From Luteolibacter sp. (lineage in GTDB: Bacteria > Verrucomicrobiota > Verrucomicrobiia > Verrucomicrobiales > Akkermansiaceae), in contig JBIIKO010000008.1 in NCBI GenBank assembly GCA_044233125.1, positions 20,873 through 84,872 on the forward strand: a stretch of 64,000 bases of DNA, in the 5' to 3' direction. Position 1 is the first letter of the stretch, and each line of letters starts with the position of its first letter. A program made the position numbers and the translations under genes. This document shows, piece after piece, positions 1-64,000 of this stretch. The notes beneath the pieces are model-generated. The model was not told where the DNA came from. It worked only from the letters and a program-made list of their open reading frames with translations, and ran no database searches.

Positions 1-1
1 G

Positions 2-862
2 TCTTTAGAGGCGCAAGATAGAGCAATTAAAGACAAAGAGGTCGAGATAACCAAAGCTCACAAAGATTTCGCTACTAGAATTGCCGAGCTTGGCGCTCAA
101 ATAGAAGCATTCAAAACTCAGTTTGAAGCCCAAAAAGCACGCGTTGATGACCTTGTTACTACGCAATCTCAAGCCTTTCAAACAAGTCAAACCGAGCGAA
201 CAACTCTTTTTACACAAGAAACCGATGCTCGTAAGCTGTCATTCAATGAATGGACAATAAGCGCAGACGAGAAGCTGGCTACACTTTTGAAAGCGACTCA
301 ACTGACTGCGGATAAGCACCTAGGCGAAATGGATAAGCACAAGGCTCGTGCAAAAGAAATTCTGGGAATTGTGGCCGCCTCCGGAGTAAGCGGGCACTAC
401 AAGAATACCGCAACTCGGGAACTCATTTCCGCCGAGGCTTTACGTGTTCTAGCACTTGCCTGCTTTGGGGTAATGGCATACGTAATTTATCATGTAGTGG
501 AGTCGCTCTCCACGCCCGCATTCCGTTGGGAAATGGGACTTTTCCGAGTTGGGGTCGGTTTGGCATTATTAGTTCCTGCATATTACTGTGCGAAAGAATC
601 AGCCAAGCACCGTGAAGCGGAAAAGCGTAACCGTAGACTCCAAATCGAGCTGGCTACTATTGAACCATATCTTGAAAAACTTAATGACGATCCGGCCATG
701 CGCGAGATACTCAAAAAGAAAGCTGACAGCTACTTCATGGGACAGCTACAAAATGAACCCAATGATGACGTTGAAAACTCACTTGCCACAAAAGAACTTA
801 GACGCCGTGAAGATCAAGTTATGGATCTACTCAAAGCTATCGTCGCCGCTGTGAAGCGATAA
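2..862 (+). CDS. Coiled-coil membrane protein of unknown function (5' truncated by the window edge)
   Basis: The frame is open from position 2 (SLEAQDRAIKDKEVEITKAHK...) into the 287..862 ORF. Long heptad-rich helical N-terminus, two hydrophobic segments (VLALACFGVMAYVIYHVV; LFRVGVGLALLVPAYY) and a charged tail. Confidence 0.7.
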   Translation, partial: SLEAQDRAIKDKEVEITKAHKDFATRIAELGAQIEAFKTQFEAQKARVDDLVTTQSQAFQTSQTERTTLFTQETDARKLSFNEWTISADEKLATLLKATQLTADKHLGEMDKHKARAKEILGIVAASGVSGHYKNTATRELISAEALRVLALACFGVMAYVIYHVVESLSTPAFRWEMGLFRVGVGLALLVPAYYCAKESAKHREAEKRNRRLQIELATIEPYLEKLNDDPAMREILKKKADSYFMGQLQNEPNDDVENSLATKELRRREDQVMDLLKAIVAAVKR

Positions 863-883
863 TTCACAATCAGACTTCTCCCT

Positions 884-3800
884 ATGCCTACCACCGCACA
901 ACTTCGCACCCGACTCGTCGGCAAACTCAAGGAACTCTTCCAGCTCGATCATCCCGACCTAGATTTCGGCTTCTACCGCATCATGCACGCCAAGGCAAAG
1001 CAGGTGACGGAGTTTCTCGAAAAAGACCTTCTGCAGGTCATCGAAGATACTTTCGGTAATCAAGCCGAACAAAATTCCGCCGCAGCTCTCACCAATGCCC
1101 GCCGCGATTTAGAAGAAGCCCTTGGTGGCGACGCGCTCGATGAAAACGGTAACCTTAAGGAATCCTTCGCATCTCTGCCCGCCGGAAAACGTTATCTCGA
1201 AGCTCTAACAAAGGCAGCTGCCGCCAAGGATGCCCTCTCCGCCGAGGGTGAAATCTACGATCACCTCCACCGCTTTTTCGAGCGCTACTACGAGGACGGC
1301 GACTTCATCTCACGCCGCTACTTCAACCGGGAAACCGCAGGCCGTGCCGCGCCCTTTGCTATTCCCTACAATGGTGAAGAGGTGAAGCTCCATTGGGCGA
1401 ATGCCGACCAATATTACATCAAGACCGGTGAATACTTTTCCAACTTCATCATTGATCTCGCCAAGGCTCCGGAGGCCCCTGAAGAAATGAAACTGGAAAG
1501 CACGGACAGTCTGCTCGTCCACTTCCGAGTCGTCGATGCCGACGAGGGCGAGCACGGCAACGTCAAGGCCACCGACGCCACCAAGCGCTTCTTCATCCTT
1601 CATACCGACGACCCCGTGGGCTTTAATGACAAAGGCGAACTCGAACTGCGTTTCGAATACCGGCCCGATCCCGATAAGCCAGAGAAGTCACAAGAAGGAA
1701 CATGGCAGGAAGGCCTACGGACTCGCGCAGTCGAATCCTTGTTAGAAAAACTCGCCGCCATCCCAGATGCCGCTATTTATCGCAAGGTTCTCGCAGCCAA
1801 AGCGCCTACCGAGGCGAACCGAGATCGCACATTGCTCGCTAAATACCTCCACCAATACACAGCACGGAACACCTCAGATTACTTTATCCACAAGGACCTG
1901 GGTTCCTTCCTTCGCCGCGAGCTAGACTTCTATATTAAAAACGAGGTCATGCGTCTCGATGACATTGAAAACGAGGATGCCCCCCGTGTGGAATCCTATC
2001 TTGCCAAGCTCAAGGTTTTCCGTGCCATTTCCCGTAAGCTCATCGATTTCCTCGCTCAGTTAGAAAACTTTCAGAAGCGCATCTGGCTGAAAAAGAAATT
2101 CATCACCGAGACGAACTATGGCATCACCCTCGACCGTATACCCGAAGACCTCTATGCAGAAATAGCGGCGAACGACGCGCAGCGCGAAGAGTGGGTGAAG
2201 TTCTGCGGTATTGATGCAATCGAAGGCAAAGCTTCCGGCGATCTACTGCAAGCTGCCACGCCAGGCTATTCATCGCCGCTTACCATTGAGTTCCTGAAAT
2301 TCCAACCGCACCTCGTGCTGGATACCCGGCACTTCAGAGAGGACTTTAAAGCAAAGCTGGTGGATAGCATCGAGAATTTCGAGGAACAATGCGATGGGCT
2401 GTTGATACATTCTGAAAATTTTCAGGGTCTTCGTCTTTGCTCTCAAAAAACATCGCATGAAATCCAATCCATTTACATTGATCCGCCTTACAATACTGGA
2501 TTAGATGGTTTTCCCTACAAAGACGCTTACCAACACTCATCTTGGCTATCCGCGATGCGTCAAACGATCACCAGCCTAGTTGGCACGCTTAGTCGGGACG
2601 GTAGCTTTTTCTGTTCGATTGGAAATCATGAAGCGGCAAACCTTTGGTCGTTAATGAATACGATCATGGGATCCGAGCTTCATTACGCAACTCTCTGTTG
2701 GAAAGCTCGCGTCAAGCCAGTGAACATCGGAGATGCCAAGCTTCGTCCACAGAAAGAAAACGAATACGTTTTAGGCTATGAAGCAATCACAGGGAAGGCA
2801 CTTGGGTTTCCGATTTATTCAGGCTCTGAACGCACTTATCCCAATACGCTCGGAGAGAGAAATTACCGCTTGGCGACAATTTTAAAATCTAATCGAGGTG
2901 CCAACCGTCGCGACACTATGCGATTTGCCATCAATGGATATACCCCCCCTGAAGACCAACGTTGGCAAGGAGGTAAGGACTTCATCCAAGAACTCTTCGA
3001 TACTGGAAAAATCGAATTTCGTGACGGGACGCCTATGCGACGCTATTTTGAGGATGAAGAGGGTGCAGAGCATGATCCTTTTTATTGTTTTGTGGATGGC
3101 GAGCTTTCGGGTACATCCGAAGGCGGCAAAAACCGTCTAAATCACCAAGTTGGAAACCAACATGGCTTTGACACCGTTAAACCGGTTGAATTGATTCAAT
3201 TTATCGTCAAGGGGACTTCGTCTGAAAGTGGTTGTATCTTAGACTGCTATGGGGGTTCTGGAACTACCGCTGACGCCGTTATCAACCTCAATCGTGAGGA
3301 CAAAGGCAGTCGAAAATACATCCTCATCGAAATGGGCGACCACTTCGACACGGTGCTGAAGCCACGCATTGCCAAAGTAGTATATTCTCCCGATTGGAAG
3401 GAAGGAAAGCCGGTCACCCGCGACATGGGGATCTCCCACTGCTTTAAATACATTCGACTAGAAAGCTACGAGGATGCGCTGAACAACCTGCGATACGTCG
3501 AAAACTCAGAGCGCGACAAAGCTTTGACAGCTAACGAACCCCTGCGTCGTGACTACATCTTGAACTACCTACTCGATGTTGAGACCCGTGGCAGCCAGAG
3601 TCTGCTCAACATCGCCGCATTTACTGATCCCACCGCGTACAGGCTAAAAGTGAAGAAACCCGGAGCCAGCGGCAGTGTGGAGCAGGCCGTGGATCTCATC
3701 GAGACTTTCAACTTCCTCCTTGGCCTGCGCGTCGTCCACCTTGCTGCGCCGCTGCGCTTCAGCGCTAAGTTCAAGCGCGTGCCCGATCCCGACCTTCCAA

Positions 3801-4159
3801 AAGGCACCGACACCCGCCTGCAACTCGATGGCAAAATGAAGCAGAGCGCCGACGGCGCGTGGTGGTTCCGCAAGGTGGAAGGCTGGGTGCCCAAAGACCG
3901 CGAGAACCCGAACAATGGTCAGAAGGAAAAAGTTCTCATCGTGTGGCGCACCCTCACCGGCAACCTAGAAGAAGACAACCTGATGCTCGACGAGTGGTTC
4001 CAGAAAAACCGACTCAGCACCCGCGACTTCGAGTTTGATACCATCTACGTCAACGGGAGCAACAACCTACCCAATCTGAAGCTCGACTCCGACACCTGGA
4101 AAGTCCGCCTCCTCGAAGAGGAATTCCACAAAGCGATGTGGGACGTGCAGGATGTTTAA
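884..4159 (+). CDS. mod: Type III R-M DNA methyltransferase (Mod subunit, long form)
   Basis: Catalytic motif IYIDPPYN precedes the SAM-binding motif LDCYGGSGTT (beta-class order), with HxTVKP-like FDTVKPVELI. N-terminal ELFQLDHPDLDFGFYRIM is typical of this Mod family. A res-like helicase lies downstream. Confidence 0.9.
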   Translation: MPTTAQLRTRLVGKLKELFQLDHPDLDFGFYRIMHAKAKQVTEFLEKDLLQVIEDTFGNQAEQNSAAALTNARRDLEEALGGDALDENGNLKESFASLPAGKRYLEALTKAAAAKDALSAEGEIYDHLHRFFERYYEDGDFISRRYFNRETAGRAAPFAIPYNGEEVKLHWANADQYYIKTGEYFSNFIIDLAKAPEAPEEMKLESTDSLLVHFRVVDADEGEHGNVKATDATKRFFILHTDDPVGFNDKGELELRFEYRPDPDKPEKSQEGTWQEGLRTRAVESLLEKLAAIPDAAIYRKVLAAKAPTEANRDRTLLAKYLHQYTARNTSDYFIHKDLGSFLRRELDFYIKNEVMRLDDIENEDAPRVESYLAKLKVFRAISRKLIDFLAQLENFQKRIWLKKKFITETNYGITLDRIPEDLYAEIAANDAQREEWVKFCGIDAIEGKASGDLLQAATPGYSSPLTIEFLKFQPHLVLDTRHFREDFKAKLVDSIENFEEQCDGLLIHSENFQGLRLCSQKTSHEIQSIYIDPPYNTGLDGFPYKDAYQHSSWLSAMRQTITSLVGTLSRDGSFFCSIGNHEAANLWSLMNTIMGSELHYATLCWKARVKPVNIGDAKLRPQKENEYVLGYEAITGKALGFPIYSGSERTYPNTLGERNYRLATILKSNRGANRRDTMRFAINGYTPPEDQRWQGGKDFIQELFDTGKIEFRDGTPMRRYFEDEEGAEHDPFYCFVDGELSGTSEGGKNRLNHQVGNQHGFDTVKPVELIQFIVKGTSSESGCILDCYGGSGTTADAVINLNREDKGSRKYILIEMGDHFDTVLKPRIAKVVYSPDWKEGKPVTRDMGISHCFKYIRLESYEDALNNLRYVENSERDKALTANEPLRRDYILNYLLDVETRGSQSLLNIAAFTDPTAYRLKVKKPGASGSVEQAVDLIETFNFLLGLRVVHLAAPLRFSAKFKRVPDPDLPKGTDTRLQLDGKMKQSADGAWWFRKVEGWVPKDRENPNNGQKEKVLIVWRTLTGNLEEDNLMLDEWFQKNRLSTRDFEFDTIYVNGSNNLPNLKLDSDTWKVRLLEEEFHKAMWDVQDV

Positions 4160-4180
4160 AAATAACGAATAGTAAATCTC

Positions 4181-5317
4181 ATGGATAAAGAATTAGCACA
4201 ATATTACCGAGATGAGAATTCTCTGGATTGCTTGAGCATACGTGGGTTCAAGTCCATTCGTGAGTTGAATGATTTTCCACTTCGTAAGTTGAACCTTTTT
4301 GTGGGTGCCAATGGCACGGGCAAGAGTAACTTAATTTCATTTTTTCGCATGTTGAATGCCTTAATCGAAGGAGGACTTTCCGACTACGTGCGCAAAGAGG
4401 GGGGAATTGGAGATTTACTTTTCAATGGCCGGAAGGTCACAAAAAAAATGGAGTTTGAGACACGCTTCGGCCAGCGTGGATACCGCTTTAGTATAGAACC
4501 AGATGCAGGTGAAGGATTTGCACTTACAAATGAAGCGAGGTACTACGAACCAGGAACTACCGGATGGTGGATTCTTGGAAGCAGTGGAAACGATCAATCA
4601 CTTCTCGTAAAGGAAGCCACCGGAAACAGCACAGACAAACAATACAGTAAACCTGTTTACGCAGCTATACGCTCATGGCGCATCTACCACTTTCATGACA
4701 CTAGTTCTACTGCTCCGATGCGACATGCGGAAATTGTGCAAGATCACGCTGAACTTCGTTCAGACGCTGCAAACCTCGCACCCTTCTTGCTATGGCTCCG
4801 TGACAACCATGCTGATAACTACAGAGAAATTCTGGATGCCTGCCGCTTAGTGATTCCGTATCTCGATGATTTCATTCTACTACCCCAAGCCTATGGTCAA
4901 AAATCCATGGTGTCTTTGTCCTGGAAAACCAAAGGATCAGATTACCCCATGCAGCCATACCAGCTTTCCGACGGGAGCATCCGCTTTATCTGTCTAGCTA
5001 CCGCGTTGCTTCAACCCAACCCACCGGCGACGCTAATCATTGATGAACCAGAACTGGGGCTGCATCCGGAAGCCATCCGCATCCTCGCTGAAATCATCCA
5101 AAACGCATCGAAGCGAACGCAGATCATTATTGCCACCCAGTCACCGCTTTTCCTGGATCAGTTTTCGGTCGAAGATGTTGTGGTCGTAAACCGGAAAGGC
5201 GGTCAGTCCACCTTCGAGCGATTGAAGTCATCTGATTACGATGTCTGGTTAGAAGATTACTCCGTAGGCCAGCTCTGGACTAAGAACGTCATTCAAGGAG
5301 GAACCAGCCATGAGTGA
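4181..5317 (+). CDS. ABC-type AAA ATPase (AAA_21/COG4637-like)
   Basis: Walker A GANGTGKSN, signature-like QLSDGS, Walker B/D-loop IIDEPELGLHP and H-loop-like IATQSP. Confidence 0.88.
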   Translation: MDKELAQYYRDENSLDCLSIRGFKSIRELNDFPLRKLNLFVGANGTGKSNLISFFRMLNALIEGGLSDYVRKEGGIGDLLFNGRKVTKKMEFETRFGQRGYRFSIEPDAGEGFALTNEARYYEPGTTGWWILGSSGNDQSLLVKEATGNSTDKQYSKPVYAAIRSWRIYHFHDTSSTAPMRHAEIVQDHAELRSDAANLAPFLLWLRDNHADNYREILDACRLVIPYLDDFILLPQAYGQKSMVSLSWKTKGSDYPMQPYQLSDGSIRFICLATALLQPNPPATLIIDEPELGLHPEAIRILAEIIQNASKRTQIIIATQSPLFLDQFSVEDVVVVNRKGGQSTFERLKSSDYDVWLEDYSVGQLWTKNVIQGGTSHE

Positions 5318-5990
5318 TTACGTGGAAGTTGTGATCATCGTGGAGGGTCCTACGGAGCAGAAATTCGTTAAAGGTCTGCTCGCTCCCTATATGTTCGAAC
5401 GGGGTGTCTTTCTCACCGCAATCATTCTGGACAAGCCGGGAGAAAAGGGCGGGGACGTTAAGTTTGCAAGAGCGCAGAACGACATCGAAAAACACCTCAA
5501 GCAACGCTCCGACACCTTTCTTAGCCTAATGGTGGACTTCTATGGCATCAGAGGGGACTGGCCTGGGTATCACGAATCGAGAAAGCAAACCTGCCATCAC
5601 CAAAAAGCCAAAATCATGAACGAGGCTACCGCTGCCGCCGTTATGAAGTTATTTCCTGAGCAACGGCCCGAGAAGCGCTTCATCCCCTACGTGTCGATGC
5701 ACGAAATCGAGGCCTTGTATTTCAGCGACCCCACCGCTCTGGCAACTAAACTCGGTATAAGACAAAAATTAATTGATGCAATCCTCACCGACTGTGGGGA
5801 ACCGGAGAAAATTAACAACGACAGTGAGACAGCACCCTCAAAGCGGCTAGAGAAGCTTTCGGACACGTTTAAAAAGACTGCTACCGGCATCGCCATCGCC
5901 GAAGAAATCGGCATCGCGAAGATGCGGCCAGCCTGTCCGCTTTTCGACGCTTGGTTGACGACTTTGGAGAATCTCAAGACGAAATCTTAG
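5310..5990 (+). CDS. DUF4276-family (TOPRIM-like) protein
   Basis: N-terminal IIVEGPTE acidic motif, MVDFYG, FIPYVSMHEIEALYFSD, PEKINND, APSKRL and CPLFDAWL match the DUF4276 pattern. Overlaps the ATPase gene by 8 nt. Confidence 0.8.
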   Translation: MSDYVEVVIIVEGPTEQKFVKGLLAPYMFERGVFLTAIILDKPGEKGGDVKFARAQNDIEKHLKQRSDTFLSLMVDFYGIRGDWPGYHESRKQTCHHQKAKIMNEATAAAVMKLFPEQRPEKRFIPYVSMHEIEALYFSDPTALATKLGIRQKLIDAILTDCGEPEKINNDSETAPSKRLEKLSDTFKKTATGIAIAEEIGIAKMRPACPLFDAWLTTLENLKTKS

Positions 5991-5991
5991 T

Positions 5992-8900
5992 ATGCCAGCC
6001 AAAAAAGCCGCCACCAAGAGAGCCACGAAGCGCGCCCGCAATGCCGGTGCGGATGGGGCTCAACCGCACAAATTTCGACACAAGTTGCTCCTAAACCAGT
6101 GGCTTATTAGCCTTTTCGGTATCGACCCCTTCCGCGCACCGAATGTTCCCGGCATCGCCAAGCCATTGCCCTTCCACGCTATTTCCTCGTCGATTCGTGA
6201 TCCCCGCATGGAAGGCATGGATCAGGATGGATTGCATCGTTTCTATCACAACCTAGCGAACAGCCAGCTTTTTTGGGGAGAGCAATGCGTCATCACCCGC
6301 GAGCAACTTCGCAGCTATGAGGAAAACATTGTTCGCTACACACGGGTTCTCAACGAGAAACGGGACCGACCCATCGCATGGAAGTATTACCAGTGGCTTA
6401 CATTGATTTTCGTAGAGATCTATCTCGACCGCTATTTCCGCAATGCCGAACAACTACAAGCCGATCTGAACGCCTTTGTGAACCGTTTCAACAAGGAGTG
6501 GGACACCTACGCTAACATCGCACCCTACGCCCTCGATGACTTGAACAAGGTTTGCATCCAGAATGCGACGGGAAGCGGCAAGACCTTGGTGATGCAAATC
6601 AATGTCATGCAGTTCCGCCACTACGCCGGAAAAGCAGGCAAGGATCTCCCTCGCACCATCCTGATCACGCCGAATGAACGGCTAAGCGAACAGCACATCG
6701 CCGACCTACGTCGTGCCGGTTACTTTGTCACCGAAGGCGTGAAGCCGGGAGCGCAGACGATGCTCAACCAGATCGATGTCATCGAAATCACGAAGCTCGG
6801 TGACAAGGATGGCCCGAAGACCATCGCCACCCGCAACCTCGGCGATGAGAATCTTCTGCTTGTCGATGAAGGACACCGAGGACTCTCGGGAAACAAAGCC
6901 AAGGATGAAGGTGCGTTTTTCTCCCGCCGTGCGGCTCTGTGTGCGAAAGGTTTCACCTTCGAATACTCGGCGACCTTCGAGCAGGCTGTGAGTGGAACCA
7001 ACCATGAAGACGACTACGCCAAGACGATCCTGTTCGATTACAGCTACCGCTGGTTTTACGAAGATGGTTTCGGCAAAGACTATCAAATCCTGAATCTTCC
7101 TGCATCGCATCAGACGGCCGAGAATACCTACCTCATCGCCTGCCTGCTGAAATTCTACCAACAGCTTCGCATCTACGAGGAGCGCAAGGACACCTTCACG
7201 GCATTCAACATGGAGAAACCAATGTGGGTTTTCGTCGGCAGCACGGTTTCCAAAGCGAAGGGATCGGGCGACGAAAAAGCCGTGGCGGCAGACGTGGCCC
7301 GCATCGTCCAGTTTCTCGCCAGTTTTCTATCAGATCCCAAGGGGGCGGCACGATGGATCGAACAGATCGTGATTGGAAACGGTCAGCAAACCGGCCTACT
7401 GGACGCTGATGGTAACGACATCTTTGGAGGCTCGTTCAACTACCTTGCGGAGGCAGTAGCCGGCGAATCATTCGAAGAACTCTATCGCGACATCCTAAGC
7501 CGAGTATTTCACTGTCCCGCCGGTGGGCTACTCTCGCTCAGCCGGGTGAAGGGTGATGCCGGTGAGGTTGTTTTGAAGGTTGGAAATTCCGACGAACCAT
7601 TCGGTCTAATCAACGTCGGCGATGCGAAAGGTCTCTGCGATCACATTGAAGAAATCGCCCGCGACCACGAAACGCAGCTCACCGTGGACGAGAGTGATTT
7701 CACGGAAGCGATGTTTGCGAGCATCAAGGAATCCAGCTCGCCTGTGAATGTTTTGATCGGTTCAAAACGCTTCGTCGAGGGCTGGGACTGCTGGCGCGTC
7801 AGTACGATGGGCCTGATGCACGTCGGAAAAAGTGAAGGCACTCAGATCATACAGCTTTTCGGACGCGGAGTTCGCCTCAAGGGTTGGGAGTGGAGCCTCA
7901 AGCGCAGTGGCCATACCCATGCGCCGAATCGCCCGCAGTGGATCGAGGAACTGGAAACCCTCAACGTCTTCGGCGTCGAAGCTGATTTCATGGAGAAGTT
8001 CCGCGAGTTCCTCAAAGACGAAGGACTTCCCGGCAACGAGCGGAAGAAGACCATCACGATCCCACTCAACGTCACCTTTGATTTCGGCAAGAAGCTCAAG
8101 GTCATCCGCCCCAAGCTCCGCGCCGATGGATCACGCGAATATGATTTCAAGCGCGACGCCAAAGTGCCGACTCTCGGCGATCTGCCGGAATACCTAACGA
8201 CTCATCCAATTGTTTCGGATTGGTATCCGAGAATTCAGTCCGTCGTCTCCAAGAATCGAATTAATATCACAGACAAGAACCGTGCATTTCTAACAGCGGA
8301 GCATCGAGCCTTCCTGGATTTCGACGAACTCTATTTCGAGGTGGAAGCCTACAAGCGCGACCGTAGCTGGTATAACCTGAACGCCTCGCCGAGCGGAATC
8401 CGCGAACTGCTTGCGGACGTCACTTGGTATGACCTTCGCCTGCCGCAAACCCATGTTTCACCCAACGACTTCAATGGTATCCGCCTGCTTCAGGAGGTCG
8501 CCAAGGAACTGGTGAAGCGGTATTGCGAACATCTCTACAACTACAGGAAGCGCGAATACCTGGAACCGAGATTGGAAATCCGTGATCTGGAACGCTCCGA
8601 CGACAACCTTCCGCAAGACGAGTTCTATCAGCTCATCGTGGACGGCGACGCAAGCACGGTCATCGAGGCCATCGAGCGGGTGAAGAAGGACATCGAGGAG
8701 CACAAGGACGAGCTACTCTCTGCCGGAGACCTCTCCGCTTGCACCTTCGGCAAACATCTATTCCAGCCGCTCTTCCACGTCCGTAAGGGAGGCAAGATCA
8801 CGATCCTACCCGTGGCACTTAACGAAAGCGAATATCAGTTCGTCACGGATTTGGCGGAATGGTGCAACGCGAATACCCAACGCATGGAGGATGATGGAAT

Positions 8901-9273
8901 GGAGATATTTCTTCTCCGTAACCAAAGCCGCGGCAAAGGCGTCGGTTTCTTCGAAGCTGGCGGCTTCCATCCCGACTTCATCCTTTGGGTTCTCACTCCC
9001 GGCCATCAATACGTGAACTTCGTAGAGCCACACGGCATGCTCCGCGAAGGCCCTGGAAGCGAGAAAGTTCAATTCCACAAGCGCATCAAATACCTCGAAC
9101 AGCGTCTGGAATGCAAAGACGTCAGTCTGAACAGCTTCATTCTATCATGGACCAGATTCCCTGAGCTTCAGTGGGGCCTGACCAGAGAGGAGATGGAGAA
9201 GCAAAACGTCTTTTTCATGACCGATGACCGAGACAAATACGTTTCCAAGCTCATTTCCGCGATACATAAATAG
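5992..9273 (+). CDS. res: Type III restriction endonuclease (Res subunit; SF2 helicase + PD-(D/E)xK-type nuclease)
   Basis: QNATGSGKT (Walker A), LVDEGH (Walker B), FEYSATF, EGWD, QLFGRGVRL and C-terminal FHPDFILW...FVEPHG nuclease motif. Starts 1 nt after the DUF4276 stop. Confidence 0.88.
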   Translation: MPAKKAATKRATKRARNAGADGAQPHKFRHKLLLNQWLISLFGIDPFRAPNVPGIAKPLPFHAISSSIRDPRMEGMDQDGLHRFYHNLANSQLFWGEQCVITREQLRSYEENIVRYTRVLNEKRDRPIAWKYYQWLTLIFVEIYLDRYFRNAEQLQADLNAFVNRFNKEWDTYANIAPYALDDLNKVCIQNATGSGKTLVMQINVMQFRHYAGKAGKDLPRTILITPNERLSEQHIADLRRAGYFVTEGVKPGAQTMLNQIDVIEITKLGDKDGPKTIATRNLGDENLLLVDEGHRGLSGNKAKDEGAFFSRRAALCAKGFTFEYSATFEQAVSGTNHEDDYAKTILFDYSYRWFYEDGFGKDYQILNLPASHQTAENTYLIACLLKFYQQLRIYEERKDTFTAFNMEKPMWVFVGSTVSKAKGSGDEKAVAADVARIVQFLASFLSDPKGAARWIEQIVIGNGQQTGLLDADGNDIFGGSFNYLAEAVAGESFEELYRDILSRVFHCPAGGLLSLSRVKGDAGEVVLKVGNSDEPFGLINVGDAKGLCDHIEEIARDHETQLTVDESDFTEAMFASIKESSSPVNVLIGSKRFVEGWDCWRVSTMGLMHVGKSEGTQIIQLFGRGVRLKGWEWSLKRSGHTHAPNRPQWIEELETLNVFGVEADFMEKFREFLKDEGLPGNERKKTITIPLNVTFDFGKKLKVIRPKLRADGSREYDFKRDAKVPTLGDLPEYLTTHPIVSDWYPRIQSVVSKNRINITDKNRAFLTAEHRAFLDFDELYFEVEAYKRDRSWYNLNASPSGIRELLADVTWYDLRLPQTHVSPNDFNGIRLLQEVAKELVKRYCEHLYNYRKREYLEPRLEIRDLERSDDNLPQDEFYQLIVDGDASTVIEAIERVKKDIEEHKDELLSAGDLSACTFGKHLFQPLFHVRKGGKITILPVALNESEYQFVTDLAEWCNANTQRMEDDGMEIFLLRNQSRGKGVGFFEAGGFHPDFILWVLTPGHQYVNFVEPHGMLREGPGSEKVQFHKRIKYLEQRLECKDVSLNSFILSWTRFPELQWGLTREEMEKQNVFFMTDDRDKYVSKLISAIHK

Positions 9274-9284
9274 ACACCGCTTGA

Positions 9285-10322
9285 ATGAGCCTCGTAACCA
9301 TGAAAACATCTATCAAATCCACCGCTACTATCTGGGGAATCCACGCAGGCCAAACCGGAGACGCGGCATCCCTTTTCCTCTCTCATAACTGCGTCGCCCT
9401 TGGATGGCATAGCATGGGCGACCTTTCCAAGCTCGCACCCACGCGCGATGCTTACAAGATAGCGGTAGCGCAGATTTATCCCAGCAAGAAGGCAGGTGCT
9501 ATACCAAACAACGCAGGGCAACTTTTCCGATTCGTGCATGAAATGAAAGTGGGCGACCTAGTAGTTTTCCCAAATAAAATGGATCGTAAAATCTATCTTG
9601 GCGAAGTGATTGGTGAATACGAATACAATCCAAAGTTAGAATCTGGCTACCCTAATATCCGGCAAGTGAAATGGCTTAAAACCCTAGACCGTACGGTTTT
9701 GACCCAGGGCGCGCTATACGAAATCGGCAGCGCCATGAGTCTATTCCAAGTTAAGACCTACGCCGACGAGTTCCGTTCAGCTCTCAAAGGCGAAATTATC
9801 ACCCCGCTCGTCTCCGAAGACCTCACTATACCCAACGTGACCGCCGACATCGAAGAAACAACCCGCGACTTCGTTCTCAAACGCCTATCTCAAGAATTGA
9901 AAGGGTTGCCGATGGAGAGCTTCGTCAAACACCTCCTCGAATGCATGGGATACCAAGCACGGCTTGCCCGCAAAAACGAACCCAGCGTTGATATTATCGC
10001 GCACAAAGACCACCTTGGCATCGAACCACCAATCATCAAAGTTCAGGTCAAGAGCGGTGACGGCACGATCACCGATAAAGATGTGTCCGCTCTCTTCGGC
10101 AAACTTTCGCAAGGCGAATACGGGCTCTTCTTTACCCTTGGTAATTACTCGCCCCATTGCAGGAATTTCGAGCAAAGCAAATCCAACCTGCGCCTGATCG
10201 ATGGTGAAGAACTCGTGGATCTGATCTTCCAACACTACGAAAAATTCGACTCCCGCTATAAGAGCGTCCTCCCTTTGCGGCGTATTTACGTCCCAGAGCT
10301 TATCGATGACTCAGGAGAATAA
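9285..10322 (+). CDS. Mrr-like (type IV) restriction endonuclease with N-terminal PUA/EVE-like domain
   Basis: C-terminal Mrr_cat motifs (VDIIAHKD...IKVQVKSG...GLFFTLG...LRLIDGEELVDL). N-terminal WGIHAG...VALGW...MKVGDLVVFP domain. Confidence 0.8.
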   Translation: MSLVTMKTSIKSTATIWGIHAGQTGDAASLFLSHNCVALGWHSMGDLSKLAPTRDAYKIAVAQIYPSKKAGAIPNNAGQLFRFVHEMKVGDLVVFPNKMDRKIYLGEVIGEYEYNPKLESGYPNIRQVKWLKTLDRTVLTQGALYEIGSAMSLFQVKTYADEFRSALKGEIITPLVSEDLTIPNVTADIEETTRDFVLKRLSQELKGLPMESFVKHLLECMGYQARLARKNEPSVDIIAHKDHLGIEPPIIKVQVKSGDGTITDKDVSALFGKLSQGEYGLFFTLGNYSPHCRNFEQSKSNLRLIDGEELVDLIFQHYEKFDSRYKSVLPLRRIYVPELIDDSGE

Positions 10323-10449
10323 ACGAACACCAAATGTAACTACATCTATACAACCACGACATCGATAAGTTAGAATTCAGATTTCCCAACGCTCAAGAAT
10401 ACGTGAGTAATGGATTTCTAATAGTAAGTAATTCCAATCTAACTTCATG

Positions 10450-11112
10450 CTACCCCCTCCCCTCCTCTTCTTGGACGATTTCGGACATGGATTTATGGTA
10501 GTCTGCGTCCTCTTCGTTGCAGCTACCTTTCACACGCATCGATCTTATCTTACGGCCGATGCTGAATGCACTGGCGCTTGTGCCCTCTTCATTTAAAGCG
10601 ACCGATGCGGACATGTTAGGATCGATACCCATCCGACCGGCCGTCGCGATGGCATCTTGGTTGGCCGCGAGGAAGATGAAATCCCAGCTGTATTTCTTAC
10701 GCTGATGCGTGATCATGCGATTGATCTGCTCCATCGTGAATTCGGTCGAGGCATTTTCATAGCCGTCGGTATAGATCGCAATGATCACCTTTCCGGGGCG
10801 TGACTCCTCGGGTTCTTTTGCTAGTTGCTTACCGAGTCCTTTGATGGTTTTACCAATCGCATCAAGGAGAGCTGTCGATCCTCGTGGCACATAAGTCTTC
10901 GCATTCAGTCCCCTCACTTCTCTCAAAGGCAAGCGATCACAAATCTGGAGAAACTCATCATCAAAAAGAAGCAGAGAAAGATTCGCTTCTCCGGGAGCTT
11001 TGAGTTGCTCTTTTACAAAGCTATTAAAGCCACTGATCGCAGCTTCTTGGAGGGATTCCATGGATCCTGAGCGATCAAGCACATAGGCGATTTCTGTAAG
11101 GTTTTGATTCAT
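10450..11112 (-). CDS. Stand-alone von Willebrand factor A domain protein
   Basis: Complete MIDAS: VLDRSGSM (DxSxS), GSTALLDA (T), IYTDGYENAS (D). Confidence 0.85.
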   Translation of the reverse strand: MNQNLTEIAYVLDRSGSMESLQEAAISGFNSFVKEQLKAPGEANLSLLLFDDEFLQICDRLPLREVRGLNAKTYVPRGSTALLDAIGKTIKGLGKQLAKEPEESRPGKVIIAIYTDGYENASTEFTMEQINRMITHQRKKYSWDFIFLAANQDAIATAGRMGIDPNMSASVALNEEGTSASAFSIGRKIRSMRVKGSCNEEDADYHKSMSEIVQEEEGRG

Positions 11113-11144
11113 AGTGTTGTTTGTTTCTCGCCCCGATGTGTCGG

Positions 11145-11300
11145 GGTTGGTTTTATCCCGAGCCTGTCGAGGTTGGTTTTATCCCGAGCCTGTCGAGGTT
11201 GGTTTTATCCCGAGCCTGTCGAGGTTGGTTTTATCCCGAGCCTGTCGAGGTTGGTTTTATCCCGAGCCTGTCGGGGTTGGTTTTATCCCGAGCCTGTCGA
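11145..11300. repeat. Tandem repeat, 6 x 26 bp (GGTTGGTTTTATCCCGAGCCTGTCGA)
   Basis: Six contiguous units counted directly; unit 5 ends in CGG. No spacers. Lies 33 bp upstream of the vWA start. Confidence 0.97.
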
Positions 11301-11325
11301 GGGAATGATTCTTTTGTAAATTACA

Positions 11326-11352
11326 GGGTAGGACACCTATAGGGTGATGTTG
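11326..11352 (+). promoter_or_regulatory. 27 bp motif, copy 1 (GGGTAGGACACCTATAGGGTGATGTTG); putative operator or insertion junction
   Basis: 22 of 27 positions match 15406-15432, upstream of the WYL gene. Confidence 0.4.
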
Positions 11353-11627
11353 GATAATTAGATGCCTTCGCAAAGGGGAGCGCGGGCATCCTGCCCGCTA
11401 GGAGACTCTGAAGATGCGGGCGAGACGCCCGCGCTCCCTTGTTGAGGCTGTGGCCTAGGGGTTCGCACTACCGGCTAGAGCGTTTACCAACCGCACTGAA
11501 TGGTTTAGAATAAGGAAGGCAAGAAGGCAGGAAAAGATGGGAGCGAAGTATTCCTGATTTCCTGATTTAAATTTCTTTCTAGTATGCAGAGTGGAAAGCC
11601 AAGCGGGCGAGACGCCCGCGCTCCCTT
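11353..11627. repeat. Composite REP-like block: inverted pair GGGAGCGCGGGCATCCTGCCCGC...GCGGGCGAGACGCCCGCGCTCCC, ~150 bp spacer, third REP half
   Basis: 11353-11450 recurs at 13824-13921 (98 bp, 1 mismatch seen). 11385-11627 recurs at 15134-15376 (243 bp, about 90% identical by eye). Confidence 0.9.
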
Positions 11628-11642
11628 TTTTGGGGTCATCCC

Positions 11643-11734
11643 TTCTTTGGGGTCAGGTGTCGCATCTTAACGTTTTCGAGATATCGCTTTCTTTGGGGTC
11701 AGGTGTCGCATCTTAACGTTTTCGAGATATCGCT
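11643..11734. repeat. Tandem duplication, 2 x 46 bp (TTCTTTGGGGTCAGGTGTCGCATCTTAACGTTTTCGAGATATCGCT)
   Basis: Two exact adjacent copies read directly. Confidence 0.93.
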
Positions 11735-11790
11735 TATCTTTAAAGATGCTTTATTGCTACGAGAAGGAAAATCTGAATTGATGAAGTTTG

Positions 11791-11857
11791 ATGAATTTCT
11801 GATAGTAAATCATTTCAGCTAACTCCACTCTCACCTCCCCTGCTCTTCTTGGACGAT
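11791..11857 (-). pseudogene. Remnant of a vWA-gene 3' end plus downstream flank
   Basis: Aligns with 10410-10479. The last 24 nt match 23/24 (CCTCCCCTGCTCTTCTTGGACGAT) and encode IVQEEQGR* versus the vWA end IVQEEEGRG*. Confidence 0.55.
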
Positions 11858-11871
11858 GGATTCGTTGAGGG

Positions 11872-13176
11872 TCATGCTTTGGGGAAAGTTAGCCGGTGGG
11901 TTTTCTGAATCTTGTTCCGCCATTCGTCTGAGAGCTTGGCTTCCGCCGCAAACTCCGGCCAGCGTTTCACTGCGGCCTGCACTTCCTCGATGATGGATGC
12001 CGCGCGCCCGCGCTTCATCAATGCCGCCTTCCTGCATGCCTCGAAATCCGCCAGCGTGAAACCGTCCCGTTTTCCGTTCAACGTCATCTGGTGCATCGCC
12101 GTCCATGCGCCGCCCGGATTGTAGCTGTAGGTCACGTCGAAGGCCGGCGCGAGAGACCACTCTCCTAGCTGATTCATCAGGAAGGCGATGTTCTTCACAT
12201 GGTCATCCTGATTTCGGGCCACGATGTTGAAGACCATCCGCCGGAACTGCTCCTCCACCGCCTCCATCGCCAGCTCGAGCTGTCGGATTGTCAGCAGCGC
12301 CTGCTCGTAGCTGTAGGCTCCGGCCTGATTGAAATCGAAATGCGCCAATGCGCAGAGCGACTGCATGTGCAGCTTCGCGCCTCCCGCCAGCCGGTCAAAA
12401 CGGCGCGTCATGAAGTGCCGCCGTCCGTTCTCTTCCAGCAAACGGCACTCGCTCATGCTGATGCCCGCCGCCTTCGCCATCAGGTGATAGGCATACTCGA
12501 TGGCGCCGTAGCCTTTGGGGTCCTCCAGTTCTTTATCCTTGTTGCCCGCCACGCCGTCGAATTTCAGCAGCCAGTAGTCGAAACCCTCGCCTGCCGGGAT
12601 CTGCCCCGAGTGCACCTCGTTCGTCGTGCGATTCCACGCGATCACCGCCTTGGCCCGTGCGCCGCCGGCGGATGTGCCCACGCTCAAAATATCCCGCAGT
12701 GCTTGCTCCTTCCCAGCTTCGTGAAAATGCCCCCGTAAATGGTCGCGATGCGTCAGCACCTCTCCTGCCAATCGCACCAGCGCGTCCACTTCGATCTTCG
12801 ACGCTCTGCGCTGTTTTGGTCCCATCAGCGGCGCAAATTCCAATGCGCCCATGCCTCGCGCGCCCGTGTAGCAGAGCCGCTCCACCGCGTTGAAACTTTC
12901 CGATGTGCGGCCTTGTGTCGCCAGCCACGCGTCAATTAGCGCATTACCGAACTTGTCTGGCAGCGAATCCGCCAGCAGCCCCGGCAGGCCGTGAAATGTG
13001 GTTCGCGGTAGCGCCGGAAATTCATACACCCGCTCGCTCAGCGGCATGACCAGCGGTGATAGCTCGATCCCGCTGCGCGCGAAGTCCGCGTCGTATTGGA
13101 ATGCCGCGACCTCGCGTTCTTCGTCGAGCGACACTGCGCCGATCGTCCGGCCCCAGAGCTGCACCTTCGCGATCAT
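11872..13176 (-). CDS. hipA: HipA-family kinase toxin
   Basis: N-terminal couple_hipA region (GLPGLLADSLPDKFG), SAGGARAKA P-loop, WLLKFD, EYAYHLMA, NQDDHVKNIAF and LAPAFD. ATGA-coupled to the upstream HTH gene. Confidence 0.92.
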   Translation of the reverse strand: MIAKVQLWGRTIGAVSLDEEREVAAFQYDADFARSGIELSPLVMPLSERVYEFPALPRTTFHGLPGLLADSLPDKFGNALIDAWLATQGRTSESFNAVERLCYTGARGMGALEFAPLMGPKQRRASKIEVDALVRLAGEVLTHRDHLRGHFHEAGKEQALRDILSVGTSAGGARAKAVIAWNRTTNEVHSGQIPAGEGFDYWLLKFDGVAGNKDKELEDPKGYGAIEYAYHLMAKAAGISMSECRLLEENGRRHFMTRRFDRLAGGAKLHMQSLCALAHFDFNQAGAYSYEQALLTIRQLELAMEAVEEQFRRMVFNIVARNQDDHVKNIAFLMNQLGEWSLAPAFDVTYSYNPGGAWTAMHQMTLNGKRDGFTLADFEACRKAALMKRGRAASIIEEVQAAVKRWPEFAAEAKLSDEWRNKIQKTHRLTFPKA

Positions 13177-13526
13177 GCCGGCTCACCCCATGTCCATTTT
13201 TTCGGTGTCCCCACCGCCGCCTTTTTGCCCGTCGCCCTCTGGCGCTTCCGACCCGCTTGTTTTAATTGCGCCATCGGGCTCACCGCTGGCTCCGGGATGA
13301 ATGCCTCAAGATTATCCACCAGCCCGAGCGCCCGGCACACGCGGATGAATCCCGACAACTGCGTCGCCGCCGCCCCCAGTTCCAGCCTCTGCACCGTCCG
13401 CAGGCCGAGTCCCGCCTGTTCCGCCAACTGTTGCTGCGTGAGGTTGCGCGCCAGCCGAATGCCGGACAGGCGCTCCCCGAGCAGCCGCGATAGCGCTTCG
13501 TCCGTCATCTTGGAGTCCATCTTCAT
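13173..13526 (-). CDS. XRE-family HTH antitoxin (HipB-like)
   Basis: RLARNLTQQQLAEQAGLGLRTVQRLELG HTH, directly upstream of and overlapping hipA. Confidence 0.88.
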   Translation of the reverse strand: MKMDSKMTDEALSRLLGERLSGIRLARNLTQQQLAEQAGLGLRTVQRLELGAAATQLSGFIRVCRALGLVDNLEAFIPEPAVSPMAQLKQAGRKRQRATGKKAAVGTPKKWTWGEPA

Positions 13527-13528
13527 AC

Positions 13529-13661
13529 ACGTCTAAAGTGGCGCGTTATCATGAATTGTCAATTTAAAACGCCACATAAGACACGTTAATAAAAATCATT
13601 TAAAGCGCCATAAATGGCGCTCTAGAACCGAAATTAGCGACCATGGCGTCATAGGTGGCGT
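13529..13661. promoter_or_regulatory. Four degenerate 16 bp palindromic boxes upstream of hipBA (putative operator array)
   Basis: 13529 ACGTCTAAAGTGGCGC; 13569 reverse complement GTGTCTTATGTGGCGT; 13605 GCGCCATAAATGGCGC (perfect arms); 13646 GCGTCATAGGTGGCGT. Confidence 0.6.
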
Positions 13662-13699
13662 AAACTGAAAACGCCCCACTCCAGGCAGATCGGCACGGA

Positions 13700-13823
13700 C
13701 GGTTGATGAGTCCGCTTTTGCAGTTGCGCGAGAGTGCCTTGTCCACCGCCGCGCGCGAGCCAAGATCGAGAAAATCCTGAGAAGTCCAAACATGATCCTG
13801 CGGACCCGTCCGAAATAACCTTA
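13700..13823 (-). pseudogene. N-terminal fragment of a DUF6088/AbiEi-like (type IV TA antitoxin-type) gene
   Basis: Translation VWTSQDFLDLGSRAAVDKALSRNCKSGLINR matches the remembered DFLDLGSRAAVDxALSRL family motif. No proper start (abuts the REP block) and the similarity stops after about 40 aa. Confidence 0.6.
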
Positions 13824-13921
13824 GATAATTAGATGCCTTCGTAAAGGGGAGCGCGGGCATCCTGCCCGCTAGGAGACTCTGAAGATGCGGGCGAGACGCC
13901 CGCGCTCCCTTGTTGAGGCTG
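13824..13921. repeat. REP-like block, copy 2
   Basis: Near-identical to 11353-11450. Confidence 0.92.
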
Positions 13922-14044
13922 ACTCTCAAAATTAACGTTTATCTGCGTCCATCTGCGGTTCATTTTTTTGGGTTGCATGAAGAGTGGAAGGCTATGCGAG
14001 CTAGCTCTTTCGTTCTATTCATTTCCTTTTGAGATGAGGTGGCT

Positions 14045-15037
14045 TTAATCTTTCCCGGACAGGCGATACTTTTGGAGTCGGGAATTGGGTTTTTCGGGGA
14101 TGGTGCGCTCGATGAGCCCTTGGTGGAGGGCTGGATTGAGGTAGTTGGCACGGAAGGTGGGACGGTGGGAAAGTTTGAGGCGAGTCATGCACTCCATCGC
14201 GCTAAGAGGCTTGGTTTTTAGTAATTTTAGCAGTGATTTGACTTGGTCGCTGACTTGATCGCTGACTTGGTCGGCTGTAGAGACTTCACGGAGTGCAGTG
14301 AGAAGAGCGGCGAGCAGGAATTCGATAAAGGCGGTGGAATTGCCGACCTTGTCGCAAGCCCCAAGCACCCGGTAGTATTCCGCCTGGCGGTCGCGGATGA
14401 CAGTTTCCACGGGAAGAAAGGAGAAGAGCGGATTCCAGTGGCTGAGGATGAGGGTTTGCCAGAACCGACCCATGCGGCCGTTGCCGTCGACAAAGGGGTG
14501 GATGAACTCCAGTTCGTAATGGAAAACACAACTGGCAACGAGTGGGTGAGTGTCGGTGCGTTTCACCCAAGCGAGCAGGTCCTTCATCAAACCGGGGACA
14601 AGGTCAGCGGGCGGAGCGAGGTGGACAACGCGTTCCCCTTGGGCAATGCCAACGGAGCGCGTGCGGAACCGGCCCGCGTTATCGACCAGTCCGCTCATAA
14701 GAAAGCGGTGGGCGACGAGGAGATCTTTTGCGGAATGGGGATTCCATCCGGCCATGGCCTCGTAGGCGGCGAAGGCGTTTTTCACCTCCTGGATTTCGGA
14801 CGCTTTACCAAGAACCCGCTTACCTGCGATGACGGCTGTGACCTGTTCGAGCGTGAGAGTGTTGTTCTCGATGGCGAGTGATGCGTGTATCGATTTGATC
14901 CGGTTTTTACGACGGAGTTTAGGAATATTTCCTTGCTCCGGCAAACCTCCAAGACGCCCCACCTCGGTAGCAATTTCCGCCACGAGCGAGAGAATGGCCG
15001 GGGTGATGGTGAACGGTGGTGCGGTGGGTGAAGACAT
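14045..15037 (-). CDS. Fic-family protein with N-terminal inhibitory helix and C-terminal wHTH
   Basis: Canonical HPFVDGNGRMGR motif. SLAIEN fits the (S/T)xxxE(G/N) inhibitory motif. (S/A)DQV x3 linker from 12 bp tandem units at 14239-14274. Confidence 0.92.
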   Translation of the reverse strand: MSSPTAPPFTITPAILSLVAEIATEVGRLGGLPEQGNIPKLRRKNRIKSIHASLAIENNTLTLEQVTAVIAGKRVLGKASEIQEVKNAFAAYEAMAGWNPHSAKDLLVAHRFLMSGLVDNAGRFRTRSVGIAQGERVVHLAPPADLVPGLMKDLLAWVKRTDTHPLVASCVFHYELEFIHPFVDGNGRMGRFWQTLILSHWNPLFSFLPVETVIRDRQAEYYRVLGACDKVGNSTAFIEFLLAALLTALREVSTADQVSDQVSDQVKSLLKLLKTKPLSAMECMTRLKLSHRPTFRANYLNPALHQGLIERTIPEKPNSRLQKYRLSGKD

Positions 15038-15133
15038 GGAATCGAGATCCGTTTTTTCTTATAGGCTAATTTTCTCTGAGAGCGCTCTGGTTATTCTACT
15101 TTTTTCACATTTCTGGCAAACACTTTGAAATGA

Positions 15134-15376
15134 GGCATCCTGCCCGCTAGGATACTCTGAAGATGCGGGCGAGACGCCCGCGCTCCCTTGTTGGGGTTGA
15201 GGCCTAAGGGATTTGCGCACCCGGCTAGAGCGTTTACCAACCGCACTGAATGGTTAGAATAAGGAAGGCAAGAAGGCAGGAAAAGATGGGAGCGGAGCAT
15301 TCCTGCATTCCTGATTTAAATTTCTTTCTAGTATGCAGAGTGGAAAGCTATGCGGGCGAGACGCCCGCGCTCCCTT
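15134..15376. repeat. Composite REP-like block, copy 3
   Basis: Direct repeat of 11385-11627. Confidence 0.92.
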
Positions 15377-15405
15377 GCGTTCAAATTCGCTTCGGTTCAG
15401 AACTA

Positions 15406-15432
15406 GGGTGGGACAGCTTTTGGGTGATGCTG
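15406..15432 (+). promoter_or_regulatory. 27 bp motif, copy 2 (GGGTGGGACAGCTTTTGGGTGATGCTG)
   Basis: Matches 11326-11352. Followed by the inverted repeat CATGAAT-cctc-ATTCATG (15438-15455) over the likely WYL start. Confidence 0.4.
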
Positions 15433-15452
15433 CTTGTCATGAATCCTCATTC

Positions 15453-16481
15453 ATGGATGAATTAGACATGGCAAAAGTTCAAGATGCTGTTCGTGCGGGT
15501 AAGACCCGTGCACCGATGGAGCGGATTTACCAGATTCACGAGGCGGTGGCCGAGGGTCGGTTGCCGAATTGTACGTCGCTTGCAAAAGAGTTGGAGGTGA
15601 CGGCGAAAACCATTCAGCGCGATATCAATTTCATGCGGGACCGGCTCAATCTACCGCTGGAGTATGATGAGCAGACGCATGGCTTCCGCTACACACAGGA
15701 TGTCAGCCAGTTTCCGGTGTTTGAATTGCAGGCAGCGGATCTGGCGGGCTTGTTCCTTGCGCGCCAAGCTCTGGATTCTGTGAGAGGCACGCAGTTGGAA
15801 ATGACCATGCGTGAGGTTTTCAGCAAGCTGACCCAGTCCATCGAGGGACGGGTGCGCTTTTCATGGGCGGAGCTCGACCGCTCGCTTTCCCGTAAGCCCA
15901 GTTCCGTGACCCAGACCGATTTGAAACTTTTTGGCAAACTGGCGGATGCTGTGATTTCCAGAAAAGAGATCACCTTCCGCTACCGCAAGCTTGGCTCCGA
16001 TGAAACGGAAACACGTCACGTGCGTCCTTACCACTTGGGAGAGGTCGATCAATGCTGGTATCTGATTGCGCACGACTGTGACCGCGGAGGTTTGAGGACC
16101 TTTGCCTTGCCCAGACTCAACAGCCTTAAAATCCGAACCGAGCGCTTCGAGCTGCCCAAGGATTTCGATGGCGGTTCCTACCTCGGCACCTCGTTCGGGA
16201 TATGGACCGATCCTCAAAATCCGGATTTCCGCCAGGAGGTGAGGGTTGAATTAAGAGATTACGCGGCAAGGATCGCTCAAGAACGGCGCTGGCATCCCAG
16301 CCAACAAATCATCCCACTCAACAACAAGGCGACCCGGGTGGAAATACGTTTCGAGGTCGGGCGGTTAGAAGATCTACTCAGATGGACCCTGAGCTGGGGC
16401 AGCCAGGCAAAAGTCATCGCGCCAAAAGAGCTCAAAGAAAGGGTAAAGGCCGAGGCGATCAAGATCAGCCATTCCACCTGA
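15453..16481 (+). CDS. WYL-domain transcriptional regulator (HTH-WYL-WCX, YafY-like)
   Basis: HTH LAKELEVTAKTIQRDINFMRD; WYL core VRPYHL...QCWYLIAHDCDRGGLRTFALPRL; WCX LLRWTLSWGSQAKVIAPKELKE. Start moved from 15333 because that lies in the REP block (ATG at 15453 or 15468). Confidence 0.9.
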   Translation: MDELDMAKVQDAVRAGKTRAPMERIYQIHEAVAEGRLPNCTSLAKELEVTAKTIQRDINFMRDRLNLPLEYDEQTHGFRYTQDVSQFPVFELQAADLAGLFLARQALDSVRGTQLEMTMREVFSKLTQSIEGRVRFSWAELDRSLSRKPSSVTQTDLKLFGKLADAVISRKEITFRYRKLGSDETETRHVRPYHLGEVDQCWYLIAHDCDRGGLRTFALPRLNSLKIRTERFELPKDFDGGSYLGTSFGIWTDPQNPDFRQEVRVELRDYAARIAQERRWHPSQQIIPLNNKATRVEIRFEVGRLEDLLRWTLSWGSQAKVIAPKELKERVKAEAIKISHST

Positions 16482-16550
16482 TCAGGTGGAATTCCAAACT
16501 CTAAACTCTAAACTCTAAACTCCAATCTCTAGGCTCTAAGCTCTAGGCTT
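16471..16550. repeat. Perfect 22 bp palindrome (ATTCCACCTGATCAGGTGGAAT, 16471-16492) followed by 7-8 degenerate heptamers (AAACTCT)
   Basis: Read directly. Lies between convergent genes and overlaps the WYL stop codon. Confidence 0.85.
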
Positions 16551-16562
16551 CACCCTTCTCAC

Positions 16563-17096
16563 CTATCTCCCCCCGATCAGGAATCCGTTGCCTTTGTTGC
16601 ATTTGCCGGATGCGGTTGATTTCGAGATCACGCGGCCTTGGGCGTCGCGGTAGGTTGAGGAGTTCGTGCCGGAAGTGCTGGACTGGGTGCCGGTGAGTCT
16701 GCCTGAGGCGTCGCGGTATTGAGTGTAGCTGCTGGAGTTGGAACGTTGGTTAGTATGGGCGCTGCCGGTGACACGACCCGACGAGTCCCGGAACGTGGTG
16801 GATGAGGCATTTGAAAACGTGGAATTCGTTGTGGCCGAGCCCGTGAGTCGGCCACTGGCATCGCGGTATTCGGTGCGGGTGTTAGAGCCGTAGGAGGGAC
16901 GAGTGGTCGCTGTGCCGATGACCCTGCCCGAGGCATCGCGGATCACCGCGCGCTCCGTATTGCTGAACTGTTTCTGGCGTTCGATGGTTTGGACGACACG
17001 TCCGGAGGCATCACGAACCACCTCCCGACAGGACTGAGCTGGAGAAATACCCACCAAACCCAATGCGAACAAAACCGAGCAAAGAATCGTCTTCAT
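16563..17096 (-). CDS. Small secreted Ser/Thr-rich protein with six RD(A/S)(S/Q)GR repeats
   Basis: Signal peptide MKTILCSVLFALGLVGISPA. Six beta-hairpin-like x(Y/F/I/V)RDASGR(L/V)xG repeats at about 25 aa spacing. ATG at 17096 preferred over 17132. Confidence 0.8.
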   Translation of the reverse strand: MKTILCSVLFALGLVGISPAQSCREVVRDASGRVVQTIERQKQFSNTERAVIRDASGRVIGTATTRPSYGSNTRTEYRDASGRLTGSATTNSTFSNASSTTFRDSSGRVTGSAHTNQRSNSSSYTQYRDASGRLTGTQSSTSGTNSSTYRDAQGRVISKSTASGKCNKGNGFLIGGR

Positions 17097-17550
17097 ATGA
17101 GGATGAAACGCAAACGGTGAAAATTTATTCAAAAAAAAACGGAAGCATTTTTGAAAAACTTCCCAGAGACCGAAAAGAGAACCGTGAAATCCTTAAACAA
17201 TTCTTGAATCGAAAGCTTCGCGCGGAGCTCCTTCGTTTCCTTTGTTTCCTTCCGTGAGAAGAAAATATTTTACAACCCCGACTCATCGGGGCGGAAAGAT
17301 AACGAAGGGATGGGACAGCTCCTCTATCGCATCCTTTTTTAACCAAAAAAGATTCAGTCCAAAAAGGCTTGTGATGCAGGCCCAAAATTCGCGTGCCTTC
17401 GCAGGCTCATGATCTCTAACATGATGGCCATGCCTGTTGCTTTCATTGAAAATATTTTCGGTGTCCGCTTCAGTGAGGCAACGCGCGCAGTGCGTTTAAC
17501 CAGCGAAGTTTTTCGTGGCATGCTGTCGTTTTTTATGACAGGATACCAAC

Positions 17551-18612
17551 ATGTCGCGCGGATCTTTTTCCAATCTAACTGAACAGGTCGCCAAAACCCT
17601 CCGTGAAGGAATGCTCTCCGGGCGTTGGCGAGGTACTTTACCCGGGCGCGACCAACTGGCTGGTGAATTAGGCGTGAGCAACACCACCATGGAAGCGGCC
17701 ATGAGGCGACTCGGGAAAGAGGGCTTGCTTGTTTCGCAAGGAGCGGGCAAGCGGCGCCGGATCGTCGTCTCGGAGAATCATATTGTGCCGCGGGACTTGC
17801 GGATCAACTTCCTTTCTTACGAATCCCTGAGTCCGGGTTTGCCGCAGGTCTTGGATCTCATGGATCAGTTGCGGAAGGCAGGCTTTGCCGTCGAGGCCTC
17901 GCCGAAATCCTTGCTGGATCTGAACATGGACGTGAAGCGGGTTGCGCGGCTTGTTCAGCAAAACCCGGCCGATGCATGGATCGTGGCTTCAGGATCCCGC
18001 GAGGTGCTTGAATGGTTTTGCAAGCAATCCATCCCTGCTTATGCTTATTTCGGTAATAAATCGGATCTTCCGATTGCCGGCTGCAGTGTCCGCAGAAACA
18101 TATCCCAGCTGGTCCAGCGCCTGGTGGCGCTGGGTCACCGCCGCATCGTGATGTTGATCAGGGAAGAGCACTTGAAGCCGAATCTCTCCTTTTTTGCCAA
18201 ACTCTACATGGAGGCACTCAAAGAGGCGGGGATTAACCCGAATTCCTACAACCTGCCCATCTGGGGCTACCAGCCCGAATCGTTGCGTCGCTGCTTGGAT
18301 GCCCTCTACAAAACCACGCCCCCGACCGTCCTGATCACCAGCGAGGCATCCATCATGCTCGCTGTCCGCGATTATCATGCATACCGCGGGATCATGTCGC
18401 CGCGTGACGTTTCCCTGATCACGCTGGACCAAAGCTCCAGCTTCGCTTGGTGCGATCCTGTCATCGCGCATTTTGTCTGGGATGCCAAGTCTCTCAACCG
18501 ACGGGTCGTCCGCTGGGCCAAACATGTGGCGGTGGGCATTGAGGATAAACGCCAGATTTTTACCAAAACGAAATTCATCGAAGGCGGAACCATCGGGCCG
18601 GCCAAGCCCTAG
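17551..18612 (+). CDS. GntR-type wHTH + LacI-like substrate-binding domain regulator
   Basis: EQVAKTLRE...LPGRDQLAGELGVSNTTMEAAMRRL wHTH. C-terminal LVALGHRRIV...PPTVLIT...PRDVSLI periplasmic-binding-like fold. Confidence 0.85.
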   Translation: MSRGSFSNLTEQVAKTLREGMLSGRWRGTLPGRDQLAGELGVSNTTMEAAMRRLGKEGLLVSQGAGKRRRIVVSENHIVPRDLRINFLSYESLSPGLPQVLDLMDQLRKAGFAVEASPKSLLDLNMDVKRVARLVQQNPADAWIVASGSREVLEWFCKQSIPAYAYFGNKSDLPIAGCSVRRNISQLVQRLVALGHRRIVMLIREEHLKPNLSFFAKLYMEALKEAGINPNSYNLPIWGYQPESLRRCLDALYKTTPPTVLITSEASIMLAVRDYHAYRGIMSPRDVSLITLDQSSSFAWCDPVIAHFVWDAKSLNRRVVRWAKHVAVGIEDKRQIFTKTKFIEGGTIGPAKP

Positions 18613-18693
18613 ATCGTTTTGCAAAAAATCTTTTTTGAAACGACAGGGCGGAAATTTTTGAGGTGTTTTTGATCAACCTTTGCGCGGATGTTT

Positions 18694-20559
18694 CTATTTC
18701 ACGGGCACAAGTTTCATTTCCCTCATGGTGAATCCCCGGCCCGTTTTGCAAGTGAGCATGAGGGTGTTTCTTCCTTCCTTGAGCTCCATTTCGACGGGCT
18801 TTGACAGCTCCCACATGCCGAGTGTGTAGGGGAGTTCCACATCGATTTGTGTTCTCCGGTTAAGCCGAATCAGTCCGATTTGATCCGGGGCGACGGTGCA
18901 GACGTCGAGGGTGATCATGTATTTGCCATCTTTTGGAGCCTCGATGTAGTAGGTCAAAAGCTCAGGTTCCGTTCCGAGCCGGGCGTAGTGCATCTGGGTT
19001 CCGGTTTTCTCGAAATTCGCCATGAAGAGAATGCGGCCGGTGCTGGAGCTTGGCTTTGCGCAGGCTGCGGCGGGAACGATGATTGAGCCATCTGCGGCAG
19101 CGACCATCTTCCGATGATCCTCAGGGATCACATAAGCCGCGCCATCGTGGGTCTCCTCGAGTCCCGCCTCGGACTCACCGAGGAGCGTCTTGGCTTCGTC
19201 TGCGGTCATGGCAGCGAGTTTTTTCTCCTCCTCGGATTTTGCCAAGGCGGCATCCGCCACCATCACCCGTTTTTTATAGAATGCCAGAGCATTCCAGAAG
19301 CCACCGCCCTGGCCGTAGGCGATGCGGTCCACATCTTCCTCGCCCAGAGCATCTGCGATCCACTGCGCACGAAGCACTTGCATGAAGGGCTTGGGAAAAA
19401 AGCGTGCTTGGGAGTCGAGATAGAAATCGAGCCCGCCGGGTGAGTTGGACCACCAGGCTCCCAAATTGACCTTCCAGCCTGTGGGCGTCCAGTGGGACAA
19501 AGCGCCGTGGGCGGTCTGGGGATGATTACGGGCTGGGATGCCGAAGGCGCGCAGGGTCAGACGGCCGAACCATGCGCGGGGGCCGCAGGAACCGCCGAGT
19601 GCGAGCGCCTGTTGAGACCGTGTGCCAAGCTCATCATCTGTGCGGATGCTGCTGTAGGGCATGTCGCTTTTCACGAGGCGAACATAGCGCCAATGGGTAT
19701 CGGCGGTGCGGATGTGATCCGGGCGGTAATTACGCATCGCTTTCCGGATCCAGGTAAGATCATTGAGCGCGCGCTCGCCAACCATGATGAAGCGGCAGAG
19801 CCATGGGGTCATGTCCTTGAACGACGGATCGAGTTCGCCATCGAGGTAGGCTTTCTCGTAGTGCTGGTAGCGTTCGACCGGATCGTTGCAGCTCAGAGCG
19901 ATGGCGGTACCCAAAGCGAGGTGTTGAAAAATAGTGCCGACCTCACGGGCGCGTTCGTTCTCTTTCAGGATCGCGGTATAGATCTGCATGGCCTCGCCGT
20001 AGTTGCCATCCTTTGCGCCCTCGGCCACGGTGATTTGCTTCATGAGCGCCTCATCGGCAAACAACTTATCGAGGAGCGCCTCCTGGGCTTTGCCTTGTTG
20101 GGCGAACGCGGCAAGTCCGTGTGGGGTGCCGTGAGTGAGGATGGCGATCCTGACCAACTTACCATCGAGCGCATCACTGCCGAGGAAAGTATCGTGATCC
20201 GCGAGAAGCGCTCTGGAGGACTCCATCATCTTGGATTCCGCCTGTGCCAGTGCTTCCTTATAGTTGGCGACATCTGCAGCCGTGGCGCCTTTCTCGGGAG
20301 CGACGAGTGCATCCAGAGTCGCCCGTGCGTCCAGAAAGGCCTGCTTTTTCTTTTCATCGATCGCAGGCAATGCCGCCACGACCTCCTTGTTGAGGGACGA
20401 GAGCAAAGTCTGATACTTTGTTAGAATTTTTTCGCCCTGCGCCGTGAGCGGGGCGGGAGCCTTCTTTTTTTGCGCTGCCGCAAACGGACAGAGCAAAATC
20501 AGACAGGCTACCATCATGCCCTGAGTGGTGATTTTCATCGTGTGCTTCATGGGTGTCAT
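18694..20559 (-). CDS. Exported transglutaminase-like (Cys-His) protein with C-terminal CBM-like beta-sandwich
   Basis: Signal peptide; GGSCGPRAWFGRLTLRAFGIPAR...AHG (C325/H351); C-terminal APKDGKYMITL...LPYTLGMW...LKEGRNTL. Paralog of 36696-39272. Confidence 0.65.
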   Translation of the reverse strand: MTPMKHTMKITTQGMMVACLILLCPFAAAQKKKAPAPLTAQGEKILTKYQTLLSSLNKEVVAALPAIDEKKKQAFLDARATLDALVAPEKGATAADVANYKEALAQAESKMMESSRALLADHDTFLGSDALDGKLVRIAILTHGTPHGLAAFAQQGKAQEALLDKLFADEALMKQITVAEGAKDGNYGEAMQIYTAILKENERAREVGTIFQHLALGTAIALSCNDPVERYQHYEKAYLDGELDPSFKDMTPWLCRFIMVGERALNDLTWIRKAMRNYRPDHIRTADTHWRYVRLVKSDMPYSSIRTDDELGTRSQQALALGGSCGPRAWFGRLTLRAFGIPARNHPQTAHGALSHWTPTGWKVNLGAWWSNSPGGLDFYLDSQARFFPKPFMQVLRAQWIADALGEEDVDRIAYGQGGGFWNALAFYKKRVMVADAALAKSEEEKKLAAMTADEAKTLLGESEAGLEETHDGAAYVIPEDHRKMVAAADGSIIVPAAACAKPSSSTGRILFMANFEKTGTQMHYARLGTEPELLTYYIEAPKDGKYMITLDVCTVAPDQIGLIRLNRRTQIDVELPYTLGMWELSKPVEMELKEGRNTLMLTCKTGRGFTMREMKLVPVK

Positions 20560-20571
20560 ATTTTTGAATGG

Positions 20572-23361
20572 TCAATCTTTGTCGAGTTTAGGGGCTTCCA
20601 TGGCGAGGCGGACGCGCTTGAGCCTATCGTAATAAACGCCGCCCGCGATGCCCACTTTGAACGCCGCGCCTGACGGAAGCGTGGGGTGAGGTTGAGTTTC
20701 CTGATCCGCCATGGCGCGCGCCGCCTTGGCCTCATCGCCGCGTTTGAGTTGATCGAGGATCATGGCCTTGGTGAGAAGGATTTCCACCACACCATGGCAC
20801 TTGCAGCGCCCGGCGACCATGCGTTGCTTGATCGCATCATCGATGGTGATGAGTGCCGCTTCCCAATCCTTGAGGCCCATTTGTGCCAACGCCCGGCCAT
20901 GGGTGCGATCGGAGTGCCACCAGTTTTCCTTCGCGTTTTTCGTCGTGAAGGCATTGAACTGTTGGACGGCGGTCTCGTAGTCGCCGCGTTCAAGCGACTC
21001 GAAGCCCACGTCACTCTTGAGCTTCTGGAGATTGTTCGCAATCGCCAGCACCATCGGGAAATCAGGACCTTCCGCTTTGAGCGAATAGCGATAGCTCAGG
21101 CCGGAGACGGCCCACGCGAGCGTGCCGTCATTGCGGAAGAGAATGACGTTCGGCATGATATCCGCCGAGAGGATCCCGAGCTTACGGACAAGCGGGTTTT
21201 TCAGACCGCCGGGCACCATGGCCACTTGGTAAGACTTGTCTTCCGGCACGGCCGCATTCGCGAGTTTAGCGTCATCGCTGAGCATGGCGACCACCACATC
21301 CACATCATCGTGATTTTTGAAGGCTTTGGCAAAGGCCTTGACGCGATCCATCATTCCGGCCTGGGTAGCGGCATCGGCGGAAGGTTCGGCAAAAATCACG
21401 CCGAGCATCCGATCCGGCTTTTCCTGCGGGAGCGTCATGGTGCCGCCATTGAGAGATTTCAGCTCGAGACTCAAGCGGGTATTTCGGTCCAGCGGTTCAT
21501 CCAGACCGGAGAGCATCACCCGGAAACCGGCTTTACCCATGCGTTCTTTGAGACCGCCCGGCAGCGCGTAGAAATTGCGATGGCGATGATGGCGGTCTAA
21601 CAGAAATGCGCGGACGGGCCACAAGCCCGGGTCGATAGCATCGCCCAGTGCCAGCAAGCGCTTGCGATAAGTTTCATGAACGCTTCGCGCATTCGCATCA
21701 AGGGCTAGCATGGCGGCGGCAGCCAGAGCGGAAGCGGAAGCCTTTTCGCCGCCGCATTGGGCGATGAAGTTGGCGATCAGGGCTTCCGGATTTTCCTCTC
21801 CCTTGCGCAAGGCCACCTTGACCCGGCAGAAGCGGGACACAACATCCGCACCGGGAGGCAAGGCTGTCATGCCAAGCACGAGTCCGGCTTCGGTGGCGGC
21901 GGCATCCAGATGGGACGCGTCTCCTGTTAGATTCCACAAGCCGATGAGGGCGATGATTCTGCGGTTTCGGAGCTGCCAGCTGTCGGGCGCGTCCGCCTTG
22001 GATTTGAGAGCTGAGGTGGTCAAATCGGCGACCTTGCGGTAGTGCGCCAGTTCCTCCTCACGACTGATCCGGTAGCGGAAAGGCGGCGCGACCTCAGCGG
22101 GGAGGGAGCTGGATGCGGGAGCATCGGCGACGAGAAAATCGCCGATAAAAAGCGAGCGCAATTGCGCGAGGTAGCGGCTGTCATCGATTTGCCAGCTGAA
22201 ATCCGCAATTTTGCGCGGTCCGGGAATTTCCTCCCCTGCCCCTTCGGCGGCGGCAATGCCGAGTGCCGGCGATGGGGATTCGAGTAGCACACGACCTTGG
22301 GCGTTAACGATGAAGGCTTGCGGATCGATGCTGGCGTAGGCTTGATAAGTCGGGTTCTTGCGACCGCCCGGCAGCTGCATGACGGTCCAATCCAAGCCGA
22401 GTTTTTTCAACTTTTCCCGCCCCGCATCCGGAAGCTCATCCACGTTGAAGCTCAGCACTTCCAACCCCCCGGGAGATGCCGCTTGCAACGCCTTCGCCTC
22501 CTTCAGGTGGTCATCGATGCGCGGGGTTTGCTCCGACCAGAAGAAAACCAGATAGGGACGCCCCCAGCGGTCGAGCGGCAGCGAGACTGACGCACCTCCA
22601 GCGATTTGAAAGGTTCCCCGGAACACCGCATCAAAGCGGTCACTGGCGTTATCGGTCCGCCATTGCTGGATGGTCTTGAGATCGCCTGCAGAGATTTCGT
22701 AAATACGCTCCTTGATGCGTGCGACGAGTTCGAGATCGACCAGCTTGGCGGCGATCATCGAGCCGATCATCAGGCCTTTCGATTCGGCAGCCGTGCCGCG
22801 GTATTTTGCGAGTAATTCCTCGAGCACCTTGCATCGTTCCTCAGGTGTGGCTTTTTTCTCACTCATGGTTTTCTCCATGAGGAGCAAATCCGCATCGAGC
22901 CTTAACTCTGCGAATTCGTCTGGAGCCTTGCGCAGTTCCTCCGCCGTGGCGAAGAGATCGTTGCGATTTTCCAGCGTGTTCTCAAGGGACAATAGGCGCC
23001 GCTGACCGTCTTGAATGAGACCCAGCAGAGCGAAACGGCCGCCCCCCTCCGGTGTCGTGGCGAGCAGGGCTTGCGCCTTCCGGATGACGCTCTTGCATAC
23101 GCGCCGCGCCGCAGCAGCAGAGTCCGCCTTCACAGCTTCCGACAACTCCTGCCGCAGGGCGGCCACTCCGGATTCCGGAGTGCTAGCCGCAGCTTCCTGC
23201 GCTGCACTGAAACTCAAGGAGCCGAGCATGCAACAAAGCAGAAGGCCAAGCAAGCGATGCCCGAATGCGTCGGACCGTTGCGGAGATAGGTTCCTGCTAT
23301 TTTTCAGGCAGTCTGTTAGAGCAGTGGATTTTTTGAACGTATGATGAGACAGGGGTTTCAT
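20572..23361 (-). CDS. Exported protein with two CxxC-less thioredoxin-like domains and C-terminal TPRs
   Basis: Signal/TM LLGLLLCCMLGSLSFSAA. TlpA-like segments YLVFFWS...LEVLSFNVD...AFIVNAQGRV and LGVIFA...PNVILFRNDG; TPR-like RALAQMGLKDWEAA. Start set at ATG 23361, 4 nt after the upstream stop. Confidence 0.65.
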   Translation of the reverse strand: MKPLSHHTFKKSTALTDCLKNSRNLSPQRSDAFGHRLLGLLLCCMLGSLSFSAAQEAAASTPESGVAALRQELSEAVKADSAAAARRVCKSVIRKAQALLATTPEGGGRFALLGLIQDGQRRLLSLENTLENRNDLFATAEELRKAPDEFAELRLDADLLLMEKTMSEKKATPEERCKVLEELLAKYRGTAAESKGLMIGSMIAAKLVDLELVARIKERIYEISAGDLKTIQQWRTDNASDRFDAVFRGTFQIAGGASVSLPLDRWGRPYLVFFWSEQTPRIDDHLKEAKALQAASPGGLEVLSFNVDELPDAGREKLKKLGLDWTVMQLPGGRKNPTYQAYASIDPQAFIVNAQGRVLLESPSPALGIAAAEGAGEEIPGPRKIADFSWQIDDSRYLAQLRSLFIGDFLVADAPASSSLPAEVAPPFRYRISREEELAHYRKVADLTTSALKSKADAPDSWQLRNRRIIALIGLWNLTGDASHLDAAATEAGLVLGMTALPPGADVVSRFCRVKVALRKGEENPEALIANFIAQCGGEKASASALAAAAMLALDANARSVHETYRKRLLALGDAIDPGLWPVRAFLLDRHHRHRNFYALPGGLKERMGKAGFRVMLSGLDEPLDRNTRLSLELKSLNGGTMTLPQEKPDRMLGVIFAEPSADAATQAGMMDRVKAFAKAFKNHDDVDVVVAMLSDDAKLANAAVPEDKSYQVAMVPGGLKNPLVRKLGILSADIMPNVILFRNDGTLAWAVSGLSYRYSLKAEGPDFPMVLAIANNLQKLKSDVGFESLERGDYETAVQQFNAFTTKNAKENWWHSDRTHGRALAQMGLKDWEAALITIDDAIKQRMVAGRCKCHGVVEILLTKAMILDQLKRGDEAKAARAMADQETQPHPTLPSGAAFKVGIAGGVYYDRLKRVRLAMEAPKLDKD

Positions 23362-23365
23362 GTTC

Positions 23366-24526
23366 CTACTTTTGGTAAATGGGAATGTAGCGGTAGGGTG
23401 CTGCAAGCATGATGATCGCCATCGGGGTTTCGTGGCCGACAATCTTGGTGGCCGATGACGCTGGGGCGGATTGCTCTTCTATGGGAAGCCCTGCAGCCTT
23501 GGTAGGCGTTTTATCCGACACTTTTCCTATCCACGAACCGTTTCCAGACTGGCGGCTGACCAATGCATCGCGAATCTGCGGATACCACTTCGCATAGCGC
23601 TCGTCGCCCGACTGCACCATCGCTTGGAGGGCATAGTAGTGGCAGTAGTAGTAATAACCGCAGCCTTGGAAGATGGCGGGTGCGAGTCCCTCAAGATTTC
23701 GCAGCGCGCCCTCGACCATTTCGGACTCACGAGCTCCGGCAAGCTGCGCCGCATACGCGCCGGCGGCGGTGGAGCCAATGGTATCTGATCCGGCTTGTCC
23801 CGAGCCGAGCGGCACATAGACGAAACCACCAGTCTTCGGGTTGGCTACCAGCTCCAGATAGGAAATGACCTTGGCGATCGTCTCGTTGGGAACCGCGATG
23901 CCCGCCTGACGTGCGGAGGCCAGGGCAACGAACACCGTGCCGGTCGCGGACGTATCATTGCCTTTACTCGGAGTGGGTTGATAGCGCCAACCGCCGGCAG
24001 CGGTTTGCGAGCGCAGAATAACATCGACCGCCGCCTCAATAGCCTTTTGGAACGCGTCATCATCCTCCTTGGATCCGGTCATCCCCCAGAGTTCGGTCAA
24101 GGCAAGGGTCGCCATGCCGTGCTCGTACATCGAGGATCCCAAGTATCCATTCGGCGCCTCTTTCGCTTGATTGAGAAGCCAATCCTTAGCGCGTGCCAGT
24201 GCCTTGCCATTGGGTCCGGAGCCGGGGAATTCGGCGCGGGACATGAATGCCATCAGCGCCAGCGAGGTCATCGCCGTGGATCGTTCACCGAGTTCACCGG
24301 AAGCCCATGAACCATCGTCGCGCTGATTGGCCAGAAGGTATTTCAAGCCCCTGTCAATCGCCTGTGCGGCTTTGACGGTGAGTTCCGGCGCATCGTTCTG
24401 TTGGGCGAGACCCGTGGTGGGAATGGCGGATAAGAGCGTGAGTGCCAGCACACCGATGTGGCTACTACGCAAGGCGAGGCGAAATCCCCAGCCATTCCAT
24501 CTGAAACCTGATTTTTGCATTCTCAT
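23366..24526 (-). CDS. Exported prenyltransferase/squalene-oxidase-repeat (alpha/alpha toroid) protein
   Basis: QW-type repeats (NQRDDGSW, SQTAAGGW, RQSGNGSW), MYEHG and NDTSAT; signal peptide; ATGA overlap with the upstream gene. Confidence 0.85.
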   Translation of the reverse strand: MRMQKSGFRWNGWGFRLALRSSHIGVLALTLLSAIPTTGLAQQNDAPELTVKAAQAIDRGLKYLLANQRDDGSWASGELGERSTAMTSLALMAFMSRAEFPGSGPNGKALARAKDWLLNQAKEAPNGYLGSSMYEHGMATLALTELWGMTGSKEDDDAFQKAIEAAVDVILRSQTAAGGWRYQPTPSKGNDTSATGTVFVALASARQAGIAVPNETIAKVISYLELVANPKTGGFVYVPLGSGQAGSDTIGSTAAGAYAAQLAGARESEMVEGALRNLEGLAPAIFQGCGYYYYCHYYALQAMVQSGDERYAKWYPQIRDALVSRQSGNGSWIGKVSDKTPTKAAGLPIEEQSAPASSATKIVGHETPMAIIMLAAPYRYIPIYQK

Positions 24527-27500
24527 TTTGTCAGCCTTTCGAAATAGTTTTTCAAAGTATCGCGATGTTCGAGGGGTAATTCGCGCGCGAAATTCTCGTT
24601 GAGTGCGGCGCGCTGGCGTTTGCCGAGCACCTCCCAGTCCAGCTTGCCGGCCGGAGGGCGTTCGCCGCTGACCACGCCGGGCATCATCAGATCGAACTGA
24701 TCCTGCATTTCGACAAAGATCTCGGATTCCGGAGGCGGTGGTGGGGTAGCACCTTTACCTGGCTCGGCAAGGAATTTGATTGCGTATTCGATGATGAAGT
24801 GACGCAGACTTGTCGCCGCTTTCTCCTGGCCGGACACCGTGCGCGCGCGATCTCCCGCTACAGCACCTGCCGCGGCTTCCGCGAAGGATTGCTTCGCCGC
24901 CACCAGCTTGAGGTGCAGGTTGGCGGGCGGCAATGGCTCTGTGGGGGGCTCTTCCCCCTTCGCCAATATCACCGGTGGATTCAGTTGCTCCTGCGCGATG
25001 ACGATGAACGGATCAAGGGATAACTCGAACGCAAGCAAGCCGGACTCGGTGGCTTTGAGCGCCGCTCCATCCGCCGCGCTATGTTCGCGGATGAATCCTT
25101 TATGCTTCGCCGCCACAGCCAGCACCTGCCTCATCAAAAGAGGTTCCGGTTTCGGTTTTTCCTCTTGAGCACCGAGAATCAGACCGACTTGTTTCACGCA
25201 ATTGGCCAGTGTCGCCGCATCGGCTTTCAGTGAAGTTTCCGCCGATTGCATCCGCGCAGCGGCTCCGGCGATGTCGTTCTTGGCGAGCAAACTTTCAGCC
25301 TCCGCCATGGATGTTAGGCTGGTCGAATTCATTTCGAGTCCCGTGATGCGCTGGATCAACGCACTGTAAGTCTGGAGGCCGGTCTTGATCTCGGCCTGCT
25401 CGCGGGCAAGCGCTGCGGCATCGGCACCGACCGCCAGAGCTTTGACGCAGAGTCTGCGCTGGGCCTCGGCGAGACGCACCCCTTCATGACTGGCCTCGTA
25501 AGAAGCTTCCATAATTTCAAGAACGTAGCGGTGCTGCGCGACGATATCCAAGATATTGCTGCGAAGTTTCTCCATCGTCTCGACGATGTATTCGATGGCG
25601 TCAATCGCCTCGACCCGGTCTTTCGCCAGCATGGCATCCGCAGCGGCCTCCATGTCCTCCTTCGCGAACATCATAACGGTACTCGAACCGACCGTCTTTC
25701 CGACGACAGCCAGAAGCTCGAGAGTCGCGTTCACCGCATGGATCAGGTTTTTCTGGGAAACGGCGAAGCTGGGCAGCTCGTCATCTTTCGCCTTGCGCAC
25801 CCGCTCGAGCAGATCGCTTTGTTCCGCGATGATTTCCGCAATGAAAGGGCTCGGGAACTCCGCGCTTTCCACCGCGAGAAGGACTCCACCGAAGCGACTC
25901 AAGCGGCCGGCATGATCCGCGAGCAAGGCATTGGCCATTTTGACGTTTTCCAGTGCGCCTTCTTGAAACGGAATGGCTTCTTCGGGTTTTTTGGCATCAA
26001 GCAGGGTGGCGGCAGTGCGCAGGGATTGCACGATTTCACCAAGGCAGGCCGGAAGCGCCCGTGGTTGGTCCGAAGAGTCACCGTCGTTTTGTACCTGCGC
26101 GTTCATCTCGTCCAAATGTTGCTGGATTGTATCCGCCAGTGACGCTTGCCGCTCGGCAAGCGAGTTCGCCTGGTTTTTCTTCGCAGCCGCATCTTCCGTC
26201 TCCTCCAAAAGGGCGAGCAGGCCATCGGAGTACCGACCAAACCGCTCAAACATTTCTTCCGCTGTGAATTTAAACCGACTGATCCGAAGAACCTGGGTCA
26301 TGGAAGCGATGCGCGCTTTCGAGATGCTGGCGAGCTCCTTGAAGGATTTCTCGACCAGCTCCTGATCCTTGCGGGCGGCATCACGCTCGCCCTTGGCGAT
26401 GGCCGCGGCGGCGCGCTTCATCGCATCGTCCGCTGTGGCTAACAGCTCCGCCACCGGAGGAGGTAGCGGGTCATGGTCTTCAAAAAGCCGTGGTCGCCGC
26501 GCGGGAATCTGCGGCATGAGCAGCATCTGGAGTTTTCTTTGCAAAGCCTCCTGCTCGGCAGCCAACGCAGCACCGCTGTCCCGGTAGGCCTTCTCGTCCA
26601 ACGCGTCCATGGCAAGGCGGATTTTCACCTGTTCAGCCACAAGTGTTTCATAAAGTGCCTTGGCCGCGACCAGCGCATCCCGCTCGCCACCCACCCGCAG
26701 GCGGGATTCGGCATGAAGAAGGGCCTGGATGACTTCGGCCTGCCGTTTTGCCGCATCGCCGGTGGAGTTGCTACGAATCAGCTCCGACGCCTGTTGCAGA
26801 CGCGGCTCCATGCCGTCACGGATCATTTTCTTGACCACGCGAGACAGAGTGAAAGCTGTTAGAGCCTCCTCCACGGTGCTTTCACGATCCTTGGGGCTCG
26901 CCGCGAACAGGCGCTTCAACCATACCGCCAACTGATCCTGCTCGGTTGCCAAGACCGACGCGTTTTCCTGTTGCACGATCGTTCGCAAGCGCAAAGCGGC
27001 TTGGGTTGAGGCGGCCGCGCGGTATTCTCGAGCCATCACATCCGCCGCCTCGTTGTAGCCGAGTTGCAGCACGAGCAATCCGATTTCGCGAGACGAATCA
27101 TCCAGTGCGGCAACCGCTTTTGACTTTGCAGAAGCTACCACAGGGGCGGCTTTCCCGACTTCGCCGCCCAGCGTCCGGAGTGCCGGCGCGGTAGCGGCAA
27201 GGTTTTGTTCAGCGATTCGCAACACCTCCTTGCGCAGCTGGGCCAGTGCATCGATGCCTGGGTAATCGGTGATCTGGTTTGCCGCTAGATCGTCGATGAG
27301 TTCCTGCATGCCTATCGAGAGTTTGCTCATCCGCTCACGCATCAGATCTTGCCGCACGGCCTCGAGCTGGCAGTTCTGCATGAAAACCGGATCGGAGGGA
27401 TCCAGACGGAGAATATCCTCATGAACTTTGCGTTGCTCGCGGTAGATCGCTTTGAGCTCCGAGAGCTGGCGGAGCCTCTGTTTTTCCAGCTGCGCAAGGT

Positions 27501-29013
27501 AGTCCTCGCGCGACATGAACTGGATCCATCGCGTCTCCGAGCGCGCGCGGTGCGGTCCCTGGGCGCCGGGAAAACGATCCGCCACTTCCACGGCAAAAGA
27601 CACCGTCTGGCCGATTGCCAGATCTGGCAGCGCTTGGCGGTAATCCCAATCAATCCCCTGCTCCGAGCCATCGATCGGCTTGGCTGTCACGAAGGGCACC
27701 TTGGTTTCCTCCGTTTTGTCGATGCGGAAGGTGATGGCGGACTCGCCGATCCCGTGATCGTCATTCGCACGAAAGGCGAACTTCACAATCCGACCGAGTG
27801 TCGCGTAAATGTTTTTCGCTGGGGAGAGCAGCTCGACGCGGGGACCGCGGTCCGGAGCGACCTGTAAGTAGTAATTCAGGCTGGTGAAGGAAAATTCATG
27901 TTCCCGATCGACCCATGAAAAATGGTAGGAGCGGGTCTCCGTGGCCAGACTCTCGTGGCTCACCGTCAGACCGTCGTTGCTGATCTGCATCGGTACCGGC
28001 TCCTGGCCGTCCACGTTCATGATCGCCTTGCTGACGGCGCGATCCAAAGTAAGTTTCCAGCGGATCTTGGTCGTCTCGGGAACTGTTAGAGTCAGGGCAT
28101 CCACCGTTTCCGGCGCGCGCTGCATGTATTCAGGAAGTTCGAGGGTGACATCGGCTTTACGAATGATTGGAGCTTGAATGACCTGCACGCGATGCCACGG
28201 CGACCGCGCGTCACCCGCCTTCACCTGATATTCGAAACTGCGATACGCCGTATCAACCGCATACTCGCAGCGGCCATTTGAAATCGGCAGGGAACGGACG
28301 ATCGGCTTGCCCTTACCGGTGCGCACGGCGATGCTGGCTTGTTTTGGAACAACCTTCGACACCTGACCTACGATTTTAACGGGACTGCCTTCCCTCACCA
28401 CGAAATCATCCTCGGCCAATGTCAGTTGTGTGCGCGTGGGATAATCAATCGCCGCCCATGGGGTGAAAATCCGGCCTAATCCGGCTGTCAGCAAACCACC
28501 CACCGTCATGGAGAGAGCCACCAAAAGCAGGAGCACGCCAGCGGCGATGGCTGCCGAACGCTTCAGCACCCCGAACTTCACGGCATCACTCGGTCGGATC
28601 GTTTCTGCCGCCTTCTCGGCTTTGCCGCATACCAGTTGGACCAGGACATCCGTGGGAGCCGATTTCCGTAACTGCACCGCACTGACCAGGAGACTCTGCA
28701 TGCCGCCGTTGATGCGCTCCAACTGAAGTGCGGCCCGCACCGGTTCGAAGCGGCGGATGTCACTCCAGCCAGCCTTCCATGCCATGAACAACGTCCCACC
28801 CAGCACTCCTAACAGAAAAACAACACGAACAATGACCGGCAGCTCGACCAACCAGTCGATCAATACAGCTGTTAGAAAAAGTGCGAGCCCCCAGCGCACG
28901 GCGGCTAACCCACCGCGGACCAGTAGCAGCATTTGTTCGCGCCGCCAGACAGCGCGCAACTTGCTGTCGAGGGTTTTATCAATTGAGTCGTTCATGGTTT
29001 GATTCTCTTCCAT
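24523..29013 (-). CDS. Large DUF4175-like membrane protein (TM, Ig-like, long coiled coil)
   Basis: Three N-terminal TM segments, beta-rich Ig-like region, ~900 aa helical region and typical end RELPLEHRDTLKNYFERL. ATG at 29013 overlaps the upstream TGA (TGATG). Confidence 0.7.
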   Translation of the reverse strand: MEENQTMNDSIDKTLDSKLRAVWRREQMLLLVRGGLAAVRWGLALFLTAVLIDWLVELPVIVRVVFLLGVLGGTLFMAWKAGWSDIRRFEPVRAALQLERINGGMQSLLVSAVQLRKSAPTDVLVQLVCGKAEKAAETIRPSDAVKFGVLKRSAAIAAGVLLLLVALSMTVGGLLTAGLGRIFTPWAAIDYPTRTQLTLAEDDFVVREGSPVKIVGQVSKVVPKQASIAVRTGKGKPIVRSLPISNGRCEYAVDTAYRSFEYQVKAGDARSPWHRVQVIQAPIIRKADVTLELPEYMQRAPETVDALTLTVPETTKIRWKLTLDRAVSKAIMNVDGQEPVPMQISNDGLTVSHESLATETRSYHFSWVDREHEFSFTSLNYYLQVAPDRGPRVELLSPAKNIYATLGRIVKFAFRANDDHGIGESAITFRIDKTEETKVPFVTAKPIDGSEQGIDWDYRQALPDLAIGQTVSFAVEVADRFPGAQGPHRARSETRWIQFMSREDYLAQLEKQRLRQLSELKAIYREQRKVHEDILRLDPSDPVFMQNCQLEAVRQDLMRERMSKLSIGMQELIDDLAANQITDYPGIDALAQLRKEVLRIAEQNLAATAPALRTLGGEVGKAAPVVASAKSKAVAALDDSSREIGLLVLQLGYNEAADVMAREYRAAASTQAALRLRTIVQQENASVLATEQDQLAVWLKRLFAASPKDRESTVEEALTAFTLSRVVKKMIRDGMEPRLQQASELIRSNSTGDAAKRQAEVIQALLHAESRLRVGGERDALVAAKALYETLVAEQVKIRLAMDALDEKAYRDSGAALAAEQEALQRKLQMLLMPQIPARRPRLFEDHDPLPPPVAELLATADDAMKRAAAAIAKGERDAARKDQELVEKSFKELASISKARIASMTQVLRISRFKFTAEEMFERFGRYSDGLLALLEETEDAAAKKNQANSLAERQASLADTIQQHLDEMNAQVQNDGDSSDQPRALPACLGEIVQSLRTAATLLDAKKPEEAIPFQEGALENVKMANALLADHAGRLSRFGGVLLAVESAEFPSPFIAEIIAEQSDLLERVRKAKDDELPSFAVSQKNLIHAVNATLELLAVVGKTVGSSTVMMFAKEDMEAAADAMLAKDRVEAIDAIEYIVETMEKLRSNILDIVAQHRYVLEIMEASYEASHEGVRLAEAQRRLCVKALAVGADAAALAREQAEIKTGLQTYSALIQRITGLEMNSTSLTSMAEAESLLAKNDIAGAAARMQSAETSLKADAATLANCVKQVGLILGAQEEKPKPEPLLMRQVLAVAAKHKGFIREHSAADGAALKATESGLLAFELSLDPFIVIAQEQLNPPVILAKGEEPPTEPLPPANLHLKLVAAKQSFAEAAAGAVAGDRARTVSGQEKAATSLRHFIIEYAIKFLAEPGKGATPPPPPESEIFVEMQDQFDLMMPGVVSGERPPAGKLDWEVLGKRQRAALNENFARELPLEHRDTLKNYFERLTK

Positions 29014-31391
29014 CACGCAAGATCGTGTTTCCTTCTTAAAATCCATTCGAATCCGAGCAGTCCCGCCAAGATCAGGAGACTCCAGAAATTATCCCACAGC
29101 GGGAATTGTGTTTTGATCAAAGTTTCGTGCCGGGTCCGGTCCAGCAACTTGGGAAGCTCATTGAGTTCCAACACGCCGAGAGATTTTCCACCGGAAAGAT
29201 CGGCGATCCGGCGCAGGGCAGCGCTCTGCATTTCGGTATTGGCCATCTCCGGATCCACATCGGCCACTTGAAACTCGGCGATGTTAGAAAGATCTCGGTC
29301 ATTGGCATTGGCTTCCACGCGGTAGCGCCCCGGGCTTACCGGTGAGAAAAATCCTTCATAGAGACCGGGACTGCCGGAGTCGGGTTGCAGGGTCATTTGC
29401 CGTGGCTCGGCCCCTGGCACGTCCAACGGGGTCACGGTGACTTCGAAAGACGACTGAACCAGCGGTTCATAACGATCATCTAACAAATGCGCATATAGCT
29501 GCACTTGGCCATTCACTGGATAGCTGGCGCGATCCGTTTCCAAGCGGACCCGCCCATGCTCGCCGAGAAGACGGGAAAGCGTCATGAACTGGATGAGCTG
29601 CGACCAAGCGCGCCAGTGATAGGTATCTCCCGCTTTGAAGCGGAGCAACCACATGCGGTCGGTACCTATCATCATGCACTTGCCGGTTCCGTAGCGCTGC
29701 CAAGACACCAATGGATAGGGATCCGGGTTATCGGCGGAACTTGAAAGTGTGGCCAGTACCGTGGCACCGGGACGAGCTTGGAGCAGCGGCGGAATGAGGT
29801 TGAGCGGAGCGACGCGGCGCCACACGGCATCGTTGACATCGGAATCCGTCTCCAAAGTCATCACCAGGCTGCCACGACCCTGCGGGGTGAGCACCGGGTG
29901 CACGGCTTCATCCACCGATTCCCATTCCGCGCCGGGCGTGAATGTGGCTGGCAACATGCGCTCAATCGGCGTTCCCGCATACGTAGTGGGCGAGGAGTGC
30001 AAGCCACAGAGCATCAACAATGAACCCCCACGATCCCGCACCAGTTCTTCCAAGCGGAGCATTTCATCCCCCGTGAAAAAACTGGCTTCGACATCGCCGA
30101 GGATCACCAAGTCATATGCGAACGCTTTTTCACGCAGATCTGGAAAACGCGCGATGTATTCGCTGGAGTTGCGCGCCATCTCAGCACCGGCGCGTGCGGC
30201 GATGAAGGTCACTTGAAGCCGGGGGTCGCGTTTCAGCATGGCTTGCAGATAGCGGTATTCCCAGCGGGCGGTTCCCTCGATACAAAGCACCTTGATCTTC
30301 TCATTCACGATTCGCACGCTGCGGGTGACCACATTGTTTTCTGCGGTTGACTCATCGGCAAACGGCTCGATGGCAATCTCCACTTGGGCTGCACCTTTTT
30401 CATGGATATCGACATGAAAGAAAATTTCCTCGGATTGAAGCCCACCGGCCAAGGTGATCTGTTCCTGTGCCACGCTGCGACCATTCAACCGAACCGTCAC
30501 GCCGACGGTGCGTTTTTCATAGCCCTTCGAATGGATTTGCACACGGATCGGCACCTTGTCACCGGAGAAAGCGACCTCCTGCATGACGATGTTGCGGATC
30601 GCCACATCATCCGGATCCGCCAATCCCAGGGGCACCGGATACACCGGAACATTGCGGACTCCAAGGTCGTAGAGGATTTCCTCAGAAGAATTTGAAGACG
30701 TGTCCATACCATCTGTAAGCAAGAGCACACCGGCGATCGGGGCATCACGTCCGGAGACGGCAACGGCGTTGAGGGAATCGGCAATCGAGGTGCCTGACTT
30801 GCCGGCCGATAGACTGCTCAGGGCATCCGCTCCGAGCTTTCCATCTTCGCCCAGGATTCGCAGATCCTTGCCGAAAGTGTAGTAAGTGATGTCGAAATCT
30901 TTCGCCAACTCGTCGAGCATGGGACGTGCCGAACGGGAAAGAATGCCACTCGCCAGCTTCACGCGGGAAGTTTTTCCGATCGTTTCAAGCTGCTCTCTGG
31001 AGAGAGAGGAGGCTTCCTTAGCCGCCTCGCCCGCTGCCGGTGCCGGAATCATGCCCAATGCGGTGGCCGCCTCGACCACCTCTTCCGGACGCTTGCGGTG
31101 ATCGTTCACTGACATGCTACCGGACACATCGACGAGGACGGGTAGCCGGCGTTTGGTTTCCTTTCTCTGATTGACCACGGCGATCGGCTCGAAGAACATC
31201 GAAAGCACCACGAACAGTGCGAGCAAACGCGCCACACTCGACATGATTCGGACCGACATGGGAGCGCCGCGCGACCCTTTGAAAGAAAGGAGCGTAAGCA
31301 GTAACACGCCTACCATGGCTGCCAGTGCCCAACCCATACCCGGGAATTGACCCCAGATCACTTTTTCAAAACCTGTGAGCATATCCTTCAT
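29013..31391 (-). CDS. Membrane-anchored vWA + Ig-like + GATase1-like protein
   Basis: VLVDVSGSM and LLLTDG (vWA); KVLCIEGTARWEYRYL, YDLVILGDV and GGSLLM (GATase1-like); N- and C-terminal TMs. Confidence 0.8.
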   Translation of the reverse strand: MKDMLTGFEKVIWGQFPGMGWALAAMVGVLLLTLLSFKGSRGAPMSVRIMSSVARLLALFVVLSMFFEPIAVVNQRKETKRRLPVLVDVSGSMSVNDHRKRPEEVVEAATALGMIPAPAAGEAAKEASSLSREQLETIGKTSRVKLASGILSRSARPMLDELAKDFDITYYTFGKDLRILGEDGKLGADALSSLSAGKSGTSIADSLNAVAVSGRDAPIAGVLLLTDGMDTSSNSSEEILYDLGVRNVPVYPVPLGLADPDDVAIRNIVMQEVAFSGDKVPIRVQIHSKGYEKRTVGVTVRLNGRSVAQEQITLAGGLQSEEIFFHVDIHEKGAAQVEIAIEPFADESTAENNVVTRSVRIVNEKIKVLCIEGTARWEYRYLQAMLKRDPRLQVTFIAARAGAEMARNSSEYIARFPDLREKAFAYDLVILGDVEASFFTGDEMLRLEELVRDRGGSLLMLCGLHSSPTTYAGTPIERMLPATFTPGAEWESVDEAVHPVLTPQGRGSLVMTLETDSDVNDAVWRRVAPLNLIPPLLQARPGATVLATLSSSADNPDPYPLVSWQRYGTGKCMMIGTDRMWLLRFKAGDTYHWRAWSQLIQFMTLSRLLGEHGRVRLETDRASYPVNGQVQLYAHLLDDRYEPLVQSSFEVTVTPLDVPGAEPRQMTLQPDSGSPGLYEGFFSPVSPGRYRVEANANDRDLSNIAEFQVADVDPEMANTEMQSAALRRIADLSGGKSLGVLELNELPKLLDRTRHETLIKTQFPLWDNFWSLLILAGLLGFEWILRRKHDLA

Positions 31392-33526
31392 ATTGAACGC
31401 CTCCTGGACAGAAATCCTGCAAACAACCCTTCACCGACGAGGAACACCATTCCCGCCATCAAACAAAGTGGCCAAAGCGAGCGCACCTTGCGCCCCTCAT
31501 GGATCGCCTCGAGCAAGCGATCATCCGAACTGGCCACGCGCACATTGGTATCCGCTAAAATTTGTTCAGCGGCATCAGGCGCTAGCCCTTTGACCGCAGA
31601 TTCCTGCGTGTCCACATTGACAGCGATCGGCGTTCCGGGTGCCTGCGGATTGACGCGTGCTTGGTAAAAACCCGCCTCGCGCGCATTGCCGAGCATCGCA
31701 ACGTAACGGTTCCGATACTCGCTCACAGGCACGCTGATCAGTTCGCCCGATGGGCTTTCAAAGACCGCATCGTTGGTGCCGGGCTGATCGGTGTAAGTAA
31801 GAGTGAGCGAATCACCCACCGTCTGCGGTGTTTCGTATTCGCGCGCTGTTAGATAGGTGACCATTTGTTGCAGCAGCAGGGGGAAAATCGGCGTCACCGC
31901 CATATTGTTCCAGGATGCTCCCGCCGAAGTTGTGAACATGAACACCTGCCCACGTCCGAGCGAATGAGCCAACAGCACCGGCGTTGCGCTGCCGGCCAAG
32001 GTGAGAACCCGCGTACTGGTGGGCGCTGGCTTGACTTGCAGCACCTTGTGGAAACGCGCCTCGCTGAGCAGGTCTTCCGGCAGCGCGCCCAGCGACCGAC
32101 AGGCCGGATGATGCGTGAGCGATGGATCAAGAGGCCGTCCGACGCCCATGGAATCGGTGGTTTCCACCGTCTCTTCAATCACGGCAGGTAACAGCGATGT
32201 GTCATTGCCACGCTGTGAACGCTCATTCCAAACACTGGCCTTGATGCGATCCCCACCAAACCAGATCAGCCCGCGGCCCTTGCGCACATAGTTTTCAAAA
32301 ACTTGCGCCTGCTCGGCCGTGATGTCCGGAACGTCCGCGAGGACCACCAGATCGAACCCATCGAGATTCTGTGCGGGAAGCTCAGTCCAAGAGACCGACT
32401 GCACCGCCAAATCCTCATCGCCCGACATGCCACGGTGTGCCTGAAGGGCAGCCGCAATCAACCGGCTCGAAGCGGCCCCGGCCGCATCGCCATCCACGCA
32501 GAGCACGGAAACTTTTTCACGAATCACCGCTACCGCACGCCGGGTATTGTCCGCCTCCAGCGAGTCAGCCTCGATAGCGGCCGCGATGCGAACCGCACCC
32601 GGATCCCGGAATGGAATGAAAAGCGAAACGGACTCCGATGCGCCGGGAGCAATGCTGGAGATCACCTTACTGTCCACGTTGATGTCGTTCATCAGACCGG
32701 ACACGCGAACATTCTTTGCTTCCTGTAGGCCATAGTTTCGGACGGTGGCTTGGTAGCGTGCCGTGGTGTCCTTGCGCAGCACTCCAGAAATCAATTCCAG
32801 CGAAGTGACTCCGAGGTTTTCAGTGCCTCCGTCAATCGGAACCATCATGACCGAGGCCCCGGCAGCCAGATTGCGCAGGGAAGTCTTGAGGAAATGGGAT
32901 CGCGATTGCCATGCCTGCTCGCCCATATCGGAGATGATATAAATCTCACGCTGCGGCACCGCGAGTTCGGCGGTTAGATTTCCAAGAAACCGCGGCACGC
33001 TGTCCAAATCCAGCGATTCAGCCGTGGCCACCTGACCGTTCAGCAATTCAGAGAACGCAGTGGGATCGAACATCGTGTTGCGCGCCAGCACGCGGTGCTC
33101 CGATCCGAGCAAAACCAAACTCACCGGATCACCGGGCCGAATGGATTGCGCGATGACATCCGCCTTGGCGAGCGCCCGCTCGAAACGCGTTTCCTTGCCA
33201 TCGCTGTGCTGCATGCTGCAAGAGGCATCAATCGCGATGACCACTCCGGAGCGATTTTCACCCAACGCCGCCAATGCACTTCCATCCGACGAACCGAAGG
33301 GTTTGGCGAGTGCAAGCACAAGCAGCAGCAGGGCCAAACAACGCAGAAGCAAAAGCAGTAGATCGCGCAGGCGCAATTGACGCGAACGCACCCGGACACT
33401 GCGATTGAGGAAGCGCATTGCCGCCCAATCCGTGCGCCTCACCTGATCGCGGTTCAATAAATGCGCAAGGATCGGGAGGGACAAGCCGAGCACTCCGAGC
33501 AAAAGAAAGGGATTTAGAAAATTCAT
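31388..33526 (-). CDS. BatA-domain + vWA + CARDB-like membrane protein
   Basis: MNFLNP...LPILAHLLNR...WAAMRFL (BatA N-terminus), AIDASCSM MIDAS, IISDM, C-terminal TM. Confidence 0.85.
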   Translation of the reverse strand: MNFLNPFLLLGVLGLSLPILAHLLNRDQVRRTDWAAMRFLNRSVRVRSRQLRLRDLLLLLLRCLALLLLVLALAKPFGSSDGSALAALGENRSGVVIAIDASCSMQHSDGKETRFERALAKADVIAQSIRPGDPVSLVLLGSEHRVLARNTMFDPTAFSELLNGQVATAESLDLDSVPRFLGNLTAELAVPQREIYIISDMGEQAWQSRSHFLKTSLRNLAAGASVMMVPIDGGTENLGVTSLELISGVLRKDTTARYQATVRNYGLQEAKNVRVSGLMNDINVDSKVISSIAPGASESVSLFIPFRDPGAVRIAAAIEADSLEADNTRRAVAVIREKVSVLCVDGDAAGAASSRLIAAALQAHRGMSGDEDLAVQSVSWTELPAQNLDGFDLVVLADVPDITAEQAQVFENYVRKGRGLIWFGGDRIKASVWNERSQRGNDTSLLPAVIEETVETTDSMGVGRPLDPSLTHHPACRSLGALPEDLLSEARFHKVLQVKPAPTSTRVLTLAGSATPVLLAHSLGRGQVFMFTTSAGASWNNMAVTPIFPLLLQQMVTYLTAREYETPQTVGDSLTLTYTDQPGTNDAVFESPSGELISVPVSEYRNRYVAMLGNAREAGFYQARVNPQAPGTPIAVNVDTQESAVKGLAPDAAEQILADTNVRVASSDDRLLEAIHEGRKVRSLWPLCLMAGMVFLVGEGLFAGFLSRRRSI

Positions 33527-34452
33527 ACTCGTGCACCTCCTGATTGACCTGAAGACATCGACTCGCGTTCATGGAAAAACTGACTGAGAACCAAATCCAA
33601 GGGACGTGAGGTATCGATCAACGTATAATCGATTCCGGTACCGGCACAGGCCTTGCGGAAAGTATCAAGGTAGCTGTTGAGATTGGACAGATAGTCCTCA
33701 CGAATTCTCTCCGGCTGAGTGGTGAGTGGCAGCTCATTCTCAAGTCCGTCAAACTGCCAAGGCCCCTTGAACGGAAACTCGAGCTCATAGGGGTCAAGCG
33801 TGTGGCATACAACCACATTGTGCCCACTGAAACGCAGATGATCGAGGCCTAACATGATCTCATCGACATCCGCCAAAAAATCCGAGATCACCACCACAAC
33901 CGAACGCCGTTTCATCATCAACGCCGTGTCATGGAGTTGTTTGGCAATCGTGTTCTTGGGCTCGGAGGTGATCTGATTGAGCAAGCGGTCGATCTGGAGG
34001 ATGATACTCATCGACGAACGTGGAGGCAAATAGGCACGCACGGCGGAATCGAAAATCGAGAGCCCGACCGAATCGCGCTGTTTGAGCACAATATAAGCGA
34101 GCGAAGCCGCGAGGAACTTGGCGTATTCCAGCTTGCTGACCTTGCCAGAGCCGTAGGTCATGGACGCGCTGGCATCCATCAGCAGGTGACAATCATAATT
34201 CGTTTCCGCCTCATACAACTTCGTGAAGTAGCGCTCGGTACGACCATAAACCCGCCAGTCGATACTCCGAATCGGATCGCCCGAGACAAATTGCCGGTGA
34301 TGTGCGAACTCGGTGCTGAAGCCGCGCAGCGGACTGCGATGACTGCCCACACGCAGGCCCTCCACCACCTCGCGAGCAACGAGCTCGAGGTCATCGAGCT
34401 TCTGCAGGAGCTCGGGTTGCAGATAGGAATTTTGTTGTGATTGATCCATCAT
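33523..34452 (-). CDS. DUF58 protein (MoxR-associated vWA-like)
   Basis: GSHRSPLRGFSTEFAHHRQF..GD.IRSIDWRVYGRT and LMDASASM. Confidence 0.92.
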   Translation of the reverse strand: MMDQSQQNSYLQPELLQKLDDLELVAREVVEGLRVGSHRSPLRGFSTEFAHHRQFVSGDPIRSIDWRVYGRTERYFTKLYEAETNYDCHLLMDASASMTYGSGKVSKLEYAKFLAASLAYIVLKQRDSVGLSIFDSAVRAYLPPRSSMSIILQIDRLLNQITSEPKNTIAKQLHDTALMMKRRSVVVVISDFLADVDEIMLGLDHLRFSGHNVVVCHTLDPYELEFPFKGPWQFDGLENELPLTTQPERIREDYLSNLNSYLDTFRKACAGTGIDYTLIDTSRPLDLVLSQFFHERESMSSGQSGGARV

Positions 34453-34516
34453 GAGGAGGCGTTACATCCAATGTCGCGTAGGCTTTTGTTTTCGTATTAC
34501 TGACGTCCCAGCCTGC

Positions 34517-35533
34517 TTATTTCTGATAGATTTTTTCATCAGAAGGGATTTCCTTCAGGAGCCTTTCAATCAAGGTGTCCGAGGTCATACCATCGGAACG
34601 TGCCGCAAAGCTCGGAATAATCCTGTGCCGCAGGATCGGCAGCGCCAAAGCCTGGATATCCTCGATCGCCACGTGATGCCTGCCCCTCAGCGCGGCTCTC
34701 GCCTTGCCCGCCGTGATCAAATTGAGCGAAGCCCTGGGACCGGCGCCCCAGGCCATCAGTTTCTTGACGAAATCAGGTGAGTCCGCCTCGTTGGGACGCG
34801 TAGCCCGGACGAGTGAGGCAGCATATTCAAACACATGCTCGGCGACAGGAATGCGGCGTACGACATGTTGGAATTCCAGGATGGCGGCCTTGTCGATGAC
34901 TTGCTTCACATCCGCCTCGGTGTCACTTGTGATACTGCGCATGATGGACAGTTCCTCGTTACGGCTGGGATATTTCACCATGATATTGAAGAGGAAGCGG
35001 TCAAGCTGCGCCTCTGGCAGAGGATAGGTGCCTTCCTGCTCGATCGGGTTTTGCGTGGCCAAAACGAAGAACGGCGCGTCGAGCTTGTATTCCTCACCAC
35101 CGGAGGAAACCCGCTTCTCCTGCATCGCTTCAAGCAATGCGGCTTGGGTCTTTGGCGGAGTCCGGTTGATTTCGTCTGCCAGCAAGAGATTGGTGAAGAC
35201 CGGGCCCTTCTGGAACTTGAAGCTGCGACGATGCGTCTCCGGATCTTCCTGCAACAACTCGGTGCCGGTGATGTCCGAGGGCATCAGATCCGGTGTGAAC
35301 TGGATGCGCTTGAAGCCAAGTGACATGGTTTTCGCCAGCTCGCTGACCAGCAGCGTCTTAGCAAGACCGGGAACCCCGACGAGCAGGCAGTGGCCACGGG
35401 CAAAGATTGCGATCATCATCTCGTCGATGACTTCATCCATTCCGACGATCACCTTGCGAAGTTCTGTCACGATCGCATCCCTTGTCTTGCCGAGGTTTTC
35501 GACCGCGGCTGCGTTATCTGTCTGATTGCTCAT
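34517..35533 (-). CDS. moxR: MoxR-family AAA+ ATPase
   Basis: [67 protein letters not shown]. Confidence 0.96.
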
Positions 35534-35600
35534 GCTATTTTTATTATGTTAGATTTTATATGTTGTTTTCGGCACCGGGAGCCGAATGAGAATTTTTCAT

Positions 35601-36671
35601 TCACTTGTTTTTCAACAGCTCAACCATGGCCTGTCCCATGCCTTCGCCGACGTTCATGTAAGTCTCGGAGTTACTGCCGTAGTGGCCGTTGCCGCTACCA
35701 CCCTTCGAAAGCGGATGGGTGTAGACGGTTTTGACGTTGCCTTTGAAATCCGGATGCTTGCCGGAGTCGCCATCGACCGCGAGGTGAGCTTCGAGAATCT
35801 TGCCCCCATTGCCGCCGGATCCCTTCTTAGCTTCACCTAAAGTGCCGAGCACAAACTTTGCATGGGGAGCATTAAAGTCCTTGCGCAAAGCCTTGATGAA
35901 ACGGACAAGATTTTCCTCATAGTGAGCCGCGTGGGTGGCGCTGCCCGTGTCCTTCTCCCCCTGCCAGAAAAAGAATCCGGCCACCTCGTAACTCTTGGCT
36001 CCTGGGTAGTAGGTATTCAGATCACTCAGCACCGCCTTTGCATACTCGACATCGTCGTCGTATTGCTTGCCGGCATACCAACCCTGCGGCTTCTCGCCAT
36101 TGCCTTTGAGATTGTCCCTCGTTCCGCGGTAACCGGGCTGGCCGTCATAAGGTTCGCTACCTGGAGGCAACAAGTCCCAGCCAAGGCTGCGGTTACCGAT
36201 GCAGCTTTTGAGGATCATCACCGGTGCGTCGATGAAATCGCCCACGAAATGCGCGATGCCAAACTCCGGTCCGATGGACTTGCACTTGGCCACGTTCATC
36301 GGCTCGTTGTTGAAGACTTGCATGCCACCACCTTTTTTCCCGGACATGACGCGCACATAACGGACGTCGGCGCGGGAGGCCCACTTGCTTTCATCATCGA
36401 CCAGATAGGGATACAGTTTTTTGACCTTAACCGCGTGTTCCAGTCCACCTTCTCCGCCCGGAATGCGTCCCATTCCGACCATATTGGACTGCCCTAACAA
36501 AATGAAGACCTGAGCGGGCTTCGACATATCGGGCTCCTTGCCAACGGTTTTTCCCACTTCCTTTGGAGTCTCCGGTGCGCCGCCCTTGCGTTTGGCCGCA
36601 TCCGCGGTCGAGATTCCGATCATCAATACCGCTCCAAGGGTAGCCACCTTCACTAAATGATTTAACTTCAT
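35601..36671 (-). CDS. Exported SASA/sialate O-acetylesterase-family SGNH esterase
   Basis: FILLGQSNM, IGPEFG, FFWQGEKD and C-terminal GHY; signal peptide. Confidence 0.85.
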   Translation of the reverse strand: MKLNHLVKVATLGAVLMIGISTADAAKRKGGAPETPKEVGKTVGKEPDMSKPAQVFILLGQSNMVGMGRIPGGEGGLEHAVKVKKLYPYLVDDESKWASRADVRYVRVMSGKKGGGMQVFNNEPMNVAKCKSIGPEFGIAHFVGDFIDAPVMILKSCIGNRSLGWDLLPPGSEPYDGQPGYRGTRDNLKGNGEKPQGWYAGKQYDDDVEYAKAVLSDLNTYYPGAKSYEVAGFFFWQGEKDTGSATHAAHYEENLVRFIKALRKDFNAPHAKFVLGTLGEAKKGSGGNGGKILEAHLAVDGDSGKHPDFKGNVKTVYTHPLSKGGSGNGHYGSNSETYMNVGEGMGQAMVELLKNK

Positions 36672-36695
36672 GGATCGTTTCTTTTTTGGGTGGTC

Positions 36696-39272
36696 TTATT
36701 GAACGGGTTTCAAGATCAATGAATTCAGCGCAATTCCATATTGGGGCGCGTTCTTGCGGCAGAATTTCAGGACATTCTCGCCCTGTTTCAGTTCAAGGAC
36801 CACCGGCTCGGCATCCTGCCACTTGCCCAAGGTGAAGGGCAGTTTGATCTTAGTTTCGGCGGGATCCTCGTTCACGGCGACGTTCATGGATTGATGGTAG
36901 TTCATCGTGACCACAGTGGCCGTCAGCGCATACTTGCCTGCTTGCGGGATATTGACAGAAAACTCGATCTGAGAAGCCACGCTTCCGGGTGGGCCGGTCG
37001 GATCTTCCTTCGGGCTATTGGCGAAGTATTCCTTCTTATAGGTATCAGCGACGATTTCCCAGACGTTTCCGTAAATATCGTAAAGCCCCCATGGATTCGG
37101 TTTTTTCTGACCCACCGCTTGCGCCAGCTTTTTCTTAGGATCCGTGGTCGCCTCGCCATTCTCGATGAACCAGGCGTAGTCGCCTAATTTTGCCGGATCA
37201 GCCCCGAAGAACCATGGCGTGCTCGTACCGGCGCGCGCAGCGTATTCCCATTCCGCCTCGGTCGGAAGCCGGACTTCCCGACCGGTTTTGTCGTTGATGA
37301 ACAAACAAAAACGCTCGGCGCCGTCTGGGCCTATGCCGCCCACCGGATGATTGGGATTCTCCAAGGGCTTGTCACTTTTCGAAGCCAAAACAGCGGCATG
37401 CTGCGCGCGGGTTAGCTCGGTTTTGGCGAGGTAGTAGCCCTTGGTAAGCTTGACTTCATGCTTGGGCGCATTGGAGCAGCTATACTTGGACTCCGTCGTG
37501 GAATCGCCACCCATGATAAAGCTGCCGGGCTTGATATACACAAACTCCATCGACACATCGTTGCCAAGATCGAGCTTCACCACGGGTGTGGTTTCGCCGT
37601 CCTTGGGCGTCATGGCGGGACGGAATCCCCAGTCAGGATAACCCCCGCGGCCACCTTCCCTGAGGCGTGACTCAGATGAACAATTGCCCGTGCTACCTTT
37701 CATCGCTCCACCACGAAAGATGTAGCTGCCATTGCGCCCGAAATTTCCCAGATAGAGTTGTTTTCCGCCATAATAGCCATCCATCATATTAACACCCGAG
37801 GCCTTCTCGACTGAAGGTTTGTAGGACTCGACCGGAATATTGATTTCTCCGGGGGCCAATGGCCGGCTTTTTTTGTTCCTGCTGTTAGCTGACGCCAGCG
37901 CTTCCTTAACGCCATCGTCCGCAGCGTTGGCCTCCGCCAAATTCGCATCAAGGGGAGCCTGTTCCACAGCCTTCAAATCGGTGATGATCTTTTGTTGCGT
38001 GATCAGCGAGACTCCACCCCAGCTTTTCGTATCTCCTTTGCCACCGTATTGGCGTTTTTCACCGAGCACGTCGCCCGCCCATAGGGCGCGCTTGACTTGG
38101 ACATAAGCCTCCTTGTTTTTGCGAGCCTGAATGCTAGCCAGGAAGTTGCGGTCGCCTCCATAAATGGTATTGGTCCAACCACTGCCCCAGCGCGGACCGA
38201 GGTAGGGAATCCAGCCTTTGGGTGTCCAGCGCACCAAGGCCCCGTGAGCCCGACTTGGGCGGGCGGCCGATGGGATGCCAAAGCAGCGCAGAATGAAGCG
38301 GCCGAAGAAGGCGCGGCGCCCGCAAATGCCACCGTTCATCAGGATGTTCTGATAGTTCTGCAGCTCGGGCCGGTCTTGATTGGTTCTTCCTCCGCCATAG
38401 AGAACATTGGTTCTAACCATTCCCACGTAACGGCCGCCATCGCTCGTGGTGAGGATGTGATCGGGGCGGTAATCCCGAAGCATCTGACGTCCCCAAGCCC
38501 GGGCCCAGTCTGGCTCGTTGCCGTCCACGACAAACCGAAGCTCCCAGGCACTGAAGGTCGCGAAGGCGGGATCCAGCTCGCCGTCGAGGTAGGCTTTTTC
38601 GTAGTCCTGAAAGCGCTTCACCGGATCAATAATATTAGCAGAGGGAACCGGGATCGCTAGCTCAAGGGCAACCGCCAGTGCCAACTCATGCAATACGCCG
38701 TCCTTGGCCTTGGGACTTACTTTCAGGATGTCGGTGTAAATTTTCATCGCAGGTCCGTAATGCGACGGGGGCTTAGGTTTGTTCCGCTGTTGCTTTCCAA
38801 ACTTCGCTCCGTCCGCCATCAGCATCTGCTTCATCAATACAGGATTGGACAACAACTGGTTGATGAGCGCCTCGTTTTCCTTGCTCTGCTGTACGAATGC
38901 CGCCAGACCCTCCGGCGTTGCCTCAGTCAAGACCGCGACTTTCACCAGCTGATCATCCAATTTGTTGCTTTTCAGAAAAGCTTCGACCTGCGCTTGGTCA
39001 CTGATCTTGGGAAGTTTGGCCGTCAATTCCGCGCGAAGTTGATCCAGCATGCCCTTGTATTTCGCAACGATTTGAGGATCAACAACGGCCAACTTTGCCG
39101 CCTCTGCTGCCGCAGCGGCCTCAGCAGCCTTTGCCGCGGCAGCTTCCTCTGCCGCTTCTGCCGCCTGAGCTTCCTTGTCCTCGCCTGTTTGTGCGGACAC
39201 GGACTGTGGCAACCCGGCAAAACCGAGAGCCACCGCCATAAGCATAAAATTGCGTATGAAATTTCTTTTCAT
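36696..39272 (-). CDS. Exported transglutaminase-like + circularly permuted FGE-sulfatase + CBM-like protein
   Basis: GGICGRRAFFGRFILRCFGIP...AHG (C317/H343); FGE motifs RLPTEAEWEYAARAGT and NPWGLYDIYGNVWE; signal peptide. Confidence 0.8.
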   Translation of the reverse strand: MKRNFIRNFMLMAVALGFAGLPQSVSAQTGEDKEAQAAEAAEEAAAAKAAEAAAAAEAAKLAVVDPQIVAKYKGMLDQLRAELTAKLPKISDQAQVEAFLKSNKLDDQLVKVAVLTEATPEGLAAFVQQSKENEALINQLLSNPVLMKQMLMADGAKFGKQQRNKPKPPSHYGPAMKIYTDILKVSPKAKDGVLHELALAVALELAIPVPSANIIDPVKRFQDYEKAYLDGELDPAFATFSAWELRFVVDGNEPDWARAWGRQMLRDYRPDHILTTSDGGRYVGMVRTNVLYGGGRTNQDRPELQNYQNILMNGGICGRRAFFGRFILRCFGIPSAARPSRAHGALVRWTPKGWIPYLGPRWGSGWTNTIYGGDRNFLASIQARKNKEAYVQVKRALWAGDVLGEKRQYGGKGDTKSWGGVSLITQQKIITDLKAVEQAPLDANLAEANAADDGVKEALASANSRNKKSRPLAPGEINIPVESYKPSVEKASGVNMMDGYYGGKQLYLGNFGRNGSYIFRGGAMKGSTGNCSSESRLREGGRGGYPDWGFRPAMTPKDGETTPVVKLDLGNDVSMEFVYIKPGSFIMGGDSTTESKYSCSNAPKHEVKLTKGYYLAKTELTRAQHAAVLASKSDKPLENPNHPVGGIGPDGAERFCLFINDKTGREVRLPTEAEWEYAARAGTSTPWFFGADPAKLGDYAWFIENGEATTDPKKKLAQAVGQKKPNPWGLYDIYGNVWEIVADTYKKEYFANSPKEDPTGPPGSVASQIEFSVNIPQAGKYALTATVVTMNYHQSMNVAVNEDPAETKIKLPFTLGKWQDAEPVVLELKQGENVLKFCRKNAPQYGIALNSLILKPVQ

Positions 39273-39614
39273 GGTTGAATGAAATGGATGATTTTTTTCA
39301 ATTAGTTTCTGAATTTACGTGCGCTTCGCTCGCCGGAAGGAGTAAAAAAAAGACTAGCTCATAACAGACGGGAAATACGCTGCACGAAGGATGGAGAGCC
39401 CGCGCAACATTTATTACGTCGAGGTATCGGCTCGCAGTAGCGGTTGAGGCAAGAAACAATTTTTTATAATGCCGTCGTTTTTTAATACAGGTATGAGTTT
39501 ACTAACCACATGAAGATAAAGGCTCGGGATGAGTGGCGAACCCTTCGAAGCGGATCTGATCACGCGATTAACAAGAGTGATGCGTGGATTAAGGTTCACG
39601 TGGGGAAGCGAGGA

Positions 39615-42600
39615 CTATTTTTCAATTTTAACCTTCGCGGGCGGGGCGTCTTCATTACGGAATCCATACATGGGCAGGAGGCGATAGTAGACTTCCAGGC
39701 TAAGGGTCGCAAAAGCGGTGGAGATGACCCGTCCGCCAGGAACGATGTGCTGTCCGGTGGGATTCCAACTCCCGCTTTCTGCTCCGTCCTTCCTTTGGGT
39801 GAGTGGCAATACCTCTTTTAGCTTCTCGTTCCAGGCAAGCCACACCGGTCCCTGGTGCTGATAGAGAGCAAGGGTGGCGTAATACACATGGTAAAGGTCC
39901 GGAGCCTTGGGATTGATCGAGTGCATTTTGAGCAAGTCCGCGCTCTCCTGCATCATCGGCTCCGTCGGCGGAACAAGGTCCAACTGGCGGCAGAACATAC
40001 CGGTGGCCACCATCGCAGGATTGCTTCTACTAGGACCATCGTAGCCGTAGAGCCCACCATGTTTCCCTCCGCCGGCATAGGTGAACCACTTGCCCGCAAG
40101 TTCAAAAGCCGACTGCGGAACTTGGATGTCCGCCATTTTGGCGCTATGCAGCGCCATGTATTGCCAGCCGGTCACGGAGGTATCACTATCCTTGCTGGGC
40201 ACTCCGTTCTTGGCGGGTTCATAACGCCACCCGCCCTTGCTCGGGCTTTGTGAGGCGAGGATCAGGGCAATCGCCTTCTCGGCGGGTGCCTTGAGCTTGG
40301 GATCTTTGGTCGCGCCGTAGGCCTCGCACAACGCGATGGTCGCGATGCCATGGCAATACATTCTGCCTGTCGCCTTCGCGCCACCGGATAAATCCCCATC
40401 CTCCTTCTGTTGCGCCACCAACCAGTCGAGCGCCTTCCTGATGTTCGCTTGGTATTTTCCATCAGCGGTATGGCTCAAGCCCCAGCCATAGAAACATAGG
40501 AGAGCCGAGCCGACGCCAGCGGTGTCGTAATCGTCCTTAGCTCCGTGCTTACGGGTATCCCAACGCCCGTCGGCCTCTTGGTTGCGAGCCAACCAATCGA
40601 GGGCTGCGCCGATTCCCTTCTCACTTGCATCCGAGCCGCCGAGCGCTTCGATAGTCTCAAGAGAAGGTCTACCACGCTGTTTCTGGACGCTTTTGGTCAG
40701 GGCCTGCGGGTCGATTTCATGTTTCGGCATCTCCAACTTACCGGGCAGGAGCGGATCGGTGGTCGAGTCCGACCCACTGATATTGAGCAGCGTTGTTACC
40801 CGAGTGCCCACACCGTCCATCTTAGGAGGAGCACCCTGCGCCTCAAGCCCGGAGTGAGCGATGATTTGGGAACCACCGGTATCGGTTGTCGCGGCACTCG
40901 AGGAGCCAAGGGAAATCTCCTTATTTTGAGTCGATTTTTGCACTGCTTTCTCCGCGACATCGAGAGTCTTCTTGGCTTGTTCCGAGCCGACCTTGGGCAC
41001 CGATTTTGTCGGGCGGAAGAGATCCTTCGAGGAATCAGCCGGCTCGGAAGCCACGGCTGGCTCAGTAGAGGTCAACTCCGGAAGCGTGGGAAGCTCAGGC
41101 TCTAGCAGCTGACTTTCCGGCAAGCTGCTCGCCAGCTCACGTTGGTCGGAGGGCACGGGGACGGACTCCGAGGTGGGAGACTGATTCTCCTTCGACGCAC
41201 GCACATCCTGGATCATGGATTCCTTTGCCGTGCTGGTCACAATCGGTGGAGCATCGGAAGGCTGGACAGGTTTGAAATCCGGGATGACGAAGTCACTGAC
41301 AATTTTATCGGTAACGACAGCCACCTTGGTGTCACTCAATTTCGCCTCTTCCGGCGTGCTTTCCAAGGCCAGTTCTTCTTGGGCGAGTGCTTCGATACTG
41401 ATCGCGATATCCGCGGCTTGGGGTTCTCCGCCTGAGTCGAGATTCTGCTTGATCTGCCAAATCATCATCAGCAGCAGGATCAGCAAATGCACAGCGGCCG
41501 ATCCAGCGAGGCATTTGTGATAGAGGCTGGTGAGATCCTGCCAGCGTTCCAGCAGATAGATCAGCGCGATCAACGCAGCTAGTGCGAGTAACAAGCGCCA
41601 ACCGATCTGATTGAGCAACTCACCAAACTGCATCCAGCGCGAAAGATTCGTGTAACCAAAAACCTCGCGGGTGGTCGTCCGGTATAATCGATAACCCTCC
41701 GCCGGATTTTCCGAACCTTCCAGTGCGGCAGCGGCTTTCGGATCGGCGCTGAAAAGCAGATCAAAACCGTCCATCCGCACCGCCGGATCCGTGACATCAC
41801 CCTTGTCAATGTAGAGGTCCACACGCTCTGGTGGCAACGACTTACCGCCGACCATCCGGCTAAAATAAATGCCGAAGCCAGTGTTCTTGTCTCGGTCTCG
41901 ATCCGAAGCGAGGAACACGTGATCGCCGCGTCTTGACAACGCTGCCCGCAAATCACTTGCCGCAGTATTCAGCTCATTGACCGGCTCGGCTGCGGAAAAC
42001 GCGGGGATCTCTGGCAGTCCGATCTTTGCTTTCGGACTGGGCGCGGGGGGCGCGCTAGGTTGCGTGGCAATCCGGTTAGCAAGATAGATGTCATCGGCTC
42101 CTTGAGCGACCCGTTTGGATGAAAAATACAACTGCGAGTCATCCGCTGATAGAGTAGGACCAGCTTCATCCGCTGAGGAGTTTACCGAGGCACCCAGCGA
42201 CTCCACACCCGTCCAATCTTTGCCATCCCAGCGCGCAACATACAGATCGTAGCCACCGAGTCCGCCTTTGCGGTCGGAGGCAAAATACAGGTAATTTCCG
42301 TCGCTCGATAAGCCTGGACCGCGCTCGTTGGCGGCGGTATTGATCGATTGAATCGCCTCCGGGCGGCTCCACAACCTGCCATCCCAATTCGACTGATAGA
42401 GATCGGCATTAGCTTGGCTCTTATCCCAGCGGACCAAGATCATGCGGGTGCCATCGGCGGAAAACGCAGCCTCATACTGGCCGGCGGGTCCATTGACCGG
42501 ATCGACCCGCTTTGCATCTACGGTATCGCTTTTATCCTGAAAATAGTTGAGCTTCGGATCCTCCCACAAGACCATTCGCGCCTTGTCTTCTTGAACTTCG

Positions 42601-42809
42601 ACCCGCATTCCCTCGCCGTCACTGAAATAGGCCCAGACATCATCGCGCAGATTGCCCCAGAGCACCGATGCGATCACTGCGGCGACCACGAAAGCAAGCA
42701 CCGGCAGCGACCAGCGCTTCAGATAAACCAGCAGACGGCTCCGGCCTTCTGGTGGAATTTTCGTCGGATTTTTCCTATCTTGATGATCTTTCATGGGTCT
42801 GTGACTCAT
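39615..42809 (-). CDS. Inner-membrane protein: TM, PD40 propeller, TM, TM (SxxxH), low-complexity linker, alpha/alpha toroid
   Basis: PD40 repeats (PGLSSDGNYLYFASDR, PTLSADDSQLYFSSKR), hydrophobic helices at about aa 33-52, 404-421 and 433-452, QW repeats and DSDTSVTGW. Confidence 0.82.
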   Translation of the reverse strand: MSHRPMKDHQDRKNPTKIPPEGRSRLLVYLKRWSLPVLAFVVAAVIASVLWGNLRDDVWAYFSDGEGMRVEVQEDKARMVLWEDPKLNYFQDKSDTVDAKRVDPVNGPAGQYEAAFSADGTRMILVRWDKSQANADLYQSNWDGRLWSRPEAIQSINTAANERGPGLSSDGNYLYFASDRKGGLGGYDLYVARWDGKDWTGVESLGASVNSSADEAGPTLSADDSQLYFSSKRVAQGADDIYLANRIATQPSAPPAPSPKAKIGLPEIPAFSAAEPVNELNTAASDLRAALSRRGDHVFLASDRDRDKNTGFGIYFSRMVGGKSLPPERVDLYIDKGDVTDPAVRMDGFDLLFSADPKAAAALEGSENPAEGYRLYRTTTREVFGYTNLSRWMQFGELLNQIGWRLLLALAALIALIYLLERWQDLTSLYHKCLAGSAAVHLLILLLMMIWQIKQNLDSGGEPQAADIAISIEALAQEELALESTPEEAKLSDTKVAVVTDKIVSDFVIPDFKPVQPSDAPPIVTSTAKESMIQDVRASKENQSPTSESVPVPSDQRELASSLPESQLLEPELPTLPELTSTEPAVASEPADSSKDLFRPTKSVPKVGSEQAKKTLDVAEKAVQKSTQNKEISLGSSSAATTDTGGSQIIAHSGLEAQGAPPKMDGVGTRVTTLLNISGSDSTTDPLLPGKLEMPKHEIDPQALTKSVQKQRGRPSLETIEALGGSDASEKGIGAALDWLARNQEADGRWDTRKHGAKDDYDTAGVGSALLCFYGWGLSHTADGKYQANIRKALDWLVAQQKEDGDLSGGAKATGRMYCHGIATIALCEAYGATKDPKLKAPAEKAIALILASQSPSKGGWRYEPAKNGVPSKDSDTSVTGWQYMALHSAKMADIQVPQSAFELAGKWFTYAGGGKHGGLYGYDGPSRSNPAMVATGMFCRQLDLVPPTEPMMQESADLLKMHSINPKAPDLYHVYYATLALYQHQGPVWLAWNEKLKEVLPLTQRKDGAESGSWNPTGQHIVPGGRVISTAFATLSLEVYYRLLPMYGFRNEDAPPAKVKIEK

Positions 42810-45172
42810 ACCTCAACCCCTCCGGTGAGAGGTTCGCTCTTATCCGTGCCACCCAGTGACAACCTTTCAGCTCTTCGTGCGCGCAGGCAAAGCCAGACGA
42901 ACAACGCGAGAGCTGCCACCAATCCGAAGATCCAACCGATATTCGCCACCAGCCAGCTTGAGCCGGGCAGTTTCGAGTAGTCGTGCTTGCGCTCCACCCG
43001 GCGGCTCTTGGAACTGAATAACGAGTGCCGCTCACCCTCACGGTCCGAGTTTACGAACAGATGGAAGCCTGCCATGCGCACGGCGGGGTCAGTTTCATTT
43101 GCCGTGGTGTTGATTTCCCGGCCGAGGTTTTTCGGAGCCGTCGGCTCACCGCCGCTGACGCGGGTGCGGTAAATATCTGATCCACCGAAACCGCCCGGGC
43201 GCGCTGAGGTAAAATATAAAAAGTCGCCATGCTCGGTCACCACCGGACCGCGGTCGTCAGCCGGTGAACTCAAGCCAGCGAGATACTTTGCGTGGCGAAA
43301 ATGAGGCTCCGAAGGCAGCGAGGCAAGATTAGCGACGCCATGCGCGGGTCCTTGAGGATCCGGCTCGTAGCCGAGACCGTAGAGTGGTGTGTAGCGGTAG
43401 TGCGCTTCAAGGCAGAGTGTGGTCAGCGCCGTGACGATCAAGGGTCCCATCGAGCTGGCGTGTGGGCCGTTTGTCATCCATGATCCGTCTGCGGCTTGTG
43501 TCTCGATGAACGTCTTTTGCATGCTCTCCATCCACTTTCTCCAGAGCGGTCCCTGATGCTGATAAGCCGCGAGTGTTCCGTAATAGGCCGAGTAAATGTC
43601 GGCTACCTGAAAACCTGACTTGTCGAGGCTGAGTGCCGATTCGAAGGCTTTCGGCGCGTTGGCGGATGCTCCCGTCAACTGCGAGCAGAAGAAACCCACC
43701 GCAAGCAAGGCAGGGGTCTTGCTGCCGCCTTTGCCCGGCGGTTTGTCGTAACCATATGAGCCACCATGCTGGCCACCACTGATGTAGTCTAAAAATTTCA
43801 CCACCCCCTTGCGGGTTTTTTCGGGCACGGGCAGGCCCGACATCTCCGCACTTCCCAGTGCCATGACCATCCAGCCTGACACGGAAAGGTCCCCTGGATC
43901 GCCGGGTTTGTATCGCCATCCGCCCTCCGAATGTTGCGCTTCGACAATAAAATCGATCGCCGCCATGGCTCTCGGGCGCAACTCCTGATCCTTCGTCACC
44001 CCATAGGCTTCGATCAGCGCGAGCGCGCCAATCCCGTGGTCATACATTCCATGATTTTGCGGCTTCGCGCCACGCAAATCACCGGTGGCGACGTTTTGTT
44101 GGCTCAGCAACCACTTCAAGCCGCGCGCGACCGTATCCCGGTAACGGCATTCAATGTCGTGTCGTTCACCACGGCCATAATAGGCCAATAAAGCAAAAGC
44201 GGTCGCCGCAACTTCATGCCCCGCCTTTCCGCCATTGGCCCCGAGGTCCCAGTGGCCATCTTCCGATTGCTTTGAGGCAAGGTAGGCCAGCGCCTTGTCG
44301 ACAGCCGCCTCACTTGCCTGTGAGCCGCCCAGCTTGGCCATCACTTTAGGATCCGCCAGTGCCCCCTGGCGCAGCGAGTAGAGCATACTCAACTGCCTCT
44401 CGACGACCAAATCAAAAGGGGTGTCGCCGGCGATATCGGCACTGTAGAGATTAAAATCAGCTTCAAGCGCATGGATTTGCTCGCGAGTCAGGCCCTCGGT
44501 ACCGGGGGCGGATTGACCCGGCTTGGCAAGCGGCCGATTGGAGGCGAAGTATAGCACCAAACCGTCTGGCGAGAACGCGGGATCCACCTCATCAAACGCG
44601 GTGTTGACCCGGTCGGTCAGCGGCAGTGGCCATGCGAATTCGACCCCGTCCCAACGCGACACCCAAATGTCCTTGCCGCCTCGTCCGCCGGGACGATCGC
44701 TGCTGAAAAATAGAAAATGACCGTCACCACTGAGGGCGGGTGCCGTCTCATTGAATTTGCTGTTGAGTGCGCGCATCGGGCGCGGCTCCCCCCATCGCGT
44801 GCCGTCCCAGCGACGCAGGAACAGGTTTGCGTCTCCATCGGTCTCGCCGGTCACATAGACCATCCGAGTCCCGTCGGCAGAGAAAGTAGGCTGCCCGATG
44901 GTATCTTTCTGGCTAATCCCCTCTCCGGCAGGAGCGGATTTTTCCCACAAAACAAATCCGGGTTGCACATCGCGCGCCACTTGTTCGAATGCGACCTGAT
45001 CGGTATAACTGTACCAGCGCTCCGGACGCAGATACCATAAGGACCCCAGCACTGCTGCGACGAGCAGTAGCAGGCCGGACCAACCGTAGATCTTGAAACG
45101 GCGGCGGCGATCCAAGCCGAGCAGGGCTTTGCGCTCACGCGGTTTTGCTTCGTTCTTCACTTTGTCTTGCAA
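42806..45172 (-). CDS. Inner-membrane protein: TM, PD40 blades, alpha/alpha toroid, PD40 blades, TM
   Basis: PALSGDGHFLFFSSDR and PAFSPDGLVLYFASNR; toroid at about aa 280-600 (MYDHG, GGWRY, GDLSVSGW); later blades GDFLYFTSAR. 4 nt overlap with the downstream gene. Confidence 0.82.
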   Translation of the reverse strand: MQDKVKNEAKPRERKALLGLDRRRRFKIYGWSGLLLLVAAVLGSLWYLRPERWYSYTDQVAFEQVARDVQPGFVLWEKSAPAGEGISQKDTIGQPTFSADGTRMVYVTGETDGDANLFLRRWDGTRWGEPRPMRALNSKFNETAPALSGDGHFLFFSSDRPGGRGGKDIWVSRWDGVEFAWPLPLTDRVNTAFDEVDPAFSPDGLVLYFASNRPLAKPGQSAPGTEGLTREQIHALEADFNLYSADIAGDTPFDLVVERQLSMLYSLRQGALADPKVMAKLGGSQASEAAVDKALAYLASKQSEDGHWDLGANGGKAGHEVAATAFALLAYYGRGERHDIECRYRDTVARGLKWLLSQQNVATGDLRGAKPQNHGMYDHGIGALALIEAYGVTKDQELRPRAMAAIDFIVEAQHSEGGWRYKPGDPGDLSVSGWMVMALGSAEMSGLPVPEKTRKGVVKFLDYISGGQHGGSYGYDKPPGKGGSKTPALLAVGFFCSQLTGASANAPKAFESALSLDKSGFQVADIYSAYYGTLAAYQHQGPLWRKWMESMQKTFIETQAADGSWMTNGPHASSMGPLIVTALTTLCLEAHYRYTPLYGLGYEPDPQGPAHGVANLASLPSEPHFRHAKYLAGLSSPADDRGPVVTEHGDFLYFTSARPGGFGGSDIYRTRVSGGEPTAPKNLGREINTTANETDPAVRMAGFHLFVNSDREGERHSLFSSKSRRVERKHDYSKLPGSSWLVANIGWIFGLVAALALFVWLCLRARRAERLSLGGTDKSEPLTGGVEV

Positions 45173-45204
45173 GGGTATGGCTTGAGTTCAATGAGGAATT
45201 TGCC

Positions 45205-45624
45205 TCAGGATTCGGTTTTAAGGGCGATATTGGCTTTCGGGACACCTACGTGACGGCATATCGACATGATGTTTGCCAGATAGAGATGCTTGGCATCCTG
45301 ATCACAACGGATCAGCACTTTGATATCGGGTTTTTTGGCCACCTCCTCGGTCATCCATTCCGAGATCTTTTCCTCCGTCACCTGTTTGCCTAATACGACA
45401 TAAGATCCATCCTTGCGGATGTTGATGTTGATCAATTTACTGGCGGATTGTGTCAGTGATTGGTTTTTTGAGTCCACCGGCAGATTCACGCTGTGATCGA
45501 TCTCCTCTTCCTTGAAGGTGGTGGTGACGAGGAAGAAAATGAGCAGCAGGAAGATCAAATCCATCATGCTGGTCATGCTGATCAGCTCCTCGCTATTCTG
45601 GCGGGAATTGCGACGGCAGTTCAT
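45205..45624 (-). CDS. exbD: ExbD/TolR-family protein
   Basis: TM SMMDLIFLLLIFFLV with the conserved Asp; periplasmic VLIRCDQDA. Confidence 0.92.
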   Translation of the reverse strand: MNCRRNSRQNSEELISMTSMMDLIFLLLIFFLVTTTFKEEEIDHSVNLPVDSKNQSLTQSASKLININIRKDGSYVVLGKQVTEEKISEWMTEEVAKKPDIKVLIRCDQDAKHLYLANIMSICRHVGVPKANIALKTES

Positions 45625-46391
45625 GGCTTGGAGGAAGGAGATGTTAGCCGAGCGTGTTTGACGATGAACTCGGTGCCGACCTCGTCGATGTGATCGATCG
45701 CTCTGTCAGCCCGGGTCGAGAGCCACTGGAAAAGCAGCAATGCGGGAATGGCAATGGTCAGTCCGGCGGCGGTACTAACGAGCGCCTCGTAGATACCCGT
45801 CGCCAAATCAGAGGTCTTGGCCGCACCGCCGCTTTCGGCAGTAGCTTGGAACGAATCGATCATACCGTAAATGGTCCCGAGCAAACCCAGTAGTGGGCTG
45901 ACACTGGCGATGATCGAAAGTGGACGCAGGCTGCGGGTAATTTTCTCAGCCTCACGTGCTCCTGCATCCTCAATCGCCTTGCTAACCGCCTGGTATCCCT
46001 CATTGCGCCATTGAATACCTGCCTTCAACACGTGGCCGGCAGCCCCGCCCGATTGATCACAAAATTCCTCGGCGGCCTGGCCTGTGGGATCACGATCCCA
46101 AGCCTCACCAAGACCCTGCAGGAAATTGTCCGGCAACAACTTCTCTTTGCCCAAGGAAATGAAACGTTCAATGCCCAGCGCCAGCGCGATGATCGAGCCG
46201 ATCGCAAGAGGAATCATCACCGGTCCGCCTTTTTTGATGAGGCTGAACATGGTTTCCTTGGCTACTCCGGCGGCTTCTCCCGCCTCAGCCGCATGGGCGA
46301 TGGCGGTGAGCGCCATCAGTAGCGAGGCACTGAGGAAAAGGGTCATGCGCCGCCGCCGGCCGTCTTTCATCGTCGTATTTCGAATGTCCAT
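45621..46391 (-). CDS. exbB: MotA/TolQ/ExbB proton channel protein
   Basis: SPLLGLLGTIYGMIDSF and GIYEALVSTAAGLTIAIPA; coupled to exbD. Confidence 0.93.
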   Translation of the reverse strand: MDIRNTTMKDGRRRRMTLFLSASLLMALTAIAHAAEAGEAAGVAKETMFSLIKKGGPVMIPLAIGSIIALALGIERFISLGKEKLLPDNFLQGLGEAWDRDPTGQAAEEFCDQSGGAAGHVLKAGIQWRNEGYQAVSKAIEDAGAREAEKITRSLRPLSIIASVSPLLGLLGTIYGMIDSFQATAESGGAAKTSDLATGIYEALVSTAAGLTIAIPALLLFQWLSTRADRAIDHIDEVGTEFIVKHARLTSPSSKP

Positions 46392-46420
46392 GTCTGTTTT
46401 TTGTTAGGTGTGTGATTGAT

Positions 46421-49400
46421 TTATGAGTCGCGCATTTTATCGAGCAGCTGCCGGGCGATGATCGCCGCCTTCTCCTTGCTGAATTTACGGATCACTTCCT
46501 TGAAGCGTTCCTCCGCCTCTTCGCGTTTGCCTTGGGCGAGCAGAACGCGGCCGATTTCCAGCACGGCCTTTGCCTGCCAGTCCGGGTATTTACTGTAATT
46601 GATCTCCATGTTGACAAACTCAGCGATGGCCTTGTCATAAACCTGCATGTTGAAATGGCACTCGCCGGTCTGGAACCTTGCGCGGACGGTCCAGAGATCC
46701 ACGCTAGCCGCCGTGAGGAGTTTGGCGTATTCGGGGATGGCAGCTTTGGGATTGCCACCCATTTCATGCGCGAATCCGAGACCGAACTGCGCGTTGCGCG
46801 TCCATTTGCTATCCTTGAAGGTGGTGAGAAATTTCTTATACGTCTCTTGGGCTGCCTTGTGTTCCCCGGTCAGTGATTGGGTTTCACCGAGACGCATCAG
46901 GATCGACTCCGCGAGCTCCGGTGGCGTACCGGCGATTGCGGCTGCCGCCGCGAAATGGTCGCGTGCCGTGGCAGACTCGCCGAGCTGTAGCCGTGACTCC
47001 CCGGCCTGGAACAGGATCGACGCGCGTAGCTTGGACTGTGGGTAATCAGCTAGCAGTTTTTCTAACTGGACCGCCGCCGTCGCGTGATCGCCCTTGTTGA
47101 AATGGGCGCTGGCGAGCTGATAGCGAATGTCTTCGCGCAACTTCGCATCCTCGACCTTCGTGAGAGTTTCCGTCAGGTCGGCGATGACCTTGTCCTGAGA
47201 GCCGGCGTCGAGATTCAAATTGGCGAGCTCGCTGCGCACCTTAAGCACAAGCTCGCTTTTGGGGTAAGCAGCGATGAGTTTTTCGAAGAGTTCGGCGGCC
47301 TCCTTCTTGCGCTCGAGGGATTTCTCGCACCAGGCCCACTCGTAGAGTGATTTATCGGCAAATTCCGAGTTCGGATATTTTCCGACGAGTTCCTTGAAGA
47401 AGCCTGATGCCTCTTTCCACTTTTCCAGACGGGCGAACGAGAGCCCGGCGTAGTAAAGCAGCCGTTCACGCTTCTCGTGCTCAGGGAACTGCTTGAGGAT
47501 CTCGGGAAACAGCTTCGCGGACTCCTCGAACTTCTCCGCCTTGACCAGGCTGACCCCTTGCTGCAGGCGTGCATCGGCGGCTAGCTCGTGGGTTTTCGGA
47601 ACCTCGGAGAAGCGTTGCGCCGCCATCTCGTGCTTGCCCTCGCTGGCTTCCACCCAGGCTAGGTAGTAGGTGGCCTTGGGAACTTGGCCCGTCGCGTTTT
47701 GATTAAAAATCGGATCGTTCTTCCCAGCCTCCTTGAAGAACCGCTCCAGTGAATTCCGTGCGAGCTTGAGATTTCCCTCCTCGAAGGCCAAGCGCCCTTG
47801 TTCCGCCAGAGCAATCGGCATTTGAGGTGTGGACCAGGGATAGACATCAGTGATCGTGCTGAGGTGCTGGAACGCCTTTTGCGCATTCCCGCCTTGCACA
47901 TGGGCGACCGCCAGCTGCATCAGTGCGGTATCGACATTGGGCGTGGGTTGACCCTTGAGCTTCGGGTGCTTTTTAGAGGCGGCAACAAGGTCGTAGGTCG
48001 CCACGAAAGCCTCCAGCGGCGGAATAGCCTCCGCCCACTTCTCCTGCCGGAACAGACAATCCCCGACCACGAAAGAAAGTTGGGCGAAGAGTGTTCCCTC
48101 TGGTTTTTTAGCGAGCAATGGGGCGGCGCTGGCGAGAGCTTTTTCCCACTCGCCCTTACCATGGAAAATCTGCGCGATGCGAAACGCCGCCACCATCTGT
48201 TTGGCGTGCTCCTTATCCTTGGCGGTGAAATCGGCATAAGCGGCCGCAGCCTCGTCCGCGCGATTGAGCAAAAACAGGTTTTCCGCTTTCATGAAGCGCA
48301 TGTCACCCCCGGACTCGTGATCGGGAAAACGCTGCACGAACATGTCATTGTAGCGCATGCTGTTGGTGTAATCGGCGAGCTTATGCAGGCAGATGGAATG
48401 CAGCATGAGCACCTCCGCCATCTGACCGAATGACTTGCTACTTTCGATTCGCAACAGGATATCACCCGCCTTTTTCCAGTCTGGCTCCTTGCGGTTCATC
48501 AAGGCGTTGGCGAGGTCAAAGTTCAGGTCTTCAGCAACCGTTGTCTTTTGAAATTTTGCAGAAGCGGGCTCGAGAATCTCGGCTGAGCGATCATAGTTGT
48601 TTTGCCGGGAATGGACACGCGCCCACCAAAGGTTAGCTCTCGCTGCCACATCATCCTCCCCAGCCGCCAGTGCCTGCAAGTCTTTGTCCGCTGCTTTGTA
48701 GTCTTTGAGCTCGATCCTGCAGCGGTTAAGAATCAGCTGTGCTTCCTGAAGCTGGCGCCCGACCGCGGGTTTTTCCGGATCTGGCTTCGCCTCTTTGAGA
48801 TACAACGTGAGATCCGCCATCGCCGCCTCGTGCTTGCCTTGCAAAAACCGCGCCATGGCCAGACGGTAGCGGCACTCAGTAGCCTCCGCTCCCTGCATGC
48901 CTGACAGTGCCGCGGCATACGCCTGCTCGGCCTTGTCAAACTCCTTGAGCATGTTGTGACTCTCGCCCAAAAGATAGGCGGCGCGAACTTGCCATGCCGG
49001 ATCGGCCTTCAGCTCCGGAATTTTTGCTAACGAGACTCCGGCTTCCGCGTATTTCTTAAGTTGGAACTGCGCAAAGCCTTGCTGATAGACACCGCGCGCC
49101 GCCTGATTCGGATCAGGCTTCGCGGCGAGCAGCTTGGGTGCCCATGCCAGCACCTCGTCCCATTGCGATTTGCCAAACGAAATATCACATACCGCCACCA
49201 GCGCTGCCGTTTTCATGGCCGGGTCTTTCAGTTTGTCGAGCTCCGACACGAACAGGCTCTTTGCCTCATCCTGGCGGTTGGTGAACATCAGGCAGCGCCC
49301 CTGCAACAACGCGATGCGCTCGCGGCTGATCTCCGGATCCAGCTTCGGCTTCGCCAGCAGGGCGGCGAAGTGAGGCATGGCTTTGTCATACTGCTTGAGC

Positions 49401-49651
49401 GCATACTGACTCAAACCCGCGCCCTGGTGCGCCAAGTCCGCCTTCGGATGCGCGGCGTTTTTCTTCAGGAAACTTTCATACTGCCCGATCGCGACCGGGT
49501 AGAGCTTGCGGTTATAGGCGGCGTTTGCGACAAAGTATTCCTCGAGCACCGGATCTTTCTCGTCCTGTGCCAAGACAGAAGAGGAGACGCAAAGCGAGAG
49601 ATAAAGCGAGAGATAAAGAAAAATCACTCTGAGGACGGAAAACCGGAACAT
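46421..49651 (-). CDS. Large exported TPR-repeat protein (CpoB/BamD-like repeats)
   Basis: Signal peptide MFRFSVLRVIF...SVLAQ (ATG 49651); continuous TPR motifs (e.g. ELVGKYPNSEFADKSLYEWAW, ARFQTGECHF). Confidence 0.88.
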   Translation of the reverse strand: MFRFSVLRVIFLYLSLYLSLCVSSSVLAQDEKDPVLEEYFVANAAYNRKLYPVAIGQYESFLKKNAAHPKADLAHQGAGLSQYALKQYDKAMPHFAALLAKPKLDPEISRERIALLQGRCLMFTNRQDEAKSLFVSELDKLKDPAMKTAALVAVCDISFGKSQWDEVLAWAPKLLAAKPDPNQAARGVYQQGFAQFQLKKYAEAGVSLAKIPELKADPAWQVRAAYLLGESHNMLKEFDKAEQAYAAALSGMQGAEATECRYRLAMARFLQGKHEAAMADLTLYLKEAKPDPEKPAVGRQLQEAQLILNRCRIELKDYKAADKDLQALAAGEDDVAARANLWWARVHSRQNNYDRSAEILEPASAKFQKTTVAEDLNFDLANALMNRKEPDWKKAGDILLRIESSKSFGQMAEVLMLHSICLHKLADYTNSMRYNDMFVQRFPDHESGGDMRFMKAENLFLLNRADEAAAAYADFTAKDKEHAKQMVAAFRIAQIFHGKGEWEKALASAAPLLAKKPEGTLFAQLSFVVGDCLFRQEKWAEAIPPLEAFVATYDLVAASKKHPKLKGQPTPNVDTALMQLAVAHVQGGNAQKAFQHLSTITDVYPWSTPQMPIALAEQGRLAFEEGNLKLARNSLERFFKEAGKNDPIFNQNATGQVPKATYYLAWVEASEGKHEMAAQRFSEVPKTHELAADARLQQGVSLVKAEKFEESAKLFPEILKQFPEHEKRERLLYYAGLSFARLEKWKEASGFFKELVGKYPNSEFADKSLYEWAWCEKSLERKKEAAELFEKLIAAYPKSELVLKVRSELANLNLDAGSQDKVIADLTETLTKVEDAKLREDIRYQLASAHFNKGDHATAAVQLEKLLADYPQSKLRASILFQAGESRLQLGESATARDHFAAAAAIAGTPPELAESILMRLGETQSLTGEHKAAQETYKKFLTTFKDSKWTRNAQFGLGFAHEMGGNPKAAIPEYAKLLTAASVDLWTVRARFQTGECHFNMQVYDKAIAEFVNMEINYSKYPDWQAKAVLEIGRVLLAQGKREEAEERFKEVIRKFSKEKAAIIARQLLDKMRDS

Positions 49652-49919
49652 GGGAATTTCTAACAAAGTTTGGGTTGGTGAGCGCGAGACAAATCCATGT
49701 GCACGCTTACTATCGAACCCCACGATTTCTTCCAGTTTCTTTCTGTTTTTTTTATGAACCATGCTGTCGTTTTATCATACAGCTTTTCCATCCCGCCCGG
49801 AAACATTATCCTAACCCGTAAGGACCTATCGGCGAATGACATCAATGACTCATTTTCAAAGTTATCCAAGAAATTGTATGGCCGTAAAATATGGCAGCAG
49901 TTAGACGGGTTTTTCCCAA

Positions 49920-50016
49920 GGACCGCGTGAGTCCATGGACCGCGTGAGTCCACTCGCGCTCAAATCAACTACGCGACCAATGGGTATGAAGTAGCGCGAG
50001 TGGACTCACGCGGTCC
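49920..50016. repeat. REP-like inverted repeat: 24 bp arms (49937-49960 / 49993-50016), 32 nt loop, extra partial left arm at 49920-49935
   Basis: GGACCGCGTGAGTCCACTCGCGCT and its exact reverse complement, 3' of the first giant gene. Confidence 0.92.
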
Positions 50017-50701
50017 TCTTTAGGTCCATTTTTCGTTCCTTTGAGATTCACTCTTACCTACGGCGGCGCAGCAGAAGCAGGAGTCCAATACCACCCAGCA
50101 GCGCGGCTTTCGGCTCAGGGATGACGGTGTAGCTCAGCACGAGATCGTTGCCGGTTTGGGCGAGCGACCAGTTTCCTGTGTGCGGATCCGTGAAGCCTGT
50201 GGTGTTGATGGCCCAGTTTGCCGCATCGAAGTTGCTGATGCCACCGCTTGTTGTGAGGATGGTCCATGAGCGGCTGATTTCGCTGAAGTTAGGGACCAAA
50301 CCACTGGCGTTGTCTGCGGTCAATCCAAGCACGTTGAGGACGTAGGATCCTGTGCCGCCAGTGAGATCTAGGGTGGTGAGGTTGAGTTGGTCAAAGGCGG
50401 TTCCGGCGGTGAGGCCGGTGAAGTCGTTGACCTCCCAGTCGTAAGTGAATGACGACCAGGTTTGTGCCGTGGTATAAGTCTGGATTCCTGGGCTATTGCC
50501 GGGAGAGAGCACATCGCCGACGTTGTCGAGGGTAACGGCAACCCCAATGGTGCCCGCACCACCAAGGACGGCGCGGTTGGAGGCACCATTACCTGCGAGA
50601 GATGGAGCAACAGTCAGCGCGGTAGAGCTGTTGTAGCGCACGGTAGCACCCGCTGCTACATTGATGGCGGCGGTGCTGTTGATGTTGCCCGTGCTGCTCA
50701 C
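49972..50701. repeat. 730 bp direct duplication, copy A (3' end of the giant gene plus flank); copy B at 58326-59055
   Basis: Offset 8354 bp. No difference found on reading; the C-terminal ~215 aa and the shadow ORFs (50148/58502, 50368/58722) are identical. Confidence 0.93.
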
Positions 50702-53700
50702 GTTGAGCGTTCCTGCGTCGACGTTGGTCGCGCCGGTGTAGGTGTTGGTATTCGAGAGGGTCACTGTGCCCGCAGTCGTCTTGTTGAGCGCGATACCAAC
50801 ACCGTCAAGCCTAGCGGATGCAGAACCACTCATCATCTCGAATGTGCCAGTGCTGGTCAGAGCGGAAGTACCGGTGCCTGTGATCGAACCCCCACCGTCA
50901 AGGATTACCGTGCCTACGCTGTCCGTGAAGGCTGAGCCGAGGGCAAGAACCGCTGTGGCTCCATTCACGGTCACGCCGCCAGTAGCGATCACGTTGCTAG
51001 CACCATAAGCAAGGGTTCCTCCGCTGATGGTTGTCAATCCGCTGTAGTCATTAGCTCCCGTGAGAGTAAGAGTACCGAGACCTTTCTTAGTCAGGCCGGC
51101 CACTCCCGTTCCCGACAATTTCTGGGCAATGGTGATCGCTCTCCCATTCGAGTCGACGGTCAACCCGCCAGCCTGAATATCGGTAGTCATACTAGCGCTA
51201 TTTGCCCAGAAGCTAGCGTTGTCAACTCTGGCCACCAAGGTGCCGTTATCGAAGGTGGCGGTAGTCGCAGCGGTGGCGGCCAGGCTGTTGGCGGAAACAC
51301 TGCCGCCTCCCGACACAGTGAAAGCGCCATTCGTCGAGCCGAAGCTGATTGCTGCGGCAGTGAGCAAGCCGTTGTTGGTGACTTGGACAGAGCCCGTATT
51401 GGAGGCCCCCAGGGTAAGATTGCCTGCAGAAACGGCTCCGCCATTGATCACGAGCGAGTTACCGTTCACACGAGCGGCTTGACCTGACCCGATGGTGATG
51501 GAGTTTGCGGCCAAATTGATAATGCCACCACCCAATACCGTCACGTTGTTGTTGTCCGTTCGGTTCGAGGCGACGCCGTTACTATTCGCCCCGATTATTA
51601 GACCTCCCGACATTTCGAGGGTCGCATTACGGACCGTCACCTGATTACTATTCCCTTCTCCGCGGCTACTCCCAGCGCCACCTACGGTGAGCGATTCGAT
51701 TAATGCGTAGCTAGCAGCTCCGACGGCGGCTCCGACGTTGAATTGGTTTCCACTCGATATTGTAGTGCCTGTGCTTGAACCGAAGCCCACGGTGGTGGCA
51801 CCACCATACAACTTGGCACCGTTACTGAGTGAGAGAATGTTATTGGCGGTGTTGCCACTTGATGAAGAGCCGATATTGATTGTACCGGCGTTGTTGACCG
51901 TCACACCACCATCGATGTTCAAGACAGAAGAGCTAAGGCTGGAGCCGCCGACCGATAAGCCTCCCGATTGGAGATTCCACGTGCCGCCCAGCTCGGCCCC
52001 GTTGACTGAGGTGACTCGGGCGGTCGTGGATGACGTGTTTAAGTTATAGCCAGTGGAAGTTAGGAGGCTGGCATCATCAAGCTGCAAGATAGCGGCATTT
52101 GCGATTACTGGGTTGGCTGCCAGTGTTGTACCACTGCCAGAAAGAATCAGCTTACCACTGGTTAGGTTCGTCGGACCGCTAATGGTGTTGACACCGGTCA
52201 GCGTAAGCGAGCCATTTGCGACCGTGGAGGTGAGTGTAAGACCTTGGGTAAGGCTGGCATCGGTGAGGGCCGCACCAAAGACCACGGCATTGCCATTTAC
52301 GTCGAGCTTGAGCGCGTTGGCTCCACTGGAGCGCAGACGGGCGCCGATGTCTTGGGTGTTTGCCGCCGCCCACTGCAAGGTGCCGCCCCCAAGGGTGATG
52401 TCGCCACTGGTGCCGAGGGCATTGGGGCCGAAATTCAGGATGCCTGCGCTAACAGTCGTGCCGCCGCCATAGCTATTGGCGCCGGCGAGAATACTGGTTC
52501 CGGAACTGCCCTGCACGAAGGATGCCGTCGCGCCGCTGATCACGCCCGCCGCACTTTGAGTGAAAACGCCGGTGCCGCTGGTGGATATCGCCGTGTTGCC
52601 GGTCAGGGAACCGGTGAGACTCAGCGTACCGGTTGTGATGCTGGTGGCACCGGAGTAGGTGTTGGTTTTGTCCAAGATAAGAGTCCCTGCTCCGAGTTTA
52701 GTGACATGAATAGCCCCGCCATTTGCGCCCGTGGAATCGCCAATGACATTACCCTGAGTGAAGCTACCAGCTGTAGCAGTGCTGGTGTCAAATCCGAGAA
52801 TCGCTCCGGCCTGCAGTCCTTCCGCAGAGCTATTGGCCACCGAGATATTGTCCAGCAGTGTGCTCAAACTAGCGCTGGTGAAACCAGCAATTCCTGCGGA
52901 ATCCACGTTCATTCCAAGCGTAGCACCGCTCTTCACGTTGATTTTGGCCGCCGTCCAGTTCGCGGTGTTGCCGGTGTATAGTGAGTTTGTCGTGAGGAGT
53001 TGTAATCTGCCCTGGCTTACGGTCGTGACGCCAGTGTAAGTGTTGGTACCGGAGAGAGCGATAATATTCGCCCCTGCAGTAGTCAGATTGTTGGCTCCAC
53101 TGACGATACCGCTGACGGTAAATGTTCTGCCGGAATTGTTAGTCCATGTCTGTGATGCACCTAATTCGATATTTGCCGCGATGGATGGACTAGCAGCCAA
53201 ACCGGCATTGAGGGTAATACCATCCGCGGCGGAACCCGGAGAAATCGTCAGCTTGTATCCGTCGTTATTTAAACCGAAGGCTGTGGCCGTGTTAGTAACT
53301 GTCAGAGTCTTGACCGTCATATTCGCACCCAGCGACATACCAACCATCGTGCCGGGGGTTGTAGCGGTAGAGAAGATGAGATCGGCCGCCGCGCCAGGCG
53401 TGAGCGGCTGGTTCGAACCTGCGCTTGCAACCGTCTGCCAGTTGCTCTGGCCAGCAGCCAAGCCAGTGGAGGCCGCCCAGACACCGGTATTGCCCGCGAG
53501 TCCGCCCTTCCAGTAGGCAGTGGTGATTGGTGTGGCAGCTGTAACCGTCACGCTGATGGAACCCGCGGCACGGGTGAAACCGGAGACTGTGAAATCGGAG
53601 TTGTTGTAGACCGTGCCTAGGCTGTAGGTGCCCCCCGTCAAACCGCTGGCAGCGGTGATTAGATTATTCACACCCGCGGTAGGGCTAGCTCCGCTAATTC

Positions 53701-56700
53701 CATAAATATCGACAAAGCCTGTGCCAGACAGCGACGCCGCACCAGAGCTGGTGATGGCCGACTGACTGGCGGTACCACCCAAAGCGGTGCCGATTCGGGT
53801 GGTGGTTCCATTGCCAAGTGTCAAAACGCCGGAACCAATGTTCAGCGCGCCAGCGGTGGTCGGCGAATAGACAAATGTCTTGTTGGCAGCAATATTCAGC
53901 GCACCATTACCCAAACTGGAGGGTGTAGTCATGATCAACTTACCGTCCGTGACCGTGGTACCACCGGTGTAGGAGTTGGCGCCGGAGAGAACCCAAGTCG
54001 AGGTACCCTGTTTGTCGATAGTGACTAGCGATGAGCCGTTGTAGTCTGTAATGTTGCCGGCGAATGTGTTACCACCGGAACCGACTACGCCATTCAACCT
54101 AAGCGTCCTTGCACCATTCGCGCCGGAGAAGGCAAGGTTTTGCAGGATGGTGATAGGGCCGGTTCCAATGTTATTGAGATTACCAGCATAAGTCCCCTGC
54201 GCACCTGAGTTGGCAAGGTTCAAAGTAAACGGACGAAGGGCGAATGTTTTCGCACCGCCGCTCCATTGGAACTCGCTGTTGCTGCCGCTGAGATTGATTG
54301 CGCTCGCCGAATCTCCAAGGCTGGCAAAACGCATTTGGTAGCCGTTGTTCACTATACCTGTGAATGTATTTGCAGTATTAGTAAAATAATAACCAGTGGA
54401 GTTAGCACCAATGATCTGACCGCTGCCTGCAAGCACGCCCGTAACCGTCTTAGCGGCGTTGCCGCTATTGAGCGTGAGAACAACACCATTTACGGTGACG
54501 CCGCGGTTGTAATCAAGCGAGACGTTCGTTCCCATGTTCCATGTCATATTGCCAGTGAAAATGAGCGTACCACCATTGCCGAGTTGGGAATCCGCAGTGG
54601 TGTTGAGCTGGCCACCACTGATGCTGGTGGTGCCGGTGTAGGTGTTGACGCCCGTGGGAGTGTAAGTGCCAGAGCCAGACTTGACGAGCGACAAGGTGCC
54701 GCCACCAGTGCCGTCCTGGAGCACGCCAGCGAAGGCTACGTTTGTCGAAGTGTTAATCGTGAGCGTGGCATTAGATACCGGACCGCCACCGTTGTTGTTC
54801 GTGACTACGGGGGTTCCCAGCAACGCATTGCCGGCCAAGGCACCGATGGTGACGTTGTTGCCGAGGAGCTGGAGGCTACCGGTCGTGCTTGGGCCGAAGG
54901 TCACACTGTTGCCGGAGTTCAAGCCGGTGGCCGCGCCAATCTGGACGATGGCGTTGTTGTTGATCGTCACAGCGCTGGCTCCCATGCTGCCGGAGAACCG
55001 GGTGGTGCCGCCATTCAGGATTGTCGCCCCAGTGTAAGTGTTCGCACCACCCAGGATGGTGGTGCCGCTCCCGTTAACTGTCAGGGCGCTGGCCGTATTG
55101 TTGACGATCGGGGCATTAATGGTCACCGTGCTGGTGCTGCCGTTGTTTAGGAAAATAGTTGCTCCAGCCGCGGCGGCTCGGAGTCCGCCAGCACCACTAC
55201 CCGTAATTGTATAGGAATTCGCGCCGTTGAAGGCCATGCCGGCACCCAGATTTAGGAGATTGGTGCCCAGAGCCAAGTTCGCACCCGAAGCCAAGCCCGT
55301 AGTATCGACCGTGACGTTACTGGCGGCGACCGCACCTGAGAGAGCCTGAACGAGACTGCCGGGCGTGGTAGTGGAATCCGCGCTGTAACCGCTACCGACG
55401 AAATAAGAACCCGTCGCGCCGCCACCACTGAGAGGGAGTCCGGAACTGCCGGAATCGGTGAGTCGGACAACATTGCCGCCACTGGTGGTGGCGAAGCCAA
55501 TACCAGCCGAATCTCTGACAGTGTAGCCCGCGCCGATGATGCCACCCGACAAGGTAGGATTCCACACCACGTAGTTGTTGCCGACTGTGCCGCCCACGGT
55601 GGTTCCGGCGGAATAGTCGAAATTCAATGCGGAACCGGCACCCGTCGTTGGCGTGTTGCTTGTGATCGTGAGCGTCGTATTTCCGCTGGCACCGGGAGTG
55701 AGTCGTATGATCGAATCTGTGGCTGCCGTAGTCACCAAGCTGGCAACTGTCTGGCTACTGCCGCCAGAGGCAGGACCTCGCACTGCGAAAGTCCCACCAC
55801 CCAGAGTCAATGCACCCGTGCTAGTCATGGTCCCAGCTAAGGTTCCGTCGCCAACCTGCAGCGTTCCACGGTTGACGGTGGTGCCGCCGGTGTAGGTATT
55901 GGTGCCGGTGAGTATCAGAGTGCCATTGCCATTCTTGGTGAGGCTCCGTGCTCCACCGCTCTGGCCGATGCCACCACCCACCGTCAAGGTATTGGCGCTG
56001 ACGGTGACCGCACGGTTACCGTTAATCGTCACAGCACCTGTGCCCATGTTCAGGGACCTTGTTCCGGTGAAAGTGATGTCGCCATTCCAATCCTGCAGGT
56101 TGTTGGTGGACAGCGTGATGGCGTTAGCCGTCGAGTTGTTAAGGGTCATCGCCCCTCCGATGGTGAGCTTGCCCGTACCGAGGGCGGAAGCGTTGTTGAT
56201 GTTAAGCGTTCCAGCACTCATTGTGGTTCCACCGCCGTAGGTATTGGCACCGCTTAGAGTGACGGAATTCATGGTAGTAAACGTTAGGCCATAATTGTTG
56301 CCACCATCACTAACCACACCACCAAGATTAAGGTTAGGACCTGTTGCACCGGTCACCGTCCTACTTCCACCACTCAGGAGAACGTTTCCGTTATTATTCC
56401 ATACCATCGAGCCTGATGTTACGCGGCTATCCAAGCTGAAGTTGCCACTCCAAATATTCGCGTTTGTAGTGGTGAGGGTCTGACCTGCTGCGCCGGAAGA
56501 GGAAGATGAAAATGTTCCACCGGAGATGGTAAAAGTGCCCGTGCCAAGGGCCGCTGCATTCGTACCGACGAAGAATTTTCCCCCAGCAAGAGTAAAGCCC
56601 CCGGTGTAAGTGTTGACCCCTGTGGTCATGGTAAGATTGCCGCCCAACATCGTCACACTGCCGTTACCGCTGATCGCAGAAGCGAATGCGGTGCCTTGGG

Positions 56701-58138
56701 AGAAGGCAAAGTCCGCGCTGTTGTTGCTAAAAGCGAGAGTGGCGCCTGCGTTTACGGTGAGGGTGCTTGTCGTGGCAAGCGTGCCTGGCGCACCGCCATT
56801 GCCAAGCTGCAGGGTGCCGGCGTTGATGGTGGTGGCACCGCTATAGGTATTGGTACCTGTGAGGATCAACTTGCCATTGCCGCTTTTGGTCAAACGGGAG
56901 GCGCTGGTGTTGTTTACGATGGCCGAGGAAACCGTGAGGATATCAGAGTCGCCATTCACGCGAACCACCAACTCGCCGCCGGCGGTTCCCGCCCGCAACT
57001 GCGGAGTGGTTCCCCCGCCAAGGGTGGCGGTGGTACTGCCGCTGCTCAACAAACCGTTGGTCGACAGAATCTGGGAGGTGCCGCTCATCGCGATGTTGTA
57101 GTTCCGCATATTGATGGTGTTGGCGGAAATGGTCGTCTGGGCAGTGATGTTGCCGGTCGTCAGATCGACGTTGCTGGTTGCCGTACTGGCCCCAATAGTC
57201 GTCCCGGTTGGTGCAGCGAGGTAATTGGTATCGCCCGAACCATAGGCGCGAATGAAACCGCCCGCATCGTAAGTGGCATAGCTGGAGCCATTATAGAAAA
57301 TACCGCGGTCAATCAGGGCACCCGCGGTGGGGGCGGTAGTGAAAACAAAGCCGTTGGTCGCACTATTGGTGCCGCCGGCATTCACGAAGTTACCGGTCGC
57401 CCCAGCGCTACGCGCAGCCAAGGAAGCAAAGGTGATAGCTTGATCAAAGTCAGCGGAGCGGGTGATTTGCACCGTGCCTTGTCCGGCACTGAAGGTAAGC
57501 GCACCGAGCGACTGGGTGAGCGCTCCACTGGCACCGACATTGTCCATATTGAAGGTGCCGGTACCACTGAAAGTGAGAGGCGTCGTGCTGGCTAGAGAGC
57601 CCGTGGCCCGGTTGAGGGTGAGTGTGCCGCCGCTGATGATGGTGGTGCCGGTATAGGAGTTCGCGCCGGAGAGAATCAAGACGCCTGAGCCCGCCTTGGT
57701 GAAGCTAGTGCCCGCGCCGGTAAGAGAAGAACTGATAGTGTTGGTCGCGTTGTTGACCGTAGTGGTCTGGGCAGCCGCAAGATTGATGGTGCCTCCTGAC
57801 AAAACGATGGCACCCGAACCGGATCCGAAAGTAATATTACCAGCATCGACGGTGCCACTGACTGTAATCGTACCGCTAAGGAGACCCGCTGTAGAGGTAC
57901 CGAAATTAATAATGTCAGATGTGGTAGTGGTCGTCCCGACGATACTTCCAGTTCCAGCGACATCTCCCCATAACGAGTTGCCTAATCCATCCCAAGTTCC
58001 ACCAGCCGCGCCAAAACCAGAGGTCATAACGTTATTATCCCAATAGTAAGTCGCCGCAAAGCTCTGGGAGAAAATCGAAAGCAGCACGCTAACTGTTAGA
58101 GCGAAAATTGCTTTGAATTTCATAAAATGGATTTTCAT
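50054..58138 (-). CDS. Giant autotransporter-associated beta-strand (passenger) repeat protein with PEP-CTERM anchor
   Basis: Signal peptide ...SQSFAATYYWD; about 14-15 LTKxGxGTLxLxGxNTYTGxT-type repeats; LSPGNSPG; C-terminal VIPEPKAALLGGIGLLLLLRRRR. No beta-barrel domain. Confidence 0.93.
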   Translation of the reverse strand: MKIHFMKFKAIFALTVSVLLSIFSQSFAATYYWDNNVMTSGFGAAGGTWDGLGNSLWGDVAGTGSIVGTTTTTSDIINFGTSTAGLLSGTITVSGTVDAGNITFGSGSGAIVLSGGTINLAAAQTTTVNNATNTISSSLTGAGTSFTKAGSGVLILSGANSYTGTTIISGGTLTLNRATGSLASTTPLTFSGTGTFNMDNVGASGALTQSLGALTFSAGQGTVQITRSADFDQAITFASLAARSAGATGNFVNAGGTNSATNGFVFTTAPTAGALIDRGIFYNGSSYATYDAGGFIRAYGSGDTNYLAAPTGTTIGASTATSNVDLTTGNITAQTTISANTINMRNYNIAMSGTSQILSTNGLLSSGSTTATLGGGTTPQLRAGTAGGELVVRVNGDSDILTVSSAIVNNTSASRLTKSGNGKLILTGTNTYSGATTINAGTLQLGNGGAPGTLATTSTLTVNAGATLAFSNNSADFAFSQGTAFASAISGNGSVTMLGGNLTMTTGVNTYTGGFTLAGGKFFVGTNAAALGTGTFTISGGTFSSSSSGAAGQTLTTTNANIWSGNFSLDSRVTSGSMVWNNNGNVLLSGGSRTVTGATGPNLNLGGVVSDGGNNYGLTFTTMNSVTLSGANTYGGGTTMSAGTLNINNASALGTGKLTIGGAMTLNNSTANAITLSTNNLQDWNGDITFTGTRSLNMGTGAVTINGNRAVTVSANTLTVGGGIGQSGGARSLTKNGNGTLILTGTNTYTGGTTVNRGTLQVGDGTLAGTMTSTGALTLGGGTFAVRGPASGGSSQTVASLVTTAATDSIIRLTPGASGNTTLTITSNTPTTGAGSALNFDYSAGTTVGGTVGNNYVVWNPTLSGGIIGAGYTVRDSAGIGFATTSGGNVVRLTDSGSSGLPLSGGGATGSYFVGSGYSADSTTTPGSLVQALSGAVAASNVTVDTTGLASGANLALGTNLLNLGAGMAFNGANSYTITGSGAGGLRAAAAGATIFLNNGSTSTVTINAPIVNNTASALTVNGSGTTILGGANTYTGATILNGGTTRFSGSMGASAVTINNNAIVQIGAATGLNSGNSVTFGPSTTGSLQLLGNNVTIGALAGNALLGTPVVTNNNGGGPVSNATLTINTSTNVAFAGVLQDGTGGGTLSLVKSGSGTYTPTGVNTYTGTTSISGGQLNTTADSQLGNGGTLIFTGNMTWNMGTNVSLDYNRGVTVNGVVLTLNSGNAAKTVTGVLAGSGQIIGANSTGYYFTNTANTFTGIVNNGYQMRFASLGDSASAINLSGSNSEFQWSGGAKTFALRPFTLNLANSGAQGTYAGNLNNIGTGPITILQNLAFSGANGARTLRLNGVVGSGGNTFAGNITDYNGSSLVTIDKQGTSTWVLSGANSYTGGTTVTDGKLIMTTPSSLGNGALNIAANKTFVYSPTTAGALNIGSGVLTLGNGTTTRIGTALGGTASQSAITSSGAASLSGTGFVDIYGISGASPTAGVNNLITAASGLTGGTYSLGTVYNNSDFTVSGFTRAAGSISVTVTAATPITTAYWKGGLAGNTGVWAASTGLAAGQSNWQTVASAGSNQPLTPGAAADLIFSTATTPGTMVGMSLGANMTVKTLTVTNTATAFGLNNDGYKLTISPGSAADGITLNAGLAASPSIAANIELGASQTWTNNSGRTFTVSGIVSGANNLTTAGANIIALSGTNTYTGVTTVSQGRLQLLTTNSLYTGNTANWTAAKINVKSGATLGMNVDSAGIAGFTSASLSTLLDNISVANSSAEGLQAGAILGFDTSTATAGSFTQGNVIGDSTGANGGAIHVTKLGAGTLILDKTNTYSGATSITTGTLSLTGSLTGNTAISTSGTGVFTQSAAGVISGATASFVQGSSGTSILAGANSYGGGTTVSAGILNFGPNALGTSGDITLGGGTLQWAAANTQDIGARLRSSGANALKLDVNGNAVVFGAALTDASLTQGLTLTSTVANGSLTLTGVNTISGPTNLTSGKLILSGSGTTLAANPVIANAAILQLDDASLLTSTGYNLNTSSTTARVTSVNGAELGGTWNLQSGGLSVGGSSLSSSVLNIDGGVTVNNAGTINIGSSSSGNTANNILSLSNGAKLYGGATTVGFGSSTGTTISSGNQFNVGAAVGAASYALIESLTVGGAGSSRGEGNSNQVTVRNATLEMSGGLIIGANSNGVASNRTDNNNVTVLGGGIINLAANSITIGSGQAARVNGNSLVINGGAVSAGNLTLGASNTGSVQVTNNGLLTAAAISFGSTNGAFTVSGGGSVSANSLAATAATTATFDNGTLVARVDNASFWANSASMTTDIQAGGLTVDSNGRAITIAQKLSGTGVAGLTKKGLGTLTLTGANDYSGLTTISGGTLAYGASNVIATGGVTVNGATAVLALGSAFTDSVGTVILDGGGSITGTGTSALTSTGTFEMMSGSASARLDGVGIALNKTTAGTVTLSNTNTYTGATNVDAGTLNVSSTGNINSTAAINVAAGATVRYNSSTALTVAPSLAGNGASNRAVLGGAGTIGVAVTLDNVGDVLSPGNSPGIQTYTTAQTWSSFTYDWEVNDFTGLTAGTAFDQLNLTTLDLTGGTGSYVLNVLGLTADNASGLVPNFSEISRSWTILTTSGGISNFDAANWAINTTGFTDPHTGNWSLAQTGNDLVLSYTVIPEPKAALLGGIGLLLLLRRRR

Positions 58139-58279
58139 GGGCTGGATTCTGTTAGAATGTTAGATTAATTTGGGACGCTCTAAACATCTATTTGTTTTAT
58201 ATTTTTACACTCCCCAGCCTTATGCTGAAAGAAAAAAATACAAGCCTACTTGGCTCTTTTTGGGACAGGTTTTGGAATG

Positions 58280-58381
58280 GGACCTAAAGAGGACCGCGTG
58301 AGTCCACTCGCGCTTTGGTAAACTGCGCGACCAATGGGTATGAAGTAGCGCGAGTGGACTCACGCGGTCCTCTTTAGGTCC
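58280..58381. repeat. Perfect 35 bp inverted repeat (58280-58314 / 58347-58381), 32 nt loop
   Basis: GGACCTAAAGAGGACCGCGTGAGTCCACTCGCGCT and its reverse complement; same family as 49937-50016. Confidence 0.93.
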
Positions 58382-59055
58382 ATTTTTCGTTCCTTTGAGA
58401 TTCACTCTTACCTACGGCGGCGCAGCAGAAGCAGGAGTCCAATACCACCCAGCAGCGCGGCTTTCGGCTCAGGGATGACGGTGTAGCTCAGCACGAGATC
58501 GTTGCCGGTTTGGGCGAGCGACCAGTTTCCTGTGTGCGGATCCGTGAAGCCTGTGGTGTTGATGGCCCAGTTTGCCGCATCGAAGTTGCTGATGCCACCG
58601 CTTGTTGTGAGGATGGTCCATGAGCGGCTGATTTCGCTGAAGTTAGGGACCAAACCACTGGCGTTGTCTGCGGTCAATCCAAGCACGTTGAGGACGTAGG
58701 ATCCTGTGCCGCCAGTGAGATCTAGGGTGGTGAGGTTGAGTTGGTCAAAGGCGGTTCCGGCGGTGAGGCCGGTGAAGTCGTTGACCTCCCAGTCGTAAGT
58801 GAATGACGACCAGGTTTGTGCCGTGGTATAAGTCTGGATTCCTGGGCTATTGCCGGGAGAGAGCACATCGCCGACGTTGTCGAGGGTAACGGCAACCCCA
58901 ATGGTGCCCGCACCACCAAGGACGGCGCGGTTGGAGGCACCATTACCTGCGAGAGATGGAGCAACAGTCAGCGCGGTAGAGCTGTTGTAGCGCACGGTAG
59001 CACCCGCTGCTACATTGATGGCGGCGGTGCTGTTGATGTTGCCCGTGCTGCTCAC
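58326..59055. repeat. 730 bp direct duplication, copy B
   Basis: Matches 49972-50701. Confidence 0.93.
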
Positions 59056-62000
59056 ATTAAGAATACCAGCATTGATATGTGTCGCTCCGGTGTAGGTGTT
59101 GGCAGCTGATGACGTGAGTATTCCAGCGCCATCCTTGATGAGATTGCCCGCACCGCTGATGGCGGTGGTGCTATGGGTAATATTTCCAGCACCGCCGAAG
59201 GTGACATCCGCGAACTGCGCAGTGGTGATGCCGCGGACGGTGAGGGCGTTGCCGGTATCCGCGTTACTAATGCGGGCACCGCCGTTACCGATGGTGATCG
59301 CACCTTGATAGGTGTTGGCTCCGGAGAGGTTCTTGAGCGCGCCTCCGCTGGCAATGCCCTCGCCGGTGATGGTGAGCGCATCATCAACAAAGGTTAAACC
59401 ACCGGAGAGTTCCAGCGCGGCTCCGTTCTGGACGAAGATACCGCCGGCATTGGTTCCCGTTGCGTTGGCAGTGGTGAGACGCAACGCACCCTGATAGACG
59501 CGGGTCGCTGCCGTGAAGCCGGTATTGTCTTTTTTCATCACCAAGGTGCCCTCACCCGCCTTATTGAGGGTGGAGCCGGAATTGCTCAGTATCACGTCAA
59601 GATTCAGCGTTCCAGAATAAACGTTAATGAGGAGCGCCTGCCCGTTTCCGTTTTCAGGAGTCAGACGAGCAGCCGACGTGCCAGTGATGGTGTAGTTTCC
59701 ATTGGCTCCGCCGGCATAGAGGAGTCCCCCCGATGTGCCAGCTAACGCATTGGTGCCGGTGAAATTGGACACTGTCAGGGTGTTGCCGCCAAGATTGAGC
59801 ACTTGGTCATCCAAAGTGCTGATAATGCGAAGGGTATTCGTCGCGATGCCACCGGAAAGACTGGCTCCATTTGTCAGGTTAAAGTTAGTATCTCCGGTTG
59901 AGCTAGTCGCGCTGGCGAAGGCTGTGGCACCGGTATAGGCGACGACGTTACCATCCGCAGCACCCGTGCTATTTGCGGCCCAACTGTTTCCAACAGTGAA
60001 CCAAGCACCCATTATGCCGTTCACATTGAGTCTATCCGTCGTGGCGATGTTATTCTCGGAAAAGGAGAGCACGGATTGGGTGCCTGTAACCGTTATTGCA
60101 TTTAGGTTGATTTTCGTCGATGAGCTCGACTCACGACTGATGAAGGTTCCCCAGTTGTTGGCGCTCAGGCTAGCCGACAGAACGGTTTCGGCGTGTGTTC
60201 CACCTTTGAGGACAAGGCTACCTCCGTCCAAGACCAGGTTAGCTGTGTCGGAAAGCTTCGTGGTATCGTTGGTGGAATAGTCGAGCGTCAGCTTGCCTCC
60301 GCCGCCCAATGTGGTGGTGCCGGTAAAGGTATTGGTGCCTTGGAGGGTGAGTGTGCCAAGGCCCGTTTTGACGAGCTGACCGGTGGTTGAACTTCCGATG
60401 GCCGAAGCGAAGGTTACGTCCTTGTTGTAGGTATTGAACGTGGAGGCGGTTGCCGCCGTCATAGCCAAACGGCTTGAAATGTCCTGGGTGTTGCCCGGGA
60501 GCCAGAGGAGCGTGCCGCCGGAGGCATTGATCGCGCCGGCCGAGCCCAGTGCGCCGCTGACAAAGCCGAGGGTGCCTGCGCTGACGGCGGTGCCGCCGCT
60601 GTAGTTGTTGGAGGAATTGGTGACGTTCCAAATGCCGGCGCCGGTTTTGTTGAGTTTGATCGTGCCGCTACCATTGCCGATCTGGCCATTGAAAGCGTTG
60701 TTCCCCGTATTGGTTCCCGTCAATTCCAGTTCCCGACTTTGAGTCGACAACATTGAAAGAGTCGTATTGATGGTCCAAGTATTCGCGGCAGAGGCGCTAC
60801 TGCTGTCAACCTTGTTGTATCTGGGACCATTGCTACTTGGAGGCGCGAGGATTTCAATCACACGATTATCGAAGACCAAGGGTGCCGTGCCTACATATCT
60901 GGCGGTTGCCTGCTGATTCGAATCGCTGTTCGTGCCACCAAATTGAATTTTCGAACCGACCGTGTCGCTGAGGCTGGAAAATTGAACTGCCGGATGTGCG
61001 TTGGTGGTGCCGCCCGTGTTCACCCGGAGATTGCCCGTGAGAGCGCTGGCATTGTTGATATTGAGCGTCTGACTGCCCACGGAAGGGAAATAAATCAATG
61101 TTCCCGCACCTATCGCCGATGCAAATGTGAGTCCGCTTCCCCCGACGGTTGCCGTGAAACCACCGGTATCAATGATTCCACCGCTGTAGCCAGTGGCACT
61201 GGAGGTGACCGTGGCGGCCCCGGTGAAGGTGACGTTTTTGGAAGCCCCACCCCAGGAACCCGTGTTACTGAAGGTGAGATTGCCGTTGTTGATGATAATA
61301 TTGCCGGAGAAGGAGTTGGATGCGTTCGAGAGTGTTTGCGTTCCAGCGCCGGTCTTGGTGAGGGGCAGGTTGGTCGCGGCACCATTGGAGAGGATGCCAC
61401 TGTAGGTGGCAGTGACTCCTGTCGCTGTGTTCAAAGTCAGGGAATTGACGGTGGTGTTGTAGCCGGTTACGGACGCCAGATTCACGCTGCTGTTGAGGCC
61501 GCCAAGCTGCAGCGCTGTGCGATCCGTGAGATCCAGTTGGCTTGCAGCACTGAACGTGAGCGCACTGTTCTGCAAAGCCAGATTGTTATTTAGCTTGAGA
61601 GTGCCATTGCTAACGGTGGTGGCGCCGTTGAAGGTGTTGGCCTGGTCCAGCACGAGAATACCCGTGCCGAGCTTGGTGATGCCTAGGGAGGTGCCCACAT
61701 TGGCGATGACGCCGGAGTAGGTCATCGTACCCGCGGTGGCGTTGGTGGTATCGATGCCCAGCCCGACCGCGCCGGTCCAACTCACCGTTGAGCCCACTTG
61801 GCCACCCAGACCCGCGAGCAAGCCGCCGATGGAACCGTTGCCAGAGGTGGCGTTGGTCCATTCACCCGAGGCGGCTCCGGCATTCACGGCCAGCGTCGTT
61901 CCCGTGCCCACAGCAACTAAACCCGTGGCCGGCATGGCAGCGGTCTTGGTAAACTGCAAGGTGCCGCCTGTAAGGCTGGTCCCGCCAGTATAGCTGTTGC

Positions 62001-64000
62001 TGGTATTGCTTACAACCCACGTGCTGGCACCGGTTTTTGCCAGGCCGATCGCGTTCGGCGATGTCCCGTTGGAAATCAGGCCGTTGAACTGGTTATTGAA
62101 GCCGGTGCTGGTGCCGCCGAGGGTCAGGTTCTTGCCGCTCGTGGCATTGGCGGTGACGGACAAATCGGTATTGAAGATAAGCGCGCCAGATCCATTGGAA
62201 TTGATCGTGATGCCAGCGTTGAAAGTGGCTGCTCCACCGTCGATCTCAAGCTGGCGGGTGTTGAAAGTCGCACCAGTCGCCGCGGCGCCCGTGTAGTTGA
62301 CCGTCAAACCGACTCTATCGCCGCCCGAGTTCTGTGAGATCTTGCCGCCATCCCCCAGTGCACTGAAGTTGATGATATTAGCAGCAGTGTTAGTTCCTCG
62401 TTGAAATTTAATGATGCCAGTAAACGTAGATGAATTATTGAGATTAAATGTCCCTACTTGGTTGGCTTGGTTACTGCCACCGCCTGCCATAATCAATTCG
62501 CCACCGCCTGACACGCCGTTAGTGAAGGTATAGGTTGTTCCTGAGCTGCCGAGGCCGGCGGAGCCTAAACTAGCAACCGCTCCGGCGTCAACCTGGCCGC
62601 TTGTATAGGTGTGGTTAGTGCCCCCACTGCCGGCTACGGATGTTGAGCCGCCGCTGCCTTTAAAGATTAGCGCGTTGGTATTGTTACCAAACGTATTAGT
62701 TCCGATGGCCACATCCCATCGTAGGGAGCCGCCGTTGCTGATGGTGATGCCACCGGTAAAGCCTTGGGTAACGCCCGCAGTCACTTGGCCGCCATTGACA
62801 ACGAGGCCGCCGGTGAAGGTGTTGAGTCCGGAGAGCGTGAGCGTGCCGGTGCCAGCCTTGGTAAGGGTGGTGGCGTTGCCTCCGTTGTTGCCGATTACGG
62901 CGGAGATAGTCAGGCCGCCACTGTTGTATTGATGAACGACGAGGTCATAGGCTCCACTGCCATTTCCGGCGGTGAGGCGGGTGGCACCGGCGGTGCCGGT
63001 GATTGACACGGCATTGGTGCCGGTGACCAGCAAGCCGCCGCTGGTGAGGGTCAGAAGATTGCTCCCCAAGGCGAGTGCCTGGGTAGCGGCAGGGTTTTCG
63101 ATTTTCAAACTGTTGGTGACCCGGGCGCCGCCGAGGGTTTGACTAGCTGTAATGCGGGAGTTCAATGTGTCCGAGCCTACGGTCAGGTCCAGAGCCGAGT
63201 AACCGCTATAAGCCGAGAGCGTGTATGGCCCGGCACCACCCGTATTGGTTGCCCAGTCATAGCCGGTGTTGGCGGTGCCGCTGGCAAAGACAATGCGCCC
63301 GCCATAGATGCCGGTGGCATCCTTGTCAGTCGTGGTGGTGATAGCAACGGTGCCGGTGCCCGCAGAGAGCGCCTTGCCGACCGCCAGGCTGCCGCCTGCC
63401 GCCGTGGCGGTAAGGGAGCCGAGCGTGAGCGTGGTGGAGGTGCCGTTGTTCGGGTCGATCAAGAGCGAACCGCCGCCGGAGTTGACGGTAACGTTTCCAA
63501 AGCTCTGAGTGGTGGTGTTGCCACCGGTCTTGCCCTTGAGGGTGAGATTGCCGCCGCCGAAGTTGAGCGCCTGGCTGCTGACGAGATCCGTGGAGGCCGC
63601 GATGTTGGCATAGTCCAGCGCCAGCGTGCCGCCATTGACGTTGATGCCGCCGGTGAAGGTATTCGTGGCGGTGCCGTTTAGCGTGAGCGTGCCCGCGCCC
63701 AGCTTGGTCAGCCCCACCGAGCCGCCGATGACGGTATTGGTGTTGTTTCCAATGATAGCCGACGCGCCGCTGTTCACCGTGATGTTTCCACCCGCGCCGC
63801 CGAGGTTGATAACTCCGCCGGCTCCACTGATGGTGAACGTGCCCTCTTCAAAGGTCAGACTCTTGGCGTCCTGCGTGGTGGTAAGACCGATGGCGGAAGC
63901 CCCGGTGGCATTCATGCCTGCGGAGAAGATGAGGTCGTCTGTGGACAGAGTGGTGTAGGCGGAAGTCACAGCGTTCCCGGTAAAACTCGTGCTCCAAGTG
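58408..64000 (-). CDS. Second giant passenger-repeat/PEP-CTERM protein (5' end beyond the window)
   Basis: The frame stays open from 63969 to 64000 (TWSTSFTGNA). Many passenger repeats and the same PEP-CTERM tail. Confidence 0.92.
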   Translation of the reverse strand, partial: TWSTSFTGNAVTSAYTTLSTDDLIFSAGMNATGASAIGLTTTQDAKSLTFEEGTFTISGAGGVINLGGAGGNITVNSGASAIIGNNTNTVIGGSVGLTKLGAGTLTLNGTATNTFTGGINVNGGTLALDYANIAASTDLVSSQALNFGGGNLTLKGKTGGNTTTQSFGNVTVNSGGGSLLIDPNNGTSTTLTLGSLTATAAGGSLAVGKALSAGTGTVAITTTTDKDATGIYGGRIVFASGTANTGYDWATNTGGAGPYTLSAYSGYSALDLTVGSDTLNSRITASQTLGGARVTNSLKIENPAATQALALGSNLLTLTSGGLLVTGTNAVSITGTAGATRLTAGNGSGAYDLVVHQYNSGGLTISAVIGNNGGNATTLTKAGTGTLTLSGLNTFTGGLVVNGGQVTAGVTQGFTGGITISNGGSLRWDVAIGTNTFGNNTNALIFKGSGGSTSVAGSGGTNHTYTSGQVDAGAVASLGSAGLGSSGTTYTFTNGVSGGGELIMAGGGSNQANQVGTFNLNNSSTFTGIIKFQRGTNTAANIINFSALGDGGKISQNSGGDRVGLTVNYTGAAATGATFNTRQLEIDGGAATFNAGITINSNGSGALIFNTDLSVTANATSGKNLTLGGTSTGFNNQFNGLISNGTSPNAIGLAKTGASTWVVSNTSNSYTGGTSLTGGTLQFTKTAAMPATGLVAVGTGTTLAVNAGAASGEWTNATSGNGSIGGLLAGLGGQVGSTVSWTGAVGLGIDTTNATAGTMTYSGVIANVGTSLGITKLGTGILVLDQANTFNGATTVSNGTLKLNNNLALQNSALTFSAASQLDLTDRTALQLGGLNSSVNLASVTGYNTTVNSLTLNTATGVTATYSGILSNGAATNLPLTKTGAGTQTLSNASNSFSGNIIINNGNLTFSNTGSWGGASKNVTFTGAATVTSSATGYSGGIIDTGGFTATVGGSGLTFASAIGAGTLIYFPSVGSQTLNINNASALTGNLRVNTGGTTNAHPAVQFSSLSDTVGSKIQFGGTNSDSNQQATARYVGTAPLVFDNRVIEILAPPSSNGPRYNKVDSSSASAANTWTINTTLSMLSTQSRELELTGTNTGNNAFNGQIGNGSGTIKLNKTGAGIWNVTNSSNNYSGGTAVSAGTLGFVSGALGSAGAINASGGTLLWLPGNTQDISSRLAMTAATASTFNTYNKDVTFASAIGSSTTGQLVKTGLGTLTLQGTNTFTGTTTLGGGGKLTLDYSTNDTTKLSDTANLVLDGGSLVLKGGTHAETVLSASLSANNWGTFISRESSSSTKINLNAITVTGTQSVLSFSENNIATTDRLNVNGIMGAWFTVGNSWAANSTGAADGNVVAYTGATAFASATSSTGDTNFNLTNGASLSGGIATNTLRIISTLDDQVLNLGGNTLTVSNFTGTNALAGTSGGLLYAGGANGNYTITGTSAARLTPENGNGQALLINVYSGTLNLDVILSNSGSTLNKAGEGTLVMKKDNTGFTAATRVYQGALRLTTANATGTNAGGIFVQNGAALELSGGLTFVDDALTITGEGIASGGALKNLSGANTYQGAITIGNGGARISNADTGNALTVRGITTAQFADVTFGGAGNITHSTTAISGAGNLIKDGAGILTSSAANTYTGATHINAGILNVSSTGNINSTAAINVAAGATVRYNSSTALTVAPSLAGNGASNRAVLGGAGTIGVAVTLDNVGDVLSPGNSPGIQTYTTAQTWSSFTYDWEVNDFTGLTAGTAFDQLNLTTLDLTGGTGSYVLNVLGLTADNASGLVPNFSEISRSWTILTTSGGISNFDAANWAINTTGFTDPHTGNWSLAQTGNDLVLSYTVIPEPKAALLGGIGLLLLLRRRR

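Follow-up and report, generated by a model that had tools for sequence, protein, structure and literature searches.

The 31-kb run of genes analysed here, which lies in a 64,000-nucleotide stretch of Luteolibacter sp. DNA (the window, from whose first letter all positions are counted), is best explained as two envelope cassettes, each conserved and presumably self-sufficient, that lie side by side in particular lineages, and not as one obligate complex; we put the probability of this reading at about 0.65. A sequence-only reading of the same DNA had recognised uncharacterised envelope machinery with a proton-motive-force (PMF) motor and a MoxR/vWA module, and this is borne out. The same reading had joined both parts into a single complex using ATP and PMF, which is not supported as a general system, because cassettes A and B are mostly found apart and adjoin each other in no more than a few verrucomicrobial lineages.

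Organization of the locus

As shown in Table 1, the run is made up of minus-strand ORFs, 15 in number and spanning 18694 to 49762, and the co-orientation and tight packing described earlier were confirmed. Neighbouring ORFs share five 4-nt overlaps, such as that between exbD and exbB, or are separated by gaps of 12–67 bp; two further overlaps of more than 4 nt are apparent and vary with the choice of start codon, and the 342-bp spacer between cassette A and the junction genes is the sole gap above 70 bp. The ORF of the TPR giant extends to 49762, and its likely start is Met38 at 49651, which is followed by a proper signal peptide. Most of the domain labels proposed earlier are backed by Pfam or NCBIfam, namely the TIGR02795 TPR, MotA_ExbB, ExbD, PD40, toroid, FGE-sulfatase, SASA, MoxR AAA_3 and lid, DUF58 and BatA-vWA labels, and these databases also support the three alpha/alpha toroids, two of them in proteins combining PD40 with a squalene-cyclase-like toroid and one free. 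However, the label "transglutaminase-like" (TGase-like) has no Pfam or PDB sequence match, its motif being visible only by eye, and "DUF4175-like" has no Pfam or NCBIfam match, even at an E value of 5.

Table 1. Features of the run, in transcription order within each block (aa, amino acids; TM, transmembrane)
Feature	Position	Strand	Basis or content
Cassette A	39615-49651	-	five genes: TPR giant, ExbB, ExbD, two PD40/toroid membrane proteins
A gene 1, periplasmic TPR giant	46421..49651	-	concatenated CpoB/YbgF- and BamD-like TPR units
A gene 2, ExbB/TolQ-type proton-channel subunit	45621..46391	-	PF01618, E 1.4e-28
A gene 3, ExbD/TolR-type subunit	45205..45624	-	PF02472, E 3.2e-26; transmembrane Asp D22
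A gene 4, PD40/toroid protein, 788 aa	42806..45172	-	family matches and TM prediction
A gene 5, putative force transducer, 1064 aa	39615..42809	-	motif, alignment, AF2, Foldseek
S437-A-A-V-H441 codons (TonB/TolA-type S-x3-H, TM3)	41487..41501	-	
A/junction spacer	39273..39614	-	contains AT-rich insert of ~260 bp
Junction gene, TGase-like/FGE, secreted, 858 aa	36696..39272	-	PF03781, E 6.8e-28
SASA-family carbohydrate esterase	35601..36671	-	PF03629, E 1.2e-17; signal peptide
Cassette B, Bat/RL3499-type MoxR-DUF58-BatA-vWA operon	18694-35533	-	eight genes
B gene 1, MoxR-type AAA+ ATPase	34517..35533	-	AAA_3 (210 bits) and AAA_lid_2
B gene 2, DUF58, vWA-like	33523..34452	-	PF01882, E 6.5e-42, 144 bits; MIDAS DASAS
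B gene 3, BatA-vWA	31388..33526	-	PF07584, TIGR02226
B gene 4, vWA/GATase-like	29013..31391	-	weak Pfam matches and DVSGS motif
B gene 5, membrane protein, 1507 aa	24523..29046	-	three N-terminal TM helices; no family model matched
B gene 6, free periplasmic alpha/alpha toroid	23366..24526	-	signal peptide
B gene 7, thioredoxin-like and TPR-like protein	20572..23442	-	both labels weak
B gene 8, secreted TGase-like family (motif only)	18694..20559	-	CBM6/35-like C-terminal sandwich

Cassette A and its toroid-headed putative transducer

The complete five-gene cassette A, with the transducer gene beside the ExbB/TolQ-type and ExbD/TolR-type genes, recurs in colinear form at 49 loci from Verrucomicrobiota and Planctomycetota, and orthologues of the TPR giant (40–80% identity) are the first cassette gene in these 49 loci. 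The TPR giant matches TIGR02795, the model of YbgF/CpoB-type repeats, with 196 bits over eight stretches. The top NCBIfam match of ExbB is TolQ (88 bits, far under the cut-off of 221) and that of ExbD is TolR (49 bits, far under the cut-off of 127); ExbB is 54–88% identical to its cassette orthologues, compared with 27–32% to the same-genome MotA/ExbB-family genes found by comparison. The 788-aa protein, whose gene is found in nearly all cassette A loci, has PD40 blades on both sides of an inserted alpha/alpha toroid and, outside these, a TM helix at each end, and both of its ends are pinned in the inner membrane. Its toroid is 43% identical to that of the 1064-aa protein.

The 1064-aa protein is read here as a putative TonB/TolA-like force transducer with a new head. 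Its N-terminal part comprises TM1, a TolB-like PD40 propeller, TM2 and a short cytoplasmic loop; the rest comprises TM3 with S437-x3-H441, a conserved post-TM box, a linker (aa 459–714) and a toroid (aa ~715–1050). In TonB and TolA, the motor-docking residues are S16/H20 and S18/H22, respectively. S437 and H441 are invariant across 22 homologues of 48–81% identity (alignment A1), and S-x3-H is also kept in the long-linker variants of the protein; the Leu/Ser half of the SHLS motif is not conserved in the homologues. Among the 15 proteins of the run, this is the only one with S-x3-H within a hydrophobic helix, and none of the cassette B proteins has one, BatA and the vWA/GATase-like protein included. 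The earlier statement that the locus lacks TonB and TolA stands for the canonical domains, as no TonB_C or TolA-III domain was found in the 1064-aa protein by Pfam or NCBIfam, but not for the anchor helix. The post-TM box, GGEPQ..IAISI[DE]ALAQEELALES, is conserved and is a candidate motor box. The linker is rich in S (13%), P (9%), A (9%), E (9%) and T (8%) and has a pLDDT below 50 in the AF2 model, in which the toroid mostly reaches 80–93. In Foldseek searches, the best solved match of the propeller is TolB (2w8b); those of the toroid are to a single-domain squalene-hopene-cyclase-like protein, AprG, GH76 and complement TED. Of 1.84 billion cluster representatives, only 48 match the signature of TM hairpin, S-x3-H and post-TM box, and almost all of these are 1000–2300 aa long. 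Seven loci have the TPR and transducer genes only, and six of the seven are, judging by their record titles, in genomes that also have the full cassette.

The junction and cassette B

The AT-rich insert in the spacer is single-copy in the genome, is shared with L095 at ~99% identity and is missing in L001, L093 and L094; the corresponding spacers in relatives measure 38–87 bp. No promoter or terminator consensus was found on the coding strand of the spacer, nor any Rfam match. The 858-aa junction protein has an N-terminal module with paralogues, an FGE-sulfatase domain and a CBM-like end; the module is TGase-like by motif only (GICGRRAFF...GIP...H), with an AF2 pLDDT below 50 over the motif region. 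In 8/8 contexts, the gene immediately 3' of the transducer gene is an orthologue of the FGE gene (75–99% identity), and this orthologue group is found only adjoining cassette A, its paralogues lying elsewhere in the genome. In L100, cassette A and the FGE gene are followed by unrelated genes. The SASA gene, which has several paralogues in the genome, is missing in L099, where the FGE gene is directly upstream of moxR.

The window cassette B is an additional and divergent copy of an operon of the Bat/RL3499 type. A second full eight-gene cassette B is present at C14:47.7–64.6 kb of the same genome, where no cassette A adjoins it, and the relatives' cassette B is orthologous to that copy and not to the window copy. 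MoxR carries the Walker A motif GVPGLAKT and is 83% identical to its C14 paralogue. DxSxS MIDAS motifs are present in three proteins, namely DUF58, BatA and the vWA/GATase-like protein. The BatA protein has a double-TM anchor, a vWA domain (DASCS), CARDB, a ThuA/GATase1-like region and a C-terminal TM helix, with PF07584 and TIGR02226 at residues 1–79, VWA_2 at 95–200 and the MIDAS at D100-A-S-C-S. The vWA/GATase-like protein has two N-terminal TM helices, a vWA-like region and CARDB-like and GATase1-like regions, the GATase1_like match being weak (E 0.006). The 1507-aa gene is syntenic in the C14 paralogue and in relatives at 33–37% identity, and the free toroid gene is kept downstream of it in relatives and metagenome loci. 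Homologues of the Trx/TPR gene are present in the C14 copy and in metagenome loci; its matches are to AhpC-TSA (E 7e-5, below the cut-off) and to YbgF-type TPR (E 3e-4). The last protein is 48% identical to its C14 paralogue, and a profile-based PDB search matches its C-terminus to CBM35/CBM6 modules; paralogues contain CBM_6.

Distribution of the two cassettes

The linkage of the ExbBD/PD40 block to the moxR block was surveyed in other genomes and is rare. No MoxR-block gene is near cassette A in any of the 42 loci having at least 5 kb downstream, nor in L096–L098, and clustering of the flanking ORFs revealed no other conserved neighbour. Cassette A is patchy in the phylum (about 8/401 sampled genomes), and full-length homologues of the transducer are absent from 24/24 other species of the genus, 11 of which have no PD40 protein whatever; cassette A is thus dispensable in close relatives. 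There are congeners with cassette B, yet with no full-length PD40/toroid homologue. In agreement with the earlier statement that similar clusters occur in PVC genomes, moxR-vWA-toroid clusters of the B type recur in the phylum, homologues of the B-type vWA/GATase-like gene being present in 88/401 genomes, and the gene order of cassette B is found without A in 66 metagenome loci, about 9 of which reach far enough upstream to be informative. A B-type gene lies on other contigs in 7/7 A-carrying genomes of the phylum sample; however, B is common in those families anyway.

Adjacency of A and B is restricted to the window clade and to two contigs with an A of another lineage (L094 and L099). The junction is shared by the window, L001/L002, L093 and L095, as well as L094 and L099, with the blocks co-oriented. 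The second PD40/toroid gene (PD40tor2) and the FGE gene are 62% and 87% identical, respectively, between the window and L099, and 78% and 99% identical between the window and L095; these discordant gene histories indicate recombination. GC3 is uniform along L094 and L099 is an independent contig, which argues against an assembly chimera.

Proposed mechanism and alternative explanations

On the two-cassette reading, the energy sources are separate, PMF for A and ATP for B. Cassette A would be a PMF system of the Ton/Tol kind, and family membership shows that the ExbB/ExbD-type stator is its motor. By analogy with TonB and TolA, the S-x3-H of TM3 would dock this stator; the disordered linker of ~250 residues, rich in Ser, Pro, Ala, Glu and Thr, would cross the periplasm, and the toroid head on it may bind a glycan or an outer-envelope protein partner; the membrane-pinned TolB-like propellers and the CpoB-like TPR scaffold would complete the cassette. 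In cassette B, what is known of the families suggests that the cytoplasmic MoxR and its DUF58 partner remodel the periplasm-facing inner-membrane vWA proteins. In the window clade, the TGase-like/FGE gene joins A to B, with the SASA gene present or absent, and in the relatives A and B are probably co-transcribed.

The junction speaks against keeping the cassettes apart. Three sub-lineages of A, represented by the window clade, L094 and L099, have B next to it with short spacers, and the adjacency outlasts discordant identities; neighbours that are kept together, or brought together more than once, can be functionally linked. The FGE group, moreover, is confined to the neighbourhood of A. It is conceivable, although we regard it as doubtful, that in this lineage A and the window copy of B form one co-transcribed system; the MoxR/vWA module might, for instance, build or reset a periplasmic vWA-toroid-TGase-like/FGE scaffold for a PMF-driven toroid arm. 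The preserved junction, the 38–87 bp spacers of the relatives, the evidence against a chimera and the constant place of the FGE gene 3' of the transducer gene all agree with such a restricted system. However, A occurs by itself in at least 42 informative loci across two to three phyla, a solitary B is present in the same genome as well as in congeners and metagenomes, L100 retains A and the FGE gene without B, the S-x3-H helix is confined to A, and homologous recombination among genomes already so arranged could simply preserve the adjacency. The stronger form, that in a subset of Verrucomicrobiota the transducer and the extra MoxR/vWA copy are one recombination-maintained operon whose ATP module builds or resets the scaffold pulled by the PMF arm, is unlikely.

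Two other proposals concern the role of cassette A. Its replacing Tol-Pal, with outer-membrane tethering and division constriction, in PVC bacteria without TolB and Pal would fit the CpoB-type repeats of the TPR giant, the TolQ and TolR top matches of the motor genes, the TolB match of the propeller, the absence of the TolB_N domain from the genome and the restriction of the genome's PD40 proteins to the two in cassette A; its patchiness in the phylum, its dispensability in congeners and the lack of a Pal-like OmpA lipoprotein in or near the cassette in any locus make this quite improbable. A TonB-like energised system of glycan uptake or processing, in which the toroid binds carbohydrate or a carbohydrate-handling outer-membrane protein, is suggested by fold neighbours of the toroid among (alpha/alpha)6 barrels that bind or act on sugars (AprG with GlcNAc/GalNAc, and GH76), by the sulfatases and 3-keto-disaccharide hydrolases often near cassette A, and by the CBM6/35 and SASA esterase domains encoded next to it in the window clade. 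Nevertheless, sulfatase and hydrolase genes occur in very large numbers in these genomes, with no family showing consistent linkage, the cassette has no TonB-dependent receptor or other outer-membrane partner, and the fold likeness is generic to alpha/alpha barrels, covering terpene cyclases and complement TED too, so we consider this role unlikely as well.

Significance

The Ton and Tol systems are the known routes by which inner-membrane energy reaches the outer envelope in diderm bacteria. Cassette A would add a conserved, PVC-wide Ton/Tol variant in which the head is an alpha/alpha toroid and the TolB-like propellers are pinned to the membrane, and offers a handle on the envelope energetics of Planctomycetes and Verrucomicrobia, two groups with an envelope biology that remains under debate. 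More speculatively, periplasmic force transducers might include a third class, made up of TM(S-x3-H)-linker-toroid proteins, besides those with TonB_C/TolA-III heads and those with vWA heads. To our knowledge, no function has been assigned to MoxR/vWA modules in 25 years of work on Bat operons. The two-cassette split averts a misleading annotation as a "dual-energy machine", and the small clade in which A and B are fused is the place where cooperation between a MoxR/vWA module and a PMF motor can be tested; if the two are one operon there, a dual-energy envelope machine would result.

Comparison with known systems

As in TonB and TolA, the S-x3-H of the cassette A transducer lies near the cytoplasmic end of the anchor helix, ExbB/ExbD-family genes are adjacent, and a long low-complexity periplasmic spacer is present, with a conserved segment right after the helix. 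Unlike them, the transducer lacks TonB_C/TolA-III and adds an N-terminal propeller, having three TM helices in all; unlike TonB, it has no linked TonB-dependent receptor. The genome's single TonB_C protein is at C7:242 kb, away from the locus. Cassette A shares with Tol-Pal a TolQ/R-like motor, a TolA-like arm, a TolB-like PD40 propeller and CpoB-type TPR, but its propellers are flanked by TM helices, and thus membrane-anchored, and lack the TolB N-terminal domain (PF04052 is found nowhere in the genome), its TPR protein has ~1075 aa once the signal peptide is removed, and it is dispensable in congeners and has no Pal: the only two OmpA-domain genes of the genome are distant from the locus, on contigs C8 and C15, and no OmpA/Pal gene is found in the flanks of cassette A.

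It has been reported that vWA-headed, motor-driven force transducers exist in PVC bacteria, Bacteroidetes and Proteobacteria, their genes adjoining TPR-tolQ-tolR genes in PVC bacteria (Williams-Jones et al. 2025, Mol Biol Evol, PMC12204202); the vWA domain is the first non-TonB head, predicted only in 2025, and that paper makes no mention of PD40 or toroids. The cassette A transducer resembles these proteins in its SHLS-type Ser/His TM helix, disordered linker and globular non-TonB_C head, and in its gene lying downstream of TPR and tolQ/tolR-like motor genes in PVC genomes. In contrast, its head is an alpha/alpha toroid and not a vWA domain, its anchor helix is the third TM helix, after a TM-PD40 propeller-TM module, and its cassette has one ExbD/TolR gene instead of a heterologous pair and includes a second PD40/toroid membrane protein.

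Cassette B, for its part, may be compared with the Bat and RL3499–RL3502 operons (Tang 1999, Vanderlinde 2011 and Stewart 2012, as cited in PMC5700661). MoxR, DUF58 and a double-TM BatA with a MIDAS vWA occur in the identical order. Downstream, the PVC version departs from the Bacteroides operon: cassette B continues with vWA/GATase1-like, 1507-aa, toroid, Trx/TPR and TGase-like/CBM genes and not with BatB–E, and no BatB-, BatC-, BatD- or BatE-type family match was seen in Pfam/NCBIfam searches of it; the divergence of the window copy, the two copies in this genome and the FGE and SASA genes upstream are further differences. MoxR also matches PF20030 (bpMoxR) with 48 bits, beneath the far stronger AAA_3 match at the same place; compared with the MoxR-vWA-beta-propeller ternary conflict systems, the run's only propellers are those of cassette A, and this cassette can be separated from the MoxR genes.

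Organization of the gene run and its domain assignments

As shown in the table, two cassettes, here called A and B, lie on the same strand with an FGE gene and a SASA gene between them. The 15 long ORFs have an even GC content throughout and are separated by five 4-nt overlaps and gaps of 12–67 bp, with the A–B spacer as the single exception, while the size of two longer apparent overlaps depends on the start codon chosen; the signal peptide of the TPR giant follows its most likely start. This layout largely confirms the sequence-only reading of 15 co-oriented genes in tight runs.

Positions of the features discussed (C-numbers denote other contigs of the same genome; all other positions refer to the window)
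Feature	Position	Strand	Remark
Run of 15 long ORFs	18694-49762	minus	
Cassette B	18694-35533	minus	MoxR, DUF58, BatA-vWA, vWA/GATase-like, 1507-aa membrane protein, toroid, Trx/TPR, TGase-like/CBM
SASA gene	35601-36671	minus	between A and B
FGE gene	36696-39272	minus	junction gene between A and B
A–B spacer	39273-39614		342 bp
AT-rich insert	39350-39610		about 260 bp, in A–B spacer
Cassette A	39615-49651	minus	TPR giant, ExbB, ExbD, PD40/toroid-1 (788 aa), PD40/toroid-2 (1064 aa)
Putative transducer (PD40/toroid-2)	39615-42809	minus	
Most likely start of TPR giant	49651	minus	Met38 of ORF
Large upstream ORF	50054-58138	minus	2694 aa
Large upstream ORF	58408-63969	minus	>1853 aa
Second MoxR cassette	C14:47734-64561		
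SASA gene beside TGase-like-motif/CBM gene	C5:172001-175280		
TonB_C-domain protein	C7:241821-242513		

Most of the domain labels proposed in that reading are backed by Pfam and NCBIfam matches. The TPR giant contains 8 stretches of YbgF/CpoB repeats (TIGR02795, 196 bits) together with BamD-like units; the motor genes match MotA_ExbB and ExbD; squalene-cyclase-like repeats occur in both PD40 proteins; FGE-sulfatase, SASA, DUF58 and MoxR AAA_3 including its lid were confirmed; the BatA N-terminus (TIGR02226) occurs together with vWA and CARDB; and the free toroid is recognised by family models. The family matches of the vWA/GATase1-like protein and of the thioredoxin-like/TPR protein are weak. 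The DxSxS MIDAS motif is found in DUF58, BatA and the vWA/GATase-like protein. The label "DUF4175-like" for the 1507-aa protein found no family match in either database. As for the protein read as transglutaminase-like with a CBM, the second half of the name holds: the profile of the paralogous family matches CBM35/CBM6 modules in the PDB, and CBM_6 is detected in paralogues. The first half, based on the motif GICGRRAFF..GIP..H only, is not confirmed: Pfam scans, run at E values as high as 5 and at up to 1 across all paralogues, gave no transglutaminase fold, the PDB profile search gave CBM modules only, and the AF2 model of the putative core has a pLDDT below 50. In addition, the TGase-like-motif/CBM family has at least six paralogues beyond the two window genes, some with FGE domains, and looks like a secreted, multi-copy, carbohydrate-acting family. 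SASA esterases have at least eight paralogues in the genome. Genes of the two families are spread over contigs C5, C7, C8, C14 and C15, and members of both lie side by side on C5.

Conservation of cassette A

A homologue search with the 1064-aa PD40/toroid protein, the putative force transducer (hereafter the transducer), retrieved 427 homologues at E ≤ 0.001. Among the best 120 of these, identities are 40–93% and most alignments are full-length, the rest being longer variants aligned over about half of the query; the proteins are unnamed or annotated "hypothetical", and the named sources are Verrucomicrobiota and Planctomycetota. A scan with one genome per species gave 510 confirmed stretches, from which 74 loci were retained, and all 15 window proteins were compared with these and other loci by tblastn. 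The TPR giant, ExbB, ExbD and both PD40/toroid genes are colinear in 49 loci, 42 of which have 5 kb or more of sequence beyond the transducer gene on its downstream side, and none of the ten remaining window genes was found by tblastn in these 49 loci, save for generic toroid similarity. Three further cassette A loci (L096-L098) lack B genes. Clustering of all flanking ORFs revealed no additional conserved partner of cassette A; sulfatases, DUF1501, PSCyt proteins and other such families recur as neighbours, with no family linked consistently. In the window, the TPR giant is immediately preceded by two very large ORFs, each with a C-terminal hydrophobic anchor, which are not conserved beside cassette A in other loci.

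The ExbB and ExbD of cassette A are bona fide family members that form their own orthologue group (48–94% identity across loci); this ExbB shares only 27–32% identity with the further MotA/ExbB-family genes detected in the genome, and the ExbD retains the transmembrane Asp. Seven loci (L006, L038, L067, L071, L076, L078 and L079) hold the TPR giant and transducer pair without exbB/exbD, and by record title six of these seven pairs belong to genomes with a full cassette as well. Additional transducers using a common motor would produce this pattern, which suggests sharing in trans.

It is also conceivable that cassette A substitutes for Tol-Pal. No TolB_N domain occurs in the whole genome, which has no PD40 proteins besides the pair in cassette A; its one TonB_C protein is located elsewhere and its two OmpA-domain genes are unlinked to any motor. 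However, none of the other 24 species in the genus has cassette A, 11 of them also show no PD40 protein, and the cassette is patchy in the phylum, occurring in roughly 8 of 401 genomes in a survey with a transducer alignment, a rough figure because only two candidates were scored per genome. Since congeners lack it and its distribution is patchy, cassette A is treated as an accessory system of the Tol/Ton kind and not as a universal replacement. The TonB_C-domain protein on C7 lies beside two ExbB genes, and histidine is missing from its predicted anchor helix, in contrast to canonical TonB.

Cassette B and its second copy

Cassette B is the PVC counterpart of the MoxR-DUF58-BatA/vWA operon type, which is called Bat in Bacteroides and spirochaetes and RL3499-RL3502 in Rhizobium; mutants of those organisms are described in PMC5700661 and its references as having aerotolerance or envelope defects. 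Going by what is known of the families, MoxR would act as a cytoplasmic hexamer that, together with DUF58, remodels vWA proteins of the inner membrane, the MIDAS domains of which would face the periplasm.

A complete second MoxR cassette is present on contig C14 of the same genome, in the order moxR, DUF58, BatA, vWA/GATase, 1521-aa membrane protein, toroid, TGase-like/CBM, Trx/TPR, so that the last two genes are swapped relative to the window. A divergent promoter region marks its start, neither ExbBD nor PD40 genes were found near it, and its moxR is 83% identical to that of the window. The vWA/GATase protein of C14 is 70–74% identical to the copies of relatives, compared with 56–59% for that of the window. 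Judged by sequence, the C14 copy is the orthologue of the relatives' cassette B, and the window holds an additional, divergent paralogue. Forty relatives have no full-length PD40/toroid homologue, and several nonetheless carry a MoxR cassette. In 66 metagenome loci found with BatA, the order moxR, DUF58, BatA, vWA/GATase, big membrane protein, toroid, Trx/TPR is kept, with the TGase/CBM gene present in some; cassette A was found in none of them, including about nine with at least 7 kb upstream. In the phylum sample, a B-type gene occurs in 7 of 7 cassette A genomes, a co-occurrence that says little, since in the same families B is also widespread where A is missing.

Adjacency of the two cassettes

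The sequence-only reading proposed one envelope complex using both ATP (MoxR) and PMF (ExbBD), and suggested a neighbourhood survey for co-occurrence of exbBD, PD40-toroid and moxR. That survey, by tblastn and across the 49 loci and 66 metagenome loci, reveals two separately conserved cassettes. As a general system the single machine is not supported, because the blocks are rarely linked elsewhere, an outcome which that reading had itself named as counting against it, with A standing without B in the 49 loci and B without A in the same genome, in relatives and in metagenomes; for this clade, a single dual-energy complex is a minority possibility.

A and B are adjacent in the window, in the comparison contigs L001/L002, L093, L095, L094 and L099, and most likely in the contig carrying the homologues P0001 and P0121 (proteins 93–96% identical). 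The identity matrices of transducer and FGE are plainly discordant: between the window and L095 they are 78% and 99%, and between the window and L093 77% and 75%, respectively. In L094 and L099, contigs from different sources, the transducer is 60–62% identical to that of the window and groups, in the tree and in nucleotide comparisons, with Chthoniobacter-like cassettes without B, while the FGE gene is 85–87% identical and the MoxR fragment of L099 97.6% identical to the window's. An assembly chimera was considered for L094 and rejected as the main explanation, because GC3 is uniform along the contig and the same kind of junction occurs in L099, an independent assembly from another metagenome. 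Compared with window positions 35000-49958, L095 is a nucleotide mosaic (93% in the 5' TPR gene, 85% in the middle, 97% in moxR), which indicates recent recombination between related populations.

In 8 of 8 contexts, the FGE orthologue group sits immediately 3' of the transducer gene, and in L100 it does so without MoxR genes. In this clade, A and B probably form one predicted transcription unit whose halves were shuffled by recombination while the junction was kept. The kept junction may reflect selection for adjacency, or homologous exchange among genomes already sharing the arrangement may have preserved it incidentally; a lineage-specific cooperation of A and B appears rather unlikely. The single trait peculiar to this window is the A–B fusion together with its discordant histories.

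The A–B spacer is longer in the window than the 38–87 bp of relatives because of the AT-rich insert, which is about 99% identical in L095, common to these two only, and absent from L001, L093 and L094. In the spacer, no sigma-70 promoter or coding-strand terminator consensus and no Rfam family was found, and the insert is single-copy, with no repeat elsewhere in the genome.

The proposed transducer and its relation to known systems

The transducer is composed, in order, of TM1, a PD40 propeller, TM2, a 10-residue loop, TM3 (KCLAGS437AAVH441LL), a conserved box (GGEPQ..IAISI[DE]ALAQEELALES), a linker and a toroid. The linker (residues 459-714) is disordered and Ser/Pro/Ala/Glu/Thr-rich, with a pLDDT below 50, while the alpha/alpha toroid is modelled confidently (pLDDT mostly 80–93). 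Both S437 and H441 are unchanged across 22 homologues and kept in variants with linkers reaching 700–900 residues, some of 102-residue tandem repeats; among the 15 window proteins, only the transducer has S-x3-H within a hydrophobic helix. For instance, P0113, P0112 and P0072 are 1400–1850 aa long because of linker expansion and retain the S-x3-H helix and toroid, and in P0113 the linker includes five tandem copies of a repeat of about 102 residues. Among 1.84 billion proteins, a 109-residue probe of the TM hairpin and box matched only 48 cluster representatives, almost all of them 1000–2300 aa long. The 788-aa protein has the same TM-propeller-TM scaffold, with a toroid inserted among the blades.

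By Foldseek, the transducer propeller is closest to TolB (2w8b, E 1.9e-7), and the toroid to a single-domain squalene-hopene-cyclase-like protein (8pak), AprG, GH76 and complement TED. A relation of the PD40/toroid proteins to the PVC "membrane-coat-like" (beta-propeller plus alpha-solenoid) proteins was considered and dropped because PD40, TolB, prenyl and TM features all go unmentioned in the paper on the latter. Cassette A is absent from the searchable literature, and a text search for an ExbD-associated toroid returned nothing relevant. The paper on the nearest published system mentions neither PD40 nor toroids (PMC12204202); that system, the vWA-headed SHLS transducer family, adjoins TPR-tolQ-tolR genes in PVC bacteria.

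Follow-up and report, generated by a model that had tools for sequence, protein, structure and literature searches.

A probable circular permutant of the FGE-sulfatase domain nested in a CBM6/35-like beta-sandwich of a secreted Luteolibacter protein

Results

Organization of the locus and of the encoded protein

The window analyzed here is a stretch of 64,000 nucleotides from Luteolibacter sp. (contig JBIIKO010000008.1). On its reverse strand lies the ORF of an 858-residue protein, the limits of which (36696-39272) had been correctly read in the first-pass annotation, as had the position of the motif YIFRGG...WGFR at residues 517-551 (nt 37620-37724). The features of the protein and the two other genes considered are listed in Table 1. 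An Ala/Glu-rich low-complexity stretch follows the signal peptide, and residues 1-39 were modelled by AF2 with a pLDDT below 50. More than 100 full-length homologs with the same architecture were recovered, with 49-97% identity to the 858-residue protein; about 120 family sequences can be retrieved at an identity of at least 49%. The wider family, defined by the N-terminal domain and the CBM6/35-like sandwich, occurs in Planctomycetes and Verrucomicrobia.

Table 1. Features of the 858-residue protein and of related genes in the window
Feature	Position	Strand	Remarks
Whole ORF	36696..39272	(-)	858 aa + stop; secreted multidomain protein
Signal peptide, aa 1-27 (MKRNFIRNFMLMAVALGFAGLPQSVSA, then Q)	39192..39272	(-)	Read from the sequence; cleavage site inferred
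N-terminal mostly helical domain, aa ~60-445	37938..39095	(-)	pLDDT mostly >85; common to 8/8 paralogs
First strands of CBM6/35-like beta-sandwich, aa ~475-515	37728..37850	(-)	Paralog alignment up to aa 518
Relocated FGE C-terminal segment, aa 516-551 (SYIFRGG...R536...Y545.DWGFR)	37620..37727	(-)	Homology to canonical FGE C-terminus; three predicted strands
Linker, 23 aa (552-574), old C-terminus (GFR) to old N-terminus (MEFV)	37551..37619	(-)	One predicted strand
FGE-sulfatase core, aa 575-763, ending DPTGPPG	36984..37550	(-)	Pfam profile 4-205, 98.5 bits; matches to PDB FGE, PvdO and ToxD; Foldseek
Rest of CBM6/35-like beta-sandwich, aa 764-858	36699..36983	(-)	30% identity to paralog C-terminus; Foldseek CBM35/CBM6
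Insert-less paralog, 621 aa	18694..20559	(-)	N-terminal domain and sandwich as in the 858-aa protein, without FGE block
SASA-family (PF03629) carbohydrate acetylesterase, downstream neighbour	35601..36671	(-)	Recurrently adjacent to family members

A 245-residue block interrupts a CBM6/35-like sandwich at a single hairpin

Foldseek matched the C-terminal beta-sandwich to CBM35 (2w47, E 5.6e-5; 2w1w, E 7.4e-5) and CBM6 modules (2cdo, E 1.8e-4; also 2cdp), the matches extending over 92-115 columns with E values of 6e-5 to 1e-3. A profile of family alignment A1 matched 2w47, 2w1w and 2vzp at E 0.013-0.018, and two insert-less homologs (P0148 and P0203) carry PF03422 CBM_6. On the sandwich of the 858-residue protein itself, Pfam reported only PF14683, with 11.9 bits, below the cut-off. 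The part upstream of the insertion point contains predicted strands at residues 477-479, 494-498 and 504-508. The sandwich thus resembles the CBM6/CBM35 modules 2w47, 2w1w, 2cdo and 2vzp, but differs from them in being interrupted by a nested domain of 245 residues.

The paralog encoded at 18694-20559 had been described as devoid of this block, and its alignment with the 858-residue protein indeed runs to residue 518 and resumes at residue 763. The block is present in three of the eight paralogs of the genome, in the same hairpin. Residues ~519-762 are missing at this one fixed hairpin in the five other paralogs and in more than 100 homologs, all of which carry the N-terminal domain and the sandwich, in agreement with the proposal that the block was inserted into a loop of the sandwich. 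In a tree computed without the insert columns, a single branch (SH-aLRT 97) separates the insert-bearing proteins from all others. A single change on this tree accounts for the insert, which on this evidence is of single origin.

The segments of the inserted FGE-sulfatase domain are in rotated order

The first-pass annotation considered the block as a permuted FGE module, and the order of its segments bears this out: a segment homologous to the canonical C-terminus (RGG...GFR) lies N-terminal to a core that has no copy of its own, this core beginning with MEFVYIKPGSFIMG at residue 575 and its EDPTGPPGS motif ending at residue 764 (nt 36981). On the native protein, PF03781 matched residues 576-757 with profile positions 4-205 of 255 (98.5 bits for a gathering cut-off of 23.3). 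The prediction of two PF03781 matches in swapped order failed, since the native sequence gave only one and the 70-residue upstream piece alone gave none at E<=10. Nor did a single colinear match cover the domain: the last 50 profile positions were left uncovered, and the model was not followed through a C-terminal RGG...GFR, profile positions ~206-252 being matched upstream by residues 516-551.

When the pieces were re-joined in silico in canonical order, the PF03781 match grew to profile positions 4-252 and 113.2 bits. Eight controls (six shuffles, one reversal and the segment that natively lies downstream) gave 105.6-106.4 bits, and the core alone 106.3 bits; the gain in Pfam score is therefore modest, about 7 bits over the eight controls. 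Using phmmer against PDB entry 2y3c, the Treponema denticola protein TvpA, the score rose from 41.3 to 60.4 bits upon re-joining (+19 bits), with an end-to-end alignment through RVLRGGSW...GFR; TvpA was the best PDB match of the re-joined pieces and was aligned to its last residue. The family profile matched 2y3c in swapped order, positions 582-639, 641-731 and 494-532 corresponding to chain residues 53-116, 159-249 and 255-293. An HMM built from the 47-residue pre-segment alone found a sole significant match in the whole PDB, residues 255-292 of the 294 residues of 2y3c (E 0.011). By these sequence comparisons, the upstream match of the relocated piece is above chance, and the homologous segments of the FGE domain are each present once, in rotated order.

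The relocated segment is predicted to pack with the core

The insert alone was modelled by AF2 as one compact domain (pLDDT 90.2, pTM 0.90). The 10-residue blocks 11-50 of this fragment, which cover the relocated segment (fragment residues 8-43), reached a pLDDT of 93, 92, 81 and 96, and every canonical element of predicted secondary structure occurs once, in rotated order. The top 26 Foldseek matches of the model were all FGE-fold structures (PvdO, TvpA, FGE) with a probability of 1.0. The TM scores against these structures were 0.5-0.6, which is expected since Foldseek is a sequential aligner and the insert would be a permutant; what the search confirms is the folds. The model thus predicts one compact FGE-fold (C-type-lectin-like) domain, in which the relocated segment is packed with the core.

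An alternative would be that the upstream RGG...GFR is an unpacked vestige of a lost preceding FGE domain, the core being a C-terminally truncated and perhaps partly unfolded FGE domain. Such a leftover is conceivable, as the insert is colinear with the end of one domain and the start of the next in tandem arrays (see below) and PF03781 reports one stretch only. However, seven residues of the piece (R520, G521, R536, Y545, W548, G549 and R551), among them those of the hallmark R-G-G and W-G-x-R, do not vary across 80 homologs with identities as low as 49%. The core lacks C-terminal strands of its own and passes directly into the sandwich, and the AF2 scores given above are high both for the insert and for the piece. 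We regard a vestige as extremely unlikely. Domain swapping, in which the relocated piece would complete the core of an adjacent subunit in an obligate oligomer, conflicts with none of the sequence data, nor do any of them favour it specifically, and the 23-residue linker could in principle span subunits. The prediction for the monomer is nevertheless already compact and confident, and the conserved length of the linker, together with its conserved DLG motif and predicted strand, suggests a fixed intramolecular connection, which makes swapping very improbable compared with an intramolecular permutant.

The permuted order may derive from a tandem FGE array

A search of the representative library with the insert yielded 135,386 FGE-domain matches, many of them in several stretches and some spanning domain junctions. 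In the tandem multi-FGE protein P0010, the insert is colinear across three junctions of canonical FGE domains (35-37% identity, E 9e-44), and its 23-residue linker is the counterpart of the linker between domains in such arrays. The insert matches the C-terminal piece of one domain, the linker and the core of the following domain in proteins such as P0010, P0358 and P0382. Every domain of these proteins is complete and canonical, whereas here a single domain-length window is present and the fold must close in permuted form. No permuted order in another architecture was identified among the top 150 library matches, which were dominated by tandem multi-FGE proteins with summed scores; the only one-stretch match among these 150 was P0360 (347 residues), which belongs to the same family and is truncated at its N-terminus. 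Tandem multi-FGE proteins are thus the likely source material of the insert, and from these alignments we infer that the permuted order most likely arose when a stretch one domain long was taken from such an array out of register with the domain boundaries.

According to this model, the FGE-sulfatase domain of about 245 residues that was inserted in one clade of the family, in the hairpin loop that separates the early strands of the sandwich from the remaining ones, would stem from a domain-length window of a tandem FGE array, a type of arrangement that is very common. The insert begins with the three-stranded piece that is canonically last (RGG...R...WGFR), from which the 23-residue linker leads into the canonical N-terminus (MEFVYIKPGSF.MG), and stops at DPxGP, the very point from which the chain of a canonical domain would continue into the RGG piece. 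Its new termini are therefore adjacent by construction, as suits a domain placed within a loop. The canonical FGE domain, of C-type-lectin-like fold, probably also has neighbouring termini, so that permutation is not obviously required for insertion.

A binding rather than a catalytic role is suggested for the inserted domain

The active-site and copper-binding Cys pair of human FGE, taken to be C336 and C341 (correspondence by motif), was looked for in 80 homologs. The position aligned to C336 is occupied by G, S, N, D, V or T in all 80 and never by Cys, while that aligned to C341 is Cys in 63 of them. The lack of the copper-binding pair rules the domain out as a formylglycine-generating enzyme. 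The 858-residue protein also scored far below every NCBIfam equivalog cut-off for PvdO, GldK, GldJ, EgtB, OvoA and SenA (PvdO, 65.4 for 500; GldK, 55.3 for 350; EgtB, 26.8 for 360).

A SASA esterase gene adjoins family members in the window and at loci L006, L001 and L005, and sulfatase, GH95 and weak GH99-like genes are neighbours at other family loci. The SASA esterase, sulfatase and GH95 genes may point to glycan processing. A catalytic FGE-family enzyme that matures the sulfatases encoded nearby would fit both the sulfatase genes that adjoin some family members and the database names of these proteins ("SUMF1/EgtB/PvdO family nonheme iron enzyme", [quoted passage not shown]). Against this stand the absence of the Cys pair, the human C336 position never being Cys, and the low NCBIfam scores, as well as a Sec-type signal peptide that exports the protein and the nesting of the domain in a CBM-like module; we give such an enzyme hardly any credence.

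PF03781 has been treated as a lectin-like sensor domain of C-type-lectin fold (PMC8195603). The inserted domain is proposed to be a lectin-like ligand-binding module, a functional reading that draws on the missing catalytic residues and on the gene neighbourhoods, the latter varying between loci. Together with the CBM-like sandwich, this binding module would anchor the N-terminal domain to its substrate, a glycan that is probably acetylated and/or sulfated in view of the gene neighbourhoods.

The N-terminal domain contains an invariant Cys-His motif

Cys317 and His343 (C317...H343 motif) are invariant in the N-terminal domain, which gave no match in the Pfam, NCBIfam or PDB profile searches. 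A Cys-His-Asp triad was looked for, but no third residue was identified besides Cys317 and His343. The transglutaminase-like cysteine peptidase core (PF01841) was considered as a candidate: it reached 11.9 bits (E 0.5) in one paralog, below significance, and aligned by hhalign over 29 columns (P 0.0034, probability 9.5%), and was not adopted.

Discussion

The data presented here make it very probable that a circularly permuted FGE-sulfatase domain sits within a loop of the sandwich, most likely taken from a tandem array and presumably serving in lectin-like binding. A more ambitious reading, which we consider rather doubtful, is that it represents the first described natural permutant of the FGE fold and combines with the sandwich into one unit that recognizes acetylated or sulfated glycans, serving a new glycan- or peptide-active Cys-His enzyme family of Planctomycetes and Verrucomicrobia.

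The insert has the fold of the FGEs (human SUMF1, 1y1e; Streptomyces, 2q17/6muj; Thermomonospora, 6s07) and of PF03781, as indicated by the Pfam and Foldseek scores, and shares with them the core motifs LPTEAEWEYAAR, GNVWE, DPxGP and RGG...GFR. In contrast to FGEs, it is rotated (profile 206-255 before 4-205), lacks the copper-binding Cys pair and lies inside a beta-sandwich. An FGE fold without FGE chemistry is also found in PvdO (5hha), PorK/GldK/GldJ and kinase-linked FGE domains (ToxD, 7spq; 5nxl), and PvdO and kinase-linked structures were among the top Foldseek and phmmer matches of the insert; unlike the insert, however, all these proteins are colinear with the Pfam model and none is nested in a CBM. 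TvpA is a non-catalytic variable protein that uses an FGE-type C-type-lectin fold for ligand binding and is devoid of the FGE Cys pair, and in these respects the insert can be likened to it. TvpA has the canonical order, is un-nested and is the target of a diversity-generating retroelement, whereas the insert is permuted and nested, and nothing at its locus points to such an element.

Classical natural circular permutants include concanavalin A/favin, swaposins, permuted transglutaminase-like peptidases and permuted DNA methyltransferases, for which duplication followed by truncation is the likely route. They illustrate the same evolutionary phenomenon as the insert, and the same likely route, in different folds. 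No report of a permuted PF03781 or FGE-type C-type-lectin fold was found in the searchable literature, and a permuted FGE domain nested in a CBM-like sandwich is apparently an undescribed case of domain evolution.

The FGE fold would thus tolerate a rotated chain order, the likely route being an out-of-register excerpt of a tandem array, and such a permutant could become established inside a sandwich of carbohydrate-binding type. For protein evolution and engineering, this natural example would indicate a viable site for new termini in the FGE/C-type-lectin scaffold, which is also used by targets of diversity-generating retroelements. Should its substrates be acetylated or sulfated glycans, as the gene neighbourhoods suggest, the family may represent an uncharacterised component of polysaccharide turnover in marine and freshwater environments. 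PF03781 is among the most abundant domains of Planctomycetes and Verrucomicrobia, and proteins carrying it are routinely named "formylglycine-generating enzyme" or "nonheme iron enzyme", names which the present family flags as misleading. The rotated order also explains why, in hundreds of proteins, the PF03781 annotation breaks off after profile position 205.

Sequence order of the FGE-type segments

The FGE-sulfatase-type domain is held by a single intact ORF of 858 aa, and the residues and coordinates quoted for this ORF in the first-pass annotation matched the translation exactly. Its N-terminus reads as a Sec-type signal peptide followed by an Ala/Glu-rich stretch (pLDDT <50 at aa 1-39 in the AF2 model of the full protein).

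Coordinates of the features in the window
Feature	Window position	Residues	Strand	Remark
ORF with FGE-type domain	36696-39272		-	858 aa
N-terminal domain	37938-39095	~60-445	-	~400 residues
Relocated segment		517-551	-	YIFRGGAMKGSTGNCSSESRLREGGRGGYPDWGFR (translated)
Core start		from 575	-	MEFVYIKPGSFIMG (translated)
Domain end	36981	to 764	-	EDPTGPPGS (translated)
SASA-family (PF03629) carbohydrate acetylesterase	35601-36671		-	directly downstream of the ORF
ExbB to BatA-like gene cluster	33523-46391		-	
Insert-less paralog	18694-20559		-	621 aa; hairpin GTQMHYARLGTEPELLTYYIEAP
Putative LacI-type regulator	17551-18612		+	periplasmic-binding fold, by eye

PF03781 (Pfam FGE-sulfatase) matched aa 576-757 with 98.5 bits, over profile positions 4-205 only of 255; the last 50 positions had no counterpart downstream of the core, where the chain after DPTGPPG continues into a strand aligning with the C-terminal sandwich of the insert-less paralog. 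A permuted order, with RGG...GFR before the core, had been proposed from the sequence, with two Pfam matches in swapped order as its expected sign. The latter were not obtained, the 70-aa upstream piece alone giving no Pfam match even at E≤10. Since this literal test failed, the pieces were re-joined in silico (aa 570-763 followed by aa 516-556). PF03781 then covered positions 4-252 with 113.2 bits, compared with 106.3 bits for the core alone, and eight controls (six segment shuffles, the reversed segment and the native downstream 41 residues) gave 105.6-106.4 bits with matches ending at positions 203-210. In a PDB sequence search, the score of Treponema denticola TvpA (2y3c) went from 41.3 bits for the native to 60.4 bits for the re-joined sequence, both chains being aligned to the last residue, where YIFRGGAMKGSTGNCSSESRLREGGRGGYPDWGFRPAMTP pairs with RVLRGGSWAGSADYCAVGERVNISPGVRCSDLGFRLACRP. 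Profile A1, built from 80 members of the family, aligned with 2y3c in three stretches in swapped order, namely profile positions 582-639 with chain residues 53-116, 641-731 with 159-249, and 494-532 with 255-293 (conditional E 6.6e-6). As an unbiased test, an HMM of the 47-residue upstream segment only (A3) was searched against all 177,635 distinct PDB sequences, and the sole significant match was to residues 255-292 of 294 of 2y3c (E 0.011). Taken together, the re-joining, the A1 stretches and the A3 match bear out the permuted order and indicate, at the sequence level, that the upstream segment is a homolog of the canonical FGE-fold C-terminal piece, in rotated order.

Conservation and predicted fold of the moved piece

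Across the 80 homologs, of which the least similar share 49% identity, residues R520, G521, R536, Y545, W548, G549, R551 and A553 are invariant and G522, S533, G541 and G543 nearly so. AF2 modelling of the full protein with the 80-homolog alignment gave a pLDDT of 83.9 and a pTM of 0.80 (76-89 at aa 511-560), and modelling of the isolated insert (aa 509-766) from alignment A2 gave 90.2 and 0.90, with block-mean pLDDT of 93, 92, 81 and 96 in the moved piece. Strands were predicted there at aa 516-521, 532-538 and 548-550. In this model each canonical secondary-structure element occurs once in the insert, in rotated order. With the insert as query, Foldseek retrieved FGE-fold structures only, with probability 1.0 (PvdO 5hha, TvpA 2y3c and the FGEs 6muj, 2q17 and 1y1h); TM values were only 0.5-0.6, as Foldseek is a sequential aligner and a low TM is expected for a permutant.

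Insertion into a CBM6/35-like sandwich

Eight paralogs are encoded in the 3.0-Mb genome (G000; contigs C5, C7, C8, C14 and C15), and the block is present in three and absent from five. In the MAFFT alignment its site is the same hairpin in all three carriers. The insert-less form is widespread, with at least 120 homologs listed, two of them with Pfam CBM_6. The C-terminal part of the AF2 model (~130 residues) matched CBM35/CBM6 structures (2w47, 2w1w, 2cdo, 2cdp and 2vzp) with E values of 6e-5 to 1e-3 over 92-115 residues (Foldseek), consistent with the portion after the insert. The first-pass view of an insertion into a sandwich loop is thus upheld by the block-free paralogs, the shared site and the structural matches, and the alignment confirmed that the block is absent from the paralog in the window. 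A midpoint-rooted tree of 32 proteins, built without the insert columns, separated the insert-bearing proteins from all others by a single branch (SH-aLRT 97, one change) and placed them within insert-less lineages. As CBM6/35 modules are normally uninterrupted, a single gain of the FGE block is the parsimonious reading.

Origin and distribution

The insert aligned colinearly (35-37% identity, E 9e-44) with P0010, a kinase of 1377 aa in which four canonical FGE domains follow one another in tandem. This alignment spans three successive domain junctions and not one domain, each match running from HIIRGGSW...GFRVVCVP of one domain through the linker into ITLEMVGLPAGQFLMG... of the following one and ending just before the next RGG. 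The insert thus corresponds to a one-domain-long window in shifted register. Duplication and truncation is a classical route to circular permutation, and the junction-spanning alignment suggests that the insert arose in this way from a tandem FGE array. Such arrays are very common: the insert had 135,386 library matches, many with 3-11 stretches, and in many the best stretch spans a domain junction.

Named homologs belong to Planctomycetes (Anatilimnocola, Thermoguttaceae) and Verrucomicrobia (Luteolibacter). When six candidates were scored per genome, only three of the 150 genomes sampled from the window's phylum, and none of the 15 from its taxonomic family, had a member of the protein family (E≤1e-60); in these three, the G026 854-aa ORF left out, no match reached into the insert region. 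The family is therefore patchy, and eight paralogs in one genome versus three positive genomes in 150 indicate local expansion. Full-text literature searches yielded no description of an FGE-sulfatase domain that is circularly permuted or nested. Both phenomena are well known from natural proteins in general. The present case is clean, well supported and widespread, and its origin is readable, but its function is putative and its three-dimensional arrangement predicted.

Putative function

Human FGE Cys336 and Cys341 were placed on the insert by motif. The first position is Cys in 0/80 homologs and the second in 63/80, and NCBIfam equivalog scores of the protein were all far below cut-offs; formylglycine generation was rejected on these grounds. 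By sequence and by fold, the insert is nearest to members of the family that are non-catalytic or serve in binding (TvpA, PvdO, PorK/GldK and kinase-linked domains), and PF03781 has been handled as a C-type-lectin-fold sensor domain (PMC8195603). By analogy, the insert would be a lectin-like binding module acting beside the CBM-like sandwich.

The N-terminal domain is common to all eight paralogs and had no match in Pfam, NCBIfam or PDB sequences. G314, G315, C317, G318, R320, A321, F322, R329, G332, P334 and H343 are invariant, forming a GGxCGxRAF...R..G.P...H motif (QNILMNGGICGRRAFFGRFILRCFGIPSA) with only a weak likeness to the transglutaminase-core catalytic Cys helix (PF01841 against one paralog, 11.9 bits, E 0.5; 29 columns aligned by hhalign, P 0.0034). 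In the AF2 model, confidence was <50 at aa 288-299 and 308-318; parts of the latter are invariant, the former not.

Gene neighbourhoods

SASA genes also adjoin family members at three other loci, L006, L001 (two copies) and L005 (three copies and a GH95), which belong to the contig of a close ortholog, a planctomycete genome and a second verrucomicrobial MAG. Other loci carry sulfatases, a faint Glyco_hydro_99 (PF16317) match or a 3-keto-disaccharide hydrolase. These neighbours suggest that the family takes part in the breakdown of acetylated or sulfated glycans.

One metagenomic contig (L004, 6001-11093) has a tandem pair of insert-bearing members, of 815 and 838 aa, beside a sulfatase gene. 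The cluster in the window reads ExbB, ExbD, two PD40/TonB-like genes, the 858-aa gene, SASA, MoxR, DUF58 and BatA-like; this order is kept at L006, around ortholog P0004 (77% identical), and contexts of other members are unrelated to it. The putative LacI-type gene lies head-to-tail beside the insert-less paralog, which fits sugar-responsive control.
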